A DNA stretch of 64,000 nt from Tubulanus polymorphus (lineage: Eukaryota > Animalia > Nemertea), in NCBI RefSeq assembly GCF_964204645.1, contig NC_134034.1, positions 7,414,914 to 7,478,913 on the forward strand. Reading direction: 5' to 3'. The translations under genes and the position numbers were made by a program. Shown piece after piece: positions 1 to 64,000 of the stretch (the stretch's first letter is position 1; each line of letters begins with the position of its first letter). The notes under the pieces were generated by a model, which ran no database searches, was not told where the DNA came from, and worked only from the letters and a program-made list of their open reading frames with translations.

Positions 1-316
1 TTGGGTTTTAGTTCAACATTTTAGTTGAGTAGTTTATGCATGTATAGTTTTGACTGGAAGACAACACCGTTGGGCGAATATCTCAAATATATAGAAGGAA
101 AAATATCGAATTGTGTTCGGCCCAGACTGCAGATCGATTCCTATGTACTGTCAAGGCTTCTAATGCAATATCTCGAGGCCCCCACATCGCTGCTGCAGAC
201 CAGATCTTTGATGCAGAGCCCAACATACGAATGACCTTTTCAGCCCTACACATACATATATCTGGCATTCTATCATATCATTTAATGATAATTACTGAAG
301 TACTCGACAACCACTT

Positions 317-1845
317 TTTGGGGAAAAGCATATTGAAATATTATATTTTGATTCTGTAACAGCTGACACCCCAATATTATTAAAATGTAATAATAAAATA
401 TTGGTAAGAAGAATTTCAGAAATAATTCCAAAACAAAATGAATGTTATATTTCATATAGTGAAAAAGAATTAATACAAATAAATGGATTAATGGATGTTT
501 GGACAAGAAATGGATGGAAAAAATTAAAGAATATTATTAGGCATAAAACAAATAAGAAAATCTATAGAGTTAGAACTAAATTAGGATTTGTAGATGTTAC
601 TGAAGATCATAGTTTAGTTAAACGAAATGGCGATGAAATAAAACCAACTGATATAAAAATTGGAGATGAATTATTACATAAACGATTTTTCCAAAGAATG
701 AATCATATGTCATTTGATGAAATAATTGATAATATTTATAATATAGAACCCGAAACATTAGAAGAAAAAGAATATTTTATCAAAGGATTTCTCATGGGTG
801 ATGGTTCAGCAGGTGTGTATAATAATGTTTGGGGTAATTAATATTGTTGGTATTTATGCAATCAAGACTTAAAATTATTAGAAAGAATTATAAAATTCTG
901 TGAAGAAGTTTATTCACATAAAACATTTAGAATCATGGATGTTATGAAATCAACAGCAGTTTATAGAATACTTGTAAATAATCCTAAAGATTTTGCTATA
1001 AAATATAATGATGAATTCTATATTCATGCAATAGTGAAAAGTAATACTTCAACAAAAGAAAAGATAGTTCCAGATTATGTATTAAATGCAAAAAATAATT
1101 TAAGAAAGTGGTTCTTCATTGGATTCTATGCCGCAAAACAATATCCTTTGCTCAAAAAGGAAAAGTTGCTATATCAGGATTGAATATATTATGCAGTTCA
1201 TTAGGATTTAATATGAATATAGAATTAATTAAATCTAAACCAAAATGTTTTAATTTAAGGCATGTAGAAAAAGAATTAACAGAAGAAGTTAAAGATTTAT
1301 TTGAAATATATAACCCAACTGACTATGTTTATGATTTATCAACAGATGATGGAACATTCAATTCTGGGTTCCCATTAATCCAAAAAAATACCGACAGTTA
1401 CATACTAAAAATCAAGACAAATGATATAACAAAAGACTTAAAAACATTAAAACATTATTTTGATTTTAGCAATTATCCCAAAGATCATGAACTATTTAGC
1501 AATGATAATAAAAAGATTCCTGGTAAATTTAAAGATGAATTAGGGGGTGATGAAATGATTGAATTTGTTGGGATAAGAAGTAAAATGTATAGTTACAGAA
1601 CAAAAGATCATGAAGCTAAAAAGTTAAAAGGAATAACAAAACATGTGGTTGATAAACATATAGAATTTCAAGATTATATAAAGTGTTTATATAAATCAAT
1701 TGTAATGAAACACAAAATGAATTGTTTAAGATCGGAAGATCACGAGATGTACATTAATGAAGTTGAAAAAACTAGTTTAAATCCATTTGATGATAAAAGG
1801 CATATTTTAGATGATGGTATAAAAACATTACCTTATGGTCATTAA
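317..1845 (+). pseudogene. Protein-primed family B DNA polymerase, C-terminal part with intein
   Basis: EILYFD-[intein]-TDSYIL, then PGKFKDE, EFVGIRSKMYS, KKLKGI, FDDKR, TLPYGH*. Stop at 839-841 and frameshifting deletion near 1135. Confidence 0.92.
353..1389 (+). mobile_element. Intein with LAGLIDADG homing endonuclease in pPolB motif C (degenerate)
   Basis: Block A SVTADTPILL directly after YFD; block B VDVTEDHSL; endonuclease motifs FIKGFLMGDGS and FFIGFYAA(DG deleted); block F YVYDLST; ends IQKN followed by T of TDS. Confidence 0.92.
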
Positions 1846-3158
1846 AACATAAAATCAATATCATCATAATCGAAATCACTATTGGCTTCTTCATTTTCAT
1901 TTAATTGTTTAGGTTCTTCTTCCATTTCATTTTTCTCATTTAAATAAAGTTCTATCTTGTTCCACATTTCATCTCGCTCTCTTTGTTTCGTTTTGTTTGT
2001 TAATTCATCAAATGGAATTATAATATCTATGTTTAAATAATTTACAATCTTATTTAAAAAGAATTCATAATTTATTGAATCTGTTATTCTATTTTCCAAA
2101 TGATACATTAATATTTGTTTGAATATTTTTTTTATATTTTTCATATCTTCTTCTGTTAATTTAGGTTTTTCATAATAATCGTTAAATAATAAATATAAAT
2201 ACATTTTCTTTTGTTTTGTGTTAAATGTTGACGGAATAATTGTTTTTATAATATCTTTTTTAGTTATTTCACCATTTTTATTTTCTATTATTTTCATTTT
2301 TTCAAGCCATTGCATATATTCTGGTGTATGATCTTCTATAGAAAATATTTTAAAAATTTCACCAAAATAATTTAATTTTGGATCTATGAGAAAATTTCTA
2401 GTTTTTTCTTCACCCAATAAATTCTTTTGCCATCCACAATCATTACAAAATAACACAGTACCTTCTTGTCTTAAGGTCACATAATTACATTGTGGGCATT
2501 TTCGTTTATAATTTATTGGTAATAGATCTTCATTAAGCTCTTGGTATTTTCTTACGTTTTCTTTATGTTTTATTGTTCTATTATGTAGATTTGAATTACT
2601 TGTTGTAATAATCAATTTACAATATTTACAATAATATGTTTTCCTTGTTAATTCATTATATTGTTTTTCTAACTTTTCAACTGTTTCTTTATTATCTGGT
2701 AACGTTTTCTCATATTTTATTTTTTCTAATAAATTATTTTTTCTTTCATTAAATTCAGTTTCAAATTTATTAGAAATTTTATCTATATGTACTTTACGAA
2801 ATTGATGATTCTCCCAATCTTCTATATTTTCAGGGCTATATTTTATTCGACAAGGCTCACAGAAATGATCTTTTATATTATCCTTATCATAGAATAAGAA
2901 AGGTCTTTTCCAAATAACTTCAGGTTCAACTTCGGCAGAATTACTATTACTTTCATTACTATCAACATTAGCCGTTGCGCCATTAATTCTACGCTTCTCT
3001 GAATGTTTTTTAACATAATTTCTTGAGAATAATTTATTACATTTTGGGCAGTTAATTTTAGGGGGTTTATAATTTTCATCATGTTTTTTCATATGTCGAG
3101 CCATATTTCTTTTTCTTAGAAGTTCACCACAAATTTCGCATGCTATCTTCTCATCCAT
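1842..3158 (-). CDS. Multi-zinc-finger protein with C-terminal VLTF3-like (poxvirus A2-type late transcription factor) domain
   Basis: Intact 438 aa. N-terminal C2H2/matrin-like fingers, zinc ribbon CPQC-x12-CNDCG, and C-terminal SINYEFFLNKIVNYL...KQRERDEMWNKIELYL, which resembles the VLTF3 C-terminal consensus. Confidence 0.6.
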   Translation of the reverse strand: MDEKIACEICGELLRKRNMARHMKKHDENYKPPKINCPKCNKLFSRNYVKKHSEKRRINGATANVDSNESNSNSAEVEPEVIWKRPFLFYDKDNIKDHFCEPCRIKYSPENIEDWENHQFRKVHIDKISNKFETEFNERKNNLLEKIKYEKTLPDNKETVEKLEKQYNELTRKTYYCKYCKLIITTSNSNLHNRTIKHKENVRKYQELNEDLLPINYKRKCPQCNYVTLRQEGTVLFCNDCGWQKNLLGEEKTRNFLIDPKLNYFGEIFKIFSIEDHTPEYMQWLEKMKIIENKNGEITKKDIIKTIIPSTFNTKQKKMYLYLLFNDYYEKPKLTEEDMKNIKKIFKQILMYHLENRITDSINYEFFLNKIVNYLNIDIIIPFDELTNKTKQRERDEMWNKIELYLNEKNEMEEEPKQLNENEEANSDFDYDDIDFMF

Positions 3159-3225
3159 TTATTAAGGAAAAATTTTATTAAAATTAATTTTTAGTGATTA
3201 GCGGTAATTTTTTATGTTATAAATA

Positions 3226-3984
3226 ATGGTAGAATTAAAAGAATACAGAATATTTGTTGATTCTAGAAAACTTACAAATTATAAATCACATAATTTACTA
3301 GTACAATTAGATAGAGAATTTAAGAATAGTGTACATTTAAAATTAGTTAATATAAGTTTATGTAACTCATTTTACAATATATCGGATAAAAGTCTAGAAC
3401 ATTTAATTTTTTCAATCTTTTACAAAAAAAGGAATAAATGGTTTTTTTAATATTTAAAACCAGGATTATATAATTTAGATACATTAGCACAAGAAATTAA
3501 TAGAAAAGCTCGAGCTAAATTAGGAAGTGATTCCGGATTTAGTATTAGAATTTTAAAAAGTGATAGTTCTAATAAAATAAAAATTAGGTTAGCTAATGAC
3601 GAACAATTTAAATTTACAGTAAGAAAACCTTTAGGTAAACTGTTAGGAATTAACCCAGATATTGTTACAGCATACGCAAAAGGTAGATCAAACTTAATAC
3701 CTTTTACATATTTTTATATTTATTGCAATTTGATTGACCCAACAAAAACATTTGAAGCAACTAAAGATACAATTTGTAATTCTGGTTTATTCAATATTTT
3801 ACCATTAAAAAATGTCAAACAATTTGAAACTCAAATAAATTATAATTTAACTGAATGTGATTTCAAACCTTGTATTCCACATTTCAATAATTTTAAATTA
3901 GAAATAAGAAATCATAATGGATATTTAATTGATTTGAATAACTTCCCTGTAATTTATGAATTAGTTATAATATGTAAAGAGTAA
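3226..3984 (+). pseudogene. Minor capsid (penton-like single jelly roll) protein
   Basis: IFVDSR...LxNISLCNSFYNI...LKPGLYN...YIYCNLI...LEIRNHNGYLIDLNN, the pattern of Polinton/PLV minor capsids. One in-frame stop at 3448-3450. Confidence 0.75.
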
Positions 3985-4000
3985 TTTTTTCATTATATAA

Positions 4001-4357
4001 ATGAATAAAACTGTTGGACCGAGTATATGTTTTGGGTTTGATTTTAAGCGTGAGAAAGAAATGAAATTTAACATTAATGATGTAATTACACATATCAAAA
4101 ATATTGCATTTTCTAATGAAACAACATTTGAGTATGAAACAACAATAGATAAAGAAACTTTAAATGTAGAAAAGATTAATAATTTAATTAGAGAATCTTT
4201 AAGATTTTATGAATTAGATGAAGATTTTATCATCGATGATATTAAAAAAATAATAATTGAAATATATACAAATGAAACTAGTAATGAAATAAATGTTGAA
4301 TTAATCATAAATAAGATAACTAAATATTTTGATGATAGTAATTTTTTTGATAAATAA
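4001..4357 (+). CDS. Family A hypothetical protein
   Basis: Intact ORF with TAAATG start; near-identical to 53770-54126. Confidence 0.7.
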   Translation: MNKTVGPSICFGFDFKREKEMKFNINDVITHIKNIAFSNETTFEYETTIDKETLNVEKINNLIRESLRFYELDEDFIIDDIKKIIIEIYTNETSNEINVELIINKITKYFDDSNFFDK

Positions 4358-4579
4358 ATGAGTGATAATAAGTGGATAATAACTGGATTATATAATGGCG
4401 CATTACTATCAGTTGGAACTGTTGGTTATTCAATGGTATTAAAAAAAGTATTTAAAATGGGAAGTGTTAATGTTGATAGATTTGATATAAATGATATTTT
4501 AAAATTAACATTAGCAGTTACTTTATCTAATTTAACAATTGATTATTTGGAAAAACAAAAATATATTCCTCCCATATAA
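4358..4579 (+). CDS. Small hydrophobic protein
   Basis: 73 aa, conserved in four copies; TAAATG start. Confidence 0.7.
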   Translation: MSDNKWIITGLYNGALLSVGTVGYSMVLKKVFKMGSVNVDRFDINDILKLTLAVTLSNLTIDYLEKQKYIPPI

Positions 4580-4603
4580 ATGCATAATTTTTTTGCTAAA
4601 TAA

Positions 4604-5024
4604 ATGGCTTCTGCAATTATAACTATTATAGGATCGGCAATTGTTAACGCTTTGGCATTTACTGGTGGTGGTTATTTATTTAAACATATTGATAAAAATA
4701 GTTCATTAGGAGAACAAAGAAGACAACTTAGCGTTTGAGAAATATAATTAAGCTGCAGAAGAATATAGAGAAAAAAGACAAAACTATATGGATTACATCA
4801 ATAAAGAATTATATGATCAGAAGATTTCACATAGAGATTTTCAATCAGTTGATGATGCAATGAGTTTATATAACGCAGTAACAAATAAAGAAAAATTACA
4901 CCTATACAAACCTAAATTATCAGATTATTATACCCCAAGTAATGAACAGAAGAAATATGAAATAATATGGATTTTAGGTGGAACTGTTATTGTTATATTT
5001 GTAGCATATAAGTTTACTAATTAG
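4604..5024 (+). pseudogene. Small protein with N- and C-terminal TM helices (MASA...NALAFTGGGYLF)
   Basis: Frameshifted homolog of intact 34492-34914, 53101-53523 and 61054-61476. Confidence 0.75.
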
Positions 5025-5043
5025 TAATTTTTTTTCTAAATAA

Positions 5044-5477
5044 ATGGAAGATAAAGTTGATAATATTGATATTATTCCTCATGATATAAATAAAAATAAA
5101 TTAAAAATATATTTAGAAAAAAAATATTAGAATTTGAAAGTGACTTAAAAGTTAAAAAGAAAAAATATCTAAAAAGTAAAATTATATATTATCTTATTAT
5201 CAGTGGTTCGGTTACAATTAGTTCTGTAATAACATTTCTAGCAATATTCAGTCCATTAACACTTTTAGCTATATCAATTGGTGTGTTAGGATTAAGTTCA
5301 AGTGTTTTAACCGGTATAAGTTCAAAATTAAACATAAAAAGTAATAAAGAAAAAATTAAAACTAATATAAAAGAAATTAATAAACTAAAGAACACACTAG
5401 ATTATATAATAAGTTTAAATGGTCATATAACAGTTGAAGAACAAGATAAATTATTAAAAGAATTAATAAATTATTAA
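5044..5477 (+). pseudogene. Two-TM-helix protein
   Basis: TAAATG start, frameshift near 5120, hydrophobic hairpin; homologs in the other copies. Confidence 0.7.
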
Positions 5478-5493
5478 TTTTTTAATTATATAA

Positions 5494-6879
5494 ATGGTAG
5501 ATAGTTTTCCAAAAGCTTTCCAATATAATAAATCAATTAAATATAATATTCCAGCAATAGATTTTAATAAAGATATTTCATATAGAAATGAAGTTTTAGA
5601 TTCATTAACTAATTTAGAAATTTATGTTACTGAAACTAATTTTAATGCAAAGATGGAAAATATATTTCATGTATATTTAATTAATTTTAAAAAATTGAAA
5701 GATGAAAAACAATGGTTATTAAAATCTAATATGAAGTATTGGCAGAACCAATTATATTTTGCTGTTTATTGTGCAACAACAGGATGCGGAATTAGTTGGA
5801 ATGATCATTTGAATAATTCTAAATATAAATTAATTCAAAGTTTATTTAGATTTCATACATACTTTCAAATAAGAATAATATTAAATGAATTAGAGTGCGC
5901 TTTACCAGGATCTAGGTATTTTAAAGAATTAGATAATAATATTAATTTATCAAAGTTTTATAAAATTTGTAATGAATTTAATATAGATATAAATAATTCT
6001 GATTTTAGAACAAAAATTGGAACAATAAGATCACTTCCTTGCCCTAAAAAGATTGCAGAATATTGTGCACTTCCCATACCATCCAATAGTTTGTATAATA
6101 TCTATAGTCATAAATTAGGTTATGGTAAAATAGAAACTAAGGATTTAGAAACATTAAATTTTAATAAATTACCGACATTTTATGATAATTTAAAACAAGA
6201 AAATAATGATGGTTGGGTTAATTTTATTTTAGAAAATAGTGAAGGTTTTACAAAATCAGGTATACAAAGAATAAATCAATCTATTAGAACTTATTTGATA
6301 TGTATTTTAGGTGCACAAGTTGAAACAAGATCCCCAATAATTGGAAATTTAAATACATCATTTGATACACAAAAACAATTCAAAGTATTATTTGAAGATT
6401 CCATACATAATGATAAAAATAGATCGATTGCAGAAAACATTGTAAGATATCAAAATTATTTAGATAAATCACATATTAGATTAAATTATTGTATAGGCCC
6501 TAATCTATTAATTATTTCTAATGATTGAGTATTAAAGATGGGAAACATAATTGGTTATGATAATCTAATTAAAACTGCAACAATAAATAATTCATTTGGA
6601 TTGAATGATATAAATAAAAAGATAATTACTGCTCCAAAATTAATGGAAGGTGAAAAAAATAAAAAACATATTCAATCAACAGAAACTAAAACTAAGAATA
6701 TTAAATTGGATAATGACTCCAAAATAAAAGATTACAATACATCAGAAAATATAAGAACTGATAATATTCAACATGATATAATTAAAACAGATAATGATAA
6801 TAAATCCCATGAAAATACTAAATTAGCTATAACTTGTATAGGAATTGTAATCGGAGGAATATTATATTTTAAATTTTAA
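5494..6879 (+). pseudogene. ~460-aa family A protein with C-terminal TM anchor
   Basis: ORFs 5494-6528 and 6538-6879 are in one frame, split by TGA where other copies have TTA. Confidence 0.75.
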
Positions 6880-6895
6880 TTTTTTTATTATATAA

Positions 6896-8352
6896 ATGGA
6901 TGTAGAAGGTGGAGAAGATATTGGAATAGATAATTTTGATGAACCTGGTATAACTGATGAACAACCACCTGATTTTGATGAAACAAGTTTCAGTAACGAA
7001 AATGAAACAGCATATAATTCTAATTTAGCAAGACCTGATACTAATGAATATTTATAGGAGCTAAATCGAGAATACCTACTGAAAATGAAAATCCAGATTT
7101 AATGAAAAAAGAACTAGAATATGACAAATTAAATGATAAATTCAAACCAATATTAGAAAAATCTGGATTCAATATAACAAATAAAGGTGTGAATTATTTA
7201 GTAAAAGATTTGAAATATTTAAATGATGATTATTATTGGCATTTGAAAAATGACTATTATTTTAAGATTTCTTCTAATAAAAGTCTTGATAAAATAATAA
7301 CAAAATCAACTTTTATTAAATTAGAACAATCTAAAATTAAGAAAATCAATAATGATGTTATAACTGATGTTACAGAAGAAGAGATAAATCAAAATAGAAG
7401 AGAATTTAATCGAAGAAATAATGATTTTTTGAAGATAATTAATGAAAATTTAGAACCAGAAACAATTCCTAAAGAAGATAAAACTTCCAAAACTAGTAGA
7501 CCTAATTCAAGAGAAGTTCAAACTGAAAAACTTTTACCGAAGGGATTACTTGATGCAACAGATCAAGAATTAGAAGATTTAGATATATTTTCTGATAAAG
7601 CAATTAGAGAAATTATTAGTATAAGACATGCATCTGATAAAATTGCGCATGATAAAAGTATAAGAGATTTTAAAATTAGAACTTTAGAAAAAGAATTAAC
7701 TGATAAAAATAAAGAAATAGAAAAAATAAAGTCTGATTTAGATCATCAAGTAATTGATGAAATAGAATATAGGCAAAAAGAATTACGTTTAGAAAAACAA
7801 AAAGATGATTTAGAATATAACATAGAATTACAAAAAGAAGAAATTGAATTATTATTAAAATCATATGATTATAATATTAATAGATTAAAAGATGTTTTTA
7901 AAAGATATCTAATAAAACCAGATTCTAAAATATCATTGAAAGATAGAATAAAATTATTATTTAAGTTTGAAGGAATAACAATTCTTTCAATTCTAACAGC
8001 TGTAACTATGTTATTTACAACAATTGGCTTAGCTATATCAAATGCTTTAAAATCTACTGCTACTCCCAATAAACCGGATAAACCCCCAGATAATAATTCT
8101 ATACAAGATAAAGTTAAAGATGGTTTAAAGAAATTAGCAAAATATTTATGGGAACTATCTAAAAAATCTGCAGCAGCTTTACCAGGAATTATTGCATCAA
8201 TTGTTGGTTTTATATTGAAATCTGCAGGAAACATTATTAACTTTGCTGCTGAACATATTATTTTATTTTTAATTACAGTTGTAAGTGCTATTATTTTTGG
8301 GTTAGTAAATATGATATCAAAAAGATATCAAGAAAAAAATAATAAAAAATAA
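6896..8352 (+). pseudogene. Acidic N-terminus / coiled-coil / C-terminal TM protein
   Basis: MDVEGGED start (TAAATG), frameshift near 7055, coiled coil, hydrophobic C-terminus conserved across copies. Confidence 0.7.
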
Positions 8353-8376
8353 ATAATTAATTTTTTTGTTTAATAA

Positions 8377-9619
8377 ATGAGTGGGAGTTATATAAGTCCT
8401 TCTAAGATTTCTAGAATATCTAATGCTATTAAAGCAGAAAGATCACATCAGATAATTACTAATAACCCTTCAAATATTAATCCTGGTGAAACTTTATATG
8501 TTAGAATTCATCGATTAACACAAAATACTTTTTATGTTCCAAATAGTATTTATTTATCAGCCGATAGTAACTTGCCATGATAACAATTATGTTGTTGATA
8601 ATGTTGGAAGATATTTGATTAAAAGATTAACTATAAAGATTGTTCCGGAAACAGTTTTCTCATTAGATGATTATAATTTATTTATGCATTATAAAGATTT
8701 ATGGTTAACTAAAGAAAATAGAAATAATATGATATTTCAGGGTATTCAATTGGAAAACCATAATAAATTAAGATCAGGAGCTAATGACGCAATAGTAACT
8801 AATGCTACAGATAATTTGATAAAAAAGATTTATGGAAGCAAATATAAAATTCCATTAGACTTTGAATTGATGAATAATAATGCGCCTTTATACAAATACG
8901 CAATTCAAGAAGATATTATATTCGAGATAACATTTGCTCCTGTAAATGAAATTGTATTATCTAGCATTGTTAAAGATATGGGTTATGAATTATCGAATAT
9001 ATGTTTGGAATTTGATACAGTAACTAATGAAAATATTGCTAGCACAATTCAAACTCAATACAATCAAGGATTTTCATTATTATGTGATTATATTGATAAA
9101 TTTAAAACTGTAACTATTAATGCAAATGATGAAATAATTAATGAGAATATTAACTTCCCAAGAAGATCTATTAAAGGTATATTAATATTTTTTACCATTG
9201 CAACATATTCTAATGGTGCAATAAATGTTGATGATTATTATAATCCTGAAATAACAAAAGTACAAATAACTATCGAAGGTATAGCAAATAAAATATTTTG
9301 CCAAGGAATGAGAATGATAGATCAGTGGCCAGAAATTAGAAAACATTTTATGAATGAAAAAGTAAAATCATTTGAAAATTGTAATATTAATCAAATTGAT
9401 TATTATACCAGCAATAAATATGCATTATGGTTAGATTTTAGAACAACAGAGGATAATTCATTACATGGTTCTGGGGAAAAACTACAGAACACTAAAGATG
9501 GAATACAATTATTCATGACAAAGAATAAAGGAATCAAAAATTTTAAAATGCACATTTATATTATATCTGACGCACAATTAGATATTGTAAATTCACAATT
9601 AGATAGTATTCAATATTAG
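8377..9619 (+). pseudogene. Major capsid protein (double jelly roll), frameshifted
   Basis: Homolog of intact 38416-39663; frameshift near 8570; size and position next to integrase and ATPase. Confidence 0.75.
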
Positions 9620-9649
9620 AAATATAAAGTTAAAATTAAGGATATAGAA

Positions 9650-10777
9650 ATGGGTGGTAAAAAAACTCCTAATACTAAAGAACAATATTTAAGAAATTTA
9701 TATTACAACCCTGAGAGTTCGGTTGCTTATTCTTCTACTAAAAAAATATGGCGTAAAGTAAAACAAGATAAATTATATAAGATAATCCCACAAAATTTAG
9801 TTAAATATAAAGATATAAATGAATTTATGTTAGAACAACCAACATATACAACACTTAAAAAAATTGTTAGAAAATATAAAACTCGTAAAACTATGGTAAG
9901 TTATGTAGATCAACAGTGGCAAGGAGATTTAATTGATTTGAAAAATGTTAAGAAAGATAATGATGATTATTGGTGGTTATTGAATATAATTGATATTTTT
10001 AGTCGTTATGTATGGAGCTTCCGACTTTATAGAAAAGATGCTGTACAAACATCAAATGTTTTAAGAAAATTTCTTTCGGATGATAAACTAAAACCAGAAA
10101 AAATACAATTTGATGATGGAAAAGAGTTTGATAATTCACTTGTTCATGAACTCTTAGATAATCATAATATTAATTATTTTTCAACAAAATCAGATAAAAA
10201 AGCAGCAGTTGTTGAACGATTTAATAGAACATTAAGAACGAGAATGTGGAAATATTTTACAGCAAATAATACTTTTAAATGGATTGATGTTTTACCAAAA
10301 TTGATAGAAGGATATAATAATTCTTATCATTCTTCTATTGGAATGAAACCTATTGATGCTAGAAAACCTGAAAATGCTGGAATTGTTTGGAATAATTTAT
10401 ATGGAGCATTTCTTGTAGATGATTTTGGTGAACCTAAATTTAAAGTTGGTCAAAATGTTAGAATTTCTAAGTATAAAAAGATATTTGACAAAGGATACGA
10501 TCGAAATTTTACTAGGGAAATATATAAAATAAAAAAGGTAATAACAACAAAACCATATGTCTATAAATTAGAAGATTTAGATGGTGAAGAAGTTGATGGC
10601 TACTTTTACGAAGAAGAATTAAGTTTAACTACTGAAAATCTAGAACAAGAATATAAAATTGAAAAAGTATTAAAAACAAAAACTATTAAAAGAAAAAAAC
10701 ATTCTTTAGTAAAATGGGTTGGATGGCCAGATAAATTCAATGAATGGATATTATCAAGTAAAATTAAAAATATATAA
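9650..10777 (+). CDS. Retroviral-like (rve) integrase with C-terminal chromodomain
   Basis: Intact 375 aa. WQGDLID, IIDIFSRY, QFDDGKEF, VERFNRTL (DDE); chromodomain YKIEKVL...VKWVGWPDKFNEWI. Confidence 0.95.
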   Translation: MGGKKTPNTKEQYLRNLYYNPESSVAYSSTKKIWRKVKQDKLYKIIPQNLVKYKDINEFMLEQPTYTTLKKIVRKYKTRKTMVSYVDQQWQGDLIDLKNVKKDNDDYWWLLNIIDIFSRYVWSFRLYRKDAVQTSNVLRKFLSDDKLKPEKIQFDDGKEFDNSLVHELLDNHNINYFSTKSDKKAAVVERFNRTLRTRMWKYFTANNTFKWIDVLPKLIEGYNNSYHSSIGMKPIDARKPENAGIVWNNLYGAFLVDDFGEPKFKVGQNVRISKYKKIFDKGYDRNFTREIYKIKKVITTKPYVYKLEDLDGEEVDGYFYEEELSLTTENLEQEYKIEKVLKTKTIKRKKHSLVKWVGWPDKFNEWILSSKIKNI

Positions 10778-11648
10778 ATGAATAAAGAATTATTTAAATT
10801 TGAGCCTCATAATATGTTAATATCTGGCGTAACAAATTGTGGAAAAACTTATTTTATATTAAATTTATTAGAAACTGTTTATGAAAACTATTTTGATAAT
10901 ATAGTATTATTTTGCCCAACGTATGAATTTAATCAAACTTATGATAGAAATATTACTAGAAATAATAAATTTATTATATTAGATCCTAAAACAGTAAAAG
11001 AAAATTTAGATAATTGTATTAAAATAGCAATTGATATTTATAAAGGATCAAATACATTATTCATTATAGATGATTGTGCTAATCTACATGATTCAAAAGT
11101 TAGAGAAAGTGAGTTATGCTATTTAGCTTTGGTAGACATTTTGGAATAACAACATGGGTTTTAAATCAAAAATATAATTCAATTGTTAAAGACTTTAGGG
11201 AGAATATAAGATTTCTAGTTTTAATAATAAATTTATTATATTAGATCCTAAAACAGTAAATGAAAATTTAGATAATTGTATTAAAATAGCAATTGATATT
11301 TATAAAGGATCAAATACATTATTCATTATAGATGATTGTGCTAATCTACATGATTCAAAAGTTAGAGAAAGTGAGTTATGCTATTTAGCTTTTTCTGGTA
11401 GACATTTTGGAATAACAACATGGGTTTTAAATCAAAAATATAATTCAATTGTTAAAGACTTTAGGGAGAATATAAGATTTTTAGTTTTATTTTATTATAA
11501 AGATAGAAAATCGATGAAAAATGCGCTTGAGGAAAATGATATTATTCCACATGATTTACATAATGAATATATGGATAAGTTGAAAAATATTAAAAGATCA
11601 AAATTACTATTTAGATTACAACACCCATTTAAATATGAATTTATTTAA
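10778..11648 (+). pseudogene. A32/FtsK-like packaging ATPase with internal tandem duplication
   Basis: Walker A GVTNCGKT, Walker B FIIDD, SGRHFGI. About 260 bp (~10961-11222) is duplicated. Confidence 0.9.
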
Positions 11649-11925
11649 ATTCAACTAGCTTGTTAATCAATTACATATTTAGTTACATTCTAGTTGAATT
11701 CTAGTTATTGGTAGTTGTAACAAAAATCAACTAGATTTTAACAATATTGTAACTAGCTTGTTAATCTAGTTTAATTCTAGTTACATTCTAGTTGAATTCT
11801 AGTTATTGGTAGTTGGAACAAAAATCAACTAGATTTAACAAGAAATAAACAAAAATAACAATATTTCAACTAGCTTGTTAATCTAGTTAAATTCTAGTTA
11901 CATTCTAGTTGAATTCTAGTTGCAA
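11646..11925. repeat. Iterated CTAG-rich direct/inverted repeat block
   Basis: Repeated AATTCAACTAG, CTAGTTGAATTCTAG and CTAGTTACATT units; also at 45470-45760. Confidence 0.85.
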
Positions 11926-11953
11926 TATCACAACTAATTTTTTTGTTATATAA

Positions 11954-12539
11954 ATGGTAGGTGAAAAGAAAATAAAATCTAAAAATGGTGATGTTCCAAT
12001 TGAAAAAACTTTAGATGATTTAGGAATAACAGAAAACAAATTAATTCCAGATGATGGTGTTTTAAATAATGTTACAACAAATAATAATTATGAATATTAT
12101 CTTTATTGTTAACATCAATTAGAAATATTAATAGCATCTGGTAAATGTAAAAATTTTATCGGTAAAAATTTAACATAATGAATTAGATACAATGAAATCA
12201 GATGAAATTATTAGATTATTTAAGATTTATGAAGCCGCGAGAACAGCTAGAATTAATGACGCGATATCAGAAAATGTAGTAAAAGGTTATAGTAAATTAT
12301 GTAATTATATACTACCAACTGAAGATGAAAATAGATTATATTCCGATTTAAAAAATGACTATTTAGTTATGACTGAATTAAATAAATGGATTGGATATTT
12401 ATCATTTAAATTAGGCGGATTTATGACATTATTATCAACTGGGGTTATAACATTTTCAAATATTGAAAGTAAAAATATTTCTATAATAAATGAGCGAGGT
12501 GAAAGAAGTGAAGGAATTAACTGTGAAGGAAAAACCTAG
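11954..12539 (+). pseudogene. Family A hypothetical protein
   Basis: TAAATG start, stop at 12110-12112; homologs at 42927-43515 and 44835-45440. Confidence 0.7.
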
Positions 12540-12638
12540 ATCACAGAAACAAATTAGATGGTCTCGGCAATTAGGAATTAAATCACAAGAATATAAAAAA
12601 GCTGTATTCATTATTTTTATTAATTTATTTTTTTAAAT

Positions 12639-12961
12639 TTAATCAACAATTTCTAAATCATGATGACCGTCTTCATTTTTTCCATGATAGATTATCTTAA
12701 ATCCTTCTAAATCTTTTAATTCCTCTGTACTCAATGAAACCCATTTATCAGGTAAAAATACTTTAAATTCTCGCGATGTACTAACATTACAGTAGCTTAA
12801 ATTAGCTGATACTTTCTCTCCATATTTAGTTTTTATCTTTTCTAATTTCAATATTTTATGTTCAATTTCTTTTGTAACATCAACTTTTTTATTTCAAATT
12901 GTTTTTTTGCTGGTTTTATTCTGTTATTTATTGTTGCTAAGAATGCTTTTCTATCTCCCAT
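12639..12961 (-). pseudogene. Small protein (TKYG...VFLP), candidate ssDNA-binding protein
   Basis: TAAATG start near 12961; divergent homolog at 55320-55674. Function is inference. Confidence 0.45.
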
Positions 12962-13661
12962 TTATTAGGAAAAGAAATTACTTGTGGTGATGAGTGGGGA
13001 TTACTTCCCCTTGTATATAACAAACACGCTATTAACCGTTCTCACCCAAGCCTCACAGCATCTATTAGGAGCAGTAATTATAACTGTCTAGATAAGTCAT
13101 TTCGGTTCCTTGATATCAAATTCCTCAACGTATTGTTCATTATTTGGATCATTGTTCCATAATTCAATAAATTTCTTTGCCTTTGTTAACTGTTCTAAAT
13201 ATAACTGTAAATCTAGTTTATTATATTTAATTTGATTTTCTTTCCTTTCTAAAGGCCGTAAATTTTTCCAACCCCACATAAGTTTTTTATTGTATTCATC
13301 ATTCCTTTCCATTTATAAGGAAAAAAAATTACTTGTGGTAATGAGTGGGGATTACTTCCCCCTATATAACAAGCGCGCTATTAACCGTTCTCACCCAAGC
13401 CCCACAGCATCTATTTATCCGGGTACAGTTGACACGCAATCACTGTACTACAGTAATAGCACACGCGTTAATAACCGTTCTCAGTAGAGACTCACTGTAT
13501 CGTTCAATCCACGCGCAGATGTTGTTACGCGCACTCACTGTATATGTGTATCACAGAGCAATCGTCCGTTCTCACTAGAGCCTAGCTGTGATGAGTGGTG
13601 TCTCATACTCAATTGAATTATTACTTGTGGTGATGCGTGGTGTTTAGTACTCTAGTACTCT
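12961..13661. repeat. Candidate subterminal/TIR region of family A
   Basis: ~100-bp direct repeat (~12961-13066 and ~13312-13416), short repeats ACCGTTCTCA and TCACTGTA, ending in TAGTACTCTAGTACTCT. Confidence 0.5.
13097..13312 (-). pseudogene. HNH endonuclease C-terminal fragment
   Basis: WKNLRPLERKENQIKYNK, matching 41164-41817. Confidence 0.75.
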
Positions 13662-13664
13662 GGT

Positions 13665-14652
13665 ATGAAACCCCACTTTTACAATTACTCATGACGGCAC
13701 TGGTGGCACTGATGAAGACTTGGGGCCCGGGGGTTCCTTGCCTTTTAGCTGTTCTTTTTAAGGGAAGCGATCTCCTGCGAGAATATCGCTAGCATATTTT
13801 TGATGTCACTAGAGTCAGACGGCTTATCAGCCGGTGATCTAGAACGTGAACGACGTTGTTTCTTATGAGCACGCTTGCGCCTATGCCTGGTAGGTGAGGG
13901 AGAATAGGTTCGACTTACTCTAGATCGGGACCTAGAACGAGACCTTGACCCAGAGCTGGGGTCGGACTGTGAACGACGTCGTTTTTTATTAGAGCGCTGG
14001 TGCCTACGTCTAGTAGGAGACGAAGAGTCGGACCGACTTAATCTCGATCGGGACCTGGACCTAGACACGGATCGTCCCGGATTATTGCCCTGTTTCCGAG
14101 TATCCGGGTATTCAGGAGGTGTATCAACCTGGCCCCTATGTTTAAATCTTGGTCCCCTAGGGGAACTGGAGACGTCGTGATCCGACATGTTAAACCCTAA
14201 AATAAGTTGAAATGAAGGGTTAATTATTGATACGATTTTTAGTACAGGTAATTAATTTCCGTAAATAATAATAACGATGTGACAGAAATTGATTACGTTG
14301 AATGATAATGACAATGATTGAATATATTTAAGCGGGAAGAACCGCTAAGAAAGCAGCACGGCGCTCCCGCGAAACCGGAAGTAGAAAACCGGTGGCAAAA
14401 TGTTGAAATTGCACATAAATTAAAAACGATCTCACCCGAGATTCGACTTCTATTCCGCGATCAATCACTCTTACGTCTGTTGTTATATCGAGAATTATAA
14501 CCGAACAAGCGCCAAGCAAAAAGATGATGGCGTCTCGCCAGATGGCACTATGTTACGGCGCCGCTACTAAAAGTTGATTTGGGCGTTATCTGCCTAGCCA
14601 AAAGCAATATGGCTATAGTGTATTTTCCCAGGGAATGTATTCGAAGGAAATA
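13665..14652 (-). mobile_element. 5' end of a DIRS-like retrotransposon with Arg/Ser-rich gag-like ORF (13745-14188)
   Basis: 14621-14652 (CAGGGAATGTATTCGAAGGAAAT) resembles the DIRS 3' region at 24460-24483; RS-rich ORF lies downstream on the minus strand. Confidence 0.5.
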
Positions 14653-14689
14653 ATACTTTTACGTGATCAAATAGAATTAACAACAAGTA

Positions 14690-15110
14690 AAACTTAAGTA
14701 GGAAAACTTTTTTTAGCAAAACTGATTGTTATTTGGCAATAACAATCAGTTTTGATGGAATGCGCAACATTTTTTAATGAAAAACTTTTAAGTAAAATAC
14801 AACTTTGAACATCATATACATAGCCATCTTGTGTATGCCCTTATTGTATGGGGACCTATGCTAACAGCCCAACAATCTAACTCTATTTTCAAAATTCAAA
14901 AGAAAGCGGTTAGACTTATTAATAATTCAGCCTATAATGCACCAACAGGGCCAATATTTAAGAAATATAGTATATTGAAATTCCAAGACCTAATAAAATT
15001 AGATCTACTGAAATTTTGATTTTGTCATCTTCATAAATTGCTTCCACAGCGAGTACAAAACCTTTTCAACATAAATGCTGAATTCCACAATTACAATACC
15101 CGTAGTCGCA
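14690..15110 (+). mobile_element. Non-LTR (LINE) ORF2 3' fragment
   Basis: HLVYALIVWG...IQKKAVRLI...PTGPIFKKYSILK...HNYNTR, a typical post-RT C-terminus. Confidence 0.75.
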
Positions 15111-15264
15111 TCTCTCATAAAAAATGACGATGTTCAAAAGCGCTCAAATAAACGGGAAAAGCACATTTCGGTCAGAAGACGTCGTTCAGCACGAGAAAAG
15201 ACATTTTCTCATCAAATTTTCCCCATTTGCAGACTAACCCTTCCAAATATCACTTATATTCTAG

Positions 15265-15575
15265 GGCCAGCTAGGGAACATCTCACGAAATAAAGGGCCA
15301 GTATGGTTAGGAACAGCTAACGGGGAATTATGTTTTACAAGAAACATGGTAAATAGGACTTCTCCTTTGGTTGTGCCGTCAAAACTTTGAGGTTTTTTGA
15401 AAAATGCTGTACGTGTTTGTAGTAGAACAGTGTTTCTACAGATTGAAAATTCCTCTGCAGCTGACACTAAACTCAGAGCAGCAAACAGTGCAATTAGCGA
15501 AATGTGTTCCTTTTTTGCTGCTAGTGACACAAGGGAAGGCTAATGAATATGATAGTTTAAACTGTTGCATTCTTT
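15265..15575 (-). mobile_element. Degenerate hAT-type transposase N-terminal fragment
   Basis: BED-like CTVCCSEFSVS...KH followed by EVLFTMFLVKHNSPL...LFREMFP in a shifted frame. Confidence 0.6.
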
Positions 15576-15584
15576 TCTTCTTGG

Positions 15585-15750
15585 TGAGAAGATACACAAT
15601 ATCTGTGTAAGATGATAACGAGAGAAATCCCACAATAAATGTACGCCTGATGATGGCTAATAGTCTTTAGCCGAAATGTTGCGCAAATATATATCCACTT
15701 CTATTCAAGTTTCTCGTTTGGCTGAATTTATTATGGATTTCTCTCGTTCA
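15585..15750 (+). mobile_element. Penelope-like element end with inverted tail segment
   Basis: Same family as 47639-48171; contains a hammerhead core at 15647-15677. Confidence 0.75.
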
Positions 15751-18700
15751 TTTTCTTCTTCTTACTTGGTGGTCCCAAATCCTCTTCGGAGACAAGTCAC
15801 TTACAACTGTTGTGGATGCCATTTTGTAACGTTCTTATCCACTCACTTGCCATAGTCATGGGAGCATATCGAGCCAGCTAGTGGTGCCGCCTTGTGGAGT
15901 CACCTAACACTTTCGAGAATCTTTATCGACGATCGGCTCACAATACTGACTTTTTAACGAGAATGAAATCATGATTGATCGAAAAATTTATTTTGGGAAT
16001 TTCTGTCTCAACAAATTAATATTCATAATTTTTATACATTAATAGAATGGCATATAAAACAACTAAAACTATGAGTACCTGGGAGCCTGGGTTTCATCGG
16101 AGGTTTTTCATTATCATACGGCTCAATTAGGACAGGAGCGCCCAAGTCTATGCAAATTTGAGGCCAGTGCCGGTTACTGACGAAATAAAGTTGACCGACT
16201 GACATGGTTTTTAATAATTCCACGATAGGATTGCTTCAAGTCAGGCAAGGCAGACAAGCTTACATCTTTACTCAGAATCTTTGTTACGTGCGACCTGTGC
16301 CTTGGCCCGCATTATCTTTAACTGATACATACACGCAGTGAACACGAGAGTATAAGGCAATATTGCCTACGCGACTGTACACGACTGTTTTCGTTTCATC
16401 ACTATGCCGCGATTAACAAACTAATACAAATAATCAAAATCTTAGACAAATAAACTCCAAAACGGATGGTTAATGCGAACGTCAATAAAATGACTTCAAT
16501 TAATGATGATAAAAACAATTATTCAAGTCATGTAAATATATCAGACTCATCTTAAGAAATTCGATGCTATCAGCTGATCGGTATCATCAGTGAATCAGCC
16601 GTGTGGCGAACACGGAAGTAAATTTCCGCAAATTGAAACCAGAATTTCGTCAGATATCTGGATGCAACGTTACCTTATGTACTGGATTTCAAAATTAGAT
16701 AATCATTCAATTTAGATTATCATTATATCATAATATGCCTTGAGTATCAGTATTCGCGCTAGAAATGATGAATATGAACCTCTGCAATTGTGCTGCCATT
16801 TTGTTTAGCACCTGCTGTTCCACCTCATTTACATATTCATCGAATGCTATGACGTCATGATCGAGTTCAAACCGGGTCAACACAAATTATACATAACCAA
16901 GATTTTGGGCTGTTTAGTTTAGGCCTACGTCTCGCCTGGACTTAAATGATTTATCGTAGTAAATATCCGGTAAATTTGGTAGGTTGTTACAGTCTATGGC
17001 AAAGTCCTTGTGACATCAGGTAACCTTAGCGATAAGGGTACAAGCTAATTTGGCTCTGGTGGCGCGTCAGTCGTTGCTAAAAGATGCTAAACTTACGGAC
17101 CCAGTGAAGAAGGCCTTATACAGGGCTCCGCTCGGCGATTCGTCTGGCTTGTTTTCCGATTGGTGTGGTCCCGGCTGCAGTCCAGACACAGAAGATCAGG
17201 GAAACTCAGAGTAAGCCCAGAGTGTGGCGTATTCCGAAGAAGTCGGGTGGCCAGGGGACCTCCGGTGTTGATCTGTCCTCCAAGTTGCTACAGAAGTCTG
17301 GTTGGGGTGCAGCCCCTAGACAGCAGTTGGGGAAGCCCGAGGCCCGGAACAGGTCCTTCAAGGGGAAGGGAAAAGGCCCCAAGAAAGGGCAGGGGTTTCG
17401 GAAGTTCGCGAAAAGGACAAGCTTTGACTCGGGTTGTCTCGACCAGGTATCGCATGTCCTTCAGAGAGAGGCCGCCCTTGACCAGGACCCCGGAGGACAT
17501 GAAGCCCAAACAGGGCCAGGAGCTGCACATAGGTCCAGCCATTCAAGAGCTCTGGGACAAAAGGGCACTGGAATTGGTCGAGAATCCAGGGTCTCCGGGC
17601 TGGTACTCGAGTACAGTACCCAAGGCGTCTGGAGGTCTCAGAACGGTCATAGATCTGTCGATGCTGAACAAGTACCTCGATTGTCAAAAGTTCAAAATGA
17701 CCACGCCAAAGGAGATCATTCAAGGGCTACGCCCGGGTCAATGGGCAGCATCCATAGATCTAAAAGATGCTTATTTCCAGGTCCCTATCCACCCCAGCTA
17801 CAGGAAATATCTCCGGGTGAAGTGGAAGGGGGAAGTGTATCAGTTCCGTTCTCTGCCCTTCGGGCTCAGCTCGGCACCCTGGGTCTTCACCAAACTAGTC
17901 AAGGCCGTTCAAAAGAAGTTGCAATCTTGAGGTGAAAGGCTTTACCTGGACGATTGGCTGATAGTAGGGGCCCCTCGCGAGGAGTGTCGCCGCGGAGTCG
18001 AATTGACCATCGGCATGATACAAGACCTGGGCTTCAGAGTCAACACAGAGAAGTCCCGGCTTTCGCCGTCTCAGGAGTTCACATACCTCGGTATGGACTT
18101 CGATTTGCGCCAGGGACGGGTTCGCCCTACCGCAGCCAGAGTACTGAAGCTGTGCCAGGCTCTTCGTTCTCTGTTACAGGGAGTTCCCCACTCTGCTCGG
18201 TATTGGAGCAGGGTGCTGGGTCAGATCAGCTCCATGTCAGCCGTAGTTCCATTGGGCAGGCTTCACAGTCGGCCACTGCAGAGGTTTTGGAAGACCTCGT
18301 GCGCTGCCTTAAGTCTCAGTTGGGATGCGTTTATGCCCCCCCCCCACGCCCCCCATCTGTTGGGCGCCCTTCGATGGTGGATGCTTCCACGGAATGTGAC
18401 GCAGGGAACATCCCTAGCCCCGCTCCAGGCTCCAGTCTATCTGTATACGGATGCGAGCCATTACGGGTGGGGTGCTCACATCGAGGAGTCGCGGGTGTGG
18501 TCGGGCCGGGAGTCGAAGTTTTATATAAACTACCTCGAGCTTCTAACAGTGTTGAAGGCCCTGAGGTTTTTCGTAAAGAGGTTCGAGGGCCGTCATGTTT
18601 CGGTAGTGACCGACAACACGACAGTCCGGGCTTATCTGAATAATCAGGGAGGCAACCGGTCATTGCAGCTGTCATCTCTGGCGACAGAAGTGCTGTTGTG

Positions 18701-18842
18701 GGCTCAAGCCCACAACATTCAGTTGTCGGTGTCTCGCCTAGCCGGGGCCCGGAATGTAGTGGCCGACGCCCTCTCACGTCAGGACAAAGCTATCCCGACG
18801 GAATGGGTACTTCACCAGTCTGTAACAGGGTCAAGGCTCTGA

Positions 18843-19215
18843 CGGGCCACCCTGTATTGGATCTTTTTGCGACCAGGTTCAACGCCAGGTGCCCGGTGTT
18901 CGTATCCCCATTTCAAGACGCAATGGCGTGGCAGGTGGATGCCCTGTCGATAGATTGGGAGGGTCCGCACGCTTATGCGTTTCCGCCCCCTCTCCTCTGC
19001 TGAATCAGGTGCTGTCCAAGATCGAGGACACGGAGTTGTGCAACGTTCTCCTGATAGCTCCTTGCTGGCTAGCTCAGTCGTGGTTCGTGAGGCTGTTACA
19101 TTTACTCTGCGACCATCCCAGGCTGCTTCCTCAGGAACCGTCTCAAGGGCGGTTTCGTCAGTACCCCAACCTGCAATGCCTCAATCTACACGCTTGGCCA
19201 CTGTCGAGCGATCCT
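18843..19215 (+). pseudogene. DIRS DNA adenine methyltransferase-like domain
   Basis: VLDLFATRFN...DALSIDW...YAFPPP...LLIAPCWLAQSWF, frameshifted. Confidence 0.75.
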
Positions 19216-19756
19216 TGCAGACTCAAGGTTTTTCGTCGGCATCTGCCAAATTTATCCTGGGGTCTAGGAGGTCATCCACTGGGGCCCAGTATGATTCCAA
19301 GTGGCAGCTGTTCCAGGATTGGTGCGGTGGGCGACAAGTTGATTGTCTCTTACCCGCTGTAGCAGATGTGGCGGATTTTCTCCTGTTTTTGTTCCATGAC
19401 AAAGGTCAGCAGGTGGTGACTATCAAGGGCTATAGGTCGGCTATAGGGCACACCTTGAAGGCCGCAGGTCGTCCATCGGTCACAGATGACCTTAGAATAG
19501 CCCAATTAATTGCGGGTTTTTCGATTCAGCGGCCGCGGTTGTCAAGAGATATTCCTCCTTGGATCTGACTGTGGTTTTGAAATACTTGATGGAGCGTCTA
19601 TATGAGCCATTAGAAGTTCTTTCTTTGGCCAGACTGACCAGGAAGACTGCTTTCCTTTTATGCTTGGCTATGGCAGCTCGGAGGTCCGAGCTCCATGCTC
19701 TGTCGGTGAGGCCTGGTCATGTGGTTTTTGGTCCACTTGATCACTCGGTCACCTTG

Positions 19757-22700
19757 TCTGGAGGTTAAAGAAGTGAAGGTAAAACCCTGAAACATATTGA
19801 GAAAAATATACTCCTTAGATATAAATGCCTAAATCATACTTATCAGATGTAGAAAGAAACTAACACTGGTATCATGGAATTTGACTAAGTCTATTCAAAT
19901 CAATCAGATAAGTAAAACTGGTAAAACTGTTCACATTTAAAACAAAATATTTACACTTGCACATGTTAATAGATGTCCATAATAATACTTTCTAATCTAG
20001 GCAACACAAAGAAGGATACATTGCACTTCTTTTTATCAGCAGTTACCTTCAATATTTCCATTTAATACAGATTAATCATAGATTATCTATCAGATTTTGA
20101 AAAAAAAACATATTTATATTTGCACTGATTAATTAAATTTACTTGTACATTGCATAACTTTGAGTAGTTAGTCAAAATCAATCAGATTAAAGTAAAACTA
20201 TCCAAATTTTAAAACAAAAACATTTTAACATTTGCACAAGTTAATTAACGACCTTAATACTGTATAGACTAAGGCAACACAAAGAAGAATGTATTGCACT
20301 TCTTAAAGTCCTTATCAGCAGGTTACATTACAGATGAATAGATTTATAAACATATTTAAAATTGCACAAATACATAAAACCGCACAAAAACAACTTACAT
20401 CAGTGTTCCTTTATCAAAAGCAATTTATGCTAATCACCGGTAAAATATTCAATGGATACAATAAACTACTATATTTGAAACTTATCATCAATGGTTTGAA
20501 ATAAATCAAGTCAATCATCAATTATATTATTTAAAACCATTCTCCTGGCATTTTGTCTGCTGAATGTTGCTATTACCCAGTCGATAAAGCCTTCTTTAGA
20601 GGTAAGTCCATAATGGACATGCATCAATGCTAAACCATTCATTCTGGACTGGGTCATGGTGCTTCTCAAATATGTTTTGAGTAGTCCAAGTTCAGAGTTT
20701 GCCCGCTCACACTCACAGCTTGTCACACCTAATGTGCAAACTAGTTTCAGCATCATAAAGATATTTGGAAAGTCGTCCTCATTACATAATTTCAATGCCT
20801 GAGCTGCAGTATTGGGTTTCTTGTCATCTTTCCCTAGATTAGCAATGACTTGAGAACAATGAGTTTTCCAGAGGAGGAGTTCGGAACTTATACCGCATGG
20901 GGATGGCAAATCTTGTTTGTACTGATTGATGAACGATTTCAGATCATTAAGTGTGGTATTCTGCACATTTGTTGGAATTAACTTCAGTGGCTCTGAAGCA
21001 ATGACACTCAATGTAGAGAATCTGGTTTCTAGTCCACTGATAAGACCATCTATGTATGGAATAACAAGACTTCTCCTATAATATTCTTCAGGTGTATCAG
21101 CAGGATAATTTCCACGCTGAGTTTGACGGTTGCAGGTACGTGGTTTTGATGGTGCTATGCCATTCTGTGCTGCCAAATTTGTAATCTCCTCAAACCAGCT
21201 ACTAAATACTGCATTTATATCTGAACGAACCGATTTGATAGTTGCCTTAACAATTTCAATGCTGTTGTATGCTGACAAGATATCTTCAGATCTGCCTCGA
21301 AGCTTTTTTGAAAGCCCTTTTGTATAGCCCATACAGTTTTTGACAGTAATCAGGGTCACAATGAACTGGAATTGTGTTATAGCTGCCAAAAGCGTCGTGG
21401 CATCACTGGTGGTTTCACGGTTGAAATTCTGTGAGGTTGACATATCGCTGAAACATCTTTCAATCGCTGGATAGAGCTCAACAAAAACCTCGAATGCATC
21501 GTGTCGCTCAACAAAACGGGTCCTACACATTTGTTTCAGTCTCTGTTTCGTTGAAGGGCATACCTCTTTGATCACATTTTCCAAATAATCTGTTCTTTTG
21601 GGGCTATTGTCGAAGAATTTATAGACTTTTTCTGCACAGTCCACCATATTTCTAACTAATGTGCTTTTAGCACAGTCGTTGAGAATCAAGTTCAAGCAAT
21701 GACTGTAGCAGTGAGTGTACACTGCAAGTGGAAAATCAGCAGTTATTCGAGCAGCACATCCGCTTTGAGCACCAGCCATTCCACCAGCGCCATCATATGT
21801 TTGACCCCTACAGTTTTCGAGGGACAAACCCCAAGCTTCAAGGGTTTTCTTAATTATTGAAGACAATCCCAATCCAGTTGTATCACTTGATACTTCGACA
21901 AAGCCAAGAAAAACCTCTCTGATATCTTTGTTGCAATCAACAAATCGCACAACCACACTTAGTTGTTCACTGTGTGAAGTGTCCGCTTTTTCGTCAGCGG
22001 ATATAGAGTAAAATTGTGAGCTTTTGATTTCATTAATCAAATCTCCGACAATTTTATCGCCAATGGCCAGGATTATACTGTTCTGGATTGTTTTTGAACG
22101 GTATGTGGCATTTTTTGGTCCGGTGGCAAGGTAATCCGAGAGAACAGAATCCCCAGCATCCATACGGAAATCAATTAATGCCTGGAAATTTCCGGAATTT
22201 ATATCAGGATCACTTATGTGTCGGGAATCATCTCGATGGCCCCGCAGTGCTATATTCTGTCTACCACAAAGTAAGACAGTTTTTATCACGGATGATAAGA
22301 CAGTACGGTTTCTTTCTATCTTTTCTAAAGCATTCTTATTACTCAGCTCCACGACAGTTTTTTGCTTGTTTTCATGTACATTTAGAAACTGCAATACCTT
22401 TTCATGTGCCTCAAGGTGAGTTTTTTTTGGTTCCTTTTTATCAGTTCCGTAATGAGCCCCTAATCGAGCATGGGTGTGTTTCATATCCGTCAATGGAGAT
22501 GTAGATAGTATTCCGAGATCACTTGACCCAAACAGACAACAATATATACAATACCCGCCTTCTTTGGCCTTTGAATATACCAGGCCTGCATATTCCTTTT
22601 TAGTTAGCCAATCTACACTAAACCTCCTGTTCTTATTTTGGTATAGAGTCGTCGGGAAATTGTAATTTTCACCAGGAACGAAGTGTTTCCGTAATAATTT

Positions 22701-23535
22701 ACACTTTTCATCGGCATTAAGGCTAGCTATGTCTTCAATTAATCCAATATCACAATTATCAGATGGAATCGGAATGTCATTTTTTGTTCTTTTGGGTGCG
22801 GGTGGAGGGGTGAATGTTTCATCAGTTCCCTGTTTTCTTACACTAGCATCTAGACCGGTACTTGTGGATCCAAAGAACGAAGAAATACTCGTCTGCTTTT
22901 TCATCTGCAAAATAAAAAAACACACAAATGAGAATAATTCAACAAATTCGCATATGATAATCACGATCGACTCATCACTGGTTCGTCAAGTTGAAAAATT
23001 GGCAGAAAGCTTGCAAGCCAATGTCTATTTCACACTTCAAAAGTAAAATCAGAACTGGCCTTATCTATGATAAACATTCAATTATAAATACATCATAGCT
23101 CCTTGATAATGGTACATGTAATTAGTAATAGTCCGCGACTACTTCAACTTGAGGCCGAGGGGATTTTTCACAGACTATTTAATATATACAAATGTCAATA
23201 TTTCTCTTGTGGGCTCACATAATTTAATGCAATCTATATACACAGAAGAATAAATAATAGAACTTTACAAAAATATAATTATACATACCTTAGAAGCGTT
23301 ATATAAGTTAGATGATCATTTTATTGCGGCAGAGAAATTATTTTTTACATGCATTTACTTCCTAGTGGCTGGTTTACATCCAGTTGAGCAGAAGGCATAA
23401 GGGTTCGAATCCCAAATATCCCCCCAAAAAATTTTTTTTTACTCATTTGGCTTGAAAAGGTAGGTCCAATTTTTTTTCCTGTGACTTTTAGGGGGGAGCA
23501 CGTGCCCCGCGTGCTCCCCCCTAAATCCGCCACTG
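19757..23535 (-). mobile_element. hAT DNA transposon inserted in the DIRS recombinase gene
   Basis: Terminus CAGTGGCGGATTTAGGGGGG on the minus strand from 23535. YR reads SVTL before the insert and LRPGLGFLAKNQ after it. The other TIR is missing. Confidence 0.88.
20511..22904 (-). CDS. hAT transposase (ZMYM1/PRKRIR-like), open ORF
   Basis: ALRGH, SADEKAD, QTYDGA, HCYSHCLNL, C-terminal dimerisation motif TSCECER. ATG at 22904 follows a splice acceptor-like TTTTGCAG. Confidence 0.92.
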   Translation of the reverse strand: MKKQTSISSFFGSTSTGLDASVRKQGTDETFTPPPAPKRTKNDIPIPSDNCDIGLIEDIASLNADEKCKLLRKHFVPGENYNFPTTLYQNKNRRFSVDWLTKKEYAGLVYSKAKEGGYCIYCCLFGSSDLGILSTSPLTDMKHTHARLGAHYGTDKKEPKKTHLEAHEKVLQFLNVHENKQKTVVELSNKNALEKIERNRTVLSSVIKTVLLCGRQNIALRGHRDDSRHISDPDINSGNFQALIDFRMDAGDSVLSDYLATGPKNATYRSKTIQNSIILAIGDKIVGDLINEIKSSQFYSISADEKADTSHSEQLSVVVRFVDCNKDIREVFLGFVEVSSDTTGLGLSSIIKKTLEAWGLSLENCRGQTYDGAGGMAGAQSGCAARITADFPLAVYTHCYSHCLNLILNDCAKSTLVRNMVDCAEKVYKFFDNSPKRTDYLENVIKEVCPSTKQRLKQMCRTRFVERHDAFEVFVELYPAIERCFSDMSTSQNFNRETTSDATTLLAAITQFQFIVTLITVKNCMGYTKGLSKKLRGRSEDILSAYNSIEIVKATIKSVRSDINAVFSSWFEEITNLAAQNGIAPSKPRTCNRQTQRGNYPADTPEEYYRRSLVIPYIDGLISGLETRFSTLSVIASEPLKLIPTNVQNTTLNDLKSFINQYKQDLPSPCGISSELLLWKTHCSQVIANLGKDDKKPNTAAQALKLCNEDDFPNIFMMLKLVCTLGVTSCECERANSELGLLKTYLRSTMTQSRMNGLALMHVHYGLTSKEGFIDWVIATFSRQNARRMVLNNIIDD

Positions 23536-26088
23536 TTGAGGCCTGGGCTTGGTTTTTTGGCCAAGAACCAAAAATCGTCGTCGGCAGGGAAGTCATGGAC
23601 GATACCGGCTTTAGCCTACCGGGTTTCGGATGATTAGCCAGATGGAGCTCTCTGCCCAGTCAGGGCGCTCAAAGCTTATTTAGCTCGCACCTTACCCTTT
23701 AGAAAGGGGAGGGAAAGGTTGTTTTTGTCTCTAATGGAGAATTCGGTCAGGGATATCTCTAGAGATGGATTGTGACCTTGATTAAAGAGGCTTTAAATAG
23801 GGAAGGAGCCCCAGAGTGCAGGGAGTAGTTTCGCATCAGGTCAGATCGCTTGCTTCTTCCTGGTCCGCCTTCACGGGCGCGTCTATTGATGCAATCTGTA
23901 AGGCGGCCTACTGGGGCTCTCCCTCTACGTTCTCGTCCTTCTATCTTCGTGACTTGTCAGGCCAGTTAGGGTCGTCAACAGCCATTTGTTGTGTAGTTAT
24001 GGCTCAAGGGGTTAGGCGTCCCCCTAAGCTGGTTGACTCGCGTATTCCTGCGGACCCCTTTTTACCGGGTCCAGGGGATTAGTGTTTTTCACTTGAAGGA
24101 TTTACCTGCGATTCAGGGAATCTCGTCCTTCAGTTCGCTTTATTTACTGTCTGGGTTTCACAGGGATGAAATTGGACATGTACTGTAATTACCAAGTAAT
24201 TTTTGTTTTTCTTGGGTATGCGATGTTGTGGTTCGGGTAGGACAGAGGGGACTACCCGTGTATTTTTATTAAGCCTTGGAGGGTCTCAACAGGGATCGGA
24301 TCGCATTCGTTCGGGTCGCTGTCTTTCAGCTCGGAAGGTAAGCATAGTTCTCCTTATTCTTGGAGGTCTGTGTTCGTTTTTTGGGTGTATTTGTTTTTCA
24401 ACTTGGCCGTCCCTCCTCCTAGTCCTCCTAGTCTGTGGGATTCTGGATAGTATGTTTTGCAGGGAATGTATATGAAGGGAATATTACAATTTTTAGCATG
24501 AAAATTTGTATTCCCGAGTATCTTACCTGCAAAACATACGTTTTAGTCCCCCCGCCTCCCAGCTCGTTGGGTTATATTACCCAAGAATTATATGAGCGTA
24601 CTTCCGGCTTTAGGATTCGCGCCAGTATGCGCGCCATGATTGCTTTTTCCACAGGTGCTATCTTTAAGTAACTTCAAGTTTAAAATAGGAAGCACAGTAC
24701 ATCCATAGAAACTACGCACAGAAAGAGACTGTTATATTATTACCATAGTTTAACATTTCGTTTCAAAGTTGTTAGTAGTCAAATCTAATAGAAGATGGTT
24801 TTTATGTGACGAAACTCAGTGGAAAATATGTTAAAATAATAATCAGCAGGAATCCAATAGGATTTCTGCCGAGGCAGCAGAAACCCTAATAACGTAATGA
24901 ATGCAGCTTTTATTAGGAAATTTGGCTAGGATAGAATCTAATCAGGAATAAATGTCCCTTTATCCAGAAAGTTCAGGGCATATGATATGATACTGACAAA
25001 CTTAAATACTGTGTGTCACTTGTTCGTGTTGAAGCGAATAAATCCAATCAAGCAATCCAATACGAAAATTTTATGTTATACGAATAGTAATTGATACGAG
25101 TCATGAATAAAAACGAAACCATACAAGTCTTTTCATCCGATATTCAAAGATATTAATATATATATATATTATCATTGGTCGATTCGAAGCTGTAAAATCC
25201 AGATTGAATACGTATTAAGTTATGAAATAGTTCGAACTGATATCACACACTATACAGTCAATAAATTAAATCCAGTGCACAGCGATATATCTAACTAGGG
25301 CTGATACAACTGTAAACGTTCTTTTTCCCCATTTTTCAGTCCTAAGACTTTTCCCTTAATAGTCCATATACTGGTAAATAGCTTCGTGTACTGATGAAGA
25401 AAACGGCTAATTGTCGAAATTACTGTTTGAAGACCGCGACTGAATGTGAAGGCTTGCGGCAATAAATGTGTTTATTTACACTTGAATTGATAATCGAAGT
25501 GAGGGCCAGCCTGCGGATGATTTCGGGATGACGACTCTAAAAAACATGTCACCTCATTGAATGGGGCTCAATTTTCGATGTTTACGGCCCGACAGCGCTT
25601 TTGTAACGTTGATTTATCAAAATTCCCATGCAGTATCAGTAGATCAAAGTGAGCTAAATGAAATAAAATGGATTGTATCGGAAACCGCGCTAAGGGAAGA
25701 AAGCCTTTGCAGTTTTGACGTCAAATGTCAAATAATAATAATAAACACCAGATATCAATAGGGTTTTCTGTGATGTAACAGAAAACCCTAAAAATATCCT
25801 GTACAATTTTTAGAGGTTCTGAGCAGTGTCCTCTGAGGTAAAATCTGAGCCTTGCTCATCTAGTTCTCTCGTCGATGGTACAAAATGTAAATTGAAATTT
25901 GGATAAGATGAAATTTCAATGGTGTAAATATGGCGGACGAGCAAACAGTCGAGGTGTGAGTACTCGTCGTTTCTAAGAATTTATCAAGTCTCTCGCCCTG
26001 CTCTACCACTGTGGATAACGTGAGTTTTTGAGTCTCCATCAGTAGTTATACTGTCCCGGTATAGGCGGGTGCGGTTGGTTGTGGTTAA

Positions 26089-26270
26089 CCGGAAGTGACG
26101 TAATCCAAGATGGCGACCGGAAGTGACGTAATCCAAGATGGCGGCCGGAAGTGATGTAATCCAAGATGGCGACCGGAAGTGACGTAATCCAAGATGGCGG
26201 ATCCAAGATGGCGGATCCATGATGGTGGCAGGAAGTAATGTCATCCAAGATGGCGGATCCAAGATAGCGG
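26089..26270. repeat. 28-bp tandem repeat CCGGAAGTGACGTAATCCAAGATGGCGA (4 full copies plus partials)
   Basis: Directly visible. Unit contains ETS-like CCGGAAGTG, CRE-like TGACGTAA and YY1-like CAAGATGGCG. Confidence 0.9.
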
Positions 26271-26426
26271 GAAAATTTAAAAAATACATCGGACGAGTTC
26301 GGGCAAAGCTATTTCGGATATGGGTCTGGGCAAGATTTTTGTAACAATAGAAACAACATCGCCACCTACAATCCATCGACAATAGACAGGTCATTTCATT
26401 TAGAGACGAGACACACAACGAGCAAC

Positions 26427-27257
26427 ATGTACTCTCCGGTTATCTCATCGTCACCTAACGAAAACAGTCTTCATATAACTTATGCACCTGTAAAACGACG
26501 TTATCAGCAACAAAATACGGATACATCAGTACCAAAGGAGAAGAAAAGTAAAAAGAATCTTGATATAGGTATGTATTTAACTCTCTCAGATTTTTTCAAC
26601 TTATATTCTCAATATCAATTCGGGTTAGTAATCTATCCTAAATCTTATCGTTTCAGGAGATACAGCAACACCGAATTCTCTGAATGATAACACTAGCAAA
26701 TCGGAAACGCAGTTTTATCTAGGAATGCTAGTTTATGTCAGTCCTACTACGTGGAACGATACGAAAAGAATTGAAATTCGACATTACGATTGTAGCGCAA
26801 AAGGATGGGCATATCCGACCAAAAATGGAATATCTCTATACATTCAAGAGTGGGTACATTTAAACTTTTGCAAAATGGAAATCGACAACGCAATCGATCG
26901 CGCTAAAGCTGGTGACTACGACTCTAGCGTATCCAGTTTAGGGAGAGATAATTACGTTAAAGTCTACAAATCTCGAGAGAGCCACCGCGTGTACGTTGAT
27001 ATACGATATTATCGTTTCGTCGATGACAAGGGTACCAGAGAAGCGACCAAAAAGGTGTTAAATTGTCTCTTGCGCAGTGGAATAATTTGAAAGATATTGA
27101 CTTAAGCGATATAATACCCCAACTCAAAACTACCAGACCATGTATATTCACTCTTTTTAATCGGGAAGACTTTTGCTGTTTCTGTGCTACTAGAGACATT
27201 AGTGTTTTCGAGAAGATACGTGAATGTCCCGAAGTAAACAATCCTTCTGATATCTGA
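26427..27257 (+). pseudogene. Spliced tandem PC4-domain (ssDNA-binding) gene
   Basis: IEIRHY...PTKNGISL...EW and YVDIRYY...ATKKGVKL...QW. GT-AG intron 26569-26656 joins exon 1 in frame; frameshift near 27055. Confidence 0.75.
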
Positions 27258-27599
27258 GTTACTTATTTTACATATTCGCATATTATTGTAATTACTTTGA
27301 AGAATAAACGAAAATGTCCTTTTTTATTAAATGATAACGAGCGTATTTTCTTTTACTCATGGGAGGAGTGCTCAAAAGGATCGAAGGCGGCAACGAGAAA
27401 AAAAACAACAAATTATTTTCATGGTTGAAATATCATATGTTCACGTTTTATTCTTCATAAAAGTTCTTATGAGAATATTTACACAAAGTCATAACAACAT
27501 TCACATGGAGATAGCAAAGTAACAACGGAAGCAACACATTTTCTTGGTAGAAATATGAAAATTATATGTTTTTTATTCCATGGAAACAATAAGCTATGA

Positions 27600-28150
27600 G
27601 AATATTTACAAGATAATTACAAACTCAGTTCTTTATTGCATCAAAAAAAGATAATTACAAACTCAATGGATTAGATTAATATATAAAATATAATGCTAAT
27701 ATTTCAGTTCTTTATTGCATCAAAAAAAGATAATTACAAACTCAATGGATTAGATTAATATATAAAATATAATACTAATATTTCAGTTCTTTATTGCATC
27801 AAAAAAAAAAGATAATTACAAACTAAATGGATTAGATTAATATATAAAATATAATACTAATATTTCAGTTCTTTATTGCATCAAAATAAGATAATTACAG
27901 AGTACATACATTACAATAATATCTGAAATAAAAATGCAATACTAATATATCAGTACTTTATTGTGTTAAAAACAGATAATGATACAAATAAATATCAATG
28001 TAATATCTGAAATAAAAATGCAATACTAATATTTCAGTTCTTTATTGCATTGAAAGATAACTACAAATTAGATACATTACAATAATATCGGAAATTAAAA
28101 TGCAATACTAATATTTCAGTACTTTATTGAGCCAAACAAAAATATTTACA
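27600..28150. repeat. ~70-bp AT-rich tandem repeat, about 8 diverging copies
   Basis: Recurring ATACTAATATTTCAGTTCTTTATTGCATCAAAAAAAGATAATTACAAA. Confidence 0.85.
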
Positions 28151-28549
28151 AATAAGTAACTACAAATTGACTAGATAGAACTCATGTCCCTAAATTGTAT
28201 GATGCCATTAGAAACGTAATAAACGGTACATTATCGGTCGCCTATATAATATTATTAAGCCTAATTAACTATAAGTATATCTCCCATCCCCCGCTCCGAT
28301 AGCTGACTGACAGTTCTATGCGTATTGAAAGATCGTTAGTAAATCATCGAAGCAAGCAAACAAGAGATGAAAAAATCATTTCGCGCAAACCCGTTTTGTT
28401 TAGTACTTCTGAGACCAATGTTACGAGGCAACTTTCCAGCTACCACTGTGCGCAAATAAACTGAGTTTACTGTCCAAGAGCCAAGACGGAGGTAAATTTC
28501 CAGCTTATCGCGGCAATGAAACTGAGTTTACTGTCGCAACATCAGAAAC

Positions 28550-29910
28550 TAGTAACCAAACGGTAATGTGTTATATCTATTACCCGGATCAAATGCCCTT
28601 TTTGTGTACACGGCGCGGTAGGTTTTGGTCTCATCCTTGTTATAAATTATCCCCTCCTTATATCTCGTTTAATTGTACCCGGATTATTTACTAAAAGCTT
28701 CTCACGGGTATCGTCGGTGATTAATTTAAGCATAGATTTGAAATTGACGACTTGACTATTTCTGTAATTCAGATTTATCCCCTTGACTTTGCATTCATAC
28801 GAATAACGGTTCGTCTCCGTATCAAGGACTTTAAAGCTGTAATTTTTAGGTCCCCCCGAAACAAATTCAGTTATGTAGCAATTACGACCGAGCTCGTCTG
28901 TCATGTCGCCTAAGAAGTTACCAGTTTCTGGTTCCCATTCACCAGGCTTTACGGAATAGATGATCGAATCAGTGTCCGTATAAAGGGTTCGATCCCCTAG
29001 CTTCTCCATGTATGTATACAGTATGAGTCGAGCGTGAGCAGTTGTAAAAGCAGCTATGGCAACGTTTGTTCGACTGTTTGGCTTGACAAACTCAGACTTT
29101 GTTTTGTAATGTACACGGAGTACATCATCGTTACAGATGATTATGTCCGAAATTTCAACCGTCGAATCGAGAATCAACTCGTAAAAGTCCGAAATGTATT
29201 TCGCCGAAGTTTTGTTACTATTCTGACCAAATTTCCCCCACATACTGTTCAGACATAATTTTGCGACTGTTCGCAGACCCGGAATTTTTTCAATCTTATC
29301 CCCATCTAATTGGATACCTTCCCGCGCCGCGTATTCCGCTATATAGTTTAGTCTTTCATCGTCGGACATATCGCCCGATGGCCACCCACTAGATTCCGTC
29401 TTAACTTTCAGAAATTTATCGATGTACGACTTAAATAGACCAGTTCGGTTATCGGACCAATGCCAAACTTCATGTAAAGAAACAATTTGATAACCCATAT
29501 CAAGGGCTTTGATTACTTCCAGGGTTACCCACTCGCCCGTCAATTGCCTCTCCCTGTCAGTATGTTGGCACGGCGCGTCCTGATTAATTTCATCCACACA
29601 CGTTCGGCAAAGTGGGAAAGTGAGTTTCCCACCGGACCTATATGGTAAGACCGGCAGGAATAATTTCCGCGGTGGAAGTACACACTTGACTAATCCGTAA
29701 TATTGCCGTATATCGCCGAAGTTTTCTGTTACAACAGTGGGATGGCCTATTGGATAGCTATATCATGAATTTACAAATGGATATAGCGAGCAAATGTCAA
29801 TGTATTTTATTCTCTGGTCCTCGGATACTTTATGATATAGTTTTATCGCATTTGTTCGGCCACCGTTAAAACATTCACGAGGTTCAAGTGGGGGCAATAT
29901 GTCCGACGAT
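28550..29910 (-). pseudogene. Family B pPolB C-terminal half
   Basis: GGRTNA, YIDICSLYP, KLCLNSMWGKFGQ, uninterrupted LYTDTDS, GPKNY, KVKGI, TLPFGY*. Confidence 0.9.
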
Positions 29911-31390
29911 TGTACAAATTGTACAAGGAAAGCGTTTAATCATAAGGAGGCACATCCGTGTTTCGATCACTGTCGGTTGTGTATCGGTGTTGGTTGTAAA
30001 GCGGTGAATTCGATACATTGCAATAGATGTAACATCTATTACAAGGGACAGGGGTGCTACGCCAATCATTTGAAAAGCTTGGCTAGCGGGATTTCGTTGT
30101 GCGACAGTCGAGCGAGGTGTAGGGCATGCGGTCAATTTGTAAAACGCGAAAAAATCGCCTCAGCCGACCACGACTGCGGTATTAAGTATTGCTCGGCGTG
30201 TCAAGAAAAACGACCCATAGGACACTTATGCTATATCGGTGTCAAGAAAAACGACACACACGTCGTTAATACCGAGGCGGGTGTCTTGATAAACCCGTAC
30301 CTCCAGGGAGGGAAAGAATTCGATGCTGAGTCATTGAAGGTAAAGAAATTCGTAGCGTTTGATTTTGAGACTACGACAACGGAAGATTCGATTCATAAGG
30401 TCATCTTTGGAATGGCACACCGTTGTTGCCAAGAGTGCAAGTTTTCGACTATAACGAGCGATTCAGAATGTGCCCATTGTGGTAAGAACGAATTCAAGTT
30501 CCAAAATGAAACGGAATTCTGTGAGTGGTTATTCAATGACCAAAATAGAGGGGCAACCGCATTCGCCCACAATTTTCAATCCTTCGACGGATATTTTATT
30601 TTGAAGTATTTACTAGACCAGGCAATTAGACCTGAGATTATTCCGAACGGCGGTAAAATCATGTATATGTACGTCCAGCAGCTGGATTTGAAAATATTGG
30701 ATACGCTTAATTATTTACCGATGAGACTAGCTAAAATACCTAGCACTCTAGGTTTACGCGAATTGAAAAAGGGGTACTTTCCCTACAAGTTTTGTACGGT
30801 AGAGAATTTGAATTACGTGGGTGCGTTGCCCGCTTTAGAAATGTACAATCCGGATGGACTCAGTAGTGGGGAGAGGGAGAAACTTGTTGCCTGGTACAAT
30901 TCTCAGAAAGGTACTGTGTTTAATATGCAGCAAGAGCTAACTGATTACTGTAGATCAGATGTGGACATTCTGATGAATGCTGTTGTACATTTCCAACAGC
31001 TCCTATTCGATCTATCGGGTATCGACCCGTTCCACTCATCCATCACGATAGCTTCAGCGTGTAATGAGGCCTTGAGAACCTGTTTTCTGGAACCAAATAC
31101 AATCGCTTTGCTACCACCCGGTGGTTATAGACCGAACGCTAATTTTTCAAAGATGGCCATCATCTGGTTGAGATGGGTTTCGGAAAAGCAGGGTATCAGG
31201 CTAAAGCACGCGCTGAACGGTGGTGAGGAGAGGATCGGTAAGTACTCGGTAGACGGATACGACGAGGCGACAAAAACGGTATACGAGTTTCACGGGTGCC
31301 TATTTCACGGGTGTCCCAAATGCTATAGTAATCCCCGTATCAAGTCTGCGATCAGACCGACCCTAACCATTGGAGAATTGTACCAGGCAA
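29911..31390 (+). pseudogene. Family B pPolB N-terminal half (Cys-rich, exonuclease, VSR-like insert), inverted
   Basis: FDFET, AHNFQSFDGYF, KGYFPY, YCRSDVDIL, VDGYD...YEFHGCLFHGCPKC. Confidence 0.9.
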
Positions 31391-32755
31391 CTGTTAAAGA
31401 TGCTTATCCTTTGCCCAGAATTGATGATTCTATCCGTTCGTTATCGGGTGCAAGGTAATTTTGTACCATGGACATAGCTTCAATTGCCAGAAGCTATCTG
31501 AAAAAACTTGTAGTGAGAAATGGACTCTATCAATGCAACAAAATGCCGTTTGGTCTATGTAATGCTGGAGCTACTTTCGAACGATTGATGGAGCAAGTTT
31601 TGGGTGGTTTGCAAAATGAAATCTGTTTAATATACTTAGACGACATGATAGTTTTTGGGAAGGATTTTGATTCAACTTTACATAATCTGCGACAAGTATT
31701 TTCAAGACTAAGACATGCTGGATTGAAGCTTAAACCGAAAAAGTGTCACTTTTTCAAACGTTCAGTACTATTTTTGGGACATATTGTGTCGGAGTCTGGA
31801 GTTTCCTGCAACCCGAGCAAGGTGGAGTCCGTAGCCAATTGGCCAGTTCCACAGTGGCAGATTGACGTTAGATCATTTCTTGGATTAGCTTCCTACTACA
31901 GACATTTCTGCGAAAATTTCGCTACTATCGCAAAACCGTTACATAGCCATACTGAGAAAGGCCATCTATTCGCTTGGGCTGATGAATGCCAAACGTCATT
32001 TTCTTCATTGAAGAGTATGCTTTCTTCAGCTCCGGACTTAGCTTATTTCACTCCAGGGTTGTCGATTATTCTAGATACAGACGCTTCTGGAGTCGGTTTA
32101 GGATGATTTTTATCCCAAACTTATGATGGTGTAAGAGAGTTGTCGCCTATGGTAGCCGTACCCTATCTAAACAAGAAAGAAATTATTGCGTGACCAGATG
32201 AGAATTATTAGCAGTAGTCACCTTTATAAAGCATTTTTGACATAACCTATTAGGATCGAAATTTCTACTTAGACCAGTCCACGGATCTTTGAGATGGCTC
32301 ATGTCGTTCAAAGATCCTGAGGGTCAGGTCGCACGCTGGCTCACGGTTTTGGCGGAATAAAATTTTGGTATACAACACCGTCCGGGAATAAATCACTTGA
32401 ACGCGGATGCTCTGTCCAGAGGGGAATGTGCACACTGTCTTTCTGCTTCGAAGAGAGGAGACTAAGCCGTATCTCCGTGTAACGTAGCATCTAGTAGTCC
32501 ACCCAATAGTGTTGGAATCTCTACTGCTCTGTCTAGCACAGGCCTAGTCACTATTTCTTGTCTCAATTTGGACGAATCTTTTCCTTGTTAGAGTATTGCT
32601 GAAGAACAAGAAAAGGACACCGAATTTTCATGGATAGAAGCAGCGCTGAAGAGTGGAAAACCATCGTGGCAGGATGTATCACATCGTGATGATAAAAGTA
32701 AATTTTATTGGTCAAGGTGGCAAGATTTAGAAGTTTCCAACAGCGTTTTATACAT
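31388..32755 (+). mobile_element. Ty3/Gypsy pol fragment (RT, RNase H)
   Basis: KDAYPLPRID, MPFGLCNAGATF, YLDD, LDTDASGVGLG; degenerate downstream. Confidence 0.9.
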
Positions 32756-32756
32756 C

Positions 32757-33575
32757 ATTAATAGAAAGTGATCACCATAATAAAATATATCTATGTAGAA
32801 AATGTTTACATAGATTCAGTAATGAAAGTACATTATTAAATCATAAACAATTATGTGAAAATCATGATTATTGTAAATTAGTTTTACCAAATGAAAAGGA
32901 TAAAATATTAGAATTCAAAAAATATGATTACAAAAATAAAGTACCATTTGTAATATATGGAGATTTTGAATCATTAAATAAATAATTAACTGATCAAGAT
33001 AGAAAAGAAATATATTATAAAAGAAAGAAATTAAATTCTAATGAAAATGATTTTCCAGAAGAACCACCAATAACAAATACTATTAAAAAGATTCATCAAT
33101 CAGCTGCAGCTTTCGGGTTATATATTAAATCTGATTATCCAGAACTAATTGAAAGTGAATATTATCATTATAGAAATGAAAATGTTATCAATCATTTTTG
33201 TGACTTATTAATTGAATATGAAATAAGATTTAGTAAATTATTGAATACAAATATAGAAATAATTATGACAGAAGAAGATAAAGAAGAATTTGTGTTTACA
33301 GGTAAATGTTATCATTGTGAAAAGATATTTAATTATAAAGATAAAAAAGTAAGAGACCATGATCATTTGAACGGAAAGTTTAGAGGCGCTGCACATGAGA
33401 ATTGTAACTTACAAGCTAAGAAAATTAACTTTGTACCAGTTATATTTCATAATCTATCAGGATATGATGCACATTTATTCATCAAACGGTTATGCCATAA
33501 AATAGAAGAAATTAATAATGAAATAGAAAGAATAAATTCAAATAGATCTAAAGATAAAATACATAGTGAAATGTT
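32757..33575 (+). pseudogene. Family A pPolB N-terminal fragment with Endonuclease VII-like insert
   Basis: CRKC...H...C finger, IYGDFES, VRDHDHLNGKFRGAAHENCNL, FHNLSGYDAH. Confidence 0.88.
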
Positions 33576-33582
33576 AATCTAA

Positions 33583-33973
33583 TAGTGAAAAACATAAATT
33601 TATGGTAAAAAAACCTATAGCTAAACTGTTAGGAATTCTTCCAGATAGATCTTTAAAAAATATTGATGCTGTTACACCAAACTTAATACCTTACACACAT
33701 TTTTATATTTATTGCAATTTAATCGATCCTACAAAAACATTCGAAGCAACTAAAGATATAACTTGTAATTCTGGTTTACTAAACATTTTACCATTGAAGA
33801 ATGTTAAAGAATTTGGAACGCAAATAAATTATAATTTAACAGAATGTGATTTCAAACCATGCATTCCTCGTTTTAATAATTTTAGATTAGAAATTAGAAA
33901 TCATAATGGGCACTTAATTGATTTAAATAATTTCCCTGTAATTTATGAATTAGTTATAAGATGTAGAGAGTAA
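33583..33973 (+). pseudogene. Minor capsid C-terminal fragment
   Basis: Matches 3600-3984. Confidence 0.75.
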
Positions 33974-33990
33974 TTTTTTTCACTATATAA

Positions 33991-34467
33991 ATGAATATAA
34001 CTGTTGGACCGAGTATATGTTTTGGGTTTGATTTTAAACATGGTAAAGAAATGAGAATTAAACTAAATGATGTAATTACTGATATAAAAAGTAAATCATT
34101 TAACAATGCAACAATGATTAATAAAGAAAATTATAATATAGAAAAAGTAATTGATTTAATTAAATCGCCTTTAGAATATGAATTAAATGAAGATGGAATT
34201 ATTGATGATATTAAAAACATATTAACCAAAATATATGATAATCATAAAAGTAGTAATAAGTGGATAATAACTGGATTATATAATGGCGCATTACTATCAG
34301 TTGGAACTGTTGGTTATTCAATGGTATTAAAAAAAGTATTCAAAATGGGAAGTGTTAATGTTGATAGATTTGATATAAATGATATTTTAAAATTAACATT
34401 AGCAGTTACTTTATCTAATTTAACTATTGATTATTTAGAAAAACAAAAATATATTCCTCCCATATAA
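33991..34467 (+). pseudogene. Deletion-fused pair of small family A ORFs
   Basis: N-terminal half is like 4001-4357; C-terminal half matches 4358-4579. Confidence 0.7.
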
Positions 34468-34491
34468 ATGCATAATTATTTTACTAAATAA

Positions 34492-34914
34492 ATGGCTTCT
34501 GCAGTTATAACTATTATAGGATCGGCAATTGTTAACGCTTTAGCATTTACTGGTGGTGGTTATTTATTCAAGCATATTGATAAAAATAGTTCATTAACAG
34601 AACAAAAAAGACATAACTTAGCATTAGAGAAATATAATAAAGCAGCAGAAGAATATAGAGAAAAGAGGCAAAACTATATGGATTATATTAACAAAGAATT
34701 ATATGATCAGAAGATTTCACATAGAGATTTTCAATCAGTTGATGATGCAATGAGTTTATATAACGCGGTAACAAATAAAGAAAAATTACATCTACATAAA
34801 CCTACAATATCAGATTATTATACCCCAAGTAATGAACAGAAGAAATATGAAATAATATGGATTTTAGGTGGAACAGTTATTGTTATATTTGTAGCATATA
34901 AATTTACTAATTAG
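34492..34914 (+). CDS. Small two-TM protein (intact)
   Basis: 140 aa, TAAATG start, conserved in four copies. Confidence 0.8.
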   Translation: MASAVITIIGSAIVNALAFTGGGYLFKHIDKNSSLTEQKRHNLALEKYNKAAEEYREKRQNYMDYINKELYDQKISHRDFQSVDDAMSLYNAVTNKEKLHLHKPTISDYYTPSNEQKKYEIIWILGGTVIVIFVAYKFTN

Positions 34915-35385
34915 TAATTTTTTTTGTTAAATAAATGGAAGATAAAGTTGATAATATTGATATTATTCCTCATGATATCAGTAAAACTAAATTAAAAATA
35001 TATTTAGAAAAACAAATATTAGAATTTTAAAATGATTTAAAAGTTAAAAAGAAAAAATATTTAAAATCTAAAATTATATATTATCTTATTATAAGTGGTT
35101 CGGTTACAATTAGTTCTGTAATAACATTTCTAGCAATATTCAGTCCATTAACACCTTTAGCTATATCAATTGGTGTATTAGGATTAAGTTCAAGTGTTTT
35201 AACCGGTATAAGTTCAAAATTAAATATAAAAAGTAATAAAGAAAAAATTAAAACTAATATAAAAGAAATTAATAAATTAAAGAATACACTAGATTATATA
35301 ATAAGTTTAAATGGCCATATAACAGTTGAAGAACAAGATAAATTATTAAAAGAATTAATAAATTATTAATTTTTTAATTATATAA

Positions 35386-36733
35386 ATGGCAGATAGTTTT
35401 CCAAAAGCTTTCCAATATAATAAATCAATTAAATATAATATTCCAGCAATAGATTTTAATAAAGATATTACAAATAGAAATGAAGTTTTAGATTCATTAA
35501 TTGATTTATATATTTATGTTACTGAAAGTAATAATTTTCATGTAAAGATGGAAAATATATTTCATGTGTATACAATTAATTTCAAAAATTTAAATGAGGC
35601 AAAACAATGGTTATTAAAATCTATGGTTATTAAAATATGAATTATTGGCAGAACCAATTAAATTTTGCTGTTTATTGTGCAACAACAGGATGTGGAATTA
35701 GTTGGAATGATCATTTAAACAAACCAAGTTTACCATTGATGTTATCACTTTACAGATTTTCAGATTTCATACATATTTTCAAATAAAATTAATATTAGAT
35801 GAATTAGAATGTCCTTTACCAGGTTCAAAATATCTTAAAGAATTGAATAATAATATTAATTTTTAAAGTTAAAGTTTTATAGAATATGTAATGAATTTAA
35901 TATTAATTCAAATAAAGACTTTAGAGCAAAAATTGGAAAAATGGGTGGATTAGGAATATTATATACTAAAGAATTTGGAAAAATAATGACAAATTCAGAT
36001 ATAAGAACACTAAATTGGAATGAATTACCAAAATATTATAATAATATACAACAACAAAATAATAATGGTTGGGTTAATTTCATTTTAAAAAATAGTGAAG
36101 GTTTTACTAAAGCTGGAATACAAAGAGTAAATCAATCTATTAGAACTTATTTGATATGTATTCTAGGTGCGCAAGTTGAAACAAGATCCCCAATAGTTGG
36201 AAATGATAACACTTCATTCGATGCGCAGAAACAATTCAAAGTATTATTTGAAGATTCAATTCATAATGATAAAAATAGATCGATTCCAGAAAACATTGTA
36301 AGATATCAAAATTATTTAGATAAATCACATATTAGAATAAATTATTGTATAGGCCCTAATCTATTAATTATTTCTAATGATTTAGTATTAAAGATGGGAA
36401 ATATAATTGGTTATAATAATCTAATTAAAACAGCAACAATAAATAATTAATTTGGATTAAATGATATAAATAAAAAGATTATTACTGCTCCAAAATTAAT
36501 GGAAGGTGAAAAAAATAAAAAACATTCAATCAACAGAAACTAAAACTAATAATATTAAATTAAATAATGATTCTAAAATAAAAGATTACAATACATCAGA
36601 AAATATAAAAACTGATAATATTCAACATGAAATAATTAAACTAAATGATGATAATAAATCCCATGAAAATGCTAAATTAGCTATAACTTGTATAGGAATT
36701 GTAATCGGAGGAATATTATATTTTAAATTTTAA
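35386..36733 (+). pseudogene. Homolog of 5494-6879, alternative central allele
   Basis: Several frameshifts; central MGGLGILYTKEFG variant. Confidence 0.75.
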
Positions 36734-36749
36734 TTTTTTTATTATGTAA

Positions 36750-38392
36750 ATGGATGTAGAAGGTGGAGATGATTTTCCATTGGGTCCTTTAGATGAACCT
36801 GGTATAAGAGATGAACAACAACCTGATTTTGATGAAGCAAGTTTTAATGATGATAATGAGCCAGAATATAATACTAATTTAGGTGAAGATGATGATTATG
36901 ATTATGAAACGCGTAAAGAATTTAAAGAATATATGACAGCTACCGAAAGGTTAGTTATTAGAACCGCAACATCTAGAAAGGATTTAATGGAAAGATTAGT
37001 AAATACAACTGATCCTCTTATGAAATATCAATTAAAATCAATGAAAAATAGAGTAATATATACAATTGTTAACGAATTATTACCAAAAGATGAAATGGAT
37101 GAAATTGGTGCCGATGGTGTTGTAGAACAAATTTTAAAAGATGACCCATTTTTCATGAATAATTTAGAATTTAAAAATGATGCATGGTATTATAATGTTG
37201 AATTAAATAACAAAAATGTATCAATTCAATTATCTAGAATTGGTCAAGAAAATATTTTTGAACCTAAAATGTTAGCAAGATCTACAATTGAACTTTCAAA
37301 AGGTGGCACAGAATTTCTAAGAATTATATGGAATGCACTCGATAGAATAAATAAAGAAAAACCAATTCCTAAAATTGATATTAACAGATATTTACCATTT
37401 GAAAATCCAAATTTAAATCCTAATGATGTTGATCCAGAAATGGAAGATCATAGAGATCGATTAGATAAATTAAGATCTTCGACACCCGAAACATCGAGAA
37501 GAGACACTCAACCAATTGATAATGATTCAAGTCAATTACAATTAGTATTAGAAAAACAAATTGATAGATGAGGAGATTCAGAAGAAGAGATGAAAAGTAC
37601 TAGAATAAATCGAATACAACCTTTACTAGAAAAAGGATTACTTGATTTAACTGATAATGAATTAGAAGCATATCCTGAAAAAGCACGTAGAGAATATTAA
37701 AGGTGTACAAATATCAGCTGGTGAAATTGCTAATATTAAGATGAGATTTTCTAAAATAACCATGTTAGAAAAAGAATTAGCTAATGCAAATGAAGAATTA
37801 AAACAATTAGAATTAAATAAAAATCTTCAAGTAATAGAGGAAGCTGATTATGAAAGCAGAAAGTTAGCTTTAGAAAAAGAAATAGATGATTTAAAATATA
37901 ACAAAGAATTACAGGAAAAAGAAAGAGATACATTATTAAAATCATAAATTAAAAGTTATTTTTAAAGATTTGTTGATAAAACTAGATTCTGAAATATCAT
38001 TGAAAGATAGAATAAAATTATTATTTAAATTAGAAGGAATAACAATTCTTTCAATTCTAACAGCTGTAACTATGTTATTTACAACAATAGGTTTAGCTAT
38101 ATCAAATTCACTGAAATCTACTCCTACTCCCAATAAACCGGATAAACCCCCGAATGATAATAATTCTATACAAGATAAAGTTAAAGATGGTTTAAAGAAA
38201 TTAGCAAAATATTTATGGGAACTATCTAAAAAATCTGCTGCAGCATTACCAGGAATTATTGCATCAATTGTTGGTTTTATATTGAAATCTGCAGGAAACA
38301 TTATTAACTTTGCTGCTGAACATATTATTTTATTTTTAATTACAGTTGTAAGTGCTATTATTTTTGGTTTAGTAAACATGATTAAAAATTAA
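36750..38392 (+). pseudogene. Homolog of 6896-8352 with divergent middle
   Basis: Same MDVEGG start and TM C-terminus; unrelated centre. Confidence 0.7.
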
Positions 38393-38415
38393 TTATTTAT
38401 TTTTTTGTTGAATAA

Positions 38416-39663
38416 ATGAGTGGGAGTTATATCAATCCTTCTAAGAATCATAGAATATCTAATGCTATTAAAGCAGAAAGATCACATCATATAATTACTC
38501 ATAACCCTTCTAATATTAATGCTGATGAAACATTATATGTTAGTATTCCGAGATTAACACAAAATACTTTTTATGTTCCAAATAGTATTTATTTATCAGC
38601 CGATATAGAAGTAACCGGTAATAATAATAATTATGTTGTTGATAATGTTGGGAGATATTTGAATAAAAAATTATCAATAAAGATTGGACCAGAAACAGTT
38701 TTCTCATTAGATGATTATAATTTATTTATGCATTATAAAGATTTATGGTTAACTAAAGAAAATAGAAATAATATGATATTTCAAGGAATCCAATCAGAAA
38801 ACCAAAATAAATTAAGATCAGGAGCTAATGACGCAATAGTAACTCGCACCGCAGATAATTTGATAAAAAAGATTTATGGAAGCAAATTTAAAATTCCATT
38901 AGACTTTGAATTGTTAAATAATAATGCACCTTTGTATACATACGCAATTCAAGAAGATGTTATATTTGAGATAACATTTGCTCCTGTTAATGAAATTGTA
39001 TTATCGAGTGTAGTTAAAGATATGGATTATAAATTATCGAATATATGTTTGGAATATGATACAGTAACTGATGAAAATATTTCAAGTATAATTCAAACTA
39101 AATACAATCAAGGATTTTCATTATTATATGATTATATTGATAAATTTAAAACTGTAACTATTAATGCAAATGATGAAATAATTAATGAGAATATTAACTT
39201 CCCAAGAAGATCTATTAAAGGTATATTAATATTTTTTACCATTGCAACATATACTAATGGTGCAATAAATGTTGATAATTATTATAATCCTGAAATAACA
39301 AAAGTAGAAATAACTATCGAAGGAATAGCAAATAAAATATTTTGTCAAGGAATGAGAATGATTGTTCAATGGCCAGAAATTAGAAAACATTTTATGAATG
39401 AAAAAGTAAAATCATCAGAAAATTGTAACATTAATCAAATTGATTATTATACCGGTAATAAATATGCATTATGGTTAGATTTTAGAACAACAGAGGATAA
39501 TTCATTACATGGTTCTGGGAAAAAATTACAGAACACTAAAGATGGAATACAATTATTCATGACAAAGAATAAAAGAATCAAAAATTTTAAAATGCACATT
39601 TATATTATATCTGACGCGCAATTAAATATTGTAAATTCTCAATTAGATAGTGTTATGTATTAA
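38416..39663 (+). CDS. Major capsid protein (double jelly roll), intact
   Basis: 415-aa beta-rich ORF conserved in four copies, at the canonical Polinton position. Confidence 0.78.
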   Translation: MSGSYINPSKNHRISNAIKAERSHHIITHNPSNINADETLYVSIPRLTQNTFYVPNSIYLSADIEVTGNNNNYVVDNVGRYLNKKLSIKIGPETVFSLDDYNLFMHYKDLWLTKENRNNMIFQGIQSENQNKLRSGANDAIVTRTADNLIKKIYGSKFKIPLDFELLNNNAPLYTYAIQEDVIFEITFAPVNEIVLSSVVKDMDYKLSNICLEYDTVTDENISSIIQTKYNQGFSLLYDYIDKFKTVTINANDEIINENINFPRRSIKGILIFFTIATYTNGAINVDNYYNPEITKVEITIEGIANKIFCQGMRMIVQWPEIRKHFMNEKVKSSENCNINQIDYYTGNKYALWLDFRTTEDNSLHGSGKKLQNTKDGIQLFMTKNKRIKNFKMHIYIISDAQLNIVNSQLDSVMY

Positions 39664-39695
39664 AATTTTAACTTTAATAAAAATTTATATAATAA

Positions 39696-40622
39696 ATGGA
39701 AGGAGGTAAAGTATATAAACATATTCCATAAATCGATACACATGAAAATAATGATGGTTTATATTATGTAATACCTTGTAATATAGCTTTGATATTTGAT
39801 CCTATTTTCAAAAATTATAAAACTAAACTAATAGAAATCGATAATAATAAAAGTGAAGTTGTTGATAATTTAAGTAATGTAATTGATAATAATGCAATAC
39901 CTTCTACATCTAATAATGTAATACCTACTACATCTAATAATGTAATACCTACTACATCTAATAATGTAATACCTTCTACATCTAATAATGTAATACCTTC
40001 TACATTTAATAATGTAATACCTTCTACATCAAATAATGAAATAATATTAAATGTTAGTGAAAATAGAAAATATTGTGATTATTGTAAAGGCGAATTTTCA
40101 AACGCTCCATCAAATTGGAATAAACAAATGAATACAAAGGTACATATAAATAATGTTATAGAACGTGTTGGTAAAAGAGAATTTTTAGAACACCCATTTA
40201 GATATGTTACAAAGTTTGTTTCAAATAAAAAAGTAAATGGTAAAGAATTATATGAAGATTTATTATTAGCAACACCTAATAAAGATGAATTAGATTTAAC
40301 CGGTGCTATTAAATTAGAATCAAACATTGTAAATGAAATATTAGCAGCAAACACTAATAAAGATAATAATGAAAATGGTGCCATATGGCACCCACATGGT
40401 GATATAGTTACAGATAAGCATATTGATATTAAAGATTCTATGAAACATAAAGTAGAAAATAATAATAAATTTGATTGGATGAATAAGCATAACAATGAAA
40501 CAACTATTGATGATGCGGTAAAAAGGGTGAAGAATAAGTATAAAAATAATAAAGAATTTGAAGAAGAAAATTCGTTAGAGAATTTGAATAAATTGTTTGG
40601 GTCTGATAGTGAAAGTGATTAA
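39696..40622 (+). pseudogene. Variable protein with 8-aa repeats and a zinc finger
   Basis: TAAATG start at 39696, early stop; six 24-bp repeats (NNVIPSTS) at ~39890-40037; YCDYC finger. Confidence 0.6.
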
Positions 40623-41163
40623 AATATTAATTATATTTAACTCAAATAATAATAAAGGTTGAAAATTGTAAAAATAATAGTAAATAAAAGGGGGTTTTAA
40701 GTATTTAAGGTATTTAGGGTATCTAATACATATCTAATACAATCTAATACAATCTAATACATAAAATATCTTATTTTATAAACTTATATTCATATGGAAA
40801 TTGAAACCTCAGTAATAATAAATAAGCTTTATTATTTTCAAACGTATTCATATATTAGTTGAAAAAATAAAAATAAATTGGTTGAAAATTGTATAAATAA
40901 TATTTATTTTTAAAAAGGGGGTTTTAAGGAATTAAGGTATCTAATAGGGTATCAGTTATTAGGGTATCTAATATGGTATCTAATAGGGTATCTAATACAT
41001 AGGTATATTTTAAACATATTTCAATATTTATATTTGTATGAGTTAGATTTTTAAACATTAAAAGTGTTAGTAAAGTTTTATTGAAATAATTCATATATAT
41101 TCATGAATAACATATAAATGAATAACTTCTAAAATCAATTTAGTAAAAAAATATGTATAATAA

Positions 41164-41817
41164 ATGGAACCAGAACAACCACAAATTATCAATATTACAA
41201 ATAACACTGGTGTTATAAATATATATTACAAGAAGTGTTCTAAATGTGAATTAGATAAATTAGCTTTAACAGAATTTAGTAAGCGTAAGATTAGCAAAGA
41301 TGGTTTTCAATATTGCTGTAAAACTTGTTTTAAACTATATACCAAACGATATCGAGAAGATAATAGAGAAGCTTATAATGATTATATGACAGAATATATG
41401 AGAGAAAGATATCAAACAGATCTTAATTTTAGATTGAAACAATGCTTAAGATCTAGATTAACACAATTATTCAACAAAGAAACGCATTCAGAAACACTAT
41501 CTAATTTATTGGGTTGTTCAGATGAATTTTTCATATCATGGATAATATATCAATTCGATGATAAAGTGAATATAGATAATTATGGTGAATACTTTCATAT
41601 TGATCACGTGTTTCCAATATCTAAATTTATCATGAATGATGAATACAATAAAAAACTTATTTGGAGTTGGAAAAATTTAAGGCCTTTAGAAAAGAAGGAA
41701 AACATAATTAAATCTAATAAACTAGATTTACAGTTATATTTAGATCAACTGGATAAAGTAAAGACTTTTGTTGAATTATGGAATTCAACACATAATGAAA
41801 AATACGTTGAAGCTTAA
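41164..41817 (+). CDS. HNH endonuclease of the type common in large dsDNA viruses
   Basis: CSKC...CKTC, NYGEYFHIDHVFP, NLRPL..KEN..KSNK. The last codons are cut off by an ~830-bp insertion. Confidence 0.8.
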   Translation: MEPEQPQIINITNNTGVINIYYKKCSKCELDKLALTEFSKRKISKDGFQYCCKTCFKLYTKRYREDNREAYNDYMTEYMRERYQTDLNFRLKQCLRSRLTQLFNKETHSETLSNLLGCSDEFFISWIIYQFDDKVNIDNYGEYFHIDHVFPISKFIMNDEYNKKLIWSWKNLRPLEKKENIIKSNKLDLQLYLDQLDKVKTFVELWNSTHNEKYVEA

Positions 41818-42639
41818 GCGCTTAGAAAACCGGTTACTCTCGATCTATGTCAAACTGCCTATATGCAATTGTATTAGGTTGTTTACAAAAGCATCTGTCG
41901 CACGTTATATTCAGTTGAATAGGGTGTACGTCATTTGAATATTGATCGAATGTTCTATTTCAGTTGAAAAGGATTAATCAATAACATTACAAAGGAACAT
42001 CTGTTGCACAGACAGTGTTTAGCTAGTGAATAACTGGCAGTTATTAACGCGCAGCACATAAGCATAGGAACGCATAGGATATTCTCACTATAAACACAAT
42101 TTTAGGAGTTTACAGTTATAAATGTAAGTACTGTTTTTGTTGTTATTAAGCGCCGGGAAACGTTAAACATGTAAAACTTATCCTGGTAAGATGCGCCACG
42201 AATGGCTATGTTTAAGTGTTGTAATTAATATTTTACAACTACAACTTCAAGTTAGTTTTATTCTACGTTAGATATTTATCTTTTAGATAACAAAATGAAG
42301 GCCATTGAATCAAGAAAGTGAAGATAGGAGGACGTGGAATCAGAAATAATGGATATTTCAACTCATGAGACTGTAGCAGTTTAGCCATACTGTAAAGGCT
42401 TTCAATGCATTACGTTTGTCGGAATTTCAATTGCGTCATTAAGCTGTTGTTAATGACACACAGTGACAGATGTTGTATTATACTTTATTGATTCCTGCAT
42501 TCCACGCATAACTTACCGGGCCTGAGTGGAGCGGCTTGGAATGTGGAAATCGATAATGATTGTAGAATAAAATATATGTGTTTATGAAATAGTATTTCCA
42601 CCAGTCGTTTCTTTGAATTTATTTTCAGTTTTAGGATTT

Positions 42640-44100
42640 ATTATCAAGAATCCGAAATGACTTATCTGGACAGTTATAATTACTGCTCCTAATAGATAAA
42701 CAATAGTAGTGAGATAATCTAAATCCTAATTTAAATAAAAAGTATTTAAAAAACAATATATAACTTCAACTAGCTAGTGAATTCTATTATATTTTTAATA
42801 TTTTGTTTTCAAAAAGAGAATACTTTATATTTTGAATAGATTCAAATAGAAATTCTTTAGCTTTAACTAGCTAGTATCATTTGAAGAATACTTATAATAT
42901 TTTTCTTGCTTTTTTCTCTAATATAAATGTCAAAGAAATCTAATTAGAATAATACCAACATTAAAAAAACATTAGATGATTTAGGCATTAGTGATCATTA
43001 GTGATAATAAGGATATTCCAATCAAAATTGAAAATAATATTAATTGTAATATTGATTATGAATACTATTTATATTGTAAGCACCATCTAGAATTATTAAT
43101 TGCTAGTGGTAAATGTAATCAGTTTATCGGGAAAATAATAACTTTTCAAGAATTAGATGCTATGAAACCCGATAAAGTAATAAAATATTTTAAGATTTAT
43201 GAAGAGGCAAGATTGGCCCGAATAAATGATTCTATTTCAGATGGTATTGTCAAATGTTATTCTAAGTTATGTAACCAGTTAATACCAATTGATGATGAAA
43301 ATAAATTATATAGTGATTTGAAAATGATTATTTTAGTTATGACTAAATTACAAAAATGGGTTGGTTATGCTTCATTTCAATTAGGATCGGTTATGACATT
43401 AATTTCTACCGGCGTCATTACATTTTCGAACATCAAACCTATGGAATATAAATCAGGTAAGAACGAAACAGATACAGATGTACTACAACCAAACGGCGAA
43501 ACAGAAAATGAATAAGAACAAAAATTAACTAAAATAAATGAGTGATGGAGTTAAGAAAAAGGCTAGATCCGAGAAAACAATTAAATGGGCAAGAGAATTA
43601 GGTAAAAGATCTGCAGAATTAAAAAAAGCTAAAGAAAAGAAATTAACTGATATAAATGAATCACAGACTTTATCTGATATTGATTCAAATAATAATCCAA
43701 CTGATTCTTCTAATGCTGGAAGTAATTATAAATTATATATTACAATTGGATTAGTAACAGTTATTATATTATCCGGTGTAATATATAAATCAAAATTCAA
43801 ATCTGATGATAAAGATGATTCCAATGACAATAAACCTATTATACCAGAAAATAAATCAAATCATAAAGCTATTGAAACTAAATCTAAATTATTATTAATG
43901 GATTAAAATAAGATGAAAAAAGAACAATATTTAAGAGAGTTATATTATAACCCAGAAAGTGAAGTATCATATTCTAACGTTTCAGAATTATGGGATAAAA
44001 TTAAATCTGATAAAGAAAATGGTGATGGTGCCGTATGGCACCCACATGGTGATATGAAATATAGTGAATTGAAATCATGGTTACAAAATCAACCAACATA
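42640..44100 (+). mobile_element. Family A segment (probable continuation of copy 2): two diverged small ORFs and the start of a second integrase
   Basis: 42927-43515 and 43538-43906 are homologous to 44835-45440 and 44546-44902; 43913 KEQYLRELYYNPES matches the integrase N-terminus. Confidence 0.8.
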
Positions 44101-44545
44101 GCTAAAACACCTAAGTAAATGTTGTTGGTGTTTACTAAAGAAATATGTGAAATTTGAAATTATAAATTATTCTGAATGAAAAGAATATAGGAATGAAAAC
44201 TGATAAATGAATTATGGATTTTTAACTTAATTATGATATAATTTTTAATCAAATTAGTAATCAATTACCATGTTAATTGATTAACAAATTCAAATTCAAA
44301 TATTCATTTTAGCATCACACCCCACCCAGTGCTGCCATCTTTCAATTTAAGAAAAAACTAATAATAAGAAACGACTGTAATACAATATTCAAGTAAAAAC
44401 TTCAAATTAAAAAAAACAAAATAAATTTAAAAAAATAATGAATATCTACATCCGAAATGACTTATCTGGACAATTTAATTGCTCCGCATAGATAGACAAA
44501 AGTAGTGAGATATTCAATTATTTTTTTTGCTTTTTTTCCAAAATA

Positions 44546-44902
44546 TTAATCACTTTTTTTTATTATCAATTTTGGAATTTCAGAAGTATTTTCATTTTTG
44601 ATAGCAGTTGTTTCAGAATTATAAATATCATGAATTTTATTCGATTTCTTATACCAATTACACCCAATCAAAATGAATACAATTACAAATCCAACTGTAA
44701 AATATAGACATTTATCAAATATTCTATTATTAGAAGGAGTAGAAATAACAATATTTTCACCATCTTTATTACTTATTTTTTCTTTTACAGCTTTTTTATA
44801 TTCTTGTGATTTAATTCCTAATTGCCGAGACCATTCAATTTGTTTCTGAGTTCTCAGTTTTTTCTTCACAGTTAATTCCTTCACTTCTTCCACCTCGCTC
44901 AT
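44546..44902 (-). CDS. Small basic protein with one TM helix
   Basis: Intact 118 aa, TAAATG start; homologs at 12490 and 43538. Confidence 0.7.
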   Translation of the reverse strand: MSEVEEVKELTVKKKLRTQKQIEWSRQLGIKSQEYKKAVKEKISNKDGENIVISTPSNNRIFDKCLYFTVGFVIVFILIGCNWYKKSNKIHDIYNSETTAIKNENTSEIPKLIIKKSD

Positions 44903-45756
44903 TTATTATAGAAATATTTTTACTTTCAATATTTGAAAATGTTATAACCCCAGTTGATAATAATGTCATAAATCCGCCAAATTGAAATGATAAATATCCA
45001 ATCCATTTATTTAATTCAGTCATAACTAAATAATGATTTTTTAAATCGGAATATAATCTATTTTCATCTTCAATTGGTAGTATATAATTACATAATTTAC
45101 TATAACCTTTTACTACATTTTCTGATATCGCGTCATTAATTCTAGCTGTTCTCGCGGCTTCATAAATCTTAAATAATCTAATTATTTCATCTGATTTCAT
45201 TGTATCTAATTCATTATAAGTTAAAGTTTTACCGATAAAATTTTTACATTTACCAGATGCTATTAATATTTCTAATTGATGTTAACAATAAAGATAATAT
45301 TCATAATTATTATTTGTTGTAACATTATCTAAAGCACCATCATCTGGAATTAATTTGTTTTCTGTTATTCCTAAATCATCTAAAGTTTTTTCAATTGGAA
45401 CATCACCATTTTTAGATTTTATTTTCTTTTCACCTCCCATTTATATAACAAAAAAATTAGTTGTGTTGTTGCAACTAGAATGTAACTAGAATTCAACTAG
45501 AATGTAACTAGAATTCAACTAGATTAACAAGTTAGTTGAAATATTGTTGTTTTTATTTATTTCTTGTTAAACCTAGTTGATTTTTGTTCCAACTACCAAT
45601 AACTAGAATTCAACTAGAATGTAACTGAAAATATACTAGATTAACAAGCTAGTTAAAATATTGTTGAATTTTATTTGATTTTTGTTTCAAATACCAATAA
45701 CTAGAATTCAACTAGAATGTAACTAAATATGTAATAGATTAACAAGCTAGTTGAAT

Positions 45757-46365
45757 TTAAATAAATTCATATTTAAATGGGTGTTGTAATCTAAATAGTA
45801 ATTTTGATCTTTTAATATTTTTCAACTTATCCATATATTCATTATGTTAATCATGTGGAATAATATCATTTTCCTCAAGTGCATTTTTCATCGATTTTCT
45901 ATCTTTATTGTAGAATAAAACTAGAAATCTAATGCTTTCTCTAAAGTCTTTAACAATCGAATTATATTTTTGATTTAAAACCCATGTTGTTATCCCAAAA
46001 TGTCTCCCAGAGAAAGCCAGATAACAAAACTCACTCTCTCTAATTTTTGAATCATGTAAATTTGCGCAATCATCTATAATGAATAATGTATTTGATCCTT
46101 TATAAATATCTATTGCTATTTTAATACAATTATCTAAATTTTCTTTTACTGTTTTAGGATCTAATATAATAAATTTATTATTTCTAGTAATATTTCTATC
46201 ATAAGTTTGATTAAATTCATATGTTGGACAAAATAATACTATATTATCAAAATAGTTTTTATAAACAGTTTCTAATAAATTTAATATAAAATAAGTTTTT
46301 CCACAATTTGTTACACCAGAAATTAACATATTATGAGGCTCAAATATAAATAATTCCTTATTCAT
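45757..46365 (-). pseudogene. A32/FtsK-like packaging ATPase
   Basis: GVTNCGKT, FIIDD, SGRHFGI; premature stop at 45847. Confidence 0.9.
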
Positions 46366-47486
46366 TTATATATTTTTAATTTTACTCGATAATATCCATT
46401 CATTGAATTTATCTGGCCATCCAACCCATTTTACTAAAGAATATTTTTTTCTTTTACTAGTTTTTGTTTTGAATACTTTTTCAATTTTATATTCTTGTTC
46501 TAGATTTTCAGTAGTTAAACTTAATTCTTATTCGTAAAAGTAGCCATCAACTTCTTCACCATCTAAATCTTCTAATTTATAGACATATGGTTTTGTTGTT
46601 ATTACCTTTTTTATTTTATATATTTCCCTAGTAAAATTTCGATCGTATCCTTTGTCAAATATCTTTTTATACTTAGAAATTCTGACCAACTTTAAATTTG
46701 GGTTCACCAAAATCATCTACAAGAAATGCTCCATATAAATTATTCCAAACAATTTCAGAATTTTCAGGTTTTCTAGCATCAATAGGTTTCATTCCAATAG
46801 AAGAATGATAAGAATTATTATATCCTTCTATCAATTTTGGTAAAACATCAATCCATTTAAAAGTATTATTTGCTGTAAAATATTTCCACATTCTCGTTCT
46901 TAATGTTCTATTAAATCGTTCAACAACTGCTGCTTTTTTATCCGATTTTGTTGAAAAATATTTAATAATATGATTGTCTAAGAGTTCATGAACAAGTGAA
47001 TTATCAAACTCTTTTCCATCATCAAATTGTATTTTTTCTGGTTTTAGTTTATCATCCGAAAGAAATTTTCTTAAAACATTTGATGTTTGTACAGCATCTT
47101 TTCTATAAAGTGGGAAGCTCCATACATAACGACTAAAAATATCAATTATATTCAATATCCACCAATAATCATCATTATCTTTCTTAACATTCTTCATATC
47201 AATTAAATCTCCTTGCCACTGTTGATCTACATAACTTACCATAGTTTTACGAGTTTTATATTTTCTAACAATTTTTTTTATGTGTTGTATATGTTGGTTG
47301 TTCTAATATAAATTCATTTATATCTTTATATTTAACTAAATTTTGTGGGATTATCTTATCTAATTTATCTTGTTTTACTTGACGCCATATATTTTTGGTA
47401 GAAGAATAAGCAACCGAACTCTCAGGGTTGTAATATAAATTTCTTAAATATTGTTCTTTAGTATTAGGAGTTTTTTTACCACCCAT
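46366..47486 (-). pseudogene. rve integrase with chromodomain, frameshifted
   Basis: Near-identical to 9650-10777. Confidence 0.92.
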
Positions 47487-47638
47487 TTATATATCGTTAA
47501 TTTTAACTTTATATTTCTAATATTGAATACTATCTGATTGTGAATTTACAATATTTAATTGTGCGTCAGATATAATATAAATGTGCATTTTAAAATTTAA
47601 GCTTCCTTTTTTCTTTTTCATGAATAATTGTATTCCAT

Positions 47639-48171
47639 AACAAGAGAAATCCCACAATAAGTTCAGCCAAAACGAGAAACTTGAATAGAAGAGTTATATA
47701 TATTTGCGCAACGTTTCGGCTAAAGACTATTAGCCATCATCAGGCGTACTGAGTACAGGAGAATATTACAAGATATTTATACAGGACCAAAACAATAGAA
47801 GCAGAGTGAGTGATTAAAATATTGAAAGGGGAATAGATTAAAGTAATGACATAACAACTAGAAAACAATGCTAAAGTAAGCAAGGCAAACTAGGGGACTT
47901 TAGCATTGTTTTCTAGTTGTTATGTCATTACTTTAATCTATTCCCCTTTCAATATTTTAATCACTCACTCTGCTTCTATTGTTTTGGTCCTGTATAAATA
48001 TCTTGTAATATTCTCCTGTACTCAGTACGCCTGATGATGGCTAATAGTCTTTAGCCGAAACGTTGCGCAAATATATATAACTCTTCTATTCAAGTTTCTC
48101 GTTTTGGCTGAACTTATTGTGGGATTTCTCTTGTTATCTTCTTACACGGATATTGTGTATCTTCTCGTCTC
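47639..48171 (+). mobile_element. Penelope-like element: ~240-bp inverted pseudo-LTR pair, tail and 12-bp TSD
   Basis: Arms 47639-47877 and 47897-48135; ATTGTATTCCAT at 47627-47638 and 48172-48183. Confidence 0.85.
48027..48068 (+). ncRNA. Minimal type I hammerhead ribozyme (mirror copy at ~47706-47747, minus)
   Basis: cgc-CUGAUGA-u-ggcuaa(uagucu)uuagcc-GAAAC-GUU-gcg. Confidence 0.8.
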
Positions 48172-49334
48172 ATTGTATTCCATCTTTAGTGTTCCGTAGT
48201 TTTTTTCCAGAACCATGTAATGAATTATCCTCTGTTGTTCTAAAATCTAACCATAATGCATATTTATTGCTGGTATAATAATCAATTTGATTAATATTAC
48301 AATTTTCAGATGATTTCACTTTTTCATTCATAAAATGTTTTCTAATTTCTGGCCATTGATCAATCATTCTCATTCCTTGACAAAATATTTTATTTGCTAT
48401 TCCTTCGATAGTTATTTCTACTTTTGTTATTTCAGGATTATAATAATTATCAACATTTATTGCGCCGTTAGTATATGTTGCAATGGTAAAAAATATTAAT
48501 ATACCTTTAATAGATCTTCTTGGGAAGTTAATATTCTCATTAATTATTTCATCATTTGCATTAATAGTTACAGTTTTAATTTTATCAATATAATCATATA
48601 ATAATGAAAATCCTTGATTGTATTGAGTTTGAATTGTGCTAGCAATATTTTCATTAGTTACTGTGTCATATTCTAAACATATATTCGATAATTTATATCC
48701 CATATCTTTAACAACGCTAGATAATACAATTTCATTTACAGGAGCAAATGTTATCTCAAATATAATATCTTCTTGAATTACATATTTATATAAAGGTGCA
48801 TTATTATTTATCAATTCAAAGTCTAATGGAATTTTATATTTGCTTCCATAAATCTTTTTAATCAAATTATCTGCGGCACGAGTTACTATTGCGTCATTAG
48901 CTCCTGATCTTAATTTATAATGGTTTTCCGATTGGATGCCTTGAAATATCATATTATTTCTATTTTCTTTAGTTAACCATAAATCTTTTAATCTGCATAA
49001 ATAAATTATAATCATCTAATGAGAAAACTGTTTCCGGACCAATCTTTATTGTTAACTTTTTAATCAAATATCTTCCAACATTATCGACAACATAATTATT
49101 ATCATGACCAGTTACTTTTATATCGGCTGATAAATAAATACTATTTGGAACATAAAAAGTATTTTGTGTTAATCTAGGAATTCTAACATATAAAGTTTCA
49201 TCGGGATTAATATTTGAAGGATTATGAGTAATTATATGATGTGATCTTTCTGCTTTAATAGCAATCGATATTCTATGATTATCAGAAGGATTTATATTAC
49301 GCCCACTCATTTATTTAACAAAAAAATTAATCAT

Positions 49335-50832
49335 TTATTTTCTATCATGTTTACTTGATATTTTTTGATATATCATGTTTACTAACCCAAAAATAATAGC
49401 ACTTACGACTGTAATTAAAAATAAAATAATATGTTCAGCAGCAAAGTTAATAATGTTTCCTGCAGATTTCAATATAAAACCAACAATTGATGCAATAATT
49501 CCTGGTAAAGCTGCGGCAGATTTTTTAGATAGTTCCCATAAATATTTTGCTAATTTCTTTAAACCATCTTTAACTTTATCTTGTGTAGAATTATTATCAT
49601 TCGGGGGTTTATCCGGTTTATTGGGAGTAGGAGTAGATTTCAAAGAATTTGATATTGCTAAACCAATTGTTGTAAATAACATAGTTACAGCTGTTAGAAT
49701 TGAAAGAATTGTTATTCCTTCTAATTTAAATAATAACTTTATTCTATCTTTTAATGATATTTCAGAATTTGGTTTAATCAACAAATCTTTAAAAATAACT
49801 TTTAATCTATTAATATTATAACCATATGATTTTAATAATAATTTAATTTCTTCTTTTTGTAATTCTATGTTATATTCTAAATCATCTTCTTCTTTTTCTA
49901 AACGTAATTCTTTTTGCCTATATTCTATTTCATCAATTACTTGATGATCTAAATCAGACTTTAATTGTTCTATTTCTTTATTTTTATCAGTTAATTCTTT
50001 TTCTAAAGTTCTAATTTTAAAATCTCATACTTTTATCATGCGCAATTTTATCAGATGCAAGTCTCATACTTTTAAATTCTCTAATTGCTTCATCAGAAAA
50101 TATATTATTTAAATCTTCTAATTGTTGATCTGTTGCATCGATTAATCCATTCGGTAAAAGATTTTCAATTGGAACTTTATTTGATTTAATTTTACTAGTT
50201 TTGGAAGTTATATTCTGTTCAGAAGTTGTTTCTGTTTCTGATTTCTTTTTGAATATTTCAAATAATTCATTAATTCTTTGTTTAAATACGTCTATATAAT
50301 CATTAGTTAATTCTTGTTTTAAAACATCAGTTATTACATTACTATTACTTATTCTTTTAATTCTATCTGGTTCTAATTTTTCTTAAGTTGATTCTGATAA
50401 TATTTTGTTTTCACGTTTATAAGTAATATCAATATAATAATCACCTTTCAAATGATAATACCATTTACCATTATCTAAAAATTTTAATTGATCTGCTAAA
50501 AGTCCAACGTCTTCATCATTTATGTTAAGTTTAGAATTTTCAATGATATGTTCTAATTTAGGTATTTTGTTTAAATTATATAAATCTTGTTTTACTAAAT
50601 CTGGGTCTAAATTTTCAGGATTTAATTGTGATTCTGCATTTTTAATATAATCAGGCATATTTAAATTATTATTATATTCTGGCTCATTACCGTCATTAAA
50701 ACTTGTTTCACTAAAATATTCTGGCTCATTACCGTCATTAAAACTTGTTTCACTAAAATCAGGTTGTTGTTCATCAGTTATGCCAGGTTCATCAAAATTA
50801 TCCATTCCAATATCTTCACCTTCTACATCCAT
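49335..50832 (-). pseudogene. Homolog of 6896-8352
   Basis: Same termini, third central variant, small tandem duplication (FSETSFNDGNEPEY x2). Confidence 0.7.
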
Positions 50833-50848
50833 TTATATAATAAAAAAA

Positions 50849-52162
50849 TTAAAATTTAAAGTATAATATTCCTCCGATTACAATTCCTATACAAGTTAAA
50901 GCTAATTTAGTATTTTCATGGGATTTATTATCATCATTTAGTTTAATTATTTCATGTTGAATATTATCAGTTCTAATACTTTCTGATGTATTGTAATCTT
51001 TTATTTTAGAATCATTATTTAATTTAATATTCTTAGTTTTAGTTTCTATTGATTGAATATGTTTTTTATTTTTTTCACCTTCCATTAATTTTGGAGCAGT
51101 AATAATCTTTTTATTTATATCATTCAATCCAAATGAATTATTTTTTGTTGCAGTTTTAATTAGATTATTGTAACCAATTATGTTTCCCATCTTTAATACT
51201 AAATCATTAGAAATAATAAATAGATTAGGGCCTATACAATAATTTAATCTAATATGTGATTTATCTAAATAATTTTTTCTATCTTACAATGTTTTCTGGA
51301 ATCGATCTGTTTTTATCATTATGAATGGAATCTTCAAATAATACTTTGAATTGTTTCTGCGCATCGAATGAAGTGTTATCATTTCCAATTATTGGGGATC
51401 TTTTTTCAACTTGCGCACCTAGAATACATATCAAATAAGTTCTAATAGATTGATTTATTTTTTGTATGCCTGATTTTGTAAAACCTTCACTATTTTCTAA
51501 AATGAAATTAACCCAACCATTATTGTTTTGTTGTTGTATATTATTATAATATTTTGGTAATTCATTCCAATTTAGTGTTCTTTGAATGAATGTCATTATT
51601 TTCCCAAATTCTTTGGTATATAATATTCCTAATCCACCCATTGTTCCAATTTTTGCTCTGAAATCTTTATTTGAATTACATTACATATTTCATAAAACTT
51701 AGAAAAATTAATATTATTATTCAATTCTTTAAAATATTTTGAACCTGGTAAAGGACATTCTAATTCATCTAATATTAATTTTATTTGAAAATAAGTATGA
51801 AATCTAAAAAGTGATAACATCAATGGTAACCTTGGTTTATTTAAATGATCATTCCAACTAATTCCACATCCTGTTGTTGCACAATAAACAGCAAAATTTA
51901 ATTGGTTCTGCCAATACTTCATATTAGATTTTAATAACCATTGTTTTGCCTCATTTAAATTTTTAAAATTAATTCAATACACATGAAATATATTTTCCAT
52001 CTTTACATGAAAATTATTACTTTAAGTAACATAAATATATAAATCAATTAATGAATTTAAAACTTCATTTCTATATGTAATATCTTTATTAAAATCTATT
52101 GCTGGAATATTATATTTAATTGATTTATTATATATGAAAGCTTTTGGAAAACTATCTGCCAT
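50849..52162 (-). pseudogene. Homolog of 5494-6879 (allele shared with 35386-36733)
   Basis: ORF fragments 50849-51190, 51279-51641 and 51629-51922. Confidence 0.75.
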
Positions 52163-52178
52163 TTATATAATTAAAAAA

Positions 52179-54126
52179 TTAATAATTTATTAATTCTTTT
52201 AATAATTTATCTTGTTCTTCAACTGTTATATGGCCATTTAAACTTATTATATAATCTAGTGTATTCTTTAATTTATTAATTTCTTTTATATTAGTTTTAA
52301 TTTTTTCTTTATTACTTTTTATATTTAATTTTGAACTTATACCAGTTAAAACACTTGAACTTAATCCTAATACACCAATTGATATAGCTAAAGGTGTTAA
52401 TGGACTGAATATTGCTAGAAATGTTATTACAGAACTAATTGTAACAGAACCACTTATAATAAGATAATATATAATTTTAGATTTTAAATATTTTTTCTTT
52501 TTAACTTTTATATCATTTTAAAATTCTAATATTTGTTTTTCTAAATATATTTTTAATTTAGTTTTACTGATATCATGAGGAATAATATCAATATTATCAA
52601 CTTTATCTTCCATTTATTTAACAAAAAAAATTACTAATTAGTAAATTTATATGCTACAAATATAACAATAACTGTTCCACCTAAAATCCATATTATTTCA
52701 TATTTCTTCTGTTCATTACTTGGGGTATAATAATCTGATATTGTAGGTTTATGTAGATGTAATTTTTCTTTATTTGTTACCGCGTTATATAAACTCATTG
52801 CATCATCAACTGATTGAAAATCTCTATGTGAAATCTTCTGATCATATAATTCTTTGTTAATATAATCCATATAGTTTTGCCTCTAGAAATGTTATTACGG
52901 AACTAATTGTAACCGAATCACTAATAATAAGATAATATATAATTTTAGATTTTAAATATTTTTTCTTTTCCATCTTTAAGTCACTTTCAAATTCTAATAT
53001 TTGTTTTTCTAAATATATTTTTAATTTAGTTTTATTTATATCATGAGGAATAATATCAATATTATCAACTTTATCTTCCATTTATTTAGAAAAAAAATTA
53101 CTAATTAGTAAACTTATAAGCAACAAATATAACAATAACTGTTCCACCTAAAATCCAAATTATTTCATATTTCTGTTGTTCTTTACTTGGGGTATAATAA
53201 TCTGATATTGTAGGTTTGTATAGATGTAATTTTTCTTTATTGGTAACCGCGTTATATAAACTCACTGCATCATCAACTGATTGAAAATCTCTATGTGAAA
53301 TCTTCTGATCATATAATTCCTTGTTAATATAATCCACATAGTTTTGTCGTTTTTCTCTGTATTCTTCTGCTGCTTTATTGTATTTCTCTAATGCTAAGTT
53401 ATGTCTTCTTTGTTCTCCTAATGAACTATTTTTATCAATATGTTTAAATAAATATCCACCACCTGTAAATGCTAAAGCGTTAACAATTGCCGATCCTATA
53501 ATAGTTATAACTGCAGAAGCCATTTATTTAGTAAAACAATTACGTGTTTATATGGGAGGAATATATTTTTGTTTTTCCAAATAATCAATAGTTAAATTAG
53601 ATAAAGTAACTGCTCATGTTAATTTTAAAATATCAATTATATCAAATCTATCAACATTAACACTTCCCATTTTAAATACTTTTTTTAATACCATTGAATA
53701 ACCAACAATTCCAACTGATAGTAATGCTCCATTTTATAATCCAGTTATTATCCACTTATTATCACTCATTTATTTATCAAACAAATTACTATCTTCAAAA
53801 TATTTAGTTATCTTAGTGATGATTAATTCAACATTTATTTCATTACTAGTTTCATTTGTATATATTTCAATTATTATTTTTTTAATATCATCGATGATAA
53901 AATCTTCATCTAATTCATAAAATCTTAAAGATTCTCTAATTAAATTAGTAATCTTTTCTACATTTAAAGTTTCTTTATCTATTGTTGTTTCATACTCAAA
54001 TGTTGTTTCATTAGAAAATGCAATATTTTTAATATGTGTAATTACATCATTAATGTTAAATTTCATTTCTTTCTCACGTTTAAAATCAAACCCAAAACAT
54101 ATACTCGGTCCAACAGTTATATTCAT
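52179..54126 (-). pseudogene. Small-ORF block with partial duplication of two genes
   Basis: 53770-54126 and 53101-53523 intact; junction near 52882 repeats the two-TM genes. Confidence 0.75.
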
Positions 54127-54142
54127 TTATATAGTGAAAAAA

Positions 54143-55305
54143 TTACTCTCTACATCTTATAACTAATTCATAAATTACAGGAAAGTTATTCAAATCAATT
54201 AAATATCCATTGTGATTTCTTATTTCTAATTTAAAATCATTAAATTGAGGAATACAAGGTTTAAAATCACATTCAGTTAAATTATAATTTATTTGAGTTC
54301 CAAATTGTTTGACATTTTTTAATGGTAAAATATTTAATATACTAGAATTACAAATTGTATCTTTAGTTGCTTCAAATGTTTTTGTAGGATTAATTAAATT
54401 GCAATAAATATAAAAATGTGTGTAAGGTATTAAGTTTGATCTACCTTCTGCGTATGCTGTAACAATATCTGGGTTAATTCCTAACAGTTTACCTAAAGGT
54501 TTTCTTACTGTAAATTTACATTGTCATTAGCTAACCTAATCTTTATTTTATTAGAACTATCACTTTTTAAAATTCTAATACTAAATCCGGAATCACTTCC
54601 TAATTTAGCCTATCTGGATACCTGTTGTCGCAATATAGTGCCTTTAACAACATTGCTTCTTGTAAACCATACTTGATAAAAATATAAACCCGATTACTCT
54701 TAAATCCACAATTTAGAAATATAAACACCATTATATTCGGCCTACAGTACAGCTAAACTGCTGAGCTTGCCTGACTTCCGGGTTCATCAGTGCTCGATTC
54801 ATCGACAGTAACTAAAAATAGATCAGGTGCGCTGCGCTATTTGGTGTAGCATCAGCATTGCGTATCCATACATCTGGGTTATTCCTTAAATTTTAGCAAA
54901 AGGTTTTTTAACTAGAAATTGATGTTGATCTTCATTACCTAATTTTATTCTTATTTTATCAGAGCTATCACTTTTAATCAGTCTTAATCCAAATCCAGCA
55001 GATGCACCCATTTTTAAACGAGCTCTTCTATTAATTTCCTGCGCTAATGTATCTAAATTATATAAACCTGGTTTAAGATAAAGATGAAACCATTTACTTT
55101 TATTTCTATCATGAATTAAAAAGACTCTATGTTCAATAGTTTTATCCGATACATTGTAAAAAGAATTACATAAACTTATATTAACTAATTTTAAATCTAC
55201 ACAATTCTTAAATTCTCTATCTAATTGTACTAGTAAATTATGTGATTTATAATTTGTAAGTGTTCTAGAATCAACAAATATTCTGTATTCTTTTAATTCT
55301 ACCAT
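54143..55305 (-). pseudogene. Minor capsid gene made of two different alleles separated by foreign DNA (~54611-54855)
   Basis: 5' part reads RARLKMGASAGFG; 3' part restarts at AKLGSDSGFS, as in copy 1. Confidence 0.7.
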
Positions 55306-55319
55306 TTATTTTACATATT

Positions 55320-55674
55320 TTATTCAAAATCTATTTCATGGTGCCCTTTTTCATTCTTACCTTTGTTTACGAAATAGAAATCACCAGAACATAATTCTTC
55401 TAGATCTTCACTTGATAATCTATGAAATCTATCTGGTAAATATGTTCTGAATTTATATTTATTTCCTTTTAATCCTTCATATTCTAAGTGCATAACTAAT
55501 TTATCTCCATATTTGTTAATAACTGTAACAATATCTGTAATTAGATATTTCTTATGGATTATTAATTCTTTTAACTTCTTAAATTTATAATCTACTGATT
55601 TGACATTTGAAGTATTTTTTTATTCTATCTAGAAATAATTTGTGGTTCTCACTGTTTGCTTGTTTACTCTCCAT
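55320..55674 (-). pseudogene. Small protein (NKYGDK...TYLPDR), homolog of 12639-12961
   Basis: TAAATG start, frameshift, shared GKNExGHH C-terminus. Confidence 0.55.
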
Positions 55675-55703
55675 TTATAATACATATTTTTATTAAAATT
55701 TGA

Positions 55704-58700
55704 TTAACACGTTAGAATTCTTTTCATAATCTCATTCTCTTTTGTTTCTTCTCTTTTGAACTTTAGATATTCATCTAAATTATAACCATACGCAACTGTA
55801 TGCATTCCATCATCTAAAATATATCTTTTATCGTCAAATGGATTCAAACTAACCTTTTCAATTTCTTCAATAAACATTTCATGATCTTCAGATCTTAAAC
55901 ATCTCATCTTATGTTTTCTAACTTCTTCATTGAATATACAATTGATGTAATCTTTGAAATGAATATTCTTTTCAACAACGCTTTTGGTAATTCCTTTTAA
56001 CTTTTTAGATTCATGAGTTTTAGTTTTATATGAATACATTTTAGATCTCAATCATTTCTTCACCACCTAATTCATCTTTGAATTTACCAGGAACCTTTTT
56101 ATTATCATTGCTAAACAATTCATGATCTTTAGGATAGTTACTGAAATCAAAATGATGTTTTAAAGTTTTTAAATCATCAGTTATGTTATTAGTTTTTATC
56201 TTTAATATGTAACTGTCAGTATTTTTTATGATTAATGGAAATCCACAATTAAATGTACCATCTTCAGTTGTTTAAATCATAAACATATTCTGTAGGATTG
56301 GATATTTCAAATAAATCTCTAGCTTCTTCAGTTAGTTCATTTTCTACATGCGTTAATTGAAATACATTTGGTTTATCTTTTCCAATATTAACTAACATAT
56401 AAAATCCTAATGAATTGCATAATATATTTAATCCTGATATAGCAACTTTTCCTTTTTGTGTCAAAGATAAAGTTTTCTGTTTTGTATAGTTTTTTGAACC
56501 ATCTGCAGCATAAAATCCAATGAAAAACCATTTTCTTAAATCATATTTTGCATTTAATACATAATCTGGAACTATCTTTTCTTTTGTTGAAGTATTCCTT
56601 TTAACTATTGCATGAATATGGAATTCATCATTATATTTAATTGCACAATCTTTAGGGTTATTTACAAGTATAAATTGCTGATGATTTCATATAATCTACG
56701 ATTTTAAATGTTTTATGTGAATAAACTTCTTCACAGTATTTTTAAATTCTTTCTAATAATTTCAAATCTTGATTGCATAAATACCAACAATATTGAGTGC
56801 GGTTAACATAATTATACACACCTGCTGAACCATCTCCCATAAAAAATCCTTTGATAAAATATTCTTTTTCTTCCAATGTTTCGGGTTCTATATTATAAAT
56901 ATTAACAATTGTTTCATCAAATGACATATGATTCATTCTTGGGTAAAATCTTTTTTGTAATAATTCATCTCCAATTTTTTGACGCCTTTTAAAACGTTAC
57001 CATTATGAAACCTAAACAATGTTAACCATTCAGCGTCATTTTACAAACGACAGCCGTAAATCGATGTGCAAAACGTCACAGGTCTATGTGTACACAAACA
57101 AGCTATCTGGCAAAATATTATTGACATAGATGTAGAATGGCTTCCTGTGATTATATAATGACCTATACTTGAACGTCGAAATGTTATATTGCATTGAATA
57201 TCATTAGAAGACGTATCGTAATAGTAAAGGATGTATGATTATATCAGAAGCGGCAGGCATAAATAGAAATGATAAGTAAATCGGATTATTCGGTTAAATG
57301 GCGGATGTATACACGATTTGGAAGTCTGATATAAAAGTCAGACCCTGACGAGGGCATGCAGGTGGAATGACGAAGCTATCTACGATGTGTGTAGGGCCGG
57401 CGTGAATTTCATCAGCGGCTGGCTACAAGCGGTCAATATGAAAATGTGTAAACATATAATTTCAATATTCAAACGTTTTAGAAAATATGTTTGATATTAG
57501 GAGTATGCAGGTTTCGTGAGATTAGCAATTTATAATAGCATAGCTATCATATACGGCTCCGCGTCCTCTGATGGCATGTGTATTAGGTGACAATTCAATT
57601 CTTTATTGATCCTTACATTGAAATTTCGGGATAAAATTCCCAAATTCAATAAATACAAATTTTAAAATAAATTAATACAACATACATGACACACGGGTAA
57701 TTCATACAGAACAACATAAGCATGTTATTTTAAATGACAATGTCTACTTCAACCCACCCAGACTCAAGACTCTAGGATATCGAGTGACAGCCAAACCCCT
57801 GGCCCGGGCCGGCTGGCTAGGCCACACGATATGCTAGAAGTCATGATGAAGCAGACATCAGAAGAGCTCGTTCTTCAACCATGGAGGCAATGAAGTTGCA
57901 GACCAGCTTAGAGGCATAAGTAAATGAAGTCGGTCGCAAGTTCGCGATCAATTATTGAGAATTTTCAATAAAAAAATTTAAACCACTACTAGAGTCGAAG
58001 ACCCGCTGTATCATCTACCCAATCGCCAAATCTCATCATTCCCCAAATTTCTTAAAACTTCGATTTCAAATTTGCAATTCCACATAAGCTTAGCCCAGAA
58101 ATTATACATTTTTTTTCGCAGGCGTCAAATAATTTTCTAAAATTAATTTTCTTGTTATATCAGTTGGTTTTATTACATCACCATTTTGTTTAATTAAACT
58201 ATGATCTTCAGTAACATCAACAAATCCTAATTTAGTTCTTACTCTATAAATCTTTTTATTTGTTTTATGTCTAATAATATTCTTTAATTTTTTCCATCCA
58301 TTTCTTGTCCAAACATCCATTAATTCATTTATTTGTATTAATTCTTTTTCATAATACGAAATATAACATTCATTTTGTTTTGGAATTATTTCTGAATTTC
58401 TTCTTATCAATATTTTATCATTACATTTTAATAATATTGGGGTGTCTGCTGTTACAGAATCAAAATATAAGATTTCTATATGCTTTTCTCCAAAATGAGG
58501 TTGTAATACATTATAATAGAATTCATACATTAATAACTTTGATAATTCTAAAACTGATGCCCCAACATAAATTGGTTTATTAAATTTCATAGAAGTTCTT
58601 CTCATTTTAACTGAAGCTAAATTTTCATCAAATATTCTGTTACCTATAAATTTAGGGTATGTTTGTAAATGTCTAATTCTTTTACCATTACTTACTAACT

Positions 58701-59920
58701 CAATATCATTACTATTTCTAATATTTTCACAAGTCTTACCATAGAATGCATTGTTCATTAACTTGAAGAAATCTTTCTCGAAATCAGTTTTAGCATCAGT
58801 TCTCTGTTTGGTGTTAAAATCTATATATTTTTCTAACCACTTAGATTGACTACATGAAATATATCTATGTACTTTTTTTTAGAACCATTCCTTGGTTCAA
58901 ATAAAACTTTAACATTCTATAATGTACTACATAATTATATTTACCTTCTTGAATTCCATTAACTTTTCTGTATGAATATGATTTTCGGGTTTAATTCTTT
59001 TTTGATAATTTGATAGTTCTTCACGAGTTACAGTTTTATGTTCGGGGCAGTATGCTAGATTTCTAGATTTAAATTTAATATGTTCAGGATATTCTAAATC
59101 TACAACAAAGAAGTAACCTGTATCCGAATCATCTGCAATATCTAGGATTCTTTTCTTCCAATCAAATTTATAATTATTTTCATGTTGTTAAACTTCACTT
59201 ATTTCAAATACTCCATAAGGTTGTGGTTCCATCATTGCCCAACCATACAAATTATTTGCATCTATATATAATAACTTATATCCAGGGTTATCATTTACAT
59301 TGAAATATCTATCGCCTAATACACCTGAAACTCCTCCTCTTATAGATTTTTCAAATAATAATAATTGATCTATATTTGTTAACAAATCCATTTTGATATC
59401 TGTAAATTTTAATCCACAATCCCAAGTTAAACCTGGACTAGAATAACAATGACAAGGATCAATGTTAAAATATTTTAAGTTTACATCTCTAAACCTTTCA
59501 AATATATCGATTTATAATAATACATCTGATTTTAGATATAGATCTACTAATTGTCCATGATTTATTATTTAAAAATGATTCCAAATATTTTTTAATTCAT
59601 CATAGAATTGTTCTTTTAATAATTCAGTTATATTAAAATCATTATGATATTTATAGAAAGAATATGGAATCGCTCCTTTATATCTCATTAATTGGAAATC
59701 ATCATTATTTGGATAGTGTTGTTTTAATATTTTTAATTCATCATCAACTAATGATTTTGATAAATTATCTAATGAACTATTTAAAAATCTATATGAATCT
59801 ATAAATCTTAGGCAACCAAATTGGAATGATATATAATTCTCAGATGTTCTAGCTAACATTTTAAATTTATAAGTTGGTATTTTATCTTTTGATCTATTTG
59901 AATTTAATCTTTCTTTTTCA
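55704..59920 (-). pseudogene. Family A pPolB with intein
   Basis: FIDSYRFL, YIDANNLYGWAM, KLMNNAFYGKT, YFD-[intein]-TDSY, FDDKR. Confidence 0.93.
56221..58458 (-). mobile_element. Second copy of the pPolB intein, with ~1.2-kb foreign insertion (~56978-58155)
   Basis: SVTADTP start, TEDH, FIKGFFMGDGS, FFIGFYAADGS, YVYDL, ends IIKN/T. Confidence 0.92.
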
Positions 59921-60430
59921 TTATATAATGTTCATTATAATATCTTTTATCACTGAATGATTGATTACATGTATCACATTTGTATGTTTCTTTTTCATTT
60001 TTTAATTCATCTAATTTAGTTTCTAATATATCATCTTCATATTCTAATTTCAATTTATTCTCTAAATGTGTTTTAGTTTTATTGTCTTGCTTTTTGGGAT
60101 TTATCTATATTGATTTTACATGTTGAACAGTAGTACTTATTTGTTTCCATTTTAATACTAAATTTTTTTTAAAATTTATTTTACACATTTTATTCATTTA
60201 TATGTTATTCAATGATTTAAATATGAATTATTTACATCACACTTTACTGACACTTTTAATGTTTAAAAATCTAACTCATACAAATATAAATATTGAAATA
60301 TGTTTAAAATATATCTATATATCTATCTATAATGGCTCGTTAATTACTCGTTACATTTTTACTAACACTTTTATATTGAATAATCTATCCATTTATATGT
60401 TATTCATATATGTTTTATTCATGTATATTA

Positions 60431-60713
60431 ATATTTTAAGAGTAATAGGGATAATGGGCTTTCATATCAAAATCATAGTAAAAAATGAAAAATATGAAAA
60501 TAATAATAATTTTAATTTCTATTTTAATTAGGAGTGAAACTCATAAAAAATGAAAAATAAATTCGAGCGTGTGAGAATTATTTTTCATTTTTTATGAGTT
60601 TCGGTACTAATTCAAATAGAAATTGTTATTATTTTCATATTTTTCATTTTTTACTAGCTCGACCTTTCGACCTTTGGTATGAAAGCCCATTATCCCTTTT
60701 ACTACTGAAATAT
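60431..60713. mobile_element. Foldback/MITE-like palindromic element
   Basis: Arms AGGGATAATGGGCTTTCATA... and ...TATGAAAGCCCATTATCCCT around a centre at ~60568. Confidence 0.75.
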
Positions 60714-63700
60714 ATGATAATCATAAAAGTAGTAATGAAATAAATGTTGAAATAATTATAACTAAGTTAACTAAATATTTTGAAGAAGATGATTATTTTA
60801 ATTAATAAATGAGTGATAATAAGTGGATAATAACTGGTTTATATAATGGAGCATTACTATCAGTTGGAACTGTTGGATATACAATGGTATTAAAAAAAGT
60901 ATTTAAAATGGGAAGTGTTAATGTTGATAGATTTGATATCAATGATATCTTAAAATTAACGTTAGCAGTTATTTTATCTAATTTAACTATTGATCATTTA
61001 GAAAAACAAAAATATATTCCTCCTATATAAATGCATAATATTCTGTTAAATAAATGGCATCTGCAATTATAATTATTATAGGATCGGCAATTGTTAACGC
61101 TTTAGCATTTACTGGTGGTGGATATTTATTTAAACATATTGATAAAAATGGTTCATTATCCGAACAAAAAAGACATGACTTAGCATTAGAGAGATATAAT
61201 AAAGCTGCAGAAGAATATAGAGAAAAGAGACAAAACTATATGGATTATATCAATAAAGAATTATATAATCAGATAATTTCACATAGAGATTTTCAATCAG
61301 TCGATGAAGCAATGAGTTTATATAACGCAGTAACAAATAAAGAAAAATTACATCTACATAAACCTACAATATCAGATTATTATACCCCAAGTAATGAACA
61401 GAAGAAATATGAAATAATTTGGATTTTAGGTGAAACAGTTATTGTTATATTTGTGGTATATAAATTTACTAATTAGTAATTTTCTTTTCTAAATAAATGG
61501 ATGATACAGTTGATAATGTTGATATTATTCCTCATAATATAAATAAAACTAAATTAAAATTATATTTGGAAAAACAAATATAAGAATTTGAAAATGATTT
61601 AAAAGTTAAAAAGAAAAAATATTTAAAAAGCAAAATTATATATTATTTTATTATTAGTGGTTCAGTTACAATTAGTTCGGTGATAACATTTTTAGCAATA
61701 TTCCCACCATTAACACCTTTAGCTATCACAAGTGGTGCGCTAGGATTATCATCAAGTGTTTTAACCGAAATAAGTTCAAAATTGAATATAAAAAGTAATT
61801 AAGAAAAAATAAATCTGATATAAAAGAAATTAATAAATTAAAAGATACACTAGATTATATAATTAGTTTAAATGGTAATATAACGATTCAAGAGCAGAAT
61901 AAATTATTAAAAGAATTAATAGATTATTAATTTTTTTTATTTTATAAATGGCAATTAGTTTTCCAAAAGCTTTTCAATATAATAAATCAATTAAATATAA
62001 TATTCCTGCAATAGATTTTAATAAAGATATTCTATATAGAAATGAAGTTTTAGATTCATTAATTAATTGATATATTTATGTTACTGAAACTAATAATTTT
62101 AATGCAAAGATGGAAAATATATTTCATGTATATTTAATTAATTTAAAAAAATTGAAAGATGAAAAACAATGGCTATTAAAATCTAATATGAAGTATTGGC
62201 AGAACCAATTAAATTTTGCAGTTTGTTGTGCAACAACAGGTTGTGGAATTAATTGGAATGATCATTTGAATAATTCTAAGTATAAATTAATTCAAAGTTT
62301 ATTTAGATTCCATACATACTTTCAAAAAAGATTATTATTAAATGAATTAGAGACCCCTTTACCAGGATCTAGATATTTTAAAGAATTAGATAATAACATT
62401 AATTCATCAAAGTTTTATAAAATTTGTAATGAATTTGATATAGATATAAATAATTCCGATTTTAGAACAAAAATTGGAACAATAAGATCAATTCCTTGTC
62501 CTGAAAATATTTTACAATATTGTGCACTTTCCATACCATCTAATAATTTTTATAATATCTATAATAATAAATTAGGTTATGGTAAGATAGAAAACATGGA
62601 TTTAGATACATTAAATTTCAATAAATTACCGAACTTTTATGATCATTTAAAACAAGAAAACAATAATTGTTGGGTTTATTTTATTTTAGAAAATAGTGAA
62701 CGTTTTACTAAATCAGGTATACAAAGAATAAATCAATCAATTAGAACTTATTTGATATGTATTATAGGTGCATAAGTTGAAACAAGATCCCCAATAATTG
62801 GAGATTTAAATACATCATTTGATACACAAAAAATAATTTAAAGTATTATTTGAAGATTAAATTTATAATGATAAAAATAGATCGATTCCAGAAAATATAG
62901 TTAGGTACCAAAATTATTTAGATAAATCTCATGTAAGATTTAATTATTGTATAGGCCCTAATTTATTAATTATTTCTAATGATTTAGTTTTAAAAATGGG
63001 AAATATAATTGGTTATAATAATTTAATTAAGACTGCAACAATAAATAATAAGTTTGGGTTAAATGACATAAATAAAAAGATTATTACTGCTCCAAAACTA
63101 ATGGAAGGTGGAAAAATTAAAAAACATATTCAATCACCAGAAACTTAAACTAAGAATATCAAATTGGATACCGATTCTAAAATAAAAGATTACCATACAT
63201 CAGAAAATATAAAAACTGATATTATTCAACATGATATAATTAAAAGTAATAATGATAATAAATCCCATGAAAATACTAAATTAGCTATAACTTGTATAGG
63301 AATTGTAATAGGAGGAATAATATATTTTTAATTTTAATTTTTATAAGATATGAATGGATGTAGAAGGTGGAGAAGCTTATGAAATGGGAGAAATGGGAAA
63401 TAATAATGACGGATATAATGATGAACCGCAACCTCATTTTAATGAAACTAATATCGATATATGATGATGGATCAGCATATAATTCTAATTTAGCAGATAG
63501 TGGTTCTAAAGCCCCGTCAACAGACGAGTTTGATAAAGAAAACTAGATCGAGAATAAATGCTGAAAACGAAAATCCAGATTTAGTAAAACAAAATTTAGA
63601 AAATAATGAATATTTTTATAATTTCAAACCTATATTTGAAAGATCTGAATATACTATCAATGATAGAGGTGCTAGATATTTAGTTAGATAATTAAAATCT

Positions 63701-64000
63701 TTAGATGGTGAATATTACTATCATTTGAAAGATGATTATTATATTAATATCACTTATAAAAATCAAATATTAACTTTGCTGCTGAACATATAATCTTATT
63801 TTTAATTACAGTTGTAAGTGCTATTATTTTTGGGTTAGTGAATATGATAAAAAATAAATAATTAATTTTTTTGTTAAATAAATGACTGGGAGTTATATAA
63901 ATCCTTCTAAGAGTTCTAGAATATCTTATGCTATTAAAGCAGAAAGATCTCATCATATAATTACTCATAATCCTTCTAATATTAATCCTGATGAACCTTT
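60714..64000 (+). mobile_element. Family A copy (small ORFs to MCP start; runs off window)
   Basis: 60809-61030 and 61054-61476 intact; genes at 61497, 61948 and 63354 degenerate; MCP ATG at 63882. Confidence 0.88.

Follow-up and report, generated by a model that had tools for sequence, protein, structure and literature searches.

How does an intein come to lie in the catalytic motif of a virus-type DNA polymerase in an animal chromosome, and how does it persist there? Inteins are stated to be absent from metazoan genomes in the available text of PMC8529194. The window analysed here (the whole stretch of 64,000 nucleotides) carries two copies of an intein-like insert in a DNA polymerase of family B that is protein-primed (pPolB). 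The reading that is quite probably correct is that of an intein in the pPolB of a Polinton within an animal genome, predicted to splice, probably derived from a giant virus and likely persisting by homing.

Structure of the inserts

In copy 1, on the forward strand, six-frame translation places the end of YFD at 352 and the start of SVTADTP at 353. The insert comprises 1,037 nt (353-1389, +), closes with a terminal Lys-Asn pair (KN) ending at 1389 and is followed by TDS, exactly as claimed in the preliminary description, which placed a second copy at 56221-58458 (-). The Hint N-part of copy 1 begins with the first Ser and includes TEDH at 599-610; the first LAGLIDADG motif lies at 776-808, the second is cut at about 1135, and block F (YVYDL) is found at 1324-1338. 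Copy 2 runs from 58458 to 56221 on the reverse strand and has both LAGLIDADG motifs. The motifs and ends lie where they had been placed, but both copies are broken by stops and frameshifts and copy 2 also by an insertion.

The reading frame of copy 1 is interrupted by a stop at 839-841 and shifted by a deletion near 1135, which cuts its second LAGLIDADG motif. Only 46 nt of polymerase remain upstream of its intein, an N-extein remnant at 307-352 (+) that ends in the YFD of motif C, the gene being lost upstream of 307. Its C-extein (1390-1845, +), starting with TDS, is 84% identical to the intein-free metagenomic polymerase of L004, its closest relative. The intein of copy 2 is found in two pieces, 58458-58152 and 56979-56221 (-), with one stop and frameshifts, separated by a foreign insertion of 1,172 nt (56980-58151; GC 0.37 vs 0.22-0.25). 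The GC of this insertion is host-like; the insertion matches no identified family and has no second copy within the window. A decayed N-extein of copy 2 (58459-59913, -) was recognized by tblastn with P0002 (57% identity over 612 residues including the start of the intein), and its C-extein, with one frameshift (55704-56220, -), is 85% identical to the intein-free P0150. The exteins of the window copies are 57-62% identical to P0002, which passes PF03175. Both window copies are decayed and not functional.

Profile searches for Hint and LAGLIDADG domains, proposed earlier as a check, bore out the identification at the level of NCBIfam: TIGR01445 (intein_Nterm) scored 31.6 and 27.0 bits in the two copies (cut-off 24.5). 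Pfam scores of the window pieces were below cut-off (Intein_splicing 26.4 bits, cut-off 35.8; LAGLIDADG_3 18.5, cut-off 22.5); among the relatives, P0143 passes Intein_splicing, and LAGLIDADG_3 is above cut-off in P0002, P0004, P0143 and P0146 and below it in P0003. Two LAGLIDADG helices with acidic residues were recognized, both motifs being present in copy 2 and in eight relatives, and both acidic active-site positions of the endonuclease are kept in all eight unbroken clusters. An AlphaFold2 model of the unbroken relative P0003, made from a 51-row alignment, had a pLDDT of 77-97 per block across the intein, with much of the polymerase part at low confidence. Foldseek matched this model best to the endonuclease-bearing inteins TliVMA (E 6e-15) and PhoVMA (2e-14), and further to PI-PfuI, PI-SceI and I-DmoI (the latter at an rmsd of about 3). 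A PDB sequence search gave weak intein matches only (E 0.002 and 0.006), a PHROGs search gave nothing useful, and Rfam and tRNA searches of the window had no matches.

The class 1 set of residues (Ser1, TxxH, block F Asp, terminal Asn and +1 Thr) is present in both window copies, and the splicing residues are kept in nine of the nine pPolB rows examined (ends and block B). The penultimate residue is Lys, not His, as in Mimivirus; Lys occupies this position in 88 and His in 60 of the 168 inteins extracted from the relatives. Penultimate His is common in class 1 inteins and not required. The insert is thus confirmed as a full-length LAGLIDADG class 1 intein at the YxD/TDS catalytic site of a pPolB. 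It is predicted to splice itself out and to restore the DTDS needed by the polymerase: Ser1, the TxxH histidine, the block F Asp, the terminal Asn and the +1 Thr would run class 1 splicing, a prediction that follows established class 1 intein chemistry. The persistence of many unbroken full alleles was counted as indirect support for splicing.

The carrier element and its host

Pieces of about four copies of a single AT-rich element (GC 0.22-0.25) occur in the window and are 88-96% alike along most of their length; motif C is retained in only two of them, and the intein is present in both. Element 1 has a major capsid protein-like ORF (8519-9619, +; homologues at 38416-39663, +, and 48170-49310, -), an rve integrase with a chromodomain (9620-10777, +; homologue at 46673-47302, -; Pfam rve above cut-off in both) and an A32-type packaging ATPase with an internal duplication (10778-11648, +; homologue at 45847-46365, -; Pox_A32 above cut-off). 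Capsid_N reached E 7e-4, below cut-off, on the 48969-49310 piece, and Atlas look-alikes of the capsid-like ORF, of low recognition value, scored 0.96-0.98 among viral clusters. For an adenain-like maturation protease there was no Pfam match among 66 ORFs and no motif match, the copies being decayed. As to terminal inverted repeats and a target-site duplication, short end-like repeats are common to 12958-13128, 42630-42716 and 44450-44512; no paired ends were resolved, all copies being truncated or nested.

Polintons are defined by a pPolB together with a retrovirus-like integrase in the available text of PMC8502044, and Polinton-like viruses in the strict sense usually have no such pair in that of PMC5499653. 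As both the polymerase and the rve integrase are present, the element is a true Polinton (Maverick). The earlier label "Polinton-like virus" does not apply in its strict sense.

Several other features accompany the element copies. Downstream of the copy-1 polymerase, a zinc-finger ORF (1842-3158, -), common to L004 and missing from copy 2, marks a swapped module. A self-complementary stretch of 501 nt at 97% (47637-48137) interrupts element 2 between the integrase and capsid genes, and pieces of it recur at 15586-15757; another self-complementary stretch, of about 285 nt at 78%, lies at 60431-60715. Tandem 24-nt units occur inside an element-3 ORF (39863-40054).

The DNA that separates the element copies has a GC of about 0.39 and contains a hAT transposase, fragments of retroelements and a second pPolB. 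Two retroelements are represented by reverse transcriptase and RNase H fragments, one at 17091-19568, which is GC-rich (0.52-0.56) with overlapping frames, and one at 31459-32106. The second pPolB, unrelated, GC-richer and of the P0004 class, has an empty motif C and is found in two oppositely oriented pieces (28647-29762, -, and 29836-31458, +), so the P0004 class occurs, empty, in the same genome. It is adjoined by tandem units of about 79 nt (27564-28155), and an ORF with a PC4 single-strand-binding domain, above the Pfam cut-off, lies nearby (26632-27090, +).

An animal host, presumed in the preliminary description, was borne out by the hAT transposase located between the Polinton copies (20511-22985, -): 778 of its 787 residues (99%) are identical to P0451, a Tubulanus polymorphus protein encoded on a 14.3-Mb record, the next best of 237 matches being 52% identical, and the other named matches among the 120 listed are from animals. 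On account of this transposase identity, the host is very likely the nemertean T. polymorphus or a close relative.

Four sequencing runs, made on two samples in a single study, contain more than half of the sequence words of 300-1850. A different study provided raw reads under the same species label (12% of the run, at 85% likeness); in these the stretch occurs at about 240-fold depth, with 196-260 over the intein (383-1053) and 268-503 in the C-extein, and none of the pieces listed extends across the entire stretch. A marine-metagenome run with a word share of 0.07, which gave only 3 short pieces, was left aside. For a genome size of 313-358 Mb, as given in the available text of PMC8468679, this depth corresponds to roughly 38-43 copies of the intein and 63-73 of the C-extein in each haploid genome, an estimate that is rough in that it takes the reads to be of that species and uses depth without single-copy calibration. 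At the position of the stop codon, 165 of 206 reads do not have the stop, hence the decay is private to some copies, and 352 reads run on into polymerase sequence before 307.

Intein-free alleles, a search for which had been suggested earlier, were found among the same reads. Thirty-five reads with 24 start points join 350 to 1388 and skip exactly the 1,037 nt (the joint may slide by 4, a range that includes the exact junction); removal of the insert thereby restores motif C of the pPolB, as had been claimed. In a further ten reads the site is empty but written in other codons, and another five have a similar joint. Because the 35 reads skip exactly the insert, full and empty alleles coexist in the species.

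Distribution of the intein

A search with the copy-1 piece, with X at its stop, matched 459 longer proteins at E≤0.001, the best with 61% identity over the whole query. The best three of the 120 listed are pPolBs (P0002, 61%; P0003, 45%; P0004, 44%) and the rest RNA-primed PolBs; the Mimivirus PolB is among the matches, with 39% identity over the query. A further search, for which the query was P0002's C-terminal part, brought in P0142-P0146 and the cut-off P0156. From 570 proteins, 168 complete inteins were extracted by pattern, 20 with pPolB flanks and 148 with RNA-primed PolB flanks; all 168 end in Asn before Thr, and the 20 pPolB-flanked ones form eight clusters at 90% identity, all at the same site. 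Among 54 metagenomic pPolB loci, one had the intein, 42 had an empty DTDS and 11 gave no motif match. Searching viral_contigs with P0002 gave 57 pattern matches, none of them confirmed as a relative, and the 80 loci kept from an alignment scan had intein matches, with YGD-type flanks where the pattern was readable (76/80).

Judged from these sequences, the intein marks a small clade of Polinton polymerases, of at least nine lineages, with signs of long residence. The earlier proposal that an integrating virus imported the intein into an animal genome is sound in its animal host, but not as a one-off import into this animal; at least nine lineages carry the intein.

Many PolBs of 670-800 residues (P0036, P0058, P0065, P0069, P0071, P0083, P0085 and others) start approximately 65 residues before the intein site, which suggests a polymerase divided between two genes, with the break just upstream of motif C.

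Kinship with giant-virus inteins

The pPolB inteins fall among giant-virus PolB inteins, with 37-49% identity, while the polymerases themselves can barely be aligned. Unrooted intein trees were made from 157 rows (12 near-copies removed, window copy 1 added) and from subsets of 61 and 41. Seven pPolB inteins, including that of the window, form one clade (100/100) inside the giant-virus-type PolB inteins, in agreement with the NCLDV-type origin proposed for it; the inteins of P0145 and P0146 sit apart, with other PolB inteins (95/93). Two independent entries into pPolBs, that of P0145/P0146 and that of the other seven, were hinted at by three trees, but the AU test does not reject a single clade (p 0.17). 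The seven-intein clade joins PolB inteins with the same C-terminal signature (support 0.84, 89 and 90/93), a link that a tree of 233 rows did not show (another grouping had support 0.46 there), and the stem under the pPolB intein clade is long (0.42). Five of six looked-up giant-virus MAGs with the signature were found in the PMC8575486 supplement, as far as available, all assigned to Imitervirales IM_01, Mesomimiviridae. Named inteins with RNA-primed PolB flanks are those of Mimivirus and of giant-virus MAGs.

These sequence comparisons make the kinship of the pPolB inteins with giant-virus inteins firm. The direction from giant virus to Polinton, also part of the earlier proposal, is graded lower, as likely, the tree being unrooted and the donor branch unstable. 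The first entry would have come from the RNA-primed PolB of a giant virus by way of the YxDTDS codons, the only stretch that the two genes share, a route that requires the two viruses to have met in a cell, though this need not have been an animal's. The intein would then have stayed for long in one pPolB subclade, with at least one jump to a second pPolB class, and the integrase of the element would have delivered it into animal chromosomes.

The exteins were compared on a tree of the first 70 of 102 dereplicated rows, from 155. On it the eight intein-bearing rows need eight changes, seven of them forced by starred branches, in keeping with a patchy distribution; the exteins of P0145 and P0146 belong to a starred clade that also includes a polymerase recorded under the name Mytilus galloprovincialis. 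The intein and extein trees have their main split in common, and in six type-A lineages the intein and extein identities correlate (Spearman 0.72, 15 non-independent pairs). This correlation suggests that the intein has resided there for long and has moved mainly between near relatives, and vertical descent would give the same. In P0004, a member of the other pPolB class, the intein shares 42-49% identity with the others and the exteins only 23-28%, a contrast that suggests one jump between pPolB classes.

Probable mobility of the intein

In the mechanism proposed, the endonuclease would cut motif C where it is empty in the polymerase gene of a close relative, and repair templated by a full copy would then introduce the intein with some flanking DNA. 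Such homing would involve Polinton genomes of close kinship, whether as copies already integrated or as viruses that co-infect a cell.

Three 90%-identity clusters hold both full and empty alleles: P0143, P0003 with P0128, and P0146 with P0269/P0275. The P0143 cluster has 136 members; the contigs of the 15 listed measure 57 kb to 1 Mb, which is what a eukaryote assembly with numerous copies would be expected to give. When seven full and four empty full-length proteins of this cluster were compared, all ten fixed differences fell between -7 and +44 residues of the site, with none in the remainder of the approximately 1,190 residues, and the distant 891 residues did not separate full from empty. 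The intein itself showed 1-16 differences in 346 residues, and the far extein 1-16 in 891. Clustered differences of this kind may reflect co-conversion of flanks during homing, or survival of cleavage-resistant empty alleles, those of this cluster reading DTDA or DCDS, and either would imply a working endonuclease; they may also come from plain recombination with a sister family. P0259-P0263 and L006 are empty alleles with a non-standard motif C (DTDA, DCDS), possibly representing escape from cleavage.

Between the two window copies dN/dS was 0.24 (p 0.004) in the Hint N-part and 0.32 (p 0.0008) in the endonuclease, values indicative of purifying selection on the intein. Silent divergence was 10% at 353-1135 (22/218 codons) and 36% in the last 90 nt of the intein (8/22), with 36% in the C-extein (39/108) and 4/14 in the short N-flank. 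The two C-exteins come from different sublineages, each nearest an empty relative. A clean homing tract between these copies was ruled out by the diverged last 90 nt of the intein. Since the end of the intein is as diverged as the C-extein while its first three quarters are young, the copies are best read as crossover mosaics of two lineages that already had the intein.

It is unlikely that the intein, although splicing, has ceased to home, having entered once and been inherited with the element, with the empty alleles arising through recombination with sister families or precise loss. Such a history would accord with the shared main split and the correlated identities of the intein and extein trees, with the crossover inside the intein of the window copies, and with the diversity of the P0143 intein, which is not below that of the far extein, unlike the outcome of a single recent sweep. 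It fits less well with the endonuclease dN/dS of 0.32 and the acidic positions kept in 8/8 unbroken clusters, or with fixed differences that hug the site in P0143; the P0004 jump needs mobility at some time, and, as most of the nearest relatives are empty, many precise losses would be needed.

A different source, whether a cellular or other viral family B polymerase or a passage from Polinton to giant virus, seems very improbable. The unrooted trees, the long stem (0.42) and the unstable sister group leave room for it, and protist DNA polymerases with inteins exist according to the available text of PMC10710043, none by name in the set compared. Against this, 148 of the 168 inteins are flanked by RNA-primed PolBs and are far more diverse, the named ones belong to Mimivirus and giant-virus MAGs, and five of the six signature MAGs are Mesomimiviridae. 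That the AT-rich elements belong to a symbiont, a food organism or a free virus and were mis-assembled into an animal contig is scarcely credible. Their GC of 0.22-0.25 does differ from the approximately 0.39 of the flanks, the closest empty relatives are from metagenomes, and no long read or contig among the matches listed spans element and host DNA; but the copies show decay and nesting, the host-matching hAT lies among them and host-like DNA breaks into them, and the stretch recurs in two samples of one study and at about 240-fold in the reads of another.

Comparison with known systems

The same motif-C site is used by the Mimivirus PolB intein, whose class 1 residues are listed in the available text of PMC549080, which confirms the correspondence drawn in the preliminary description. 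As in the pol-c (YGD/TDS) inteins of Mimivirus and other giant viruses and of archaea, so far as these are described there, the insertion point, the Ser...Asn/Thr ends and the two LAGLIDADG motifs are the same. Unlike in Mimivirus, the host protein is protein-primed, with flanks that barely align with Mimivirus PolB (17-30 bits), and the carrier is a 15-kb-scale integrating element in animal chromosomes, not a lytic giant virus of protists. The lengths are close, 337-354 residues here and 351 in Mimivirus. Ribonucleotide reductase is the host protein of the Chilo iridescent virus intein. The latter, cited in the available text of PMC549080, is likewise an intein in a virus of an animal and therefore a precedent for splicing in animal cells, although it is of the glutamine type and resides in a non-integrated iridovirus of insects.

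Nuclear scaffolds of algae and labyrinthulids that carry viral DNA polymerases with inteins, and inteins of Anaeramoeba, are described in the available text of PMC10710043. There too viral polymerase inteins were endogenised into eukaryote nuclear DNA with viruses as vectors, but those polymerases are giant-virus-like and the hosts algae or protists, whereas in the present case a Polinton acts as vector in an animal host, and tens of copies occur together with empty targets in one genome; "animal" and "metazoa" are absent from the main text of that article as available. In nematode Polinton pPolBs, HNH and VSR nuclease inserts are described in the available text of bioRxiv 10.1101/2023.08.22.554363, in which "intein", "LAGLIDADG" and "homing" do not appear; one sentence seen in PMC11071308, citing that study, takes such inserts as perhaps derived from intein invasions. 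These are likewise nuclease domains inside Polinton polymerases, but without a described splicing domain in the text available, in contrast to the Hint domain, splice-junction residues and split catalytic motif found here. The element itself resembles the Polintons, Mavericks and adintoviruses of PMC8502044, as far as described in its available text, in its pPolB and rve integrase, A32 ATPase, capsid-like ORF and many decayed germline copies, and differs from them by the intein in its polymerase. The word "intein" is absent from the main text of that article, from the vertebrate, coral and pPolB-mining surveys, and from PMC8097293, PMC11131425 and PMC13215967, in the portions available; PMC12220804 and PMC3671162 mention inteins in general only, in theirs. 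No earlier report was found in the literature searched, in line with the novelty supposed at the outset, although subscription journals, Repbase, intein databases and survey supplements could hold one.

Concluding remarks

The locus presents a canonical intein in a new class of host protein and a new genomic setting and, in the literature searched, the first complete intein in a protein-primed polymerase. It provides a counter-example to the absence of inteins from metazoan genomes, with the proviso that the gene in which it lies belongs to an endogenous virus and is not a cellular one. It also offers a testable case of homing between genes with only about six codons in common and a marker of contact between giant viruses and Polintons, which bears on whether animal Polintons are, or were, virophage-like. 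With tens of full and empty targets per genome, homing in an animal nucleus becomes readable from sequence, and a small endonuclease and an intein evolved in animal cells may serve as tools. A bolder extension, tentative and somewhat short of an even chance, is that the homing intein, derived from a giant virus, is active, now or recently, in animal germlines, where it would be converting empty Polintons, and that it records a Mesomimiviridae-like giant virus that at one time occupied the same cell as Polintons of marine animals. If so, it would amount to a natural gene drive that relies on protein splicing and is restricted to an endogenous virus.

What the first reader, a model, noticed from the sequence alone, without database searches (positions are those of the whole stretch)
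317..60420. Candidate system: helper-dependent, virophage-like integrating virus tied to an unknown large DNA virus
Four traits that point to Nucleocytoviricota co-occur in one integrase/capsid/ATPase element: PolB-site intein, VLTF3-like gene, TAAATG promoters and an NCLDV-type HNH nuclease. No RNA polymerase is encoded. Intein homing needs co-residence with a donor genome. By analogy with Mavirus, integrated copies could be reactivated by, and interfere with, a giant or pox-like virus.
Basis: inference. Interest (0 to 1): 0.88.

Follow-up and report, generated by a model that had tools for sequence, protein, structure and literature searches.

The report
Polintovirus with poxvirus-style gene starts
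These are broken copies of an integrated Maverick/Polinton-type DNA virus whose genes nearly all begin with the poxvirus late-promoter motif TAAATG, which suggests it likely borrows the transcription machinery of an unidentified pox-like virus.

Summary
The window holds four truncated, mutated copies of one AT-rich polintovirus. Its genes include pPolB, rve integrase, A32 ATPase and a double-jelly-roll capsid. Ordinary transposons lie between the copies.

The four traits are real but unequal.
- TAAATG is the strong one. It starts 34 of 38 mapped window genes and 29 of 31 ORFs in largely intact relatives, against 5 of 22 and 53 of 415 in controls. An upstream T-run matches vaccinia late promoters.
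- The VLTF3-like gene is confirmed indirectly. It is present in one copy only and is already known in coral polintoviruses.
- The intein sits at the same PolB site as giant-virus inteins but is only about 40% identical to them. All six pPolB inteins form one clade. Empty and filled alleles coexist, so it needs no large-virus donor today.
- The HNH nuclease also matches a phage family strongly, so it is not diagnostic.

No helper virus, expression, reactivation or antiviral effect was shown.

Verdict: a new variant of Maverick/Polinton that likely depends on pox/asfar-like late transcription (0.55). Host Pol II transcription remains a serious rival.

The parts
293..13312 (+). Polintovirus copy A (truncated, mutated)
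293..1845 (+). C-terminal part of group-2-type pPolB, broken
   Evidence: 61% identity to P0001
353..1389 (+). LAGLIDADG-type intein at catalytic YxD|TDS, broken by a stop and a frameshift
1842..3158 (-). Zinc-finger-fused VLTF3 (A2L)-like gene with a TAAATG start
3226..3981 (+). Probable minor capsid protein, broken (name from position and recall; no library hit)
5494..6879 (+). Conserved 442-aa gene of unknown family, broken
8377..9619 (+). Major capsid gene, copy A, broken
9650..10777 (+). rve integrase with chromodomain
   Evidence: Pfam rve 6.7e-10, Chromo 4.3e-4
10778..11645 (+). A32-like packaging ATPase, broken by an internal duplication
   Evidence: Pox_A32
13097..13312 (-). HNH remnant between short direct repeats
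32779..44098 (+). Polintovirus copy B (large deletions)
38416..39663 (+). Double-jelly-roll major capsid protein, 415 aa
   Evidence: AF2 pLDDT 88; Foldseek PBCV-1 and SGIV E 3e-17
41164..41817 (+). Free-standing HNH/EndoVII-like nuclease
   Evidence: PHROG_1035 8.9e-17
44546..60150 (-). Polintovirus copy C (many stops; no VLTF3-like or HNH gene)
55779..59913 (-). pPolB of copy C with intein, broken
56980..58151 (.). 1.17-kb, 37% GC insertion with short inverted ends inside the copy C intein
60431..60713 (.). 283-bp palindromic element with an AGTAGT end, between copies C and D
60706..64000 (+). Polintovirus copy D (runs off the window)
33970..33993 (+). Example of the gene-start motif: T-run, short spacer, TAAATG

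Best explanation
These are decayed integrated copies of a Maverick/Polinton-type virus whose genes nearly all start with TAAATG behind a T-run, and whose active form likely relies on the late-transcription machinery of a co-infecting pox/asfar-like large DNA virus. Shown: the gene set, the motif, VLTF3 homology and the intein polymorphism. Inferred: a helper RNA polymerase would initiate inside TAAAT and make mRNAs with 5' poly(A) leaders. The element's pPolB, capsid and ATPase would then replicate and package it, and its integrase would store copies in the host genome. The accessory VLTF3-like protein would tune or redirect the helper's late initiation. The intein likely crossed once, long ago, between large-virus and polinton polymerases (direction not resolved) and now likely homes from polinton to polinton.
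For: TAAATG starts 29 of 31 ORFs of at least 100 aa in relatives L038-L041 (MCP 69-74% identical) and 34 of 38 mapped starts in the window. Controls: 5 of 22 in AT-rich virophage-like loci (p 1e-7) and 53 of 415 in large-virus loci. Only 1 of the 29 abuts an upstream gene's stop, so gene packing does not explain it. T at -12 in 27 of 29, with T-rich -13/-14, fits the vaccinia late promoter, described as TAAAT(G) with a T about 10 nt upstream (PMC11980589). The -3 base is T in 29 of 31, whereas A is commonest in the controls; this argues against a translation-context explanation (Kozak rule recalled). AATAAA lies inside 28 of 28 coding sequences, with no depletion against synonymous shuffles (124 vs 123+-6). 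High AT content impairs nuclear expression of yeast cytoplasmic elements (PMC6211774). L038 also carries a deoxynucleoside kinase. Precedents: mavirus promoters match its helper's late motif (10.1101/068312), and PLVs occur with entomopoxviruses (PMC11296320).
Against: No helper was found, and no host genome was held in which to look for one. The VLTF3-like domain is only 27% identical to its nearest true VLTF3 and is missing from copy C. Small viruses without RNA polymerase, such as mriyaviruses and some PLVs, also carry VLTF3, so the gene does not imply a helper. Coral polintovirus hallmark genes were expressed in control samples as well as heat-stressed ones (PMC11131425; clade not matched to this one). 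I had no AT-matched control of a Maverick known to be transcribed in the nucleus, and the motif was tested only in close relatives. The nearest inteins are in giant-virus MAG polymerases (P0011 matches L001), not in poxviruses.
Confidence: 0.55

Rival explanations
1. An autonomous nuclear polintovirus. Host RNA polymerase II reads the TAAATG promoters, helped by the element's own zinc-finger/VLTF3-like activator, and no helper is needed.
For: VLTF3 occurs in small viruses and PLVs and in coral polintoviruses whose hallmark genes are expressed in controls. The element integrates, so it reaches the nucleus. Chloroviruses use VLTF3 without their own RNA polymerase (recalled).
Against: The motif is near-universal, while the VLTF3-like gene is absent from copy C; read depth over it is about 220-300 against about 640-870 over the MCP (different likeness thresholds). 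All 28 of 28 genes contain internal AATAAA. A TATA-like word abutting the ATG leaves no room for a normal Pol II start (inference).
Confidence: 0.3
2. A relic. The pox-like motif, intein and VLTF3-like gene come from an ancestor that met large viruses, and the family now only multiplies or decays as a transposon.
For: All four copies in the window are broken. The family is high-depth and divergent in run X6. Intein identity to large-virus inteins is only 40-44%.
Against: The motif is kept at 29 of 31 starts in relatives with rearranged gene order and MCPs 26-31% divergent, which implies selection until recently.
Confidence: 0.12
3. TAAATG is a by-product of high AT content and stop-start gene packing.
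For: The element is 20-25% GC.
Against: Background is 5-9% of ATGs in L038-L041, only 1 of 29 abuts a stop, and AT-rich controls are low.
Confidence: 0.03

Closest known systems
Group-2 Maverick/Polintons (polintoviruses), including VLTF3-bearing stony-coral elements (PMC11131425)
   Same: pPolB with EndoVII insert, rve integrase, DJR MCP, A32 ATPase, SLATT-like gene and VLTF3-like gene. The MCP family has 932 clusters, many on megabase contigs.
   Different: Carries a true splicing intein in pPolB and a near-universal TAAATG start motif; neither was found described in my searches. No adenain-type protease motif was seen. The exact clade was not placed by tree.
Entomopoxvirus-associated PLVs (PMC11296320)
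   Same: Polinton-like elements linked to poxviruses.
   Different: Those were found physically with the poxvirus, and the paper's main text does not contain the words promoter, intein or VLTF3. Here the link is sequence signal only.
Mavirus / endogenous virophages (10.1101/068312)
   Same: Integrating virus with pPolB and rve whose promoters match a large virus's late motif.
   Different: Different motif and a shorter capsid protein (415 aa); likely an animal host; dependence and defence untested here.
Yeast cytoplasmic virus-like elements pGKL1/2 (PMC6211774)
   Same: AT-rich pPolB replicons with a TAAAN initiator.
   Different: pGKL2 supplies its own RNA polymerase and has no capsid or integrase (capsid/integrase absence recalled).
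Giant-virus PolB inteins
   Same: Same insertion site and the same intein family.
   Different: Host protein is a protein-primed PolB; a separate clade at 40-44% identity.

Membership tests
Maverick/Polinton (polintovirus) | Protein-primed PolB | tested here: met
   59-61% identity to P0001, which is DNA_pol_B_2 at 5e-17
Maverick/Polinton (polintovirus) | Retroviral-type integrase | tested here: met
   rve 6.7e-10
Maverick/Polinton (polintovirus) | DJR major capsid protein | tested here: met
Maverick/Polinton (polintovirus) | A32-like ATPase | tested here: met
   Pox_A32 7e-13
Maverick/Polinton (polintovirus) | Minor capsid protein | tested here: inconclusive
   Candidate gene at 3226-3981; no library hit; not folded
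Maverick/Polinton (polintovirus) | Adenain-like protease (typical of group 1; group 2 content is variable) | tested here: inconclusive
   Motif scan found none in the window or L038-L041 but did find one in L042; the relatives are partial contigs
Maverick/Polinton (polintovirus) | Terminal inverted repeats and 6-bp target duplication | tested here: inconclusive
   No matching ends in the window because the copies are truncated
Virophage (mavirus-like) | Virophage-type MCP and protease | tested here: inconclusive
   Mavirus and Sputnik rank below PBCV-1 and iridovirus at 11-13% identity; no tblastn hit to L042/L043; no tree built; leans against membership
Virophage (mavirus-like) | One promoter motif shared with a large virus's late genes | tested here: met
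   Pox-late-type motif at 29 of 31 and 34 of 38 starts; the helper itself is unknown
Virophage (mavirus-like) | Replication requires a co-infecting large virus | not testable with these tools
   No helper sequence or infection data available
PolB-site intein family of large viruses | Insertion at YxD|TDS with S...N ends and a LAGLIDADG domain | tested here: met
VLTF3 (poxvirus A2L) | Zn ribbon plus Pox_VLTF3 domain | tested here: met
   Indirect, through P0327 and Foldseek; no direct Pfam hit

The most novel reading that the evidence does not exclude
A widespread animal polintovirus lineage is a hyperparasite of undiscovered pox/asfar-like viruses. Every gene is wired to the helper's late promoter, the captured VLTF3 redirects the helper's polymerase, and the many integrated copies act as an inducible, mavirus-like defence. 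Such elements also carry a true splicing intein family that spreads by homing inside animal genomes.
Probability: 0.3. Interest if true: 0.9.

Novelty: new variant of a known kind. Interest (0 to 1): 0.62.

Why it matters
Whether animal Mavericks are autonomous or depend on a helper is a long-open question; no virions have been observed (10.64898/2026.06.19.733378). [quoted passage not shown] Separately, a polymorphic intein with flank divergence typical of homing, in polinton polymerases, would be a rare case of intein homing in animal-associated DNA.

Tried and rejected
Searches that gave nothing:
- No host genome was held.
- The word-index homolog search of the VLTF3 region found 0 of 670 candidates. 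A PDB sequence search and a VIA fold search of its low-confidence model gave only generic hits, best Z 7.1. No VLTF3 was found among 570 ORFs of the fetched loci.
- MCP and integrase scans of viral contigs and genome contigs found no relatives, nor did the phage collection. The motif could therefore not be tested in the distant (~38% identical) MCP group.
- Rfam gave 0 hits. Earlier scan findings: none.
- Expression: no RNA holder was listed, and the one guessed RNA run laid 0 records; this is no evidence either way.
- The atlas could not read the VLTF3-like protein.

Readings rejected:
- TTTTTNT depletion in coding sequences (8 vs 20.6) as a pox signal, because the controls show it too (6 vs 17).
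- 'NCLDV-type HNH' as a marker.
- The intein as proof of present co-residence with a large virus.

Rows dropped:
- The intein tree used 78 of 120 listed hits (full-length, 300-460 aa) plus the window's 261-aa N-terminal part. The careful tree used 34 of those 79 rows.
- L041 nearly duplicates L040; without it the motif count is 26 of 28.
Full report
Anatomy. The window alternates 21-28% GC blocks with ~40% GC blocks. Self-alignment shows the AT-rich blocks are four partial copies of one element: A 0.3-13.3 kb, B 32.8-44.1 kb, C 44.5-60.2 kb on the minus strand, and D from 60.7 kb. Every copy has stops, frameshifts or deletions, and no pair of matching termini was found. Between A and B lie DIRS-like RT/RNaseH, a hAT transposase, a group-1-type pPolB with a PC4 gene, and a Gypsy-like RT. 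This suggests an animal host (inference; host not identified). In DNA run X6, 41,594 reads laid on copy B, mostly 90-99% alike, at hundreds-fold depth, so the family has many diverged copies; no single-copy baseline was measured.

Core genes. The integrase (rve plus chromodomain) and the A32 ATPase hit Pfam. The 415-aa ORF at 38416 folds at pLDDT 88 into a double jelly roll matching PBCV-1, iridovirus, mavirus and Sputnik capsids and has 932 homolog clusters. The pPolB is 59-61% identical to P0001 and has the EndoVII insert. Four metagenome contigs, L038-L041, hold largely intact relatives with partly rearranged gene order. L038 adds a deoxynucleoside kinase and the start of a VLTF3-like gene, 86 of 90 residues identical to P0324. 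It is a Maverick/Polinton-type virus.

Intein. It spans 353-1389 at the catalytic YxD|TDS site, the site used in most of the 120 listed homologs; a minority are in topoisomerase II. The top hits are in other protein-primed polymerases (45-60% identity), including one group-1-type pPolB (P0006); large-virus PolBs follow at about 35-41%. All 6 pPolB rows form one side of a branch, 99 in the 79-row quick tree and 100/99 in the 34-row careful tree; the root is not inferred. The sister group in the quick tree includes P0011, the PolB of giant-virus MAG locus L001.

Intein polymorphism. Two 90%-identity pPolB clusters contain both filled and empty alleles. In one, filled versus empty alleles differ by 0.3-2% far upstream but by 11% and 22% in the windows flanking the site (7 vs 5 proteins). 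That is the pattern expected from co-conversion during homing from another polinton. In run X6, 35 reads from 24 start positions skip exactly the 1,037-nt intein, against a depth of about 250 within it. The intein thus records an old exchange with large viruses but does not need one now.

VLTF3. The C-terminal 215 aa of 1842-3158 find 4 proteins among 1.84 billion. One of them, P0327 (27% identity, E 7.5e-5, residues 16-203), is Pox_VLTF3 at 1.3e-24 with an A2L zinc ribbon. Foldseek on a poor model (pLDDT 46) ranks cowpox VLTF3 first, with several more VLTF3s near the top. The gene is zinc-finger-fused and accessory. VLTF3 in coral polintoviruses is published (PMC11131425, section 8 read), citing Krupovic and Koonin 2016, which I could not open.

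Promoter motif. In L038-L041, 29 of 31 ORFs of at least 100 aa begin TAA-ATG, against a background of 5-9% of ATGs. In the window, 34 of 38 starts mapped by orthology do so. Controls are 5 of 22 in L042-L043 and 53 of 415 in L001-L037. L042-L043 are AT-rich loci that I read as virophage-like from their gene content; 9 of their 22 starts carry a different word, TATCT. Only one TAAATG doubles as the previous gene's stop. Positions -18 to -12 are A/T only, with T at -12 in 27 of 29.

What the motif resembles. Vaccinia late promoters are TAAAT plus G overlapping the start codon, with a T about ten bases upstream (PMC11980589, passages). Slippage at this initiator makes 5' poly(A) leaders in vaccinia and in yeast linear elements (PMC6211774, passages). 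An ASFV-like late motif, TATATA, is also compatible with many starts (PMC11788076, passages). The signal therefore points to Pokkesviricetes broadly (inference). All 28 coding sequences tested contain AATAAA, with no avoidance; this is weak support because I lacked a nuclear control.

HNH and RNA polymerase. The HNH gene matches phage PHROG_1035 strongly and is patchy among copies and relatives: a mobile nuclease with no diagnostic value. No RNA polymerase motif was found, as expected of any Maverick.

Mechanism. Best reading (0.55): the active virus is transcribed by a co-infecting pox/asfar-like virus, as mavirus genes are induced by CroV (10.1101/068312, passages), and integrates for storage. 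Main rival (0.30): host Pol II with the element's own activator. VLTF3 occurs in small viruses and PLVs (10.64898/2026.06.19.733378, passages and sections 5 and 7), and coral polintovirus genes are expressed in control samples. Defence against a large virus is pure analogy.

Novelty. Polintons with VLTF3 and pox-associated PLVs are known (PMC11296320: abstract, two of seven parts, and a supplement search without hits). Homing-endonuclease insertions in pPolB have been ascribed to intein invasions (PMC11071308, passage). Searches for polinton+intein, maverick+TAAATG, polinton+late transcription factor+promoter motif+animal, maverick+intein+protein-primed+homing endonuclease, polintons+A2L+late transcription factor and polinton+poxvirus+late promoter (listings, plus passages of PMC12220804 and PMC3671162) showed no description of a splicing intein in pPolB or of a pox-type start motif in polintons. 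Subscription papers and bioRxiv supplements were not searchable, and only 4,040 characters of the coral paper's supplement were held, so prior mention is not excluded. Passages of PMC8502044 and 10.1101/2024.03.23.586382 added nothing decisive.

Verdict: a new variant of a known kind, interest 0.62.

Noticed in passing
window 26088-31458: Fragment of a second, ~40% GC group-1-type Maverick: split, partly inverted pPolB, PC4 gene, 28-bp and 79-bp tandem arrays. Its starts lack TAAATG.
   Followed up: partly
window 60431-60713: 283-bp palindrome with an AGTAGT end between copies C and D; possibly a miniature Maverick-derived element.
   Followed up: no
window 56980-58151: Non-coding 1.17-kb insertion with short inverted ends inside the copy C intein; no other copy in the window.
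   Followed up: partly
window 13060-13121, 42636-42719, 44450-44529; L038 2449-2532: A ~70-bp non-coding sequence recurs at different intergenic sites in copies and in a relative; no Rfam hit in the window.
   Followed up: partly
P0006: A group-1-type pPolB carries an intein of the same clade, implying transfer between the two Maverick polymerase groups.
   Followed up: partly
P0060; P0074, P0084, P0090, P0092, P0093, P0095, P0103: The same intein family occurs in a protein named Chloropicon primus DNA polymerase delta and in topoisomerase II at a D[QA]D|TDG site.
   Followed up: no
L042 and L043: AT-rich virophage-like contigs with related pPolB; L042 has a TATCT word upstream of most genes.
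   Followed up: partly
P0165 cluster: Close MCP homologs are labelled Bartonella sp. on short contigs, probably host contamination.
   Followed up: no
window 13745-19765 and 20511-22904: A broken DIRS-like retrotransposon and an open 797-aa hAT transposase ORF.
   Followed up: no
window 52415-53346: 467-bp tandem duplication in copy C; copy A has a 262-bp duplication inside its ATPase gene.
   Followed up: no
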